Part shown: positions 1 to 20,450 of the stretch, piece after piece
Layout: every line of letters begins with the position of its first letter
Position numbering within the stretch: position 1 is the stretch's first letter
Virus record (IMG/VR): IMGVR_UViG_3300046045_000004
Direction: 5' to 3' (one strand)
DNA from: a virus
Length of the DNA: 20,450 nucleotides
Position numbers and translations under genes: made by a program
The notes under the pieces: generated by a model
Seen by the model: only the letters and a program-made list of their open reading frames with translations
Database searches by the model: none
What the model was told of the DNA's origin: nothing

Positions 1-127
1 TCGGCGTGTACGTGAACGCGACGACCTCTAGGTCGTGGTCGTAGCAATACTCGATGATCGAGTCGCCCGCGGCCGCGGTCCAATCTTGAATTACGGTGCC
101 CGCGAGCGAGCGGCCGCCGAGCTTGCG
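1..127. repeat. Terminal direct repeat, copy 1 (identical to 20324-20450)
   Basis: Base-by-base comparison of tcggcgtgtacgtgaacgcg...ccgccgagcttgcg shows both ends are identical over 127 nt. Confidence 0.95.
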
Positions 128-292
128 ACCGACCGCGATCTGCTCGCCGCAGAGCGTCTCTACCGCGTCGCCGTCGTCGTCGTAGCTGCTATTTATGCGG
201 GCGTTAGTTACCTGGCACGAGAAATCCATTTCGGTAGGCGTCGCGCCGAGCGAGAGCACGCCATCCTTTAGCCGAGCTTCGGTAATAGCCAT
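1..292 (-). CDS. Putative major tail (tube) protein, N-terminal part. The gene crosses the circular junction and continues at 20148-20323.
   Basis: The ATG at 292-290 lies 4 nt after the upstream stop. Manual translation gives MAITEARLKDGVLSLGATPTEMDFSCQVTNARINSSYDDDGDAVETLCGEQIAVGRKLGGRSLAGTVIQDW... The frame continues exactly into the window-end copy, for 155 aa in total. The ORF track misses it because it runs off the window. The function is inferred from size and position and from its resemblance, by recollection only, to major tail proteins. Confidence 0.55.
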   Translation of the reverse strand, partial: MAITEARLKDGVLSLGATPTEMDFSCQVTNARINSSYDDDGDAVETLCGEQIAVGRKLGGRSLAGTVIQDWTAAAGDSIIEYCYDHDLEVVAFTYTP

Positions 293-296
293 CGGG

Positions 297-632
297 TTAA
301 ACCCCCTCGTCGTATTCGATTCGGTACGCGGGCAGCGCGGGCGCGTCGACCGCGAGCACGTACGCCGCGAGCGTCATACGCGCGACGGGCAGCACGTCGG
401 CGACGGCATCGGCGAGCACGTCGAGCGCCTTATGCGCGTCGGCGTTAGGTGCGCCGGGCGCGAGCGCCCATAGCCGCCAGCTCGCGGTATATCCGCACGC
501 GAGGTCGTAGGTTCGATCGGGCGGCACGACGAGCACGCACGGCGGCGTCGCGCTGCGCGGATCGGCCGTCGCGGTGATACCCGCGGCGGTTAGTTTTTCG
601 ACGAGCACGAGCGCGGCGTCGTAGCTGCTCAC
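297..632 (-). CDS. Head-tail joining or tail-terminator-like protein (111 aa)
   Basis: This is the C-terminal part of track ORF 297..809. The GTG at 632-630 overlaps the upstream stop (GTGA). The sequence VSSYDAALVLVEKLTAAGITATADPRSATPPCVLVVPP... looks like small neck or terminator proteins. The Arg-rich N-terminal extension of the track ORF overlaps the adaptor gene and was discarded. Confidence 0.6.
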   Translation of the reverse strand: MSSYDAALVLVEKLTAAGITATADPRSATPPCVLVVPPDRTYDLACGYTASWRLWALAPGAPNADAHKALDVLADAVADVLPVARMTLAAYVLAVDAPALPAYRIEYDEGV

Positions 633-973
633 GCGATCGCGCTCGGTTGGTATTCGCCTAGCTGCAATAGCGAGCGGAATTCGGGATCGAGGCGCGGCAG
701 TAGCGAAACGCCGAGATCGGCGAACGCGGCGACGCCTTGCACGCTGCCGCGCCGACCGTAGAGGCGTGCCGCCTCGACGAGCGCCGCCTGCTCGGCGCGC
801 GCGGGCCACGACGTAAGCGGCTCGCCCGTCGCCGGGTCGAGCACGAGGTCGGGTCGAAATACGCCTACGAGGTCGTTAGCGGCCGCGACCGCCGAGCCCA
901 TCGCCTCGGCGTCGACCGTGCTAGCCGGGTCGATGCCTAGATACGTGCGCAGAGTCTCGACGGTCGCGGGCAT
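629..973 (-). CDS. Head-tail adaptor (phage gp6-like connector family)
   Basis: Track ORF of 114 aa. An ATG follows the RBS AAGGGGGAGAG. The sequence MPATVETLRTYLGID...AEQAALVEAARLY is typical of gp6-like adaptors. It lies immediately after the capsid gene. Confidence 0.75.
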   Translation of the reverse strand: MPATVETLRTYLGIDPASTVDAEAMGSAVAAANDLVGVFRPDLVLDPATGEPLTSWPARAEQAALVEAARLYGRRGSVQGVAAFADLGVSLLPRLDPEFRSLLQLGEYQPSAIA

Positions 974-985
974 TCGCTCTCCCCC

Positions 986-2233
986 TTACTTGCCAGCCGA
1001 CGCGCTACGCGACGCGCTCGCGCCACCCGTCGCGCTCACGCTGCACTCGGCGAGAGCTTGCGGCTCGGGCACGGTCGGCAGCGCGCGAATCTCGGCGAGC
1101 AGCAGCAGCACGTTTTTTACGAAATTGTCGGCGTGCGAATCCGTGAGATACACGGCGGTCGTGCCACGCGAGAACACGGTTACGCCTTGCGAGAAATCGC
1201 CGACGTACGCCGTGCCCGCGAGTACGTCACTCGACGGCACGACGCGTAGGCCCCATACCTGCCGCGTCTGCACGGGCCCGAGCAGCGTCGAGCCCATAAT
1301 GCCGAGGTCGATATCGGCGGCGTCGTTCGGGTTGAGTACGACGGCGTTCGGCGTGTAGCCGTTGCTCTCGACCGTCGCGAGCCCGACGCGGATCGCTTGT
1401 AGCAGCGTGCCGCCCGCGGGCACGGTCGCCGCGGGGATCGCGGCCGCGGCGAGCGCGCCCGCGATACCGCCCTCGACCGTACGCATTAGCCCTTGACGCA
1501 ATCGGCCCTCGACGATCGCCCGAATTTGCGGGATATCTTCCAGCGCCTGCCGCGTAATTTCTTTCCAGTGTGCGTACGTCGAGAGCGTGTCGCTCGTCGG
1601 CGTCGCGGTCATGTTCGCCTCGGGTTTCGCGGTGCCCTCGGCGACCTCGCCCGCCGCGGCTTGCGGATTCGGCGTCCATTGCACCCACGAAACCGCGTTA
1701 CCGCTCACCGCGAGCGAGCCGCAGACATCCATTAGCGGCGACGGAAAGCGCGGCACGGGCGGCGTGTAGATATACGGCACCGCGATCCCGTCGCCCGTCG
1801 TGATCGGCGCACGCGTCTCGATGCCGACCGCCTCGCGGCGCTCGATGATCCCGTCGCCGGGCAGCTCGACGCGCGCCGACGACCCGGCGCCGACGTAGTT
1901 ACGAAACGCGTCGCTCTCGACGAATTGCTCGCCCCACCCGAGCGGGGCGGGCGTGCGAGTCTGCACGCGCGCGGGCGTGCGCACGGGCGCGTCGTCGTCG
2001 CCGATCGCGAGCGAGTCGCGCAGACGGGCGTACGCCCGCTGGCTCTCCGCTTGCGCGTTGTATTCGGTTAGCTGCGCGTCGATCTCGGCGCACCGTGTCT
2101 GCCACGCGGTGAGCGATGCGCGCTCGGTTTCGGTTAGGTCGCGCTCGTCGGTCGCCGCGTGTTCGGTTAGGTCGGTCGCGGATTGCGTGAGCGAGTCGCG
2201 CTCGTCGGTCAACCGCCGCAAGTAAGTAAGCAT
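986..2233 (-). CDS. Major capsid protein, HK97 fold, with an N-terminal coiled-coil delta/scaffold-like region
   Basis: Track ORF of 415 aa. An ATG follows the RBS GAGAGGTG. The N-terminus is charged and helical (LTDERDSLTQSATDLTEH...), followed by an HK97-like body (YAHWKEITRQALEDIP...AVVLNPNDAADIDL...). It lies downstream of the prohead protease. Confidence 0.9.
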   Translation of the reverse strand: MLTYLRRLTDERDSLTQSATDLTEHAATDERDLTETERASLTAWQTRCAEIDAQLTEYNAQAESQRAYARLRDSLAIGDDDAPVRTPARVQTRTPAPLGWGEQFVESDAFRNYVGAGSSARVELPGDGIIERREAVGIETRAPITTGDGIAVPYIYTPPVPRFPSPLMDVCGSLAVSGNAVSWVQWTPNPQAAAGEVAEGTAKPEANMTATPTSDTLSTYAHWKEITRQALEDIPQIRAIVEGRLRQGLMRTVEGGIAGALAAAAIPAATVPAGGTLLQAIRVGLATVESNGYTPNAVVLNPNDAADIDLGIMGSTLLGPVQTRQVWGLRVVPSSDVLAGTAYVGDFSQGVTVFSRGTTAVYLTDSHADNFVKNVLLLLAEIRALPTVPEPQALAECSVSATGGASASRSASAGK

Positions 2234-2291
2234 CCGATAGCACCTCTCGTGAGCGACGCACGACGCGTGTCGGGCGTCGAGACGGTTTCGC

Positions 2292-2340
2292 TACGGGTGC
2301 CTACGGGTGAGCCGCCGCGGGTGGCGGGCCAGTACGGGTG
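2292..2340. repeat. Cluster of three TACGGGTG octamers plus one CGCGGGTGGCG 11-mer in the protease-capsid intergenic gap
   Basis: TACGGGTG occurs at 2292-2299, 2302-2309 and 2333-2340. CGCGGGTGGCG occurs at 2316-2326. The gap of about 148 nt (2234-2381) is one of the few long non-coding stretches. Confidence 0.7.
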
Positions 2341-2381
2341 CCGTGCCGCGGGCTCGGGCCGGGCGGGCCGAGCAGATTCGA

Positions 2382-2933
2382 TTACCGACGACGATACGCC
2401 AGCGGCGGTATCGGGTCGAGGTTTACGTCGGGCCGAGCGCGGAACGGGGCGAGCAGGTCGTCGAGGCTCTGCGCGTTACGCACCGCGAGCAGCCCGGCGC
2501 CCTCGTAGGCGGGCACGGCTACGAGCGAAACCTCGACGAGCTTCGCCTCGGTCACCTCGCGCACGCCGTCGTCGGCTCGCCGGGCGTCGAGCCCGAGCCA
2601 GCCCGCCGACATAGCGCCGAGGTACCCGTCGCGGCAATCCTCTAGCAAGCGGTCGCCCTCGTCGCCGTGGTTCACGACGAATTCGCCGACGAGCCCCTCG
2701 GCGCCGTCGTCGAATCGGCGCGAGACGCCGAGCCGTAGCGATTGGTCGTGGCGGCGCAGTAGCGGTATACGCGTCTCGCGGTGCGCGATCGAGCGGGCGA
2801 ACGCGCCGCGGCGAATCCGCTCGCCGTTCGGATCGGGCGTCAGATACGAAACCTCGTCGTAGGGTGACACGACGCCGACGACGACGCGCTGCGCCGTGTT
2901 CACCTCGCGCAATTCCATCTCTAGCGATTGCAC
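2382..2933 (-). CDS. Prohead maturation protease, HK97 family (S78-like)
   Basis: Track ORF of 183 aa. A GTG follows the RBS AAGGGGAGG. The sequence GVVSPYDEVSYL...RRHD...GAMSAGW...VSLVAVPAYEGA is typical of HK97 prohead proteases. It lies between portal and capsid. Confidence 0.85.
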   Translation of the reverse strand: MQSLEMELREVNTAQRVVVGVVSPYDEVSYLTPDPNGERIRRGAFARSIAHRETRIPLLRRHDQSLRLGVSRRFDDGAEGLVGEFVVNHGDEGDRLLEDCRDGYLGAMSAGWLGLDARRADDGVREVTEAKLVEVSLVAVPAYEGAGLLAVRNAQSLDDLLAPFRARPDVNLDPIPPLAYRRR

Positions 2934-2935
2934 GG

Positions 2936-3175
2936 CTATCGCCTCCCCTTATGGTGCCGCGTCGTGATATCCGGGTACCGCCGATTAACGGCGCGCTCGA
3001 CCGTGCGATACGAGCCCGAGGTCGAGCGTTTCGCCGAGAGCGAGAGCGCAGCTCGTGCGCGCTTGCGCGTATCTATCGGGTACGCGTTACGACCTCGGCC
3101 GCCGACGCGTGACCGTTTCCCGTACACGACCGCCGACGCGGGCAGCGCGGCGCGGCGACTCGCCGAGATCGTCAC
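2936..3175 (-). CDS. Small basic protein between portal and protease (79 aa), function unknown
   Basis: Track ORF. The GTG overlaps the portal stop (GTGA). The segment AYPIDTRKRARAALSLSAKR...RAVNRRYPDI looks like a conserved head-module mini-domain. That resemblance is from recollection only. Confidence 0.55.
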   Translation of the reverse strand: MTISASRRAALPASAVVYGKRSRVGGRGRNAYPIDTRKRARAALSLSAKRSTSGSYRTVERAVNRRYPDITTRHHKGRR

Positions 3176-4425
3176 GGGCCGAAAGGCGCGCGGTCCTCTA
3201 GCGCGCGCACCTCGTCGACGGTCATAAACCCCGCGTCGATCGCGATTTTGTAGCTCTCATATCGCGATTTCGTATCGGCGCGCAGTAGCGCGTCGGTCGC
3301 AATCTTTACCGACGTGCCGCGCGGTAGCTCGGCGTCTAACGTCGACTCGATACGCCGCTGCCACGGCAGCAGGGTAAACGTGCGTAGTTCGATCATGCGC
3401 GACTCGACGTTCGCGTACGTCGAGCTATCGCCGGGCACGCCGAGCATGTAGGGCGGCACGCCGAACGCGATCGCGATATCGCGTAGCGACCATTCGCGCG
3501 CGGTCGATAGCTGCGCGTCGACGGGCGAGATAGCGACGGGCGTAAAATCCGTCGTTGCGTTTAGCACCGCGATCGAGCGCCGCGAGCCGCCGTGCTGCTC
3601 TAGCCATTTCGCCTTTAGCGCCGCGGCGTCGGTATCGGAGAGGTGCGGCTGGCTCGATTTCAGATAGCCCGCGGGTACGCCCGTCGTGAATACGCCCGAC
3701 GCGTAGCTGCGCACGGTCGCGGCGAGTCCCAGCTCGAGCCCGTGGGAGTCGATCACCCCGCGGCCGTGCCCGTTGAAATAGGGCGGCATTCCGCGTAGGT
3801 GCAATACCGAGCCGGGCGGTAGCGGTATCTCGTCGATCCAATACGTGCCCGCGTCGATCGTGACGGCGTGCGGGTGCAATTGCCAGAGCGGCGGTTTCGG
3901 CGCGCCCGCGCTGTCGCGCACGGGCGCGTATATGTAACCGTCGCCGAGCCATAGCGCGGCGACGATCCATTGCGCCCAAAACTCGACGGCCGATAGCCGC
4001 GCGTCGATCACGTCGCCCGCGCCGCCGACGACGCGGCCGTCGAGGCGCGTAGCTTGCGGGTCGGTAATCCAATCGGGCGCGGGTAGCTGCTCGTAGTCGC
4101 CGCGGATTACGTGCCACGGTAGGCCCGCGATCGTGTCGGCGACGATCGACGTGCAGCGCGTCACCGCGGGCAGCGTCGCGAGCCCGCGCGGGTCGCCGTC
4201 GATCGACGCGACGAGCGGGTTACCGTACGGGCCGCCCGTGCCGTCGCCGCCCGCGGGCCCTAGCCACCATAATTGCGGCGCGTCTATCTCCCACCCGTCC
4301 GGGTCGTTTAGCAGTACGTCGCGGCCATCGGTCGCGGTGTGAACGTGTACCGCGGGGCCCTCACGGGGCGAGCGGATCGGATCGCCGAGCGGCGACGCCG
4401 CACGCCGCGAGAGCGATAGCCGCAC
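3172..4425 (-). CDS. Portal protein (HK97-type)
   Basis: Track ORF of 417 aa, directly downstream of terL. The regions AVEFWAQWIVAALWLGDGYIY..., SIAVLNATTDFTPV and FGVPPYMLGV are characteristic of portal proteins. Confidence 0.9.
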   Translation of the reverse strand: MRLSLSRRAASPLGDPIRSPREGPAVHVHTATDGRDVLLNDPDGWEIDAPQLWWLGPAGGDGTGGPYGNPLVASIDGDPRGLATLPAVTRCTSIVADTIAGLPWHVIRGDYEQLPAPDWITDPQATRLDGRVVGGAGDVIDARLSAVEFWAQWIVAALWLGDGYIYAPVRDSAGAPKPPLWQLHPHAVTIDAGTYWIDEIPLPPGSVLHLRGMPPYFNGHGRGVIDSHGLELGLAATVRSYASGVFTTGVPAGYLKSSQPHLSDTDAAALKAKWLEQHGGSRRSIAVLNATTDFTPVAISPVDAQLSTAREWSLRDIAIAFGVPPYMLGVPGDSSTYANVESRMIELRTFTLLPWQRRIESTLDAELPRGTSVKIATDALLRADTKSRYESYKIAIDAGFMTVDEVRALEDRAPFGP

Positions 4426-4446
4426 TAGCCGAGGGTCGGCACGCGG

Positions 4447-5877
4447 TCACCATATACGCGACGGCTCGACCTCGGCGGGTACCCGAGCCGATACCCACCG
4501 GGCGAGCGACGCGGCGACGAGCGCGCTACCGCCGTCGAGCCGTGACCAAACCCACGCCTGCCCGATAGGGCGCCGAGCCGCCGACGCCGCCGCCGTATCG
4601 AGCACGAGGTGCGGGCGATGCGCGCCCGTGCCGTCGAGCACGGCGTCGTAAAACGCGGCGCACGCTATCTGTAGGTCGCGCGTCGACGAGACGACGAGAC
4701 GGTCGTACACGGGGCGTAGCTGCTCGGCGACCGTGCCCGCGGGCCCCGCGGCGTCGATCGCGATCGCGGTCGGCGACCATTGCGCCGCTAGCTCTACGAG
4801 CCGTGTCGCGACGTGCGCCGCGGGCACGAGGTCGACGACCTCGACGACGCCGCCCGAGCACGCGACGATCGGCGACTCGCTCCGATCGGGCGGGATATCC
4901 GCGGCGAACGTGATCGGGCCGGGCGGCAGCGGATCGAGGTACGCCGACGCGGCCCACGCGTCGACGGGCAGCACGCGCACGTCGGCATCGGTACGCCATC
5001 GGTTCCCGTACTCATGCGCGAATTGCCACGCGGGCATATGGTCCGCGGCAACCGCGAGCGCGTCGTAAATCGGGCCGCCGTCGAGCCCCGCGGACGGGTG
5101 CGCCCGCCATACCTCGCGCAGCAGCTCGCCGTCGTCGACCTCGGCACGTATCCCGTAATCGACGAGAGCGACGCGCGCGTGCGGATCGTCGAGCGCCGCG
5201 CGCGCGACCTCGACCTGCCGAGCGAGAAACCTGCTCTCGGGCCCGCCCGCCGTGCTCGGTATCCATATCTGCCCGTCGCGCGTCGCTTGCGTCGGCAGCG
5301 CCGCCGCGATTAACCCGTCGCCGTGCCGCGCATCGAAAAACCGCGCCTCGTCGAGCACGACGAGATCGGTAACGCTGCCGTGTAACGAATCCTCGGCGGG
5401 CGCGAAAACCCGTAGCTGCGCACCGTTCGCGAATTCGATTTCCTCGGCGCCCGCCGCGCCCCTCACGCGGTAATCCCAGCCGCCCGAATCCCACCCGCGG
5501 TGCGTATTCCCCTCGACGAGCGGCGACCGCCGCAGTAGCCGCACTAGCTCGCGCCAGCGTAGAACCGCGTCCATACGGCTCTGCGCCGTATACCACACTT
5601 GCGCGCCCTCGATCGCGAGGCAGCGGTCGATCGCCACGAGCTGCACGAGCCGCGTTTTACCGCTCTGCCTCGGCACGATCACGACGACTATCGGGTAGCG
5701 CCATCGCCCAGCGCGTCGCGAGTACCCGAGGCGCGCCGCGCGCGCTTGCCAGGGCCATAACGAGACGCCGAGCGCCTCGCTCGTGCGCAATAACGACCAC
5801 CCGCGCCCGATGTTCGGCGATGCGCGGGAGATAGCGCGCGGCTTAGGTGCGCGTTGGCGCGGTGCGGCCGTTACCAC
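4447..5877 (-). CDS. terL: Terminase large subunit
   Basis: Track ORF of 476 aa. Walker A is VPRQSGKT, Walker B is LVVLDEA, and there is a C-terminal nuclease-like half. The GTG start overlaps the HNH ORF end by 7 nt. Confidence 0.9.
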   Translation of the reverse strand: MVTAAPRQRAPKPRAISRASPNIGRGWSLLRTSEALGVSLWPWQARAARLGYSRRAGRWRYPIVVVIVPRQSGKTRLVQLVAIDRCLAIEGAQVWYTAQSRMDAVLRWRELVRLLRRSPLVEGNTHRGWDSGGWDYRVRGAAGAEEIEFANGAQLRVFAPAEDSLHGSVTDLVVLDEARFFDARHGDGLIAAALPTQATRDGQIWIPSTAGGPESRFLARQVEVARAALDDPHARVALVDYGIRAEVDDGELLREVWRAHPSAGLDGGPIYDALAVAADHMPAWQFAHEYGNRWRTDADVRVLPVDAWAASAYLDPLPPGPITFAADIPPDRSESPIVACSGGVVEVVDLVPAAHVATRLVELAAQWSPTAIAIDAAGPAGTVAEQLRPVYDRLVVSSTRDLQIACAAFYDAVLDGTGAHRPHLVLDTAAASAARRPIGQAWVWSRLDGGSALVAASLARWVSARVPAEVEPSRIW

Positions 5878-6212
5878 TCGCGATCGCTCGACCGTCTAGA
5901 GAAAATGGACAGAGTCACGGGGTGTTCCGGGGGCGCACCCATCGGAGAAACGGGCCCCAATTTTTCGGGCCCCTCTTTTTGGCCCCTCTTTTTCGGGCGG
6001 GTATTCGCGGCACGGTTACACCGGGGGTGGGAGGGGCGTGCCGTGTCATCGGTACCGCCGAGCACGCGGGGCACGACGTGATCGAGGTCGAATGCCTCGC
6101 CGTATCGGATCGGTTCGCCGCAGCGCGGGCACGGTTGCGGTAGTTGCTCGGCCCACCATGCGCGGAGTCTGCGCCACGCTCGGGTACTGCCTCGGTCGGT
6201 CAGTAGAGACAC
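5871..6212 (-). CDS. HNH endonuclease (packaging-associated type)
   Basis: Track ORF of 113 aa. The motifs are CPRCGEPI...DLDHVVPRVLGG...HPRCNR. It lies directly upstream of terL, as in HK97-like cos phages. The C-terminal 45 aa or so are encoded by the T-tract repeat block and may not be a folded domain. Confidence 0.8.
   Translation of the reverse strand: MSLLTDRGSTRAWRRLRAWWAEQLPQPCPRCGEPIRYGEAFDLDHVVPRVLGGTDDTARPSHPRCNRAANTRPKKRGQKEGPEKLGPVSPMGAPPEHPVTLSIFSRRSSDREW
5952..5993. repeat. T-tract repeat block. A perfect 13-bp tandem GGCCCCTCTTTTT x2 follows the related GGGCCCCAATTTTT.
   Basis: The perfect copies are at 5968-5980 and 5981-5993, and the degenerate copy is at 5952-5965. This is the most AT-rich spot of the late region and lies between the HNH catalytic core and the terL start. 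Confidence 0.85.
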
Positions 6213-6392
6213 GGGGCGTGCGGCACGGGTCCAGTGTGCAGCGGCCGCGTGCAGCTCGCTAGGCGGGTCGTGGGCCCGCTGCGCCGTATCTGCCTCTCAG
6301 TACGTCCGACGTATCTATGCGTCGTCGTGCGCCGTGTGCTACGCATTGCGACTAATCACGAGGCGGGCGGCCTTACCGCACGGGGGTAACCG
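6213..6392. promoter_or_regulatory. Divergent intergenic region between the HNH/late operon (minus) and the plus-strand cassette
   Basis: The region is 180 nt with no credible ORF, flanked by divergent starts at 6212 and 6393. It contains TGCAGCGGCCGCGTGCA (imperfect dyad around a NotI-type palindrome, about 6236-6252). I could not pin down a convincing -35/-10 pair. Confidence 0.35.
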
Positions 6393-6704
6393 ATGGCTAG
6401 CTCTCGACTACTGGCTCGGCTCGACTACGAAAAGTGTCGGGTATGGGGCCACGCGTGGGACACGTTCACGCCGCACGGTAAGCGGCCGCCCGGATGGGGC
6501 ACGCGGTTCGCGCTCCGTTGCGAGCGGTGCGGTACGGAGCGGCACGACGTGATCGACGCGCTAGGCGACGTAAGCCAGCGGCAGTACGTGTACCCCGACG
6601 ACTACCGCCTCGCTCGTGACGAAACGCCGTCGCGGCAATCGCTACGGCTCGACGTGCTCGACGCGCTTAGGTCGTCGAGACGATCACGGAAACGGAGCGC
6701 GTAG
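6393..6704 (+). CDS. Hypothetical Cys/His-containing protein (103 aa)
   Basis: Track ORF. The ATG lies 7 nt after GGGGG. It has a possible zinc site, C15-x4-H20 (CRVWGH) plus C43-x2-C46 (CERCG). Confidence 0.65.
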   Translation: MASSRLLARLDYEKCRVWGHAWDTFTPHGKRPPGWGTRFALRCERCGTERHDVIDALGDVSQRQYVYPDDYRLARDETPSRQSLRLDVLDALRSSRRSRKRSA

Positions 6705-7291
6705 TGAGCGGCAGTAGTGCGCGGTCACGCGAGCAGGTCGCGTGTCCCGAATGCGGTAAGCGGGTCACCCGTAACAATCTCAACCGCCACCGGGCGACGC
6801 ACGGCGTAGAGGCGCCGAGCAGTAACGGCAGCGGTCGCAAGGCGGGCACGCGGTTAAGCGCGGCGAGTCGTAAGCGGTTCGCGTCGGCGCACGCTCAGTC
6901 GAAAGCGGTCGGCTCGTATCTAGAGTCGCTCGCCGAGCAGAGCGAGACGCGTCGCAACGGCGGCCGTCGTGCGCGCGGTGCGAACCTCGGGCGCCTTAAA
7001 GGTTTCCCGAATTGGAGCGACGACCCGGACACGATCGACGCGGCCGCCGACGCGATCGCGGCGAATGGCGACGAGGTAGCGAGCTACGTCGCGGCGCTCC
7101 GATTGCAGCAGCGGGCGCTCGACCTCCACGCGGTCGCCGACGAGCTACGAGGCGGCAGCGGGCCCGGCGCGATCGAGGCGGCGTTTATCGAGGTCGCGGG
7201 CGCGTGGGCCGCGGAGCACGGGATTAGCTACGCGGCGTTTCGTGCGATGGGAGTACCGGCCGCGGTACTACGAGAGGCGGGCGTCAAGTAG
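6704..7291 (+). CDS. C2H2 (Ros/MucR-like) zinc-finger protein (195 aa), putative DNA-binding regulator
   Basis: Track ORF. The GTG overlaps the upstream TAG (TAGTG). The N-terminal CPECGKRVTRNNLNRHRATH fits C-x2-C-x11-H-x3-H. The middle is basic. The C-terminal WAAEHGISYAAFRAMGVPAAVLREAGV could be a second DNA-binding element, which is speculative. Confidence 0.65.
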   Translation: MSGSSARSREQVACPECGKRVTRNNLNRHRATHGVEAPSSNGSGRKAGTRLSAASRKRFASAHAQSKAVGSYLESLAEQSETRRNGGRRARGANLGRLKGFPNWSDDPDTIDAAADAIAANGDEVASYVAALRLQQRALDLHAVADELRGGSGPGAIEAAFIEVAGAWAAEHGISYAAFRAMGVPAAVLREAGVK

Positions 7292-7521
7292 TGCGGTCGA
7301 TCGCTCCGCGTACGGCGCCGGGCGGGCTCGTGTTCATTCTCTACGACGAGCACGACGCCGAGGTCGATCGCCTCGCCGCGACGAGCCTCGCTACCGACGA
7401 GGCGGCAGCGTTTCACGAGCGAGCGGCACGGCACGCCGAGCACGTGCTCGCGTCGGGCGGTTACGTCGTCGTGTTCGATGGGGATAGCGGCGCGATCGTC
7501 GGCGCGCTCGGCGTCACGTAG
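7291..7521 (+). CDS. Hypothetical protein (76 aa)
   Basis: Track ORF. The GTG overlaps the upstream TAG (TAGTG), the same coupling pattern as its neighbours. Confidence 0.55.
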   Translation: MRSIAPRTAPGGLVFILYDEHDAEVDRLAATSLATDEAAAFHERAARHAEHVLASGGYVVVFDGDSGAIVGALGVT

Positions 7522-7742
7522 TGAGAGGTGCAGCTATGGGATATCTGTACGTGCTCGGCGAGTGTTTCTCGTGCCATCGGCTCTTTACGTTTAGCGCCGA
7601 GCGGGTGCCGTCGATCGTCGTCGACGGGCAGCGTGAGCCCGTCTGCGCCGATTGCGTCGAGCGTGCTAACCCGGAGCGGATCGCTAACGGGTTACCGCCG
7701 ATCGTTCCGCTACCGGGCGCTTACGAGCCCGACGAGGTTTAG
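7521..7742 (+). CDS. Small zinc-ribbon protein (73 aa, or 68 aa from the ATG at 7536)
   Basis: Track ORF with CFSC...CADC (two CxxC pairs). The alternative ATG at 7536 lies 7 nt after GAGAGG. The 3' end overlaps the convergent MerR-like gene. Confidence 0.65.
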   Translation: MRGAAMGYLYVLGECFSCHRLFTFSAERVPSIVVDGQREPVCADCVERANPERIANGLPPIVPLPGAYEPDEV

Positions 7743-8046
7743 CGGGCGGCACGTCGAGGTCGACGACGACGACGAGGTATACGCCCTCGGCGACGTGCGC
7801 GTAGTGCGTCGCCTCGCCCTCGTCGATCGCGGCGCGTGCGATCTCGGCGGCCGCCGCGAGTGTTAGCCCCGCGTCGAGTAGCCGCACCATTACGGCCGCG
7901 ACGCGTAGCTCGTGCTCGGGCCAGCGGCGCCATACGCCCGAGCCGCCCGCGTGCTCGGGCCGTAGGTAGCCGCAGCGGGCCCAATAGTCGAGCCGCCGAT
8001 ACGAGACGCCGACCGCGCGCGACGCGGGCGTGCTCGGCGCCGTCAT
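7684..8046 (-). CDS. MerR-family HTH DNA-binding protein (120 aa)
   Basis: This is the C-terminal part of track ORF 7684..8250. The ATG at 8046 overlaps the methyltransferase stop (ATGA). The sequence GVSYRRLDYWARCGYLRPEH...RRWPEHELRVAAVMVRLLDAGLTL matches a MerR-type wHTH pattern. Confidence 0.7.
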   Translation of the reverse strand: MTAPSTPASRAVGVSYRRLDYWARCGYLRPEHAGGSGVWRRWPEHELRVAAVMVRLLDAGLTLAAAAEIARAAIDEGEATHYAHVAEGVYLVVVVDLDVPPAKPRRARKRPVAERSAVTR

Positions 8047-8558
8047 AGCTCTAGCTCTAGCTGCTGCTCGCGCACGGCGTGCGCCACGGCGCCCGAGCCA
8101 GGGAATACGTCGACGAATTCGTCGCCGGGTCGGTAGTCGAGCAGGTCGAGTAGCCAGCGCGTAAACGTCGCGGGTTTCGCGCCGCCCGGTTTCCCGTCGA
8201 CCTCGCGCCAGCCGCGCGCGCAATCGCTCGACGATACGAGCGCGTCCCATACCGTCGACCGCTCGCCGGGCGCGAGCCCGCGGTGATCGGTTACGAATAG
8301 CACGGGCTCCCAGCTATACCGGACCCTCGACCACCCGTTCGGCGCGAACGTCTTAGCCCACGCGGCGACGCGGGCGTGCGGCGCGAGGTTCCAGATAGCG
8401 CGGAGCGCCGTCGCCGAGGTCGAGAGCGCCCACCCGTCGAATTCGTCGAGGTATGCGAGCAGCAGCTCGACGTTTACCTCGCGGCCGCGCGGCCCGTACC
8501 GCTCGGTCGCCGTGCCCGGATACGGCGGATCGGCGTACGCGAGTCGGCGACGGCTCAT
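8043..8558 (-). CDS. DNA methyltransferase (N6-adenine or N4-cytosine type, DPPY motif), 171 aa
   Basis: This is part of track ORF 8043..8624. The ATG at 8558 overlaps the upstream stop (ATGA). Motif IV (AYADPPYPG) is near the N-terminus and an FxGxG-like FPGSGAV near the C-terminus, the beta-class order. No cognate endonuclease is evident. Confidence 0.75.
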   Translation of the reverse strand: MSRRRLAYADPPYPGTATERYGPRGREVNVELLLAYLDEFDGWALSTSATALRAIWNLAPHARVAAWAKTFAPNGWSRVRYSWEPVLFVTDHRGLAPGERSTVWDALVSSSDCARGWREVDGKPGGAKPATFTRWLLDLLDYRPGDEFVDVFPGSGAVAHAVREQQLELEL

Positions 8559-8779
8559 AGCGACGGCAGTACGTCGACGACGACGGGTGCGAGCGGGCAC
8601 GTACCGGGATCGCACCATGCGCACGAGCGGTCGACGGCTACGAGCAGCGCGTGCAGCGCGGCGGCGTATTCGGCGTGCGGGCCCATATCGCGCGGCACGT
8701 TTTCGACGGCGTGATACGCGGCGACGTAGCGCCGGGCGGCGTCGGCGATTGCGTCGCGCTCGGCCGCCGAGAGTCTCAC
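8555..8779 (-). CDS. Hypothetical protein (74 aa) with a CAWCDPGTC cysteine cluster
   Basis: Track ORF with GTGA overlap at its start and ATGA overlap at its end. Confidence 0.55.
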   Translation of the reverse strand: MRLSAAERDAIADAARRYVAAYHAVENVPRDMGPHAEYAAALHALLVAVDRSCAWCDPGTCPLAPVVVDVLPSL

Positions 8780-9018
8780 GCGAGGGGCGCGACGATCTCG
8801 GGCTCGACGTGTACGACGACGCCGACGCCGCCGCGGCGCACCGTGAACGACGGCAGATAGCCCTCGTGCTCGGTCGCGTGTACCTCTAGCTCGGTCGAGT
8901 CGTCGGTAATCGCTCGTATGGAGCCGACGAGCAGCCCCGCGAGCCAGTCTCGGTACCGCTCGGCACGGTGCGCCCGCTCTCGCTCGGCGTCGCTCTCACG
9001 CTGCGCCCTCGTGGTCAT
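8776..9018 (-). CDS. Hypothetical protein (80 aa)
   Basis: Track ORF. The ATG overlaps the upstream stop (ATGA), and its stop overlaps the next start (GTGA). Confidence 0.55.
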   Translation of the reverse strand: MTTRAQRESDAERERAHRAERYRDWLAGLLVGSIRAITDDSTELEVHATEHEGYLPSFTVRRGGVGVVVHVEPEIVAPLA

Positions 9019-9554
9019 AGCTCCCCCCTACGCATTCGCTCGCGAATCTCGTCGGCCGCGGCGCGGTTTGTCTCGCGCTGCTCGGCCGTCATCGGCGGTA
9101 GCTCCCAGCGCGACGCGTCGGCGCGCGGGCTCGTCGCCTCGTAGTCGTCGGCGTCGGTACCGTTACGCGTCACCGCGTTACGCGTAACGCGCTCCGTTAC
9201 GCGTAACGCGTCCGCGTCACTTTCGCCGGGATAACCCTCTCTCTCTAGCCCCTTACGGGGCGAGAGAGGGTTATATCCCGAGGAATTTCGAGCAGATTCG
9301 GCGTCGGATCGGGTGAGGTCGGCGTTACGCGTTGCGTTACGCGGCGTAACGCTTTCGCGTAACGCTCGGCGGTAGCGTTTCTGTCTCGCGCGGCTCTGCC
9401 GCCGACGTTTCTCGGCGCGGTCGAGCGCGGGCACGAGCAGCACGCCGTCGTCGACGACGAGGCGGTCGCCGTGGTCGAGCAGCGCGGCGACGGTCGCGAG
9501 CACGTCGAGGTCGTCGTCGTCGGCGCCGAATCCCGAGAGCAGCACGTACGGCAC
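9015..9554 (-). CDS. Hypothetical 179-aa protein whose central region is encoded by the iteron/cruciform array; candidate origin-binding or replication-initiation protein
   Basis: Track ORF. The GTG lies 1 nt after the upstream stop. There is an N-terminal acidic domain, then a basic stretch RRRQSRARQKRYRR. Repeated VT(P)RN peptides (SVTPRNATRN, RVTERVTRNAVTRNG) are encoded by GTTACGCG repeats. The functional call is inference only. Confidence 0.5.
   Translation of the reverse strand: MPYVLLSGFGADDDDLDVLATVAALLDHGDRLVVDDGVLLVPALDRAEKRRRQSRARQKRYRRALRESVTPRNATRNADLTRSDAESARNSSGYNPLSPRKGLEREGYPGESDADALRVTERVTRNAVTRNGTDADDYEATSPRADASRWELPPMTAEQRETNRAAADEIRERMRRGEL
9162..9363. repeat. Iteron array: five GTTACGCG and four (C/G)GCGTAAC copies in two clusters flanking a cruciform; includes 18-bp and 14-bp perfect palindromes
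   Basis: Forward copies are at 9162, 9177, 9196, 9324 and 9336. Reverse copies are at 9181, 9200, 9345 (7/8 match) and 9356. CGCGTTACGCGTAACGCG at 9174-9191 is a perfect palindrome, as is CGTTACGCGTAACG at 9195-9208. Confidence 0.9.
9228..9279. other. Long imperfect inverted repeat (potential cruciform or hairpin) at the centre of the iteron array
   Basis: ATAACCCTCTCTC (9231-9243) pairs perfectly with GAGAGAGGGTTAT (9262-9274). The inner stem is GCCCC/GGGGC with a TTAC loop. The outer GGG/CCC pair follows a 2-nt bulge. Confidence 0.85.
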
Positions 9555-9555
9555 C

Positions 9556-9834
9556 TCAGAGCCCGACCCTCGCTAATTCGATACGAGCGCCGCCGTGCTC
9601 GTCCGCGTGCCGTTCCGCGGGTGCCCACGGCATGAACGTAGCGCCGCACGTCGCGCAGCGGTAGCGGGGCGTAGAGACGCCCGAGGCGGGCGTCGCGCGC
9701 GGGTTACGTTCCGGGCGGTTCGTATCCGATGGCACGCGACGCCCGCGCCGCGCTCGCTCTGCGCCGTCTAGCTGGCTCGCGAGCGCGGCTACCGCTGCAC
9801 GGCGTAGCCGTGGCGGCATCTCGTCGAGGTTCAC
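9556..9834 (-). CDS. Small protein with a classical C2H2 zinc-finger pattern (92 aa)
   Basis: Track ORF. The GTG lies 9 nt after GAGGG. YRCATCGATFMPWAPAERHADEH fits Y-x-C-x2-C-x3-F-x8-H-x3-H. Confidence 0.65.
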   Translation of the reverse strand: MNLDEMPPRLRRAAVAALASQLDGAERARRGRRVPSDTNRPERNPRATPASGVSTPRYRCATCGATFMPWAPAERHADEHGGARIELARVGL

Positions 9835-9846
9835 GGGTGGGGCCCT

Positions 9847-10056
9847 CTAGTCGTCGTCGGGCTCGCCGAGCAGCAGCACGGGCGAGCATTGCTCTAGGTA
9901 GTGCGCGAGGTCGACGCCGCCGTACACGAGCGCGAGCGGTTCGCCCTCGGGCTCGCCGCTCCATAGCACGAGCCCGCCGTCGACGCCCGAGCGTGAGGCG
10001 CGCCACGGGCCGGGCGGTAGTTGCTCGGCCAGCTCGTGCAACCGCTCGCGGTTCAC
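9847..10056 (-). CDS. Hypothetical protein (69 aa)
   Basis: This is the C-terminal part of track ORF 9847..10203. The GTG at 10056 overlaps the stop of the upstream TM ORF (GTGA). The Arg-rich N-terminal part of the track ORF was discarded. Confidence 0.5.
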   Translation of the reverse strand: MNRERLHELAEQLPPGPWRASRSGVDGGLVLWSGEPEGEPLALVYGGVDLAHYLEQCSPVLLLGEPDDD

Positions 10057-10217
10057 CGCGGGCGCCGTTTCACGGTTTCGGGCGGGTCGTGTAGGTCGGC
10101 CCAAAATTTCACGTCGTGCTCGACCTCGTGCATACGGCGGCGCACCGCGAGGCACGCGAGCACGACGCCGAGCGCCGCCAGCGCGATAACGAGCGAGACC
10201 CAAAACGAGAGCGTCAT
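10053..10217 (-). CDS. Small membrane protein (54 aa, one N-terminal TM helix)
   Basis: It is below the track cutoff and was translated by hand: MTLSFWVSLVIALAALGVVLACLAVRRRMHEVEHDVKFWADLHDPPETVKRRPR. There is ATGA overlap upstream and GTGA overlap downstream. Confidence 0.55.
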   Translation of the reverse strand: MTLSFWVSLVIALAALGVVLACLAVRRRMHEVEHDVKFWADLHDPPETVKRRPR

Positions 10218-10414
10218 AACGCGGGCTCCGCTCGGGCGGCGCGCCAGCTATGGGTTTGCAGCAGGTCGAGCACCTCGTCGTCGTCGAAAACGGTCGCGTC
10301 GGCTACGTCGGTCGTCGACGTGAACGCGTACCGACGCGGGTAGCCGCGCACGGTATCGGCTACGTCGACGACGAAAACGCGGCCGCCCTCGCCGTCGCGG
10401 GTGATTACTTTCAC
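10214..10414 (-). CDS. Hypothetical protein (66 aa)
   Basis: Track ORF. The GTG overlaps the RecT stop (GTGA). Confidence 0.55.
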   Translation of the reverse strand: MKVITRDGEGGRVFVVDVADTVRGYPRRYAFTSTTDVADATVFDDDEVLDLLQTHSWRAARAEPAL

Positions 10415-11391
10415 GGCTCGCGCTGCTCGTCGTCGGGCGGGCGGTCGAGCGCCTCTAGGTATCCGATTACGCGGTCGGCCTCGGCGGGCGTTAGATCCTT
10501 GCTCGTCGATAGCTCGGGCCGGTTCACGATCTCACGCGCCAGCGCGAGCCGCTGCTCGCGGTCGCCGATCCCGTGCTCGCGCATTAGCTGCTGTAGCCGT
10601 CTCACTTGCGGCGCCGTAATCACGTCGCCGCGATCGTCGGTAGCGGCAGACGATGGCACGCCGCGATCGTCAGCGCCCGCGCCCTCGCGGGTAGCGGCGT
10701 CTGCCGCGTTCTCTCCGGGCAGCGGCGGTAGCGGCGCCGCTTGCGGTGCCGAATCCACTACGGCGGTCGTATCCGCTACTGCCGCTGCCGCGGCTTGGCG
10801 CCGACGCGTCGCGCGCGGGCGGGCGGGTGGAATACCCGCGGGCTCGGCGCCGACGCCGACCTCGCCGTCGAATTCTTCGATTGCGCCCAGCCCGTGCACT
10901 ACGTCGGCGAACACGGCGCGCACGAGGTCGGCGCTCGCGCGCGCCGAGAGCATCTGCCGCGGGTAGGCGCGCCAATTCGGTTTCCCGTCGAGCTTCGCGC
11001 GGCGCGCGTCGTCGAGGGTCCAGCTAACGCGCGTCACGTTTTCGGAGCCCGCACGGCGGCCGCACCATGTAGCGCGGCTCGTGGTCAGCTCGTCGGGCCA
11101 TATCTCGTGCCCCGCGGCGAGCACGAGCGCCCGCTGCGCCTCGGCCGCTACGAATATGCGGCCGTCGATCACGTGTATCTCGTTCACGCTTGCGAGCGGG
11201 CCGAGCCCTACCTCGTCGCCGTAGAGAATGGCGGCCGTAACGGCGGGCACGTTATGACGCAACCCGCGCGGCACGAATTCGGTCGGCGCGATCGTTTTCG
11301 CGACCTCGGCCGCGGGTGCGAGTATGTCGACCCACCCGCGCGCGGGCCCACGTTGCACGGGCGGGTCGACGACCTTAACTAACGCCGTCAT
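10411..11391 (-). CDS. recT: RecT-family single-strand annealing recombinase with a low-complexity linker and extra C-terminal domain (326 aa)
   Basis: This is part of track ORF 10411..11454. The ATG at 11391 overlaps the upstream stop (ATGA). The sequence ILYGDEVGLGPLASVNEIHVIDGR...NWRAYPRQMLSARASADLVRAVFADV is RecT-like. An Ala/Pro-rich linker follows, then ITAPQVRRLQQLMREHGIGDREQRLALAREIVNRPELSTSKDLTPAEADRVIGYLEAL. Confidence 0.8.
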   Translation of the reverse strand: MTALVKVVDPPVQRGPARGWVDILAPAAEVAKTIAPTEFVPRGLRHNVPAVTAAILYGDEVGLGPLASVNEIHVIDGRIFVAAEAQRALVLAAGHEIWPDELTTSRATWCGRRAGSENVTRVSWTLDDARRAKLDGKPNWRAYPRQMLSARASADLVRAVFADVVHGLGAIEEFDGEVGVGAEPAGIPPARPRATRRRQAAAAAVADTTAVVDSAPQAAPLPPLPGENAADAATREGAGADDRGVPSSAATDDRGDVITAPQVRRLQQLMREHGIGDREQRLALAREIVNRPELSTSKDLTPAEADRVIGYLEALDRPPDDEQREP

Positions 11392-11600
11392 AGCGTTAGC
11401 TCGCCCTGCTCGGGCGCGATCCCGTCGCGAATCCGCGACATACAACGCGAGCACGCGACCCGGCCGGTATTGCGGCGGCCGACGAGCGCGTTTAGCCCGC
11501 CGCCCGCGCCGCGGCCGCGTAAGTGTTCCCAGCCGCGCACCTCGCGGCCGTTCCGCTGCCGAGGGTCGAGCGCCTCGCCGCAGATCGAGCAGCGCGCCAT
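11388..11600 (-). CDS. Small zinc-ribbon-like protein (70 aa)
   Basis: This is the C-terminal part of track ORF 11388..11729, starting at the ATG at 11600. MARCSICGEALD...VACSRCMSRI has two CxxC pairs. Confidence 0.55.
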   Translation of the reverse strand: MARCSICGEALDPRQRNGREVRGWEHLRGRGAGGGLNALVGRRNTGRVACSRCMSRIRDGIAPEQGELTL

Positions 11601-11611
11601 ACCGCCGAGCG

Positions 11612-11842
11612 TCACGCCTCGACCTCGTAGTAATCGGCGCCGCCGTCGCGGCCGACGATCCACCCGGCGCGCGGGTGCGGCTCGTCGAGGTGAACCGAGC
11701 AGCAGCAGCCGCACGCGTTCACGTGCCATACGGCGCGGTGCCCCGTGTCGGCGTAGTCGTGTATTAGCCGCTCGATCGCGTGCGCCTGCTGAAATGGCAG
11801 CAGCGCGAGTAGCGAGCCCGCGTATGGATTCTCGCGGCTCAC
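11612..11842 (-). CDS. Hypothetical protein (76 aa) with a CGCCC cysteine cluster
   Basis: This is the C-terminal tail of the spurious 484-aa track ORF 11612..13066. The GTG at 11842 overlaps the exonuclease stop (GTGA). The sequence is VSRENPYAGSLLALLPFQQAHAIERLIHDYADTGHRAVWHVNACGCCCSVHLDEPH... Confidence 0.55.
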   Translation of the reverse strand: MSRENPYAGSLLALLPFQQAHAIERLIHDYADTGHRAVWHVNACGCCCSVHLDEPHPRAGWIVGRDGGADYYEVEA

Positions 11843-12627
11843 GTCGTCGCCTCGGCGGTCGTCGGCGCGGTGAGCGCGTCGCCGATCACGTCGCCACGAG
11901 GTCGAGCGCGAAACGCGGCGACCTGCTGCGCGTAGAGAAACGATCGAAACGTGCTCGGCCCGATATCGAGCGGCAGCACGTCGTACCCGTCCGCGCGGAG
12001 CCATACCGCGAGCCCGCGCCCGATTTTCGGCAGCTCGTGCTCGACGCCCTCGACGACGTACGCCTCGGCGTGCGCGTACGCGGCTAGCTGTAGCGCCGTC
12101 TCGGCGAATACGCCCGAGCCGCCCGTTTTCCAATCCACGACGGCTATCCCGAGGTCGTCGCCCGCGAGGTCGGCGCCGTCGACGTACGCGAGCAGGTCGA
12201 GCGTGCCCGCGTAGCGCCACTCGCGATTTACGACCATCGCCTCGACCGCGATCTCGTCGACGTGCCATTGCTCCAAAAACGCGAGGCACGCGTCGACGTG
12301 CCCGACGAGCGCGTCGTCGACCTCGACCTGCTCGCCGTGCAGTAGCCGCGCCGCGAGGTCGTGCACGGTCGTACCGCGCACGGTCGCCGCCTTTTGTCGG
12401 TCGAATCGGCCGCGCTCCATAGCGCGGAGCCGATCGGCCGAGCCGAGAGCGCCGAGGTCGTCCCAATGGTCGAGCGCGTAGCCCGCCGTCTCGCGGGCGG
12501 CCCAATCCACGAGCGCGGGTTTCGGTACGCCCTCGCCGATAATGCGGGTTACGCCGTCGACGGGCTCGCCCTCGTCGTCGACGTAACGGTGCCCGGACCC
12601 GGCGCGAATGCGCCGCCAGCCCGCCAC
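11839..12627 (-). CDS. PD-(D/E)XK (RecB/Cas4-like) exonuclease, partner of RecT
   Basis: Track ORF of 262 aa. The GTG lies 2 nt after the Xis-like stop. It has the GTLDLL...VVDWKTG (D...D/E-x-K) motif. It sits in a recombination module with RecT downstream. Confidence 0.7.
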   Translation of the reverse strand: MAGWRRIRAGSGHRYVDDEGEPVDGVTRIIGEGVPKPALVDWAARETAGYALDHWDDLGALGSADRLRAMERGRFDRQKAATVRGTTVHDLAARLLHGEQVEVDDALVGHVDACLAFLEQWHVDEIAVEAMVVNREWRYAGTLDLLAYVDGADLAGDDLGIAVVDWKTGGSGVFAETALQLAAYAHAEAYVVEGVEHELPKIGRGLAVWLRADGYDVLPLDIGPSTFRSFLYAQQVAAFRARPRGDVIGDALTAPTTAEATT

Positions 12628-12629
12628 GG

Positions 12630-12839
12630 TTAGCCCGCCTGCTCGGCCGTGCGCAGTAGCGCCTCGACGCTCGCGCGGGTGATACGCACGCCGCGGCGCG
12701 GGATCGTGCCGCGCGCGCTCGTTTGTATGTAATCGAGATCGCCGCGGTCGACCATGCGGTACACGGTGCGCACGCCAACGCGGAGATACGCCGCCGTCTC
12801 GGCGACGGTCCAGTACGGGCTACGCGGTTGCTCCGCCAT
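12630..12839 (-). CDS. Excisionase-type/MerR-superfamily HTH DNA-binding protein (69 aa)
   Basis: Track ORF. An ATG follows the RBS GGGGGGGAG. YWTVAETAAYLRVGVRTVYRMVDRGDL matches the Xis/HTH_17 pattern. It lies next to the integrase. Confidence 0.7.
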   Translation of the reverse strand: MAEQPRSPYWTVAETAAYLRVGVRTVYRMVDRGDLDYIQTSARGTIPRRGVRITRASVEALLRTAEQAG

Positions 12840-12954
12840 TCTCCCCCCCTGAGGTGCGAGGGTCCGCGCGTCGCCCGGCCGTGCGGATCGTGTCGCCGAC
12901 AGTAACGAGAGGCACGATCTGCCGCTAGCGGAAAATTGGATTTAGACGCGAAAT

Positions 12955-13001
12955 AACGCCCGCTCGTGTCACTCGATACACGTAGTGACAGAGCGGGCGT
13001 T
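12955..13001 (-). terminator. Strong hairpin (11 + 6 bp stem, 12-nt loop) 32 nt downstream of the integrase stop, inside an AT-rich island
   Basis: AACGCCCGCTC-G-TGTCAC [tcgatacacgta] GTGACA-GAGCGGGCGTT. On the minus strand it is followed only by a short ATTT, so it is not a textbook U-tract terminator. It could instead be a recombination or operator site. Confidence 0.5.
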
Positions 13002-13032
13002 AAATCGCGGACTACAGATCCACCCGAGCGCG

Positions 13033-14199
13033 TTACGACGCGCGGTGCGCCTCGATTCTGCGCCACGCGTTCGCGAGCGCCGTCGTCGCGAGGTCGTCGA
13101 CCTCGGCCCGCGCGTGCCCGTATACCTCTAGCAGCATCGCGGGCGTTGACCAGCCGTTACGCGCGGCGACGTTCAGCACGGGCACGCCCGCGGCTACCTG
13201 CTCGCTCGTGTTCACGTGCCGTAGGTCGTGGAAACGGAGCCGCACGCCCGCCGCGCGCGCTGCCCGTACCCATCGCTGCCCGAGAGCTTGCGGGCTCGTG
13301 TAGTCACGCTCTAGCCGCCGCGAGAGCACGGCTCGGTCGTCGAGGTCGTCGACGCCCGCACGCTCGGCCGCCTCGACCTGCCGTAGATAGCGGCTCGTCA
13401 GCATCGCCGCGCACGACGGGTCGAGACGCACGCGGCGTACCTTGCGCGTTTTTGTCGTGCGCCGCTGCCACGCGTTATCGCCGGGTCGCCCCTTGCATAC
13501 GTTCCCGTCGATCCGTACGACGCCGCCCACGAGGTCGATATCGCGCCAGCGGAGCGCGGCTAGCTCCCCTCGTCGGGCGCCCGTCGCGATCGCGAGGTGT
13601 ACGACCTCGCCGAGGTCGTCGCCCTCGTCGAGCCCCTCTAGGACGCGAGCGATATCGCCGAGGTCGTAGTCGTCGACCGCCCGGCGCGGCTCGTGGTCGT
13701 GGTCGTCGTCGAGCGCGGCCGGGATTACCCGAGCGCCGTCGTACTGCTCGCGGCGAATCCATCGGGCCCGCTCTACGTCGGCGAGCGCCTGCCGCACGAG
13801 GCGGGCGACGCCGCGCACCGTGCGGAGCGAGAGCGTCGGCGCGTGAGGCGCCACCGTGCCCGCTTGTAGCTGCCCGTAGTACCGCTCTAGCCGTTCCGGG
13901 TCGAGAGCGTCGAGCCGCACGCTTGCGAGCCAGTACGGCCGCACGTAACGCTCGACGCCGCCGACGTAGGCCCGCTCGGTATTCGGCGCCCAGCCGCCGC
14001 GGTGCAGCGCGACGTAACGGTCGAGCGCGTCGATAACGGTGCGCCCGTCCGCGTCGGCCGGGCGGCTCGCGAGCTGCTGCTCGACCTGCTGCGCCTGCTC
14101 GTGCGTATCGACCGTGCGGCAGACGCGCACGCGCTTACCCGCGGCGTCGGGCCGCTCTACGGTCACCTTGTAACGTCCGTTCCCTTGCTGCTGTATCAC
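13033..14199 (-). CDS. int: Tyrosine integrase (site-specific recombinase, phage integrase family)
   Basis: Track ORF of 388 aa. The GTG lies 6 nt after GGAG. It has an N-terminal arm/SAM-like region. Catalytic-domain signatures are ATGARRGEL (Arg I), HDLRH (His-x-x-Arg) and LEVYGH (Tyr). Confidence 0.9.
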   Translation of the reverse strand: MIQQQGNGRYKVTVERPDAAGKRVRVCRTVDTHEQAQQVEQQLASRPADADGRTVIDALDRYVALHRGGWAPNTERAYVGGVERYVRPYWLASVRLDALDPERLERYYGQLQAGTVAPHAPTLSLRTVRGVARLVRQALADVERARWIRREQYDGARVIPAALDDDHDHEPRRAVDDYDLGDIARVLEGLDEGDDLGEVVHLAIATGARRGELAALRWRDIDLVGGVVRIDGNVCKGRPGDNAWQRRTTKTRKVRRVRLDPSCAAMLTSRYLRQVEAAERAGVDDLDDRAVLSRRLERDYTSPQALGQRWVRAARAAGVRLRFHDLRHVNTSEQVAAGVPVLNVAARNGWSTPAMLLEVYGHARAEVDDLATTALANAWRRIEAHRAS

Positions 14200-14226
14200 G
14201 TGTTTCTCCGATCGGATCGACCGTCG

Positions 14227-14415
14227 CGCGGGTGGCGCGACGGGTGGCGCGCCGCTGGCAAGCGGCGTATTCCGATGCTACGAGCGGCACGAGCGGCACG
14301 CGTAATGGCACGTCAGAGCGTGTACGCCGTCGCGGCTCCCTAACTCTGACATAGAGCACGGGCGCAGCGTTTCAGCAGGTCAGAGCCCCTATCCACAAGG
14401 GGCGCGGGTGGCGCG
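14227..14415. repeat. Repeat-rich intergenic region upstream of int: three GGGTGGCGCG copies, a GAGCGGCAC tandem x2 and GTCAGAG/CTCTGAC inverted motifs; attP/arm-site candidate
   Basis: GGGTGGCGCG occurs at 14230-14239, 14242-14251 and 14406-14415. GAGCGGCAC x2 is at 14282-14299. GTCAGAG is at 14312-14318 and 14380-14386, with its complement CTCTGAC at 14344-14350. The small hairpin GCCCC-tatccacaa-GGGGC is at 14386-14404. Confidence 0.6.
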
Positions 14416-14603
14416 CGCGGTGGCGGTGGATAACGGCGGGCCCGGATCGTGCGTCTAGGGTGCCGCCGCGCGCGCGGGCGGCGCCCGTCGAGAGTGGCGA
14501 AAACGGATCGGCTCGGCGACCGTCCGCGTGCGTACAGTCGGCAGCGGCGGGCACGGCCGGGCGGCCCTCGTTCCCCCCAGCCGAGCCGCCCGACGTGCCG
14601 CCT

Positions 14604-14708
14604 CTACCCGTGCGTCGCGAGGTACACGAGCAGCAGCGCGAGCCCGAGCAGCCCGCCGAATGCCAGCACGACGTACGCCGAGGCGCGATCGAGCCCGCGC
14701 CGACGCAC
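14604..14708 (-). CDS. Tiny single-TM protein (34 aa), holin/lysis-accessory candidate
   Basis: Hand translation gives VRRRGLDRASAYVVLAFGGLLGLALLLVYLATHG. It is in frame with, and 7 codons downstream of, the TAG ending the preceding TM ORF. The start codon is uncertain. Confidence 0.4.
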   Translation of the reverse strand: MRRRGLDRASAYVVLAFGGLLGLALLLVYLATHG

Positions 14709-14729
14709 GCCCGCCCGCCGTCGTCGTCG

Positions 14730-14828
14730 CTAGCCGCGGCGCGTGAGCCCGACGAGCCAGCGCACGAGCGCGATACCCGCGAGCACGCCTAGCTCGATGT
14801 TCAGCACGAGAGCTTGCGTATGGCTCAT
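14730..14828 (-). CDS. Tiny single-TM protein (32 aa), holin candidate
   Basis: Hand translation gives MSHTQALVLNIELGVLAGIALVRWLVGLTRRG. The ATG overlaps the endolysin TAA (TAATG). Confidence 0.5.
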   Translation of the reverse strand: MSHTQALVLNIELGVLAGIALVRWLVGLTRRG

Positions 14829-15514
14829 TACTGCCTCGTTCGCATCGCGTACGCCTCGCCCTTAATCGAAACGAGGTCGTAGCCGTGCGCGCCGCCGTCG
14901 CTCGGCGCGCAGAGCACGCGGAACCGTCGCGCGGGATCGTTGCGCACGTTCGCCGGTAGCGAGAAATACGACCCGTAAAACGGGCCGCGCACCGTGCGCA
15001 CGCCGCCGTCGTATTGCAGATCCCACGCGCCCTCGTCGGTTACGAGCCGCGCGACCGTTTCCTTATCTCCGGGCACGTCGTCACCTCCCACGGGCGGCGC
15101 GCTCGCGCCGCCACTCTCGCCGAGGCACGCGGCGACGACCTCGTGCCAGCGCGCCATCGTGAAATCACCGGGGCATACCGTCGAGCTGCCCGGACTATTG
15201 CGATGCGCGACGACCTCGGGCTCGTCGACGACGTACCCGTGCGCGCGTGCGTCGTCGAGCGCCGCGGCGATTACGTCGAGGTCGTGATCGGTAACCGCGT
15301 GCTCCATGCGGTTACCCGGTAGCACGAGGTCGACGCTAACGCCGTTTCGGTCGAGCGTCGCGTACGACGACCAAACATCGCGGAACCGAGCGAACGTATC
15401 GGTACCGATCGCGTACGTGTAGCCGCCCTCAGAGCAGCGCCACGCGTTCGCCGCGGTCGTCGGCGCGCCCGCGCCCTCGTGGTGCACGGTAACGAGCGAG
15501 ACGGGCGCGGGCAT
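14828..15514 (-). CDS. Endolysin: N-acetylmuramoyl-L-alanine amidase (PGRP/Amidase_2-like) with an uncharacterised C-terminal domain
   Basis: Track ORF of 228 aa. VTVHHEG...HRNSPGSSTVCPG matches the zinc-amidase signature. A Gly/Pro linker follows, then a C-terminal domain of about 80 aa. It lies after the tail genes and before the TM ORFs. Confidence 0.8.
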   Translation of the reverse strand: MPAPVSLVTVHHEGAGAPTTAANAWRCSEGGYTYAIGTDTFARFRDVWSSYATLDRNGVSVDLVLPGNRMEHAVTDHDLDVIAAALDDARAHGYVVDEPEVVAHRNSPGSSTVCPGDFTMARWHEVVAACLGESGGASAPPVGGDDVPGDKETVARLVTDEGAWDLQYDGGVRTVRGPFYGSYFSLPANVRNDPARRFRVLCAPSDGGAHGYDLVSIKGEAYAMRTRQ

Positions 15515-15627
15515 TAGTCGCCCGCGTCGTCGTCGTGCTCGGGCTCTGCCTCGGTTTCGGTTTCGTCGTCGTGCTCGACCTCGGGCTCGTCGACGGGCTC
15601 GGGCTCGGGCGTTTCGGTAGGCGTCAT
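15514..15627 (-). CDS. Highly acidic 37-aa ORF
   Basis: Hand translation gives MTPTETPEPEPVDEPEVEHDDETETEAEPEHDDDAGD. There are TAATG overlaps at both ends, so it is perfectly nested between neighbours. Coding status is unproven. Confidence 0.4.
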   Translation of the reverse strand: MTPTETPEPEPVDEPEVEHDDETETEAEPEHDDDAGD

Positions 15628-15788
15628 TAGCTGCTCACTTTCTCGCCGGGTTTCGTGTTCCGCGGGTCCGCGGTCACGCCGTGATTACAACCGCCGCAGA
15701 TAATCGTTTCGGCGGGTATCTCGCCCGCGTTGTCTTTCGCGATTAGGTACTCGGGGCATTCGGCGTTTTCGCAATAGACCGTGCTCAC
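15627..15788 (-). CDS. Small zinc-ribbon protein (53 aa)
   Basis: This is the C-terminal part of track ORF 15627..15950. The GTG at 15788 overlaps the upstream stop (GTGA). VSTVYCENAECPEY...IICGGCNHG fits C-x4-C...C-x2-C. Confidence 0.55.
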   Translation of the reverse strand: MSTVYCENAECPEYLIAKDNAGEIPAETIICGGCNHGVTADPRNTKPGEKVSS

Positions 15789-16261
15789 GATTGCGGCTCC
15801 ATAGCTAGGACGAATAGCGACGCGACGACGTTCGGCATATTCGCGTTCGTCGACGCGGACCAGCAGAACAGGGTTACGGCCGAGGCGGTCGCGCCCGCGA
15901 TGGGCGTAAAAATCCACGCGGCCTGCCCGCCGCCTTGCGCCGCCGACCACACTTGTAAAAACGGCGCCACCGTGAACGGCCGTAGATGGTTAATCGTGCC
16001 TTGCGCGTTCGCGTTGAATGTCACACTTAGCATCCGCGCCTCGACGTGCGGTGCGCCGAGCGTGCGCCACGCCGTACCGTCGTACACTTGCACCGGGTAC
16101 GGCGCGGTCGTGATAACGACCATCTGCCCGACGACGGGCGCGACGATCGCGGCGTCGCGCGCAGCCGTCGACGTGAACGTCGCGACGACCTGCTCGCCGA
16201 CGTAATCGTTAAAGTCTGCCGCGAGCGTTTCCTCGCCGACCGCCCAAACCTTAAACGGCAT
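15785..16261 (-). CDS. Minor tail protein / receptor-binding candidate (158 aa)
   Basis: Track ORF. The N-terminal MPFKVWAVGEETLAADFNDYVGEQVV resembles, from recollection, the conserved N-terminal motif of actinophage minor tail or fibre proteins. It is the last tail gene. Confidence 0.55.
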   Translation of the reverse strand: MPFKVWAVGEETLAADFNDYVGEQVVATFTSTAARDAAIVAPVVGQMVVITTAPYPVQVYDGTAWRTLGAPHVEARMLSVTFNANAQGTINHLRPFTVAPFLQVWSAAQGGGQAAWIFTPIAGATASAVTLFCWSASTNANMPNVVASLFVLAMEPQS

Positions 16262-17669
16262 CGCGCGTACCTCCCCCTAGCCCGAGCACGTACCCCGCGT
16301 CGAGCCGATCGTTAGCGTGCGGGCCGAGCGTGAATATGGAGCCCGAGAGCCCGAGCAGGTCGGCGCCGACGAGGTGCCAGTCGATCTCCCAGCTACGCCG
16401 CGTTATGCGGTACGTAAACCCGATTACGCGCGCGAGGTGATCGACGACCGCCTCGGGCCGATCGGGCGGCGCCCATACGATGCGCGCGAGGTCGGTAACG
16501 AGCGCGAGCGAGAGCACCTCGCGCCAGCACGTCGCGCTATCGGCCGCGATACCCGGAAGCATGGTCACGTCGTCGAGCCCGAGCAGCGGGTACGCGTAGA
16601 GCACGAGCAGGTCGGTAACCCATTTCGCTACTTGCGCGTCGTCGGCGAGCCCGAGGTCGTCGCGGCTGTAGTCATACCGGCCGTAACGCTCGATACTCGC
16701 GAGCGATTGCGCGAGCTGCTCGCTACCGCCCGAGCGCGCGCAGTGAATGCGGTTCCGCTGCTGCGCGTCGGCCGTGCTCGGCGTCGCGTCGGTTAGCACG
16801 TCGTGTAGCCCCTCGCCGCAACCGAGCGCGACGACGGGCGGCGTAATCGCGATCCATGCGGCGCGGTTTGTCCACCGTAGGTGCCCGCTGCGCGTGAAAT
16901 GTACGTAGCCCATCTCGTCGTCGAGCGTGCGGTTAAGTAGCTCCCAGCCGCTCTGCGCGAGCGTCGTGCTCTGTAGCGTCACGGTCGACGCGGGCGCCGG
17001 GTCGACGACTCCGGGCCAGCCGTAGAAATCGACGAGCCGCTGCACGCGCTGCTCGGTCGTGTCGCCGTTGCCCGCGGGCGGTTGCTCGGGCTCGTCGTAG
17101 CGCGCCCAGCGTTTCGTTTCGTCGGTCGCGACGAGCTTCGCCTGCCGCCCGCTCGGGCGCGGTGTCCAATCCTCGGCCCAGCTATCCGCGGTGCCCGTGA
17201 AAACGTCGTAGCTCTCGACCGTGCCCGCGTCGTCGACGACGACCTCGGCGAACGCGTACACGGGCACGCCCGGCGTTAGACGCGAGCGACCGCCGTACGA
17301 AAACGGCGGCACCGGGTTAAGCGGGTCGTAGATGCCGCCCGGATCGGAGAGCGTTACGACGCACGTAGCCGCCTCTGCTTTCGAGAAAATGCCATCGGCC
17401 GATTGCGCGCCGCCGCTTACCTCTACGTCGAGCACGTCGCACGTAAGGTCGTGCCAGAGCCGACCGCTCGGCGCCTCGCGCCCCGCGACCTCGCCGCCGC
17501 CGAGCACGTTTCCCGCGTCGAGACGGTCGTTAGCGTGCGGGCCCATATGGTGCGGCACGCCCGCCTCGATCGCGGCGAGCAGATAGAAACGCACGTAGCC
17601 GCCCCACGCGGGCGCGGCCGCGCCGCCCGGCGTACCGGGCCACGGTTGCGACGGCTCCCAGCTCGTCAC
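16251..17669 (-). CDS. Minor tail protein (distal-tail/baseplate-like, 472 aa)
   Basis: Track ORF. The GTG overlaps the TMP TAG by 1 nt. It occupies the position immediately after the tape measure. It contains an internal direct repeat encoding GPHANDRLDAG. Confidence 0.65.
   Translation of the reverse strand: MTSWEPSQPWPGTPGGAAAPAWGGYVRFYLLAAIEAGVPHHMGPHANDRLDAGNVLGGGEVAGREAPSGRLWHDLTCDVLDVEVSGGAQSADGIFSKAEAATCVVTLSDPGGIYDPLNPVPPFSYGGRSRLTPGVPVYAFAEVVVDDAGTVESYDVFTGTADSWAEDWTPRPSGRQAKLVATDETKRWARYDEPEQPPAGNGDTTEQRVQRLVDFYGWPGVVDPAPASTVTLQSTTLAQSGWELLNRTLDDEMGYVHFTRSGHLRWTNRAAWIAITPPVVALGCGEGLHDVLTDATPSTADAQQRNRIHCARSGGSEQLAQSLASIERYGRYDYSRDDLGLADDAQVAKWVTDLLVLYAYPLLGLDDVTMLPGIAADSATCWREVLSLALVTDLARIVWAPPDRPEAVVDHLARVIGFTYRITRRSWEIDWHLVGADLLGLSGSIFTLGPHANDRLDAGYVLGLGGGTRDAV
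16282..16325. repeat. 44-nt direct repeat, copy B (40/44 identical to 17500-17543)
   Basis: The sequence is ccgagcacgtaccccgcgtcgagccgatcgttagcgtgcgggcc. It encodes the C-terminal GPHANDRLDAGYVLG of the 472-aa tail protein. Confidence 0.85.
17500..17543. repeat. 44-nt direct repeat, copy A
   Basis: The sequence is ccgagcacgtttcccgcgtcgagacggtcgttagcgtgcgggcc. It encodes the N-terminal GPHANDRLDAGNVLG of the same protein. Confidence 0.85.
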
Positions 17670-19351
17670 TAGCCCGCGCTCCGTATCGGGATATCGAGCG
17701 GCCCGTTACGCAAGGTATGTCCGCGCAACGCGCGCACGACCGCCCGCTGAATTTGCGGCGCGTCGGCACCTAGCCCCGTCGTCGTGACCGTGAGGTTTAT
17801 TACGGTCGTGCCGCCCATCGTGTTACCGACGCCCGAGAATGTCTCGCCCGCGTGCACGAGCGCGAGCCCCGTACGCATAACCGAGCCGCCCGTCGCAAGC
17901 GTCGGGATATCGGGTAGGCCGATCGTTTGCCCGCCGAAATGGATAGGCCCGATATCGACTTTCGGCACCGTGAATTCCAGCCCGTTCCACGCGCGGATAA
18001 CGGCGTTTAGCGGGCCCTTAATCGCCGACGCGATCGACGACGCGACGCCCGAGACGTAACCGAGCGCCGTCGAGATCGCCGATTTCACGCGCTCGATAAT
18101 TCCGCTAATGACTCCCCACGCGGCGGTAAACGGCGCGGTCAGCACGCCCGTTATCGCCGACCATGCCGAGCGGAGCCAGCCGAGCAGCGTCGCCGCCGCG
18201 CTCTTTATCGAGTCCCAATAACGCACGATGATCGCGACGGCTATACCTATCGGGCCCGTGAGGATCGCGAGCAGCAGGGGCCAATTGCTCTTAATCCAAT
18301 TCCAGACGGCGCGGATCGCGCCGAGGATCGCGTTCCACGCGGTGACGACGAATCCCCATAGCGTCGCCATCGCCGCTTTAATCGTGTCCCAATTCTTGAC
18401 GATTAGCACGCCGATCGCGATTAGCGCGGCGATAGCCGCTATCACCGCGAGTATCGGCCAGAATGCCGCCGCCATACTGACGCCGAATAGCGTCGCCGCC
18501 ACGCTCGCGATATTCCACGCGACCGCGAGCACGCCGATAACGATCGCGAGCGGCATGATCCACGAGATATTTTTTTCGATGAATCCCGCGATCGTTTCCA
18601 GTATCGGCGCGAGCTTGTCGAGGATCGGTATAAGCGCGTTTCCGATCGCCTCTTGCGCGTTGCCCCACGCTACGTTCATTTTGTCGGCGCTCGTCGCGGT
18701 CGCCTCGGCCGTTCCGCCTACTTGCGTTTCGACGGCGCCGAGCACGACGTTTTGTGCGCCGAGCAGATCGTTACTCTTGACCATCGCCTTTATCTGCTCT
18801 TTTTGCGCGTCGGTAAACGTGACGCCCGAGCGCCCGAGCGCGGTGATTCCTTTTACCGGGTCTTGTAGCGCCTTACCGAGCTGCACCGCGTTCGATTCCA
18901 GCGTGCCGAAACCCGCGGCCGCGAGGTCGGCGCCCGCTGCCGTCGCGCGATCGAATACGCCCGCCTGCCGCGCTGCCTCGCTCGATACGGCGCCGAACGT
19001 CGCGAGCAGCGTTTGACCTTTCTTAATCTCGTCGTCGTCTACGCCGATTTTTTTCGATAGCGAGTCGGCGTACTTGCCCGCCGCCGCCGCGGCGGTGCCC
19101 GTCGTGTCGCCCATCGACTTAAAAACGGCCTCTAGCGCTGCGGTCGCCTTATTGGAGTCGCGCGCCATCGCTACCGTTTTTTTGCCAAACTCGACGACCT
19201 TAGTAACGGCGTATCCGGTAGCGACGCCTTTCGCGATCGCGCCGAGCTTTTTCGTCGCGCTCTGCGCGCTGCTGCCCGTCTCGTCTATCGCCTGCTTCGC
19301 CTTGCGGGCGTCGGCGATTATGTCAATTTTCAGAATCGCGGGCGCGGCCAT
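17669..19351 (-). CDS. Tape measure protein (560 aa)
   Basis: Track ORF. The N-terminus is Ala/Lys-rich and helical. The central hydrophobic segments are IMPLAIVIGVLAVAWNIASVAATLFGV... and there are repeated W-x-x-I/L-K motifs (KNWDTIKAA, WNWIKSNW, RYWDSIKSA). GC is locally lower. It follows the chaperone genes. Confidence 0.9.
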   Translation of the reverse strand: MAAPAILKIDIIADARKAKQAIDETGSSAQSATKKLGAIAKGVATGYAVTKVVEFGKKTVAMARDSNKATAALEAVFKSMGDTTGTAAAAAGKYADSLSKKIGVDDDEIKKGQTLLATFGAVSSEAARQAGVFDRATAAGADLAAAGFGTLESNAVQLGKALQDPVKGITALGRSGVTFTDAQKEQIKAMVKSNDLLGAQNVVLGAVETQVGGTAEATATSADKMNVAWGNAQEAIGNALIPILDKLAPILETIAGFIEKNISWIMPLAIVIGVLAVAWNIASVAATLFGVSMAAAFWPILAVIAAIAALIAIGVLIVKNWDTIKAAMATLWGFVVTAWNAILGAIRAVWNWIKSNWPLLLAILTGPIGIAVAIIVRYWDSIKSAAATLLGWLRSAWSAITGVLTAPFTAAWGVISGIIERVKSAISTALGYVSGVASSIASAIKGPLNAVIRAWNGLEFTVPKVDIGPIHFGGQTIGLPDIPTLATGGSVMRTGLALVHAGETFSGVGNTMGGTTVINLTVTTTGLGADAPQIQRAVVRALRGHTLRNGPLDIPIRSAG

Positions 19352-19354
19352 CGG

Positions 19355-19474
19355 TTACCGCCGTCTCGCTCGTTCGCGGTCGACCTCGGCGAGCAGGTCG
19401 AGCGCGGTTAGCAGCGCGCGCGGATCGTCGAGCCATACCTCGGCCGCGACGCCGCTCCGTAGGGCGACGATCAC
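19355..19474 (-). CDS. 39-codon ORF in the -1 frame of the chaperone gene: either a gpT-like frameshift extension or a separate coupled mini-gene
   Basis: Hand translation gives VIVALRSGVAAEVWLDDPRALLTALDLLAEVDRERARRR. The GTG overlaps the chaperone TGA (GTGA). It ends 3 nt before the TMP ATG and fills the whole gap. Confidence 0.45.
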   Translation of the reverse strand: MIVALRSGVAAEVWLDDPRALLTALDLLAEVDRERARRR

Positions 19475-19764
19475 GGCGGCCCGCCCGAAAGTGTCGCGCT
19501 CGTAGGGTCCAGCGCGTGCGGGTCCGCGTCGTCGAGCGCCTCGGGCATCGCCGCGAGCACGTCGAGAAATGCGTCGTAACTACGGGGCACGTCGACGCCC
19601 TCGCGCAGTAACGCGTTATGTACGACCGCGAACGTAAGGCCCATCGCGGCGAGCCCCTCGCTCGGGTCCATACGCACGCTGGCCCAATCCCGCGCGGTTA
19701 TCTGCACGACGCGCGGCTCGTCGTCGCCGTCGAGCAGTACCGAGAACCGCTGCCACCGTTGCAC
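19471..19764 (-). CDS. Tail assembly chaperone (gpG-like), 97 aa
   Basis: This is the C-terminal part of track ORF 19471..19899. The GTG at 19764 lies 7 nt after GGGGAG and 2 nt after the upstream TAA. It is acidic and lies immediately upstream of the tape measure. Confidence 0.6.
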   Translation of the reverse strand: MQRWQRFSVLLDGDDEPRVVQITARDWASVRMDPSEGLAAMGLTFAVVHNALLREGVDVPRSYDAFLDVLAAMPEALDDADPHALDPTSATLSGGPP

Positions 19765-19766
19765 GC

Positions 19767-20147
19767 TTACGCTCCCCTCACGCGATCGAGCGCCCGCTGC
19801 ACGTCGGCGCGGTACGCCTGCTGCCATTGCGGCTCGGTAGCTTGCGCGCCCCACGCGATAAACGGATCGGGCGCGATATGGCGCGCCTGCCAGCCCCAAT
19901 GAATCGGGCCCGCGTACGGCACGCGCGCGCCGCCCGCCGAGACGCGCGCCCGCCGCGCTTGCCGCGCGGGGCGTACCGACGCGGCGAGCTTGCCCGAGCG
20001 CCGAGGCGCTCGCGCGCTCCCCTCGCGCGCGACGATCTCGCCCGCGCGTCGGTTCGCGTCCTTTAGGTCGTCGAGGTCGTGCCCGGCGCGCCCGAGCGTG
20101 CGCACGAGATTATCGAGCCCCTCGACCGTGTAAGTCTGCCCCGCCAT
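19767..20147 (-). CDS. HK97 gp10-family head-tail joining / tail-completion protein (126 aa)
   Basis: Track ORF. TVEGLDNLVRTL...APRRSGKLAASVRP...VPYAGPIHWGW...PDPFI is the typical gp10-family pattern. The ATG abuts the TAG of the preceding gene. Confidence 0.75.
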   Translation of the reverse strand: MAGQTYTVEGLDNLVRTLGRAGHDLDDLKDANRRAGEIVAREGSARAPRRSGKLAASVRPARQARRARVSAGGARVPYAGPIHWGWQARHIAPDPFIAWGAQATEPQWQQAYRADVQRALDRVRGA

Positions 20148-20450
20148 CTACTCGCCCGAGCTAGCCGACGCCGCGGCGGTCCGCGCGACGGGCGGCGTGC
20201 GCACGAGCGGCGCGGTTAGCTGCCACTCGAAATCGCTCGTTATACGCGCGTTCACGTCGCCGCCGTACGTCTCGGCGGGCACCTCGATACGGAGCGAGCC
20301 GGTAAGCGTCGGGCCCGCGGCGTTCGGCGTGTACGTGAACGCGACGACCTCTAGGTCGTGGTCGTAGCAATACTCGATGATCGAGTCGCCCGCGGCCGCG
20401 GTCCAATCTTGAATTACGGTGCCCGCGAGCGAGCGGCCGCCGAGCTTGCG
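20148..20450 (-). CDS. Putative major tail protein, C-terminal part (5' end runs off the window; 20324-20450 duplicates 1-127)
   Basis: Hand translation gives ...FTYTPNAAGPTLTGSLRIEVPAETYGGDVNARITSDFEWQLTAPLVRTPPVARTAAASASSGE, ending in the TAG at 20150-20148. It is in frame with 1-292 through the repeat. Confidence 0.55.
   Translation of the reverse strand, partial: RKLGGRSLAGTVIQDWTAAAGDSIIEYCYDHDLEVVAFTYTPNAAGPTLTGSLRIEVPAETYGGDVNARITSDFEWQLTAPLVRTPPVARTAAASASSGE
20324..20450. repeat. Terminal direct repeat, copy 2 (identical to 1-127)
   Basis: See copy 1. Confidence 0.95.

Follow-up and report, generated by a model that had tools for sequence, protein, structure and literature searches.

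The window analysed here, the whole stretch of 20,450 nucleotides, most likely contains in full the genome of an autonomous actinobacterial siphovirus that packages by cos and is probably temperate, one of a large uncultured clade of 19-23 kb genomes that is distantly related to the cultured small-genome actinobacteriophages. Comparison of the window's ends found bases 1-127 repeated exactly as 20324-20450, and the unit is therefore 20,323 bp long; it encodes about 38 ORFs (the preliminary description had counted 40), all intact and tightly packed, and no tRNA was found in it. As there are precedents for temperate siphoviruses of 16-18 kb that have no replication genes (the Gordonia phages of clusters CW and DM, temperate at 15.9-17.7 kb), the window belongs to a known kind. 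It is a new, uncultured member of the recognised miniature actinobacterial phages, whose size class and temperate members are already documented in culture, such that its earlier characterization as unusually small holds for temperate siphoviruses generally, but not in the sense of unprecedented. The genome adds a well-delimited and environmentally common lineage to the few tailed phages near the lower size limit. As a nearly minimal, probably temperate siphovirus, with some 38 genes, a cos site that could be mapped and a head predicted to be T=4, it may help to establish which functions a temperate tailed phage can drop or outsource (the small terminase TerS, the replication initiator, a classical repressor), and could offer a compact chassis for actinobacterial phage engineering.

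Virion and lysis genes

3172..4425, minus strand: portal protein, 417 aa (PF04860, 1.7e-63)
2936..3175, minus strand: very basic small ORF, 79 aa (no family match)
2382..2933, minus strand: prohead serine protease (S78), 183 aa, in its own gene (PF04586, 5.6e-15)
986..2233, minus strand: HK97-type major capsid protein, 415 aa from ATG (PF05065, 2.8e-16, residues 158-377)
629..973, minus strand: head-tail connector/adaptor, 114 aa (phrog_5938, 6.4e-19; 39% identity to the RRH1 homologue)
297..632, minus strand: neck protein, 111 aa (phrog_6768, 4.6e-11; synteny with Lunatic gp7)
20148..20323 joined to 1-292 across the circular junction, minus strand: major tail protein, 155 aa (phrog_4574, 5.4e-20)
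19767..20147, minus strand: tail completion/Neck1-like protein, 126 aa (phrog_5, 1e-12)
19355..19764, minus strand: tail assembly chaperone pair, a 97-aa ORF and a 39-aa ORF in the -1 frame (position between tail tube and tape measure genes)
17669..19351, minus strand: tape measure protein, 560 aa (best PHROG match 1.7e-28)
16251..17669, minus strand: tail-tip (minor tail) protein, 472 aa (profile alignment to known tip proteins)
15785..16261, minus strand: small minor tail protein, 158 aa (phrog_16452, 5.8e-8)
14604..15788, minus strand: lysis region (amidase, PF01510, Amidase_2, 5e-5)
14730-14828 and 14604-14708, minus strand: single-TM ORFs after the amidase (read from the sequence)

All of the genes listed in the preliminary description were recovered, largely by Pfam and PHROGs, and the methyltransferase by weak profile matches together with motifs. 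The highest-identity cultured match of the portal is to Microbacterium cluster EE portals (36% identity over 63% of the query). The small basic ORF beside it has a homologue in the early region of the closest relatives, L012 and L096, and in the portal-protease interval of L083. A 415-aa capsid product is also called in an independent Logan assembly; its N-terminal ~150 aa, ahead of the capsid fold, presumably form a scaffold or delta domain, and the gap between protease and capsid genes measures ~150-170 nt, depending on start choice. The 111-aa neck protein gene occupies the place of the tail terminator in small actinophages. In a published genome-length model T=4 capsids span 13.2-24.5 kb (PMC7762592), and the length of this genome suggests that its capsid is probably T=4, in agreement with the earlier expectation of a shell below T=7.

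The Neck1-like protein is 45% identical to its RRH1 and SallySpecial homologues. More than 40 loci retain both chaperone ORFs; no canonical slippery heptamer could be identified in the pair. The tape measure is matched by 16 PHROG tape-measure families and by one family of unknown function. The 472-aa tail-tip protein has no match in the profile libraries, while an alignment of its family with RRH1 gp14, McGonagall gp15 and SallySpecial gp15 reached 89% probability (E 2e-6, hhalign). The N-terminus of the 158-aa minor tail protein, a candidate receptor-binding protein, is kept in 28 loci. The lysis region comprises a 53-aa Zn-ribbon ORF, a 37-aa acidic ORF, the amidase (14828-15514) and the two small single-TM ORFs, which correspond to the TM ORFs previously noted beside the endolysin; Lunatic and Maggie share this layout of an endolysin with two membrane proteins.

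Early region

10411..12627, minus strand: recombination module (PF12705, 6.8e-5; phrog_4171, 3.7e-41)
11839-12627, minus strand: PD-(D/E)XK exonuclease (PF12705, 6.8e-5)
11388-11729, minus strand: Zn-ribbon ORF of the recombination module
10411-11454, minus strand: RecT (phrog_4171, 3.7e-41)
7684..10414, minus strand: eight small early ORFs of unknown function, with the methyltransferase and MerR-like genes
8043-8558, minus strand: small methyltransferase (PF02086, 2.4e-4, a weak match; DPPY and FPGSG motifs in the sequence)
7684-8046, minus strand: MerR-like HTH protein (PF13411, 6.5e-10)
6393..7742, plus strand: the sole opposite-strand block, with Zn-ribbon protein p103 (103 aa, phrog_4480), C2H2 zinc-finger protein p195 (195 aa) and two small ORFs

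The relatives share the architecture of int, HTH_17, exonuclease, RecT, methylase, and TerL through amidase, with YqaJ and RecT at the place corresponding to the recombination module. The MerR-like gene occurs in 14 loci (13 relatives and the window) at varying positions, and its product has no match in cultured phages. Homologous opposite-strand blocks lie ahead of HNH-TerL in L096 and after the lysis genes in L092; homologues of p103 are unannotated genes in large Gordonia phages, and p195 has only seven homologues. An AF2 model of p195 (pLDDT 78) compared with the PDB by Foldseek returned nothing besides the zinc finger, and an Lsr2-like reading of its C-terminus was not supported. As previously proposed, no polymerase, primase or helicase was detected in searches of Pfam, PHROGs, NCBIfam, PADLOC and PDB sequences. 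PADLOC also reported no defence genes in the window, Rfam matches at E<=1 were at chance level, and a promoter and terminator scan was uninformative.

Integration and lysogeny

13033..14199, minus strand: tyrosine integrase, 388 aa (PF00589, 1.8e-15)
12630..12839, minus strand: HTH_17 protein, 69 aa (PF12728, 1.9e-11)
14200..14603, no strand: non-coding region upstream of int (repeat content, conservation with L102)

The integrase appears intact, with an HDLRH (HxxR) motif and the C-terminal Tyr. The HTH_17 gene adjoins int in the window and across the relatives, and its product is a candidate excisionase (Xis-like) or early regulator. Upstream of int, 14200..14603 includes CGCCACCYGCGC repeats along with two copies of GCTCTGAC(C/G)TGC and an inverted pair of TATCCAC motifs; an ~80-nt block of it is also conserved in L102, the closest integrase relative (integrase 77% identical), and the region is a candidate attP or early promoter-operator. 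These ~400 nt hold no ORF with coding signal, the nearest same-strand ORFs being two membrane ORFs of 32-34 aa. Together, the integrase, the Xis-like gene and the att-like region suggest that the phage is probably temperate. Two other motif leads were discarded: tRNA-like T-loop motifs, examined as an att clue, are at chance level, and the DnaA-box-like TATCCAC pair, considered as an origin, occurs nowhere else in the window yet is not significant, with L102 keeping only one copy.

As the preliminary description had noted for a CI/Cro pair, no HTH_3 or CI-like repressor was matched in Pfam, PHROGs, NCBIfam, PADLOC or PDB searches, those of the small ORFs included, and homologues of the CW and DM repressors are absent from the window. 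The layout of integration-dependent immunity, with the repressor beside int and attP in its 3' end, is found in the distant relative L006 and not in the window, where the only repressor candidates are the MerR-like HTH and C2H2 zinc-finger proteins. Two metagenome scans with the conserved block upstream of int yielded no host junction or attB, all 24 integrase homologues reside on contigs of at most 30 kb, and no integrated copy of a close relative was found. The portal relatives that are integrated in genomes are 42-55% identical and have early modules different from the window's; for L005, L006 and L009, which share no homology with the window in their int, lysis or RecT genes, no prophage boundaries and no att repeats were found within the 21 kb examined.

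These null results for repressor, attB and integrated close relatives, and the atypical position of int, co-oriented with the early operon and heading it, would also fit a phage that is not temperate: a lytic or episomal phage whose tyrosine recombinase has another role, such as multimer resolution, or a decaying cryptic prophage in circular form. We consider this unlikely, given that the pairing of int with HTH_17 is conserved across the family and the repeat-rich block upstream of int with the closest integrase relative, that all ORFs are intact and closely spaced, and that portal relatives at greater distance occur as integrated elements in chromosomes of Actinomycetota, one of them beside tRNA genes.

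Packaging and the small terminase

5899..5995, minus strand: cos region (motif shared with the ends of Lunatic and Maggie and with contig starts in relatives)
5871..6212, minus strand: HNH endonuclease, 113 aa (PF01844, 8.9e-7)
4447..5877, minus strand: large terminase TerL, 476 aa (phrog_9, 2.2e-38)

In the cos region, three A-tract/G-run direct repeats are followed by CCGTTTCTCCG, and this in turn by AACACCCCG-TGACT|CTGTC-CATTTTCTC; from the sequence of the region the virion end is predicted to lie between 5913 and 5912. The physical ends of phages Lunatic (EE) and Maggie (AN) carry the same elements at the same spacing: a T-run, GACACCCCG, ~5 nt, the end, and then CATTTTC. With 0.03 occurrences expected, the window has a single instance of ACACCCCG-N10-CATTTTC. 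Seven related contigs begin exactly at (C/T)TGT(C/T)C, six distinct related contigs run through GGACA(C/T)CCCG-N3-5-(C)TGTCC, and of 71 contig-limited loci, 34 have a portal match that begins 1.35-2.1 kb from the end of the contig. The earlier proposal of a cos-type unit genome is thus supported, because contigs of relatives terminate at the conserved cos motif. A break in the Logan contig at 5942-5959 was rejected as a genome terminus, being ~30 nt off the predicted cut.

The predicted cut falls inside the 3' end of the HNH gene, leaving its last 13 codons beyond the cut, and TerL, 35 nt past the cut, would come first among the genes of the virion DNA. The HNH is homologous to those of RRH1, McGonagall, SallySpecial and Maggie, and in SallySpecial the HNH annotation spans the cohesive ends. 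The best cultured matches of TerL are RRH1 (37.7%), Gordonia DM/CW phages (~34%) and Arthrobacter AN phages (32%). As in HNH-assisted cos packaging, then, an HNH gene adjoins TerL and the ends are defined; the small terminase of that system was not found. As the preliminary description had reported, TerS is undetected, now in Pfam, PHROGs, NCBIfam and PADLOC HMM libraries and in PDB sequence searches, none of which uncovered a cryptic copy among the small ORFs. A custom TerS profile (RRH1, McGonagall, SallySpecial) found no match in the window and does find TerS in four related loci (L049, L050, L060, L101), where, as in RRH1 and the CW and DM phages, it lies directly upstream of TerL. As some related genomes have an RRH1-type TerS, its absence from the window is therefore a real difference. 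It looks more like a trait of the lineage than a defect, since the whole window-type TerL subclade (at least 60% identity; L012, L013, L020, L027, L092 and others) also lacks RRH1-type TerS, and since TerL of L013 starts 36 nt from a contig end that opens with the cos motif. The MerR-like protein was rejected as a TerS substitute, as it occurs together with a bona fide RRH1-type TerS in L101, and its gene in L092 is far from TerL. ORFs that intervene between HNH and TerL in relatives were likewise rejected as hidden TerS, none having a homologue in the window. On a reading of their sequences, rather than a family scan, the intervening ORF of L015 is methyltransferase-like and that of L026 acetyltransferase-like; the others have no recognisable function.

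The failure of all searches to detect TerS or a replication initiator, and the presence of an RRH1-type TerS just upstream of TerL in some related genomes, might suggest a helper-dependent satellite or a packaging-defective element which borrows these functions from a co-resident phage. A satellite, for which the preliminary description had allowed, is very unlikely: the window has complete sets of head, neck, tail and lysis genes, with homology to those of small actinophages that are autonomous and form plaques, of which cultured examples also lack replication genes, and the shared lack of TerS throughout the TerL subclade also counts against this reading. The satellites known so far are without tail or capsid genes and mostly have primase or rep genes, and an incomplete virion gene set, as in PICI, cf-PICI and P4-like elements, is not what the window contains.

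A bolder form of the autonomous-phage reading, to which we attach only a low likelihood, is that the window represents a clade of temperate siphoviruses of ~20 kb, uncultured but widespread, which infect soil Actinomycetota and differ from known phages in two respects: they would package at a conserved cos site with HNH and TerL only, in the absence of TerS, and maintain lysogeny without a CI/Cro-type repressor. In that case, the GCTCTGACCTGC repeats upstream of int would perhaps be the target through which the conserved opposite-strand Zn-ribbon and C2H2 zinc-finger pair, or the MerR-like protein, controls lysogeny.

Closure of the genome and size of its relatives

An assembly artefact, whether a chimera or a falsely circularised fragment of a larger genome, can be set aside as highly improbable: although a 127-bp overlap is expected from a k=127 assembler and alone is no proof of circularity, Logan contig SRR35440316 (20,305 bp), independently assembled and opened elsewhere, matches the window except at one mismatch and crosses its junction with one copy of the 127 nt, L012 and L096 are syntenic with the window along the ~18.2 kb compared of their 20.6-21.1 kb (~72% nucleotide identity across the 12.2 kb alignable), and dozens of independent relatives' contigs end at 19-23 kb. 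Two assemblies thus close the circle of the complete 20.3-kb genome first proposed, and a chimeric or partial contig, which the preliminary description had considered, is not indicated. Portal homologues at E<=1e-20 number 732; among the top 120, the longest contig reaches at least 18 kb in 40, and 36 of these fall at 18-25 kb. Contigs of relatives in IMG/VR extend up to 19-23 kb, and a related contig of 29.7 kb consists of 1.5 copies of a ~19.7-kb unit. Megablast found no match to the whole genome among INPHARED phages.

Relationship to cultured small actinophages

The CW and DM phages (McGonagall, 17.1 kb; SallySpecial, 15.9 kb) resemble the window in their very small size and tyrosine integrase, being temperate as the window probably is, in lacking polymerase, primase and helicase genes, and in having an HNH gene at or across cos, beside the terminase. 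Both are homologous to it in TerL (34%), HNH, tail tube, tape measure and the ~475-aa tip protein; the connector and Neck1 match SallySpecial, and the second neck protein McGonagall. The window is nonetheless distinct from them: it encodes protease and capsid separately, it has a RecT module, and neither TerS nor a repressor can be detected in it. CW and DM phages have TerS between cos and TerL, a fused protease-scaffold-capsid gene and an endolysin within the head module; the window is 3-4 kb larger, and its exonuclease/RecT module, methyltransferase and MerR-like gene are not theirs. Unlike the window, they also encode an HTH immunity repressor beside int, with integration-dependent immunity (PMC5559632).

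Rhodococcus phage RRH1 (14.3 kb), which provides the best cultured TerL match and the 45% Neck1 match, shares the neck-tail gene order, a similar tape measure length, a 473-aa tip protein and an HNH gene at the genome end; unlike the window, it is lytic, with TerS and a capsid gene of the fused type but neither an integrase nor recombination genes. Lunatic (EE, Orlajensenviridae, 16.9 kb) has a short three-gene opposite-strand regulatory block, in the place of which Maggie (AN, 15.6 kb) has a single opposite-strand HTH gene. Both differ from the window in being lytic, in lacking an integrase and in having a fused protease-capsid gene, and Lunatic also in two genes between cos and TerL. BLAST detects homologues of only two of the window's ~38 proteins in Lunatic, and of eight in Maggie. 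The HK97-type arrangement is similar in its separate genes for portal, S78 protease and N-terminally extended capsid protein, and in the HNH gene beside the terminase across cos. HK97 itself, at ~40 kb, has a T=7 capsid and requires a small terminase; the window is half that size, and its TerS is undetectable.

Small-genome actinobacteriophages (AN, AX, CW, DM, EE, FE and RRH1) have been delimited by an operational cut-off of 19,679 bp (bioRxiv 10.1101/2022.02.05.479200), an arbitrary limit which the 20,323-bp unit marginally exceeds; relatives are 19-23 kb long. Their TerL proteins share 31-68% amino acid identity (PMC5559632), a range that includes the window's 32-38% to RRH1, DM, CW and AN, its top cultured matches, and places it in the same TerL lineage. 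They fuse protease, scaffold and capsid in one gene (PMC7302621), where the window has separate genes for its 183-aa S78 and 415-aa capsid proteins, and over 80% of their coding capacity serves the structure and assembly of the virion (PMC5559632), compared with 57% here (~11.6 of 20.3 kb, counted from cos through the lysis cassette). Under the SEA-PHAGES clustering rule, at least 35% of gene content must be shared with an existing cluster; the window falls short of this, as at most eight of the ~38 proteins match any of five representatives (tblastn E<1e-3, a rough proxy for pham sharing).

Proposed life cycle and host

The gene content is consistent with the following cycle. Virion DNA would be the 20.3-kb unit with cohesive ends at ~5913/5912, TerL first and the HNH gene split by the end; annealing of the ends after injection would restore HNH. 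The integrase and Xis-like HTH protein may then direct integration and excision via the repeat-rich region upstream of int. Replication would fall to the host replisome, no initiator having been found, with the exonuclease and RecT perhaps aiding concatemer formation. HNH and TerL would cut cos and package the DNA into a small capsid, which is probably T=4 and would be made with the separate S78 protease and HK97-type capsid protein. The tail would be short and its tip minimal, the 560-aa tape measure predicting a length of ~84 nm, and release may depend on the amidase and two small membrane proteins.

The sequence suggests a high-GC Gram-positive (actinobacterial) host: GC content is 63-73%, and the best cultured matches are actinophages in every case. 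Among seven integrated or binned relatives, the six closer ones reside in Actinomycetota genomes, and the seventh (28% match) in an Acidobacteriota MAG.

Genome closure and gene content

The element in the window is a complete and autonomous small siphovirus of an actinobacterium, probably temperate; it is itself uncultured, and the kind of small siphovirus to which it belongs was already known. What stands out is that protease and capsid are encoded by separate genes, that TerL comes first beside a conserved cos site, that a RecT module is present, and that no small terminase (TerS) or repressor is detectable. The first 127 bases of the window recur exactly at its end, giving a unit of 20,323 bp (63-73% G+C). 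The Logan assembly of run SRR35440316 contains a 20,305-bp contig (L001) that encodes the same proteins, differs by one base across the 12.8 kb compared, and, being linearised elsewhere, crosses the window junction with the 127 nt present only once. The repeat is therefore a circularisation overlap and not a duplication, and the window contig is not a fragment.

Gene calling by codon usage gave approximately 38 ORFs, of which all but four are on the minus strand. Profile searches with Pfam and PHROGs served to assign the structural and lysis genes, and every item in the gene list of the preliminary description is present. The features are as follows, with minus-strand genes in the direction of transcription.

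Minus: HNH endonuclease, TerL, portal, 79-aa basic ORF, S78 prohead protease
Minus: HK97-type capsid protein, head-tail connector, second neck protein, major tail protein
Minus: Neck1/tail-completion protein, chaperone ORF with a 39-aa ORF in the -1 frame
Minus: 560-aa tape measure, 472-aa tip protein, 158-aa tip protein
Minus: two tiny ORFs, Amidase_2 endolysin, two single-pass membrane ORFs of 32-34 aa
Between the membrane ORFs and the integrase: 400-nt non-coding stretch with CGCCACCYGCGC repeats
Region upstream of the integrase: GCTCTGACCTGC repeats
14308-14319 and 14375-14386, upstream of the integrase: two GCTCTGAC(C/G)TGC repeats, 67 nt apart
Minus: tyrosine integrase, HTH_17 protein, PD-(D/E)XK nuclease, RecT
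Minus: about eight small ORFs, 171-aa methyltransferase-motif protein, MerR-like HTH protein
6393-7742, plus: four genes between the MerR end of the operon and HNH
6704-7291, plus: p195, a 195-aa protein with a single classical C2H2 finger (C-x2-C-x12-H-x3-H)
5995-5899, minus: predicted cos region within the 3' portion of HNH

The 171-aa protein carries DPPY and FPGSG methyltransferase motifs, and its profile matches are weak. The chaperone ORF and the 39-aa ORF (19355-19764, minus) overlap in the -1 frame as a G/GT frameshift pair would, and both are kept in more than 40 loci; a slippery heptamer of the canonical XXXYYYZ kind is absent from the pair. The very basic 79-aa ORF (2936-3175, minus) lies between portal and protease both here and in the related locus L083 (9301-9480), and a homologue 81% identical lies among the early genes in two others (L012, 1796-2032, and L096).

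Absent functions and candidate regulators

Searches of all unassigned ORFs with Pfam, PHROGs, NCBIfam and PADLOC found no TerS, replication protein, CI/Cro-type repressor or defence gene, and PDB sequence searches of three unassigned ORFs likewise returned no match to any of these. The earlier claim that TerS, polymerase, primase, helicase and a CI/Cro pair are absent is thus upheld. A profile built from the annotated TerS of RRH1, McGonagall and SallySpecial was run on six-frame ORFs of the window and approximately 100 related loci. In four relatives (L049, L050, L060 and L101) it detected a clear TerS immediately ahead of TerL, whereas neither the window nor any relative sharing 60% or more TerL identity with it gave a match. 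For the subclade of the window, the lack of a TerS of the RRH1/CW/DM type is therefore real. A non-homologous TerS may exist among the small ORFs of the window, and the position of cos, 35 nt ahead of TerL, shows that there is no space for a TerS gene at the canonical place.

The sole opposite-strand block (6393-7742, plus) encodes a Zn-ribbon protein (phrog_4480) and the zinc-finger protein p195. A homologous pair precedes HNH-TerL in L096 (4093-4952), and another follows the lysis genes and faces the integrase gene in L092 (20238-21209); given these differing positions, the block behaves as a movable cassette. A MerR-like gene occurs in 14 loci including the window, also at differing positions. 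The Zn-ribbon, C2H2 or MerR-like protein could be the missing regulator. The single finger of p195 (ACPECGKRVTRNNLNRHRATHG) is of eukaryote style, its C-terminal helical domain is conserved, and a search of 5.8 billion proteins found only seven homologues. An AlphaFold model of p195 gave no informative structural match. The equivalent block of L092 encodes an analogous two-finger protein.

A conserved predicted cos site

The predicted cos region comprises three A-tract/G-run repeats followed by CCGTTTCTCCG, 17 nt, and AACACCCCG-TGACT-CTGTC-CATTTTCTC. Its elements are shared, with identical 10-nt spacing, by the physical ends of Microbacterium phage Lunatic (right end ...CCGTTTCTCCG...GACACCCCGCCCCA; left end GTTGGCATTTTCAC), and the ends of Arthrobacter phage Maggie are comparable (right, ...GGACACCCCGCGCCACC; left, CCGATCTTTTTTCC). 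A single copy of ACACCCCG-N10-CATTTTC is present in the window, where 0.03 would be expected. Contig termini among relatives provide evidence independent of the comparison with these two phages. In 34 of the 71 loci whose upstream flank is limited by the contig, the portal match begins 1.35-2.1 kb from the contig end, which therefore falls just upstream of TerL. Seven contigs start exactly with (C/T)TGT(C/T)C, where approximately 0.07 would be expected, and six further distinct contigs run through GGACA(C/T)CCCG-N3-5-(C)TGTCC. By exact correspondence, the virion left end of the window is predicted at 5912 (CTGTCC...), and the predicted cut would split off the last 13 HNH codons, as the genome end cuts the annotated HNH gene of SallySpecial. 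The cos-type unit genome assumed in the preliminary description is now a supported feature, resting on the motif at the Lunatic and Maggie ends together with these termini.

The A-tract/G-run direct repeats (CGAAAAAGAGGGGCC, AAAAAGAGGGGCCC and GAAAAATTGGGGCCCG; 5945-5995, minus) follow one another at intervals of approximately 15 nt just ahead of the predicted cut, and could be the terminase recognition site. They are highly atypical of a 69% GC genome, and also serve as codons of the Lys/Gly-rich tail of HNH. The lone base difference between the two assemblies (A versus T; window 5915, L001 position 27) falls within the 5 nt that separate ACACCCCG from the predicted cut, and the Logan contig has a break approximately 30 nt off, with 5942-5959 left uncovered.

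Relatives and cultured small actinophages

The window belongs to a large family of constrained size: a search with its portal gave 732 homologues at E<=1e-20. Nearly all of the best 120, at 59-81% identity, are metagenomic; for 40 of these the longest contig reaches 18 kb or more, and in 36 of the 40 it measures 18-25 kb. IMG/VR holds 139 relatives, with contigs reaching at most 19-23 kb. Pfam-annotated relatives of 20.6-21.5 kb follow the plan of the window: integrase, HTH_17, exonuclease (YqaJ or PD-(D/E)XK), RecT, small ORFs, DNA methylase, TerL, portal, S78, capsid, tail and amidase. Family members share a conserved structural module, and their early module is mosaic. In L101 (JGI 3300036846), a 29.7-kb contig holding 1.5 copies, the portal-protease-capsid block repeats after approximately 19.7 kb, which is therefore the true genome size; L101 also carries a MerR-like gene and an RRH1-type TerS together.

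Reference genomes contain six closer portal relatives, all from Actinomycetota (Lapillicoccus, Xylanimicrobium, Acidimicrobiaceae, Micromonosporaceae and Promicromonosporaceae), and a seventh that is a 28% match in an Acidobacteriota MAG; a 93-kb metagenome contig carries a relative beside host genes. A distant portal relative in Xylanimicrobium pachnodae JCM 13526 (L006, 934-1412) is a prophage by tRNA-Ser and tRNA-Arg. One ORF there, with homology to the repressors of SallySpecial and McGonagall, overlaps tRNA-Arg at its 3' end, which is how genes are arranged in integration-dependent immunity.

A nucleotide search of INPHARED gave no match to the window, and the best cultured TerL matches are known small-genome actinophages: Rhodococcus phage RRH1 (14.3 kb; 37.7% identity), Gordonia phages SallySpecial and Emperor (cluster DM) and McGonagall and Jeanie (CW) at approximately 34%, and Arthrobacter cluster AN at 32%. 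HNH, connector, second neck protein, tail tube, Neck1 (45% identical in RRH1) and tape measure are matched among RRH1, CW, DM and AN phages, although not each in every phage. Profile comparison shows the 472-aa tip protein to be a homologue of their minor tail proteins of approximately 475 aa (89% probability, E 2e-6), and the portal is nearest to that of Microbacterium cluster EE (36%).

Siphoviruses below 20 kb are a recognised class (bioRxiv 10.1101/2022.02.05.479200; PMC5559632; PMC7302621), and the Gordonia phages of clusters CW and DM are temperate (bioRxiv 10.1101/2022.02.05.479200; PMC5559632). The cultured members form plaques unaided and are likewise annotated without polymerase, primase or helicase, such that the missing replication functions are normal for the class. 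Small size and missing functions had been described as unusual; the absences stand, but the lack of replication genes is normal and small temperate members are known. That autonomous cultured homologues equally lack these genes also argues strongly against reading the element as a helper-dependent satellite.

The window nevertheless differs from these phages. All cultured small phages fuse protease, scaffold and capsid in one gene (PMC7302621), whereas here the S78 protease and capsid genes are separate, as in HK97. Approximately 57% of the window (cos to the end of the lysis cassette) is given to structure and assembly, against more than 80% of coding capacity in the small-genome actinophages (PMC5559632), and an exonuclease/RecT module and a methyltransferase are added. 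CW and DM phages carry TerS, and an HTH repressor beside the integrase gene with integration-dependent immunity; the window has neither. At most eight of its approximately 38 proteins have detectable homologues in any one representative phage. Together these differences place the window outside every existing cluster, as a new lineage of the small-actinophage kind.

Lysogeny and virion dimensions

The integrase shows the catalytic motifs to be expected of its kind, an HTH_17 gene adjoins its gene, and the 400 nt upstream of the integrase gene lack coding signal. We infer on good grounds, rather than demonstrate, that the phage is temperate, since attB was not found and all 24 integrase homologues lie on contigs of 30 kb or less. 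A block of approximately 80 nt upstream of the integrase gene is conserved in L102, whose integrase is 77% identical. On an unrelated metagenome contig (L105, 2950-3200), a YqaJ-exonuclease operon is preceded by three copies of GATAGGCTCTGACCTGCGGAAAC approximately 57 nt apart, which suggests that the GCTCTGAC/GATAGGCTCTGACCTGCGGAAAC motif may be a shared site of operator or arm type and not a crossover core. The GCTCTGAC(C/G)TGC motif is also kept in L102, the closest integrase relative (approximately 3400-3500). An inverted, DnaA-box-like TATCCAC pair (CTATCCACA and TTATCCACC; 14390-14396 and 14426-14432) lies upstream of the integrase gene; these are the only two copies in the genome, a count that is not statistically significant, and one is conserved in L102.

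Overall, the original observation is confirmed and its interpretation as a small, complete temperate phage is supported. A published model of genome length gives T=4 heads a range of 13.2-24.5 kb (PMC7762592), and a 20.3-kb cos genome would fit a T=4 head. Under the lambda rule of approximately 0.15 nm of tail per tape-measure residue, the 560-aa tape measure predicts a tail of approximately 84 nm.

What the first reader, a model, noticed from the sequence alone, without database searches (positions are those of the whole stretch)
6393..7742. Only opposite-strand module: a four-gene, overlap-coupled cassette of small zinc-binding proteins, a candidate unconventional lysogeny or regulatory system
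Every other gene is on the minus strand. This cassette diverges from the late operon and converges on the early operon. Divergent placement of this kind is where temperate phages usually put a repressor or immunity gene, yet no CI-like HTH protein is present. Three of its four proteins have Cys/His metal-site patterns: C-x4-H plus CxxC, a Ros/MucR-like CPECGKRVTRNNLNRHRATH finger on a 195-aa basic protein, and a double-CxxC ribbon. All four genes are joined by identical TAGTG stop-start overlaps, if the fourth starts at the GTG at 7521 rather than the ATG at 7536. If the 195-aa zinc-finger protein is the maintenance repressor, it would be an unusual repressor class. The cassette could also be an accessory exclusion or anti-defence module.
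Basis: partly seen in the sequence, partly recalled or inferred. Interest (0 to 1): 0.7.

Follow-up and report, generated by a model that had tools for sequence, protein, structure and literature searches.

The report
Counter-strand zinc-protein module in small phage
A complete 20-kb temperate phage genome has no recognisable repressor gene, and its only opposite-strand genes include a conserved pair of uncharacterised zinc proteins that sits beside the repressor or integrase gene in other phages, so the pair is a reasonable but unproven candidate for a new lysogeny regulator.

Summary
The cassette is real. The window is a complete circular phage genome of about 20.3 kb, and A (6393-6704), B (6704-7291), C (7291-7521) and D (7536-7742) are its only plus-strand genes. 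It is not one unit. The conserved core is the A-B pair, which recurs tightly linked in at least six other phage backbones. C occurs only in close relatives. D is a separate, highly conserved zinc-ribbon gene that follows the HNH gene on the main strand in other phages, and it starts at ATG 7536 with its own ribosome-binding site.

A belongs to phrog_4480 and has a conserved C-x4-H...CxxC site and a weakly WRKY-like beta-sheet model. B joins a near-classical beta-beta-alpha C2H2 finger (CX2CX11HX3H, not Ros/MucR spacing) to a coiled-coil and C-terminal helical core. That core belongs to a large family with no Pfam or NCBIfam model, whose short forms are stand-alone chromosomal genes of Acidimicrobiia.

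Fingerless B genes lie within 2.6 kb of a CI-like gene in 4 of 4 contexts. Finger-bearing B genes lie where no CI is detectable in 3 of 3 contexts, including this whole genome.

Best reading: a prophage-side DNA-binding regulator pair, possibly standing in for CI. No repressor function is shown. A prophage-expressed accessory role, like lambda rexAB, is a serious rival.

The parts
6213..6392 (.). Divergent intergenic region between the HNH start (6212, minus strand) and the A start (6393). It probably holds the cassette promoter and possibly a leftward late promoter. Features: a conserved block at 6336-6359 (GTGCTACGCATTGCGACTAATCAC); two same-sense CGTATCTR copies at 6285 and 6310; a TTACC...GGTAA inverted repeat at 6373-6389 that includes a G-rich ribosome-binding site.
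   Evidence: The block is conserved in L003 and L007. CGTATCTR occurs 6 times in the genome against 1.3 expected, with 0 of 100 shuffles reaching 6, and it is doubled in L003. No sigma-70 consensus promoter was found. Promoter and operator roles are inferred.
6393..6704 (+). Gene A, 103 aa. Zinc-binding protein of family phrog_4480 with conserved C15, H20, C43 and C46 and a basic C-terminal helix. First half of the conserved A-B pair.
   Evidence: phrog_4480 E=6e-15. 78 phage records by tblastn. 17 close homologues with invariant cysteines. AF2 model pLDDT 76: helix, four-stranded sheet, helix. Best PDB matches are WRKY domains, E=0.019, below significance.
6704..7291 (+). Gene B, 195 aa. The GTG start overlaps A's TAG stop. 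Residues 14-33 (nt 6743-6802) form a C2H2 finger. Residues 38-47 are disordered and residues 53-84 form a long helix. Residues about 105-194 (nt 7016-7288) are the conserved helical core, ending in GISYAAFRAMGVPAAVLREAGV.
   Evidence: Alignment of 7 homologues. AF2 pLDDT 78 with a beta-beta-alpha finger. A profile search found 1718 cluster representatives at E<=1e-3. Short chromosomal forms occur in Acidimicrobiia. No Pfam or NCBIfam family.
7291..7521 (+). Gene C, 76 aa, no cysteines. The GTG start overlaps B's TAG stop. Accessory gene present only in close relatives.
   Evidence: Best codon score of the four, 0.39. Homologues at 48-52% identity in the same position in L003-L005 and L031; absent from L006, L007 and L033. 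No family hit and no relative in viral contigs.
7523..7528 (+). GAGAGG ribosome-binding site for D, 7 nt upstream of ATG 7536.
   Evidence: Read from the sequence.
7536..7742 (+). Gene D, 68 aa. Double-CxxC zinc ribbon (C10, C13, C37, C40). An independent, highly conserved gene attached to the cassette only in this lineage.
   Evidence: 74-81% identical homologues in five viral contigs; in L020 and L021 the large terminase is only 26-35% identical. D directly follows HNH on the same strand in L019 and L020, and precedes a B-like gene in L035.
7684..8046 (-). MerR-like HTH gene, the last gene of the early operon. It converges on the cassette and overlaps D by 59 nt. Its tail (7684-7761) looks like an unconstrained extension.
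   Evidence: Pfam MerR_1 E=1.3e-9. Homologues are 95-111 aa. The tail's codon score is -0.42, against +0.23 for D in the overlap.
5871..6212 (-). HNH endonuclease, first gene of the packaging and structural operon. It diverges from the cassette and overlaps the large-terminase start (5877).
   Evidence: Pfam HNH E=9e-7 and phrog_338. Large terminase matches phrog_9.

Best explanation
The functional unit is the A-B gene pair. It is a mobile two-gene module of DNA-binding-type zinc proteins that belongs to the lysogeny and immunity side of temperate phages that probably infect Acidimicrobiia.

B joins a sequence-reading domain, here a C2H2 finger, to an oligomerising coiled-coil and C-terminal helical core. 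Phages appear to have taken that core from a conserved chromosomal host protein.

Proposed mechanism (inferred, not shown): the pair is transcribed rightward from its own promoter at 6213-6392 while the prophage is otherwise silent. B oligomers bind phage DNA through the finger and hold leftward promoters off. The nearest target is the divergent HNH-terminase operon. B probably also regulates its own promoter. A, whose translation is coupled to B's, acts as B's partner, either as a co-regulator or as an antagonist.

In phages that carry a CI repressor, the fingerless B core works alongside CI. In this CI-less 20-kb phage the finger-bearing B may carry the repressor role itself. C and D are unrelated small add-on genes.
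For: Shown:
- The genome is complete and circular. It has a tyrosine integrase and an Xis-like gene but no CI/Cro-type gene at Pfam or PHROGs sensitivity.
- A-D are the only plus-strand genes.
- A-B adjacency recurs in the window's own clade and in six other contexts: L012, L026/L027, L029/L030, L036, L038 and L082. None of about 45 chromosomal-type B loci has an A neighbour.
- A/B junctions are tight everywhere, -4 to +3 nt.
- In L026/L027 the order is Cro, then divergently CI, A, B, with 53 nt between cI and A.
- Fingerless B has a CI-like gene within 2.6 kb in 4 of 4 contexts with enough flank. Finger-bearing B has none in 3 of 3 (the whole window genome; 20.7 kb of L029; 4.4 kb of L034). 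In each of those three, finger-B is transcribed opposite to a neighbouring operon; the intergenic region is divergent in the window and in L034, and in L029 B diverges from an A-like gene that heads the leftward operon.
- B's model has a beta-beta-alpha finger, a disordered linker, a 32-residue helix and a helical bundle.
- N-termini across the family differ: C2H2 finger or plain basic, plus AP2-like and HTH-like types that I read by eye, with only sub-threshold Pfam hints.
- The region upstream of A has a block conserved in relatives and a doubled CGTATCTR motif.

Precedent: actinophages often acquire host regulators such as Lsr2 and WhiB (PMC8612146), and the prophage-encoded Lsr2-like protein CgpS silences its own prophage (PMC5137423).
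Against: - No expression, binding or genetic data exist.
- No operator-like motif is shared between 6213-6392 and the other intergenic regions at 9546-9846, 12840-13032 and 14200-14729. A route to silencing the early operon is therefore missing.
- The link between the finger and the absence of CI rests on 3 against 4 contexts. Two of the finger contexts are partial contigs.
- A-B orientation relative to CI varies: same strand in L026 and L012, convergent in L036, divergent in L025.
- Where CI exists, A-B is by definition not the primary repressor. That fits an accessory role equally well.
- The B core has no significant similarity to any solved DNA-binding fold, and its conserved C-terminal motif is not strongly basic.
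- The A family also occurs among unannotated genes of 66-91 kb Gordonia and Nocardia phages.
- The MerR-like protein or an unrecognised small protein could be the real repressor.
Confidence: 0.4

Rival explanations
1. A-B is a prophage-expressed accessory module, in the position that rexAB holds in lambda. It would be transcribed in the lysogen next to the immunity genes, but its job would be superinfection exclusion, defence, or changing host physiology, for example by mimicking or co-assembling with the host's own B-type protein. It would not repress the phage's own promoters.
For: - It lies directly downstream of cI in L026/L027. This matches lambda's cI-rexA-rexB layout, which is established knowledge.
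- In L012 it sits between integrase and lysis genes, a typical site for prophage accessory ('moron') genes.
- The module moves between unrelated backbones.
- The B core has conserved stand-alone chromosomal homologues in Acidimicrobiia, which fits mimicry of a host protein.
Against: - No hit to any PADLOC defence model.
- Neither protein has an enzymatic or membrane-effector domain. Both look like nucleic-acid binders.
- It does not explain why the finger-bearing form occurs where CI is missing.
- It leaves this complete temperate genome without any repressor.
Confidence: 0.3
2. The cassette serves late gene expression or DNA packaging. B or A would activate or time the divergent HNH-terminase operon, or supply the missing small-terminase DNA-recognition function. 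D would be a packaging accessory.
For: - The cassette diverges directly from HNH-TerL, and no small terminase is recognised in the complete genome.
- D follows HNH just upstream of the terminase region in L019 and L020.
- B's layout of N-terminal DNA-binding domain, oligomerising helix and C-terminal domain resembles small-terminase architecture (my own knowledge).
- Zinc-binding late activators are known, such as P2 Ogr (my own knowledge).
Against: - In four other backbones A-B lies next to immunity or integration genes, not packaging genes.
- The B core has stand-alone chromosomal homologues in core regions of the host genome.
- B and A match no PHROGs or Pfam terminase or late-regulator family.
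- Placement on the opposite strand would uncouple them from the late operon.
- The adjacent MerR-like protein is a likelier small-terminase or late-regulator candidate, given the MerR-HNH-...-TerL order in L020.
Confidence: 0.12
3. There is no unified system. The four genes would be unrelated small early-type phage genes of separate function that ended up on the opposite strand through a local inversion or insertion between the MerR-like gene and HNH.
For: - C is restricted to close relatives and D is found on its own elsewhere.
- D is co-directional with the main operon at the equivalent locus in L019 and L020.
- The A family occurs without B in many isolated phages.
Against: - A-B adjacency with tight junctions recurs in at least seven backbones, and only in phage contexts. 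That is hard to explain by chance.
- The cassette's upstream region has a block conserved in relatives.
Confidence: 0.1

Closest known systems
Phage-acquired host nucleoid and regulator proteins in actinophages: Lsr2-like proteins such as CgpS of the Corynebacterium prophage CGP3, and WhiB-like proteins
   Same: - A phage gene is related to a conserved chromosomal protein of the presumed host clade.
- The architecture is an oligomerising segment plus a small C-terminal helical domain.
- CgpS maintains prophage silencing (PMC5137423).
- Lsr2-type genes are enriched in temperate actinophages (PMC8612146).
- One A-family gene (Lucyedi gp35) overlaps the 3' end of an annotated Lsr2-like gene.
   Different: - There is no detectable homology to Lsr2. 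hhalign probability was below 1% in two tests, and there is no Pfam Lsr2 hit.
- B lacks the RGR AT-hook motif.
- B carries an added C2H2 finger and is paired with a second zinc protein.
- Lsr2 targets AT-rich DNA, whereas this genome is a uniform 63-74% GC.
Lambda-type immunity region: cI/cro, with rexAB co-transcribed downstream of cI
   Same: - The unit is counter-oriented relative to the lytic genes.
- In L026/L027 A-B occupies the rexAB position downstream of a CI-like gene and opposite a Cro-like gene.
- In L029/L030 finger-B and an A-like gene form a divergent pair at the head of opposed operons.
   Different: - This genome has no HTH_3-type repressor.
- B has no HTH, no peptidase S24 domain and no similarity to CI.
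- The divergent partner here is the packaging and structural operon, not an early operon.
- No operator array was identified.
Ros/MucR prokaryotic zinc-finger silencers
   Same: A bacterial-world protein that combines one Cys2His2 zinc finger with an oligomerisation domain. MucR acts like H-NS (my own knowledge).
   Different: - Finger spacing is CX2CX11HX3H here, against about CX2CX9HX3-4H in Ros (my own knowledge).
- The finger is N-terminal, not C-terminal.
- The predicted fold is a plain beta-beta-alpha finger.
- There is no Pfam ROS_MUCR hit at E<=1.
WRKY-GCM1 beta-sheet zinc fingers (PMC1702500), for protein A
   Same: A four-stranded sheet with a zinc site. WRKY domains are the best PDB matches to the A model (6j4g_B, probability 1.0, target TM-score 0.65, rmsd 2.6 A over 52 residues).
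   Different: - The Foldseek E-value of 0.019 is below the usual significance level.
- The ligand order is C,H...C,C rather than C,C...H,H.
- There is no WRKYGQK motif and no sequence-level match.

Membership tests
CI/Cro (HTH_3, Xre-type) phage repressors | Helix-turn-helix of the Xre/HTH_3 type in the candidate repressor | tested here: not met
   No HTH_3 or HTH_31 hit for A-D or for any other gene of the complete genome. The same library finds such genes in L012, L026 and L027.
CI/Cro (HTH_3, Xre-type) phage repressors | Repeated operators in the divergent control region that are bound by the repressor | tested here: inconclusive
   The only candidates are a doubled CGTATCTR and one conserved block at 6213-6392. 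No motif is shared with other intergenic regions. Binding cannot be tested with these tools.
Ros/MucR zinc-finger family | Match to the ROS_MUCR domain, with Ros-type ligand spacing and a C-terminal finger | tested here: not met
   No Pfam ROS_MUCR hit at E<=1. The spacing is CX2CX11HX3H and the finger is N-terminal.
Classical C2H2 (beta-beta-alpha) zinc finger | CX2-4C...HX3-5H ligands on a beta-hairpin plus helix | tested here: met
   Ligands are conserved in 6 of 7 close homologues and in distant ones. The AF2 model has strands 11-13 and 20-22 and helix 23-33.
Classical C2H2 (beta-beta-alpha) zinc finger | Score above the Pfam zf-C2H2 gathering threshold | tested here: not met
   19.4 bits against a cut-off of 25.2, E=1.4e-3. 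The spacer is one residue shorter than the canonical 12.
Lsr2-like nucleoid-associated proteins | Sequence or profile homology to the Lsr2 dimerisation and DNA-binding domains | tested here: not met
   hhalign of the B-family profile against M. tuberculosis Lsr2 (sequence recalled from memory) gave E=0.096 and probability 0.6%. Against Lsr2 plus Lucyedi gp34 it gave E=0.084 and probability 0.7%. There is no Pfam hit.
Lsr2-like nucleoid-associated proteins | RGR AT-hook-like motif in the C-terminal domain | tested here: not met
   The conserved motif is GISY-A-(F/W)R-x-(M/V)GVP-x-x-VL, with no RGR.
Small terminase subunit | Match to a TerS family in Pfam or PHROGs, in a position co-oriented with and upstream of the large terminase | tested here: not met
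   No TerS hit for A-D. The cassette is on the opposite strand. The B core has stand-alone chromosomal homologues.
phrog_4480 (protein A) | Significant full-length match to the family profile | tested here: met
   E=6.2e-15, residues 11-95 against profile positions 12-97 of 99. The family has no known function.
WRKY-GCM1 zinc fingers (protein A) | Four-stranded sheet with a zinc site and significant structural or sequence similarity | tested here: inconclusive
   The model has a four-stranded sheet. The best Foldseek hits are WRKY domains, but E=0.019-0.3. The ligand order differs.
Known anti-phage defence systems (PADLOC) | Match to any defence-system protein model | tested here: not met
   There are no hits for A, C or D. 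B has only chance-level coiled-coil hits, E>0.01.

The most novel reading that the evidence does not exclude
Finger-bearing B, working with A, is a new class of phage immunity repressor. It would be built on a scaffold borrowed from a conserved Acidimicrobiia chromosomal protein that may be nucleoid-associated, with interchangeable N-terminal DNA-reading modules (a C2H2 finger here; possibly AP2-like or HTH types elsewhere). It would replace CI/Cro in a minimal 20-kb temperate siphovirus. The uncharacterised host family, with more than 1700 cluster representatives, would then be a new actinobacterial DNA-organising protein.
Probability: 0.22. Interest if true: 0.75.

Novelty: new variant of a known kind. 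Interest (0 to 1): 0.55.

Why it matters
Phages of Acidimicrobiia, an abundant soil and aquatic group with few cultured members, are known almost only from metagenomes, and how they control lysogeny is unknown.

This complete 20.3-kb temperate genome has an integrase and an excisionase-like gene but no recognisable repressor. That makes it a very small system in which to find the missing switch.

The analysis reduces the candidates to one conserved gene pair. It links that pair to CI-adjacent positions in other phages. It also uncovers a large protein family with no Pfam or NCBIfam model that is shared by host chromosomes and phages.

If B is the repressor, it would add a zinc-finger, host-derived class to the known repressor types and give the host family a first functional handle. 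If it is an accessory module, it is still a new, widely mobile, prophage-borne pair worth testing for exclusion or host-modulating activity.

Tried and rejected
- Nucleotide similarity to isolated phages: no blastn match for 5800-8300. B has one weak tblastn hit, to 'Caudovirales GX15bay', whose context is glycosyltransferases and looks cellular. D has no tblastn hit.
- Fold searches with the B model: nothing significant in PDB or BFVD. Only the finger matched C2H2/UBZ fingers, at E>2.
- Profile search of the B family against PDB sequences: only chance coiled-coil hits.
- Lsr2 homology: tested twice and rejected.
- Small-terminase idea: no family support.
- Defence-system models: none.
- Shared operator search by k-mers between 6213-6392 and the other intergenic regions: nothing beyond GC-rich background.
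- Consensus promoter and terminator scan of 5800-8400: none found. Such scans are not tuned to actinobacterial promoters.
- Integrated prophage copies, to identify the host and the attachment site: two genome-contig scans found no relatives. Two further attempts failed for lack of a conserved stretch. The host assignment to Acidimicrobiia therefore rests only on homology of the B core and on GC content.
- C: no relative in viral contigs and no family.
- tRNA and Rfam scans of the window: nothing.
None occurs upstream of the cassette.
Full report
**What the window is.** The window carries a 127-nt exact terminal overlap, so it is a complete circular assembly of 20323 unique bases. Independent contigs of the same or related phages are 20.3-21.1 kb long. 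GC content is 63-74% throughout.

On the minus strand it encodes, in order of transcription:
- a tyrosine integrase (13033-14199) and an Xis-like HTH_17 protein (12630-12839)
- an exonuclease (11839-12627) and a RecT-like protein (10411-11391)
- small genes, a methyltransferase-like gene and a MerR-like gene (7684-8046)
- then HNH (5871-6212), large terminase (4447-5877), portal, prohead protease and capsid
- then, continuing through the start of the circle, connectors, tape measure (17669-19351), tail genes and an amidase (14828-15514).

It is therefore a minimal temperate siphovirus. No small terminase and no CI/Cro-type gene is recognisable with Pfam or PHROGs in any called gene.

**Checking the observation.**
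- Base composition by codon position and a codon-usage log-odds score trained on the large genes support all four. No other plus-strand ORF in the genome scores as coding.
- Each has homologues elsewhere.
- TAGTG is present at all three junctions. The pentamer is not enriched overall: 7 observed against about 9 expected.
- The fourth junction is almost certainly not a start. GAGAGG at 7523-7528 precedes ATG 7536. Gene callers chose the ATG. In the three D homologues whose sequences were read, the conserved sequence begins at MGY(L/M)YVLG.
- Relatives keep the A/B junction tight (TGAnnnATG, ATGA or GTGA), but not the TAGTG sequence itself.
- D overlaps the 3' tail of the convergent MerR-like gene by 59 nt. 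Codon scores favour D in the overlap. MerR homologues are 95-111 aa, so the tail is probably unconstrained.

**The cassette is heterogeneous.** Close relatives carry A-B-C (L003-L005, L031) or only A-B (L006, L007, L033) in the same place, between HNH-TerL and the MerR-like gene.

D occurs in five other viral contigs at 74-81% identity; in L020 and L021 the large terminase is only 26-35% identical. It lies on the same strand as the flanking genes that could be identified in each contig, and directly downstream of HNH in L019 and L020. D is thus an independent, strongly conserved double-CxxC gene that joined the cassette only in this lineage. C has no detectable relatives beyond the clade.

**Protein A.**
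- A matches phrog_4480, a family of unknown function, at E=6e-15.
- tblastn finds it in 78 Gordonia, Mycobacterium and Nocardia phage records.
- The residues C15, H20, C43 and C46 and a Y-x-Y-P-x-x-Y motif are conserved from close homologues to those isolated phages.
- An AlphaFold model (pLDDT 76) shows an N-terminal helix, a four-stranded sheet and a basic C-terminal helix.
- The best PDB matches are plant WRKY DNA-binding domains (E=0.019, probability 1.0, target TM-score 0.65). This is suggestive but below significance, and the zinc-ligand order differs.

**Protein B.**
- B has only about seven close homologues. A profile built from them finds 1718 cluster representatives at E<=1e-3, most matching the C-terminal 90-140 residues.
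- The family has no Pfam or NCBIfam model.
- Short forms of about 130 aa are stand-alone genes on megabase-scale contigs labelled Acidimicrobiia or Acidimicrobiales. They sit in unrelated core neighbourhoods, such as among purine-biosynthesis genes or next to a sigma-factor cluster. That clade is therefore the likely host, although no integrated copy of the phage was found.
- The B model (pLDDT 78) has a beta-beta-alpha finger (residues 11-33), a disordered linker, a 32-residue helix and a helical bundle ending in the near-invariant GISYAAFRAMGVPAAVLREAGV.
- The finger spacing is CX2CX11HX3H. Pfam zf-C2H2 scores just under threshold and there is no Ros/MucR hit.
- Fold and sequence searches against solved structures find nothing significant for the core.
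- I suspected a resemblance to the Lsr2 C-terminal domain. Profile comparison placed the alignment in the expected region, but with probability below 1%. Membership in the Lsr2 family is rejected and only the architectural analogy remains.
- Across phage-borne members the N-terminus varies: C2H2 finger or plain basic, plus AP2-like and HTH-like types by my reading of the sequences. The Pfam hints for the last two are sub-threshold.

**Context in other phages.** This is the most informative evidence. I scanned 93 fetched loci with profiles of A and B.

| Context | Arrangement | CI-like gene nearby |
|---|---|---|
| Window clade (L001-L007, L024, L031-L033) | A then finger-B, divergent from HNH-TerL | None in the complete genome |
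| L034 | A then finger-B, divergent from a minus-strand operon | None in 4.4 kb |
| L029/L030 | Finger-B heads a small counter-oriented operon; an A-like gene heads the opposed operon | None in 20.7 kb |
| L026/L027 | Cro-like, then divergently CI-like, A, fingerless B, facing a serine integrase; cI to A gap 53 nt | Yes, immediately upstream |
| L012 | A-B (fingerless) on CI's strand, between integrase and lysis genes | Yes, CI/Cro pair about 2.3 kb away |
| L025 | A distant A-like gene (my reading of the sequence) and B, between a CI-like gene and a serine integrase | Yes, divergent and adjacent |
| L036 | A-B (fingerless), convergent on CI | Yes, with Cro and an exonuclease beyond |
| L038, L082 | A-B adjacent | Contigs too short to tell |

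- None of about 45 chromosomal-type B loci has an A neighbour.
- Fingerless B has a CI-like neighbour in 4 of 4 informative contexts. Finger-bearing B has none in 3 of 3.
- The numbers are small and two of the finger contexts are partial contigs.
- One further observation: in mycobacteriophage Lucyedi the A homologue overlaps the end of an annotated Lsr2-like gene.

**The control region.**
- The 180-nt region upstream of A contains a block (6336-6359) conserved in L003 and L007.
- It also has two same-sense copies of CGTATCTR, at 6285 and 6310. The genome holds 6 copies against 1.3 expected, and the motif is also doubled in L003.
- No motif is shared with the other intergenic regions.
- No consensus sigma-70 promoter or intrinsic terminator was found.
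GTTACGCG occurs eight times at 9162-9363 around a hairpin. GGGTGGCG occurs at 14230, 14242 and 14406. TACGGGTG occurs three times at 2292-2340.

**Interpretation.** What is shown:
- There is a conserved, translationally coupled pair of zinc proteins.
- The pair is specific to phage copies of a family shared between host and phage.
- It repeatedly lies beside immunity and integration genes.
- In this complete CI-less temperate genome it is the core of the only counter-oriented transcription unit.

What is inferred:
- B binds DNA specifically through its finger and oligomerises through its core.
- The unit is expressed in the lysogen.
- It represses phage promoters.

I commit to that reading at about 0.4. 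The stronger claim, that finger-B is the maintenance repressor in place of CI, gets about 0.2.

The main rival, at 0.3, is a prophage-expressed accessory module in the rexAB position, perhaps acting on the host's own B-type protein. A late-expression or packaging role (0.12) and a chance juxtaposition (0.1) are less likely, for the reasons given under the rival explanations.

**Verdict.** The observation largely holds, with corrections to D's start, the finger type and the unity of the cassette. The finding is a new variant of a known theme, in which phages borrow host regulators and place them in the immunity region. It is built from protein families that have no Pfam or NCBIfam model and no described function. 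Interest is moderate, 0.55. It would rise to about 0.75 if B proves to be a repressor.

Noticed in passing
window 1-127 and 20324-20450: An exact 127-nt terminal direct repeat shows that the window is a complete circular assembly of 20323 unique bases. This is a very small genome for a temperate siphovirus.
   Followed up: yes
window 9162-9363: Eight of the genome's nine GTTACGCG copies, several arranged as CGTTACGCGTAACG palindromes, flank a strong hairpin at 9231-9274. All lie inside the called 176-aa ORF 9015-9545, which has no homologue outside L001, the same phage. It looks like an iteron-type replication origin or a regulator-binding array. The ORF call may be partly spurious.
   Followed up: partly
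window 14230-14413 and 2292-2340: GGGTGGCG occurs at 14230, 14242 and 14406, upstream of the integrase in the probable attP region. TACGGGTG occurs three times plus one GGGTGGCG at 2292-2340, between the protease and capsid genes. Both motifs are enriched over shuffled sequence. Their function is unknown.
   Followed up: partly
window 12945-13000: An inverted repeat with about 18-nt arms (AACGCCCGCTCGTGTCACT...AGTGACAGAGCGGGCGTT) lies just downstream of the integrase stop and is followed by the most AT-rich stretch nearby. It is probably the integrase terminator next to the early promoter.
   Followed up: no
window 5953-5998 (inside the 3' end of HNH); ends of L001 and L003: Two 18-nt T-rich direct repeats (GGCCCCAATTTTTCGGGC and GGCCCCTCTTTTTCGGGC) lie 28 nt apart inside the HNH gene, upstream of the terminase start. 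Two independent contigs (L001 and L003) both end inside the HNH gene. This may mark a cos or terminase-recognition site.
   Followed up: partly
window 5871-5877 and 7684-8046: HNH overlaps the large-terminase start directly, and no small terminase is recognisable anywhere in the genome. The MerR-like gene precedes HNH on the same strand in L020. It may be the small-terminase equivalent or a late regulator.
   Followed up: partly
L014 2604-3264 (Mycobacterium phage Lucyedi gp34-gp35): The A-family gene gp35 overlaps the 3' end of the annotated Lsr2-like DNA-bridging gene gp34. This is a second case of the A family sitting beside a protein of the nucleoid-associated type.
   Followed up: no
L020 6089-6643: A 184-aa ORF with collagen-like Gly-X-Y repeats in its N-terminal part lies between the D homologue and the terminase region of a related phage.
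   Followed up: no
window 11388-11615: A 75-aa early gene has sub-threshold zinc-ribbon hits (Zn_ribbon_3 E=1.7e-3). Small zinc-binding proteins are therefore not confined to the plus-strand cassette.
   Followed up: no
L008 (GenBank MK557849, 'Caudovirales GX15bay'): The only 'phage' record with a B-family gene has about 12 kb of glycosyltransferase, mannanase and endoglucanase genes around it. It looks like cellular DNA rather than a phage.
   Followed up: no

Follow-up and report, generated by a model that had tools for sequence, protein, structure and literature searches.

The window, meaning the whole 20,450-nt stretch of viral DNA that was analyzed (IMG/VR record IMGVR_UViG_3300046045_000004), is the complete circular genome, ~20.3 kb, of a small phage of high-G+C bacteria, with a 127-nt terminal overlap, and almost all of its genes lie on one strand. 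The early operon runs in the order int, xis, exonuclease, RecT, small ORFs, ORF179, a methylase-like gene, and MerR. ORF179 starts with GTG one base past the stop codon of the upstream gene, and its own stop codon overlaps the next ATG (ATGA). An earlier note on this DNA placed a block of short repeats with a central inverted repeat inside the open reading frame at 9015-9554; this frame is on the minus strand and is ORF179, and the peptides that were quoted from the block are correct in translation. The features of the locus, with strand given for the coding features, are as follows.

9015-9554, minus strand: ORF179 gene, 179 aa (ORF list and translation), the proposed minimal replication initiator
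9426-9554, minus strand: N-terminal small domain, residues 1-43, with a helix at 18-28 and a beta-hairpin at 30-41, as predicted by AlphaFold2 on alignment A3
9354-9419, minus strand: predicted Arg-rich helix, residues 46-67 (...RRRQSRARQKRYRRALRE), pLDDT 68-83
9323-9364: gene-proximal heptad cluster, with CGTTACG at 9323 and 9335 and CGTAACG at 9345 and 9358
9280-9322: spacer that is comparatively rich in A+T and has GAAATTC (gene sense) as its core, a candidate first strand-opening site
9226-9279: imperfect inverted repeat of 54 nt that could form a three-tier hairpin or cruciform; its base (GGGAT...ATCCC) is conserved, its interior variable but self-complementary
9161-9221: gene-distal heptad cluster, with CGTTACG at 9161, 9176, and 9195 and CGTAACG at 9183 and 9202
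9027-9086, minus strand: predicted C-terminal helix, residues 157-176, pLDDT 85-92, conserved in A3

Nine exact CGT(T/A)ACG heptads form the two clusters (9161-9208 and 9323-9364), with the hairpin (9226-9279) between them. Across the whole window, the heptad CGTWACG was found 20 times, compared to 9.9 expected; nine of the 20 lie inside 9161-9364, which is 1% of the sequence, and the other 11 correspond to chance expectation. The repeat was originally described as an 8-mer, GTTACGCG, with five forward and four inverted copies. The five forward copies were recovered, whereas only three inverted copies are exact and the fourth matches at 7/8 positions, which leaves eight copies in 9162-9363 and one elsewhere, at 13156. 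Dinucleotide-preserving shuffles yield 4.4 copies per window on both strands, so the previous estimate of less than one chance occurrence per strand in 20 kb was too low. The significance of the repeats rests in their clustering rather than in their total count. The 7-mer GTTACGC is likewise concentrated, with 9 of its 14 window copies within 9162-9363. The repeat unit is better described as the heptad CGTWACG than as an 8-mer, and the array occurs only once, no second heptad array being present in the genome.

In the gene-distal cluster, the two palindromes reported previously, one of 18 bp (9174-9191, CGCGTTACGCGTAACGCG) and one of 14 bp (9195-9208), are both exact and represent two contiguous heptad pairs. 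This cluster also contains two G/C-centered variants that match the heptad at 6 of 7 positions (GCGTCAC at 9167-9173 and 9214-9220). The inverted repeat is as first described, with a perfect 13-bp stem (9231-9243 paired with 9262-9274) and an inner stem (GCCCC/GGGGC).

The ORF179 family has thirteen members of 151 to 182 aa. The Arg-rich helix is their most conserved motif, with R51, R57, and R62 invariant in A3; RQKRYR occupies residues 57-62 of ORF179, and the first heptad begins at codon 64. The motif W-x-L-P-P-M-T-D-E-Q-R, conserved in A3, precedes the C-terminal helix, and the 70 residues encoded by the proposed origin (71-140) have pLDDT values below 50 and are predicted to be disordered. 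No significant match to ORF179 was found in Pfam or PHROGs (both at E <= 0.01), NCBIfam, PDB sequences, or PDB folds (Foldseek), and a scan of metagenome contigs with the protein returned no match. HIV Rev is among the best PDB sequence matches, but its E value (0.04) is not significant and the match is driven by composition. Rev and the potassium channels that appeared in the PDB sequence and structure searches were rejected as relatives of ORF179 because these matches are compositional.

Constraint on the DNA inside ORF179

The codon structure of ORF179 is interrupted at the element: GC3 periodicity is 0.87 to 1.0 on both sides and absent in 9150-9375. The possibility that two small genes are separated by a noncoding gap was rejected because in 12/12 homologous genes no stop interrupts this frame across the element, and the remaining two frames usually contain 1 to 13 stops. 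A second possibility, that repeats in the peptide cause the repeats in the DNA, was also rejected because the heptad is read in three ways (ALR, VTR, and RDA). Over the 12 genes, heptads occupy all three codon phases (50/23/31).

The earlier note had named homologs that keep the protein and lose the repeats as evidence against an origin. The DNA of eleven homologous genes was compared, at protein identities of 26 to 68%. All 11 keep a heptad cluster, an A+T-richer spacer, a hairpin, and a second heptad cluster in the same order, and an equivalent of the gene-proximal cluster was found in all homologs. With repeats and hairpin both retained in eleven diverged homologs, the origin idea survived this comparison. 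Conservation of the repeats independent of the protein, which the same note had proposed checking, is evident in the use of three codon phases and in the covariation of the hairpin.

The hairpin has a predicted folding energy of -20.9 kcal/mol (54 nt, 9226-9279) or -22.8 kcal/mol (64 nt, 9222-9285), with a z score of about -6.5, and 0/200 shuffled sequences were equally stable. All 12 homologous hairpins fold (-16.5 to -25 kcal/mol, z of -3 to -9). Across the 10 homologs that could be aligned, 94.3% of cells are paired, compared to 35 to 66% in slid controls. Compensatory changes, affecting both sides, were found in 11/16 pairs. Of the shuffles, 0/500 reached this pairing and these changes. 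The mismatches in the stem comprise four G.U and six A.C cells, the latter being G.U on the other strand, and thus show no strand bias, as expected for a palindrome in duplex DNA. The loops are often GNRA-like (GTAA and GAAA), and bulges lie on conserved sides of the sense strand. The terminator scan detected no T run after the hairpin, and no Rfam 15 match was obtained, with the best scores at 20 to 26 bits against thresholds of 36 to 70.

The 40-nt windows in the spacer are in the lowest 0.7% of G+C within the window, although their absolute G+C content is still 50 to 57%. The same zone ranks in the lowest 0 to 3% in 12/12 loci and is the locus-wide minimum in five, at an absolute 40 to 57% G+C. 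Of 15 loci examined, most have a GAA(A)(A)TTC-like core at a distance of 5 to 25 nt upstream from the hairpin. Three low-G+C relatives read by eye (L076, L053, and L052) have a plain A+T-rich tract in the hairpin's place, and the hairpin is therefore not general to this type of putative origin.

Comparison to a close relative (L001) localizes the variation to the element. The flanks are 95 to 100% identical, whereas 9130-9440 is only 55 to 70% identical. Between close relatives the hairpin interior is wholly different. The heptad center switches from T/A in the window to G/C in L001, and the basic helix is altered too. The residue before the first invariant arginine is N or S in genes with T/A centers and A or H in genes with G/C centers, in 10 of the 11 informative genes. 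The loss of GC3 periodicity, the reading of the heptad in all three codon phases, and the predicted disorder of the encoded residues mark the block as an element at the level of DNA.

Related arrays in other phages

To place the element among other viruses, IMG/VR was scanned by pattern for heptad arrays, which yielded 83 loci, 29 of them with eight or more heptads within 300 nt. The arrays of these other phages lie inside ORFs. The array-bearing ORFs matched replication families in 10/10 cases of a first set and in 12/20 overall, counting the PHROG entries "replication initiation protein," "primosomal protein," and "DnaD-like loader" (names that are annotations rather than tested functions) together with the Pfam families DUF1376 and DnaT. 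At one locus (L054), a DnaB helicase gene directly follows the array-bearing gene (PF03796, E = 2.7e-76). The motif R[QASK]xx[YFWH]R is present within 300 nt of the array in 41/61 other viral loci, compared to ~0.07 expected per zone.

Proteins of the phrog_2447, phrog_9474, and phrog_2509 types and DUF1376/DnaT "primosomal" proteins, all from uncultured phages, resemble ORF179 in having CGTNACG arrays inside their genes. All these genes also share an RQ(R/K)(R/K)YR(E)RK motif just upstream of the array, and the peptides encoded by the array (VTRD, VTRN, and ASRD) are common to their products and ORF179. These proteins are longer than ORF179 (200 to 490 aa); their N-terminal domain is complete, and a C-terminal domain such as DnaT is often present. 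The full N-terminal domain (W...PK...DG.L...GF...VGW) is missing from ORF179: only the last approximately 25 residues of that domain align, and the N terminus of ORF179 is 43 residues long.

Profile-profile comparison with hhalign matched the ORF179 family (A3) to nine array-bearing initiator-like proteins (A7) with a probability of 89.5% and an E value of 2e-6, over a short stretch of 50 columns that lies partly over a compositionally biased basic region. The matched residues, 21-69, correspond to the end of the N-terminal domain and the basic motif of the initiator-like proteins. One member of the hairpin-bearing subfamily (L072) matches phrog_2447 directly (E = 1.9e-4); ORF179 itself did not match the HMMs of phrog_2447, phrog_9474, or phrog_2509. 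A tblastn search of cultured phages with the motif-plus-repeat peptide gave no match, for which the low-complexity filter is possibly responsible, and searching the literature for the peptides and the repeats turned up only unrelated cloning primers. By this one 50-column profile match, together with the shared motif and array, ORF179 is judged to be probably a remote relative of the array-bearing initiator-like proteins.

A putative replication origin and its alternatives

When every ORF of appreciable size was scanned against Pfam and PHROG, the earlier statement that the genome has no other recognizable replication gene was borne out: no helicase, primase, polymerase, or known initiator was detected, and the recombination-type matches were limited to a RecT-like protein and a PD-(D/E)XK exonuclease. 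No gene for a helicase or helicase loader adjoins ORF179 or was found anywhere in the window. A 484-aa ORF (11612-13066), considered as a hidden replication gene, was rejected as a shadow ORF; the true genes beneath it encode the exonuclease (11839-12627) and an HTH_17 excisionase-like protein (12630-12839). Cumulative GC skew forms a broad plateau at 7600-11200 without a sharp turn at the array, and no prophage copies were found in 185,579 genomes.

We consider it probable, at roughly 70%, that 9161-9364 is a phage replication origin embedded in the gene for a minimal initiator, ORF179. An origin plus novel initiator had been suggested at the outset, and the suggestion gains support from the conservation in homologs, the covariation of the hairpin, the arrays in replication-family genes, and the probable remote homology of ORF179. 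From indirect evidence, namely the joint change of basic helix and heptad type between the window and L001 and the co-occurrence of motif and array in 41/61 loci, we infer that the ORF179 protein would bind CGTNACG heptads, probably in dimeric or larger assemblies, and that the conserved Arg-rich helix (residues 46-67), aided by the small N-terminal domain, would probably provide the residues that read them. Its targets would be heptads occurring singly and in contiguous pairs (the 14- to 18-bp palindromes), in both orientations and in two clusters. Loading of both clusters could place stress on the 100 bp between them, which include the DNA of lowest G+C content in the region as well as the 54-nt inverted repeat, itself able in principle to extrude as a hairpin or cruciform. 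The strands might then open in the spacer or the hairpin, and the host replisome, including the host helicase, could be recruited, perhaps through contact of the conserved C-terminal helix with a host replication protein. The origin-encoded part of the protein may serve as a disordered linker that tolerates the constraints on the DNA.

Among the alternatives, it is unlikely that the array is instead an operator or roadblock bound by ORF179 or by a MerR-like, HTH_17, or zinc-finger protein and controlling the early operon or the protein's own synthesis. The palindromic units, in a contiguous 7-bp register and in both orientations, are arranged as some repressors bind: omega of pSM19035 binds heptads, and MetJ binds 8-bp boxes. 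The resemblance of the heptads to the operators of these two proteins, and of the half-sites TTAC/TGAC to bZIP sites, was treated as a lead and not counted as evidence. The array does lie within an operon, and many initiators also autoregulate through iterons. Operators are expected at promoters, however, and the promoter scan found no promoter-like site at the element. Across phages, the arrays go together with replication-initiation families and dnaB and not with repressors, a roadblock would have no obvious use for the conserved A+T-richer spacer and the hairpin, and the neighboring zinc-finger gene is 95 to 100% identical in L001 despite the changed heptad type.

It is improbable to a similar or greater degree that the array is a packaging site (pac or cos) within a small-terminase gene, whose product would bind both clusters and position the large terminase, with the HNH nuclease, to cut between them. 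The pac site of phage P1 lies in pacA, and 179 aa fits the size of a small terminase. No small-terminase gene was recognized in the window, the HNH gene (5871-6212) directly abuts the large-terminase gene, and two clusters around a central target resemble the layout of SPP1 pac (PMC6316719). Yet ORF179 belongs to the early operon, beside RecT; the terminase gene lies about 3 kb away, beyond an oppositely oriented cluster, and ORF179 matches no terminase family. Its predicted disordered center of 70 residues would be unlike an oligomeric small terminase. Identical arrays elsewhere are in genes of replication-initiation families, one of them beside dnaB, and the contig ends of two near-genome-length relatives differ from each other and from the array site, which leaves them without a clue to the physical ends of the genome.

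An RNA element is very unlikely. Here the hairpin would act in mRNA, for example as the target of the Arg-rich motif in autoregulation or antitermination (compare lambda N-boxB), and the heptads would be secondary. The Arg-rich helix is similar in composition to RNA-binding arginine-rich motifs, HIV Rev being among the best PDB matches, and the GNRA-like loops and the bulges on conserved sense-strand sides would suit such a role. Against it stand the nonsignificant, composition-driven nature of the Rev matches, the lack of an Rfam match, the stem mismatches without strand bias, and the heptad arrays themselves, which are palindromic DNA-type sites that occur in many phages without a hairpin. 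An attP site, in which the clusters would be arm-type sites of a tyrosine integrase and the inverted repeat its core, is hardly credible: two short-repeat clusters about 150 bp apart around an inverted repeat resemble arms and core, and attP within a gene is known in some actinobacteriophages, but the integrase gene (13033-14199) is 3.7 kb away, a better candidate lies directly upstream of int (where a direct repeat of 24 nt occupies 14226-14249 and 14402-14425 and CGCCACCCG occurs three times), the same arrays are in phage genes matching replication families, and the fully different hairpin interior in close relatives is unlikely for a core that matches a host site. The centromere-like or pac-type sites offered as alternatives in the earlier note gained no positive support.

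A broader extension of the origin reading is tentative, and we regard it as possible rather than probable. The Arg-rich helix (A-E-R-Q-R-R-Y-R-E-R-K) and the CGTNACG array starting a few codons later might form a portable cassette of origin plus origin reader, a module for DNA recognition that has not been described before. Replicon specificity would be set by the heptad's central base (T/A or G/C), with the residue that precedes the first invariant arginine as its reader, a covarying cruciform would replace the A+T-rich unwinding element in high-G+C phages, and ORF179 would come close to being the smallest known self-contained initiator among double-stranded DNA phages. In phages whose hosts range from 41 to 75% G+C, the module may have become combined with several N- and C-terminal domains that are unrelated to each other (DUF1376, DnaT-domain, phrog_2509/2447-type, and the 45-residue stub of ORF179).

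To our knowledge, the origins of phages infecting high-G+C Gram-positive bacteria are almost unmapped, and the small phages of this type that we know of appear to be without any replication genes. If the origin reading is true, a 540-bp fragment would be a complete replicon module, origin and initiator together, that depends on host proteins only; it could be useful as a minimal origin for actinobacterial vectors and for finding the recruited host factors. CGTNACG heptads in a 7-bp register after RQRRYR would likewise mark candidate origins in dozens of uncultured phages with a wide host range and would give a function to ORFs now without one, among them those of the ORF179 family, which is without a match to any known family.

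Comparison with known sites inside genes

Two regions of phage SPP1 offer parallels. The origin oriL, made up of repeats in direct orientation together with an AT-rich unwinding element, is located in gene 38, and gp38 binds it (PMC6316719), so that, as at the ORF179 locus, repeats and an AT-rich element lie inside the gene of the (here proposed) origin-binding protein. The two proteins have no sequence similarity, and SPP1 also encodes the loader gp39, the DnaB-type helicase gp40, and a second origin, whereas the ORF179 phage lacks these and has a single array. The second region, SPP1 pac, overlaps gene 1, and gp1 binds pacL and pacR around pacC (PMC6316719). It likewise combines a cis site in the gene of its binder with two clusters around a central target. 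In contrast to gene 1, the ORF179 gene is located away from the terminase gene, has no terminase similarity, and has replication proteins as its probable relatives.

The architectural parallel drawn in the earlier note was phage lambda. The lambdoid origin, with iterons and an AT-rich tract, sits in the middle of gene O (PMC7466680; PMC12663957) and, like the ORF179 locus, has repeated sites with internal dyad symmetry beside an A+T-richer tract. In the O proteins of lambda and Stx phages, as in ORF179, the number of repeats alters the length of the protein, and the repeats and the DNA-binding part co-vary between relatives. The differences are also clear. ORF179 has no detectable similarity to lambda O, with no Pfam (Phage_rep_O) or PHROG match, including phrog_345 ("O-like"), and is about 60% of its length. 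In place of iterons of 18 to 19 bp, its gene carries 7-bp heptads set in contiguous register, its repeats lie on both sides of the putative opening region, a conserved, covarying 50-nt hairpin is present, and no P-like loader gene follows. If the origin reading is right, one stretch of DNA would serve as a binding array, a structured palindrome, and the code for a translated linker, a clear case of dual coding, and ORF179 would be a previously undescribed initiator, much smaller than that of lambda.

Genome context of ORF179

The first 127 nt of the window exactly overlap the last 127 nt (1-127 and 20324-20450), and the window is therefore a circularly assembled genome of ~20,323 bp (~20.3 kb); the repeated 127 nt reflect a k-mer overlap produced by the assembler rather than a biological terminal repeat. 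The genome (69% G+C) is that of a small siphovirus-like temperate phage, with almost all genes on the minus strand and a short plus-strand cluster (6234-7742) between the early and the packaging genes. By portal protein, the nearest cultured relatives are 17-kb Microbacterium phages of the Orlajensenviridae (36% identity); no cultured phage matched the window DNA or ORF179, the 179-aa ORF proposed as a minimal replication initiator.

Gene features of the window
986-2233, capsid gene
2382-2933, protease gene
3172-4425, portal gene
4447-5877, large terminase gene
5871-6212, HNH endonuclease gene
7684-8250, MerR-like gene, the final early gene ahead of the packaging genes
8043-8624, minus strand, DPPY-motif methyltransferase-like gene, a few genes downstream of ORF179
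9015-9554, minus strand, ORF179, one of several small ORFs
9556-9834, minus strand, C2H2 zinc-finger gene just upstream of ORF179 (92-aa product, Y-R-C-x2-C-x12-H-x3-H spacing)
10411-11454, RecT gene
11839-12627, PD-(D/E)XK exonuclease gene
12630-12839, HTH_17 excisionase-like gene
13033-14199, integrase gene
14828-15514, amidase gene
17669-19351, tape measure gene

As the earlier note had stated, no other replication gene is recognizable: no helicase, primase, polymerase, or recognized initiator was found in the window. The HNH and large terminase genes overlap by 7 nt, at the start of the latter; there is no small terminase gene between the two, and none was recognized elsewhere in the window. 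The MerR-like gene might act in the small-terminase role, as the fold of lambda Nu1 is MerR-like. The 484-aa ORF at 11612-13066 (minus strand), the longest in the early region, was rejected as a gene, since codon-position G+C and family matches place two genes, the exonuclease and HTH_17 genes, in other frames beneath it. An inverted repeat just past the integrase stop (12947-13009; 19 nt, 89% complementary, 25-nt loop), together with an A+T-richer stretch between it and the HTH_17 gene, resembles a terminator and the beginning of the early operon. On the related viral contig L013, the counterpart of the methyltransferase-like gene (1013-1561) is of the MT-A70 family.

Heptads, spacer, and hairpin in ORF179 and its homologs

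The repeats reported in the earlier note were recovered in 9162-9363, where the 7-mer GTTACGC has nine copies and GTTACGCG has five exact forward copies, as counted there, but three reverse copies rather than four. The 18-bp and 14-bp palindromes were likewise as described, each consisting of two contiguous heptads with centers T then A, as were the perfect 13-bp stem and the 5-bp stem inside it. The repeat unit is best written CGTNACG, a palindrome around a free central base. Its T/A-centered form, CGTWACG, occurs 20 times in the window against 9.9 expected; 9 of the 20 lie within 204 nt, the remaining 11 equal the chance expectation, and the window contains no second heptad array. Chance had been underestimated, in that shuffles yield 4.4 copies of the GTTACGCG 8-mer per window rather than less than one per strand, and the clustering is far beyond chance.

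The element, a block of two heptad clusters enclosing an A+T-richer spacer and a hairpin, is constrained as DNA, not as peptide. The third-position G+C bias of ORF179, 0.87 to 1.0 at both ends, is lost between ~9150 and ~9375, and the heptad is translated in three phases (ALR, VTR/VTP, and SDA/RDA), with codon phases of 50/23/31 across 12 homologous genes. The reading frame is open through the element in all 12 genes, the other two frames usually containing 1 to 13 stops, and both the start and the stop of ORF179 are translationally coupled to adjacent genes. An AlphaFold2 model built on 13 sequences shows a small domain at the N terminus, then a long basic helix (residues 46 to 67), and a confident C-terminal helix (residues 157 to 176). 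Residues 71 to 140, exactly the part encoded by the element, are without structure (pLDDT below 50), and the element thus appears to encode a disordered linker.

A word-indexed search across 5.8 billion proteins returned, besides the ORF179 protein, a single relative (P0002); with a full HMMER profile search over 1.84 billion representatives, 11 relatives of 151 to 182 aa were added. The repeats are kept in homologous genes, in line with the earlier note's reading: all 11 relatives with DNA (L001, L002, L005, L006, L008, L010, L011, L012, L013, L014, and L015) carry, in the same order and orientation within the gene, a heptad cluster, a spacer of lower G+C, a 47- to 60-nt hairpin, and a second cluster. 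Where the contig is long enough, synteny is kept as well (RecT, small ORFs, the ORF179 homolog, small ORFs, the MerR-like gene, and the opposite-strand cluster). Four more hairpin-bearing members were found in IMG/VR (L041, L062, L072, and L074). Just upstream of the hairpin in the gene sense, the 40-nt windows fall within the lowest 0 to 3% of G+C in 12/12 loci and form the locus-wide minimum in 5/12; most spacers contain a GAA(A)(A)TTC-like core.

All 12 hairpins share a three-tier shape. The base is GGGAT/ATCCC or GGGG/CCCC and leads through a 2- to 3-nt 5′ bulge to a 10- to 13-bp pyrimidine/purine stem; beyond a 3′ bulge, the tip is G+C rich, with a loop of 3 to 5 nt. Free energies range from -16.5 to -25 kcal/mol (z-scores of -3 to -9), and the interiors have little sequence in common. 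Among the ten alignable hairpins, 94.3% of cells are paired and 11 of 16 pairs have changed on both sides; none of 500 shuffles attained any of the five measures, and sliding the partner by 1 to 3 columns reduced pairing to 35 to 66%. One-sided departures comprise four G.U and six A.C and thus lack a sense-strand bias, which is more in keeping with a duplex palindrome than with an RNA structure but is no proof.

L001, a close relative of the window, is 95 to 100% identical to it over 2.5 kb outside 9130-9440 and three short islands (the RecT linker, the RecT start, and an intergenic stretch at ~9833-9892). Within 9130-9440, identity is only 55 to 70%; the heptads pass from mostly T/A-centered in the window to mostly G/C-centered in L001, and the basic helix is altered too, so that site and protein change together. 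The zinc-finger gene is unlikely to set specificity because it is 95 to 100% identical in L001 despite the switched heptad type. This gene is conserved upstream of the homolog in L001 and L014; ORFs of similar size (81 to 92 aa) were called upstream in L010, L012, and L015 and none of that size in L002, L006, L008, and L011. In the set of 12 genes, the residue that precedes the first invariant arginine appears to track the heptad center (N/S with T/A-dominant and A/H with G/C-dominant centers, with one exception), a lead rather than a result, as the column was chosen after looking and without correction for phylogeny. The stretch internal to recT (10580-10750), which codes for the Ala/Pro-rich linker of RecT, is a second hypervariable island between the window and L001 (40 to 50% identity, with flanks at 95 to 100%).

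Heptad arrays in other phages

Scanning IMG/VR for two paired heptads (ACGCGTNACG, 0 to 30 nt, CGTNACGCGTNACG) retrieved 83 contigs of 41 to 75% G+C, of which 61 contain at least five heptads within 300 nt and 29 at least eight (maximum, 18). The arrays are situated inside ORFs. In a first set, 10/10 array ORFs matched PHROG families named as replication initiation proteins (phrog_2509, 9474, 2447, 3926, 5810, and 345 "O-like"), primosomal proteins, or DnaD-like loaders, one being Pfam DUF1376 and one having a DnaT domain; in a second set, 2/10 more matched replication-type families. Hairpin-bearing L072 matches phrog_2447 (E = 1.9e-4), and on L054 the gene following the array ORF encodes a DnaB-family helicase (PF03796, E = 2.7e-76). 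The motif R[QASK]xx[YFWH]R, mostly RQRRYR or a close variant, occurs within 300 nt of the array in 41/61 loci, typically a few codons upstream in the same ORF, against an expectation of ~0.07 per zone derived from the remainder of these loci.

Three low-G+C members read by eye (L076, L053, and L052) have a plain A+T-rich tract in the hairpin's place. At that place, an A+T-rich simple repeat, (CTGTT)n, follows or interrupts the array of L053 (12960-13010), as does an A+T-rich AAAACAACACATA duplication in L076 (1810-1870). Perfect tandem arrays of about four copies of the 14-nt CGTAACGCGTGACG occur in L042 (6397-6451) and L058 (1733-1787), both of 53 to 55% G+C; they read (VTRD)n, have an RQAKHR motif nearby, and apparently occupy either the end of a short ORF or an intergenic position.

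ORF179 has no direct match in Pfam, PHROGs, NCBIfam, or PDB sequences, and its predicted fold has none in the PDB. The profile of its family matched that of nine array-bearing initiator-like proteins with 89.5% probability (E = 2e-6) over residues 21 to 69; in the relatives, the aligned part comprises the final helix and hairpin of the N-terminal domain and, in addition, the basic motif. From this match, ORF179 looks like a cut-down member of the array-bearing class.

Interpretation and known systems

The layout, which resembles documented in-gene origins, and the comparative evidence make a replication origin lying inside a minimal initiator gene the most likely reading, as the earlier note had proposed; we put its probability at roughly 70%. 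The repeats lie on both sides of the least stable DNA, in the linker-coding part of ORF179 within the early operon. Such an origin would involve protein binding to the heptads, strand opening, and host recruitment. The hairpin might, as a cruciform, cut the cost of opening in high-G+C DNA or, alternatively, provide a loading or priming signal once single-stranded; its function is the least certain part of the origin reading.

A purely regulatory array is less probable than an origin; autoregulation through the same sites would be compatible with the origin reading. For a packaging site within the gene of a small terminase, SPP1 pac (PMC6316719) offers a formal parallel, and such a site would suit a genome without a recognized small terminase, but the position of the gene, its product's predicted architecture, and what the relatives are all speak against this reading. 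An attP at the element is unlikely because a better candidate adjoins the integrase gene: directly upstream, a 24-nt direct repeat (GCGCGGGTGGCGCG.CG.GTGGCG) occupies 14226-14249 and 14402-14425, CGCCACCCG occurs three times in 14226-14425 (0.8 expected in the whole window), and an inverted pair of the DnaA-box-like word TATCCAC (14390 and 14426) surrounds the second copy, so that 14226-14425 is a candidate attP with arm-type sites. For an RNA element, the sole positive point is that the Arg-rich helix resembles RNA-binding motifs in composition.

Apparently new are the ORF179 family, which matches no known family and has 13 cluster representatives in 1.84 billion, the heptad type, its coupling, on unrelated initiator scaffolds, to a conserved Arg-rich motif, and the covarying hairpin; the searchable but incomplete literature contains nothing on these sequences, which is weak evidence of novelty. 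The principle of an origin inside an initiator gene is textbook knowledge. The lambdoid origin consists of iterons and an AT-rich tract in the middle of gene O (PMC7466680, PMC12663957), and SPP1 oriL consists of direct repeats together with an AT-rich unwinding element within gene 38, bound by gp38 (PMC6316719); the layout of the window element corresponds to both.
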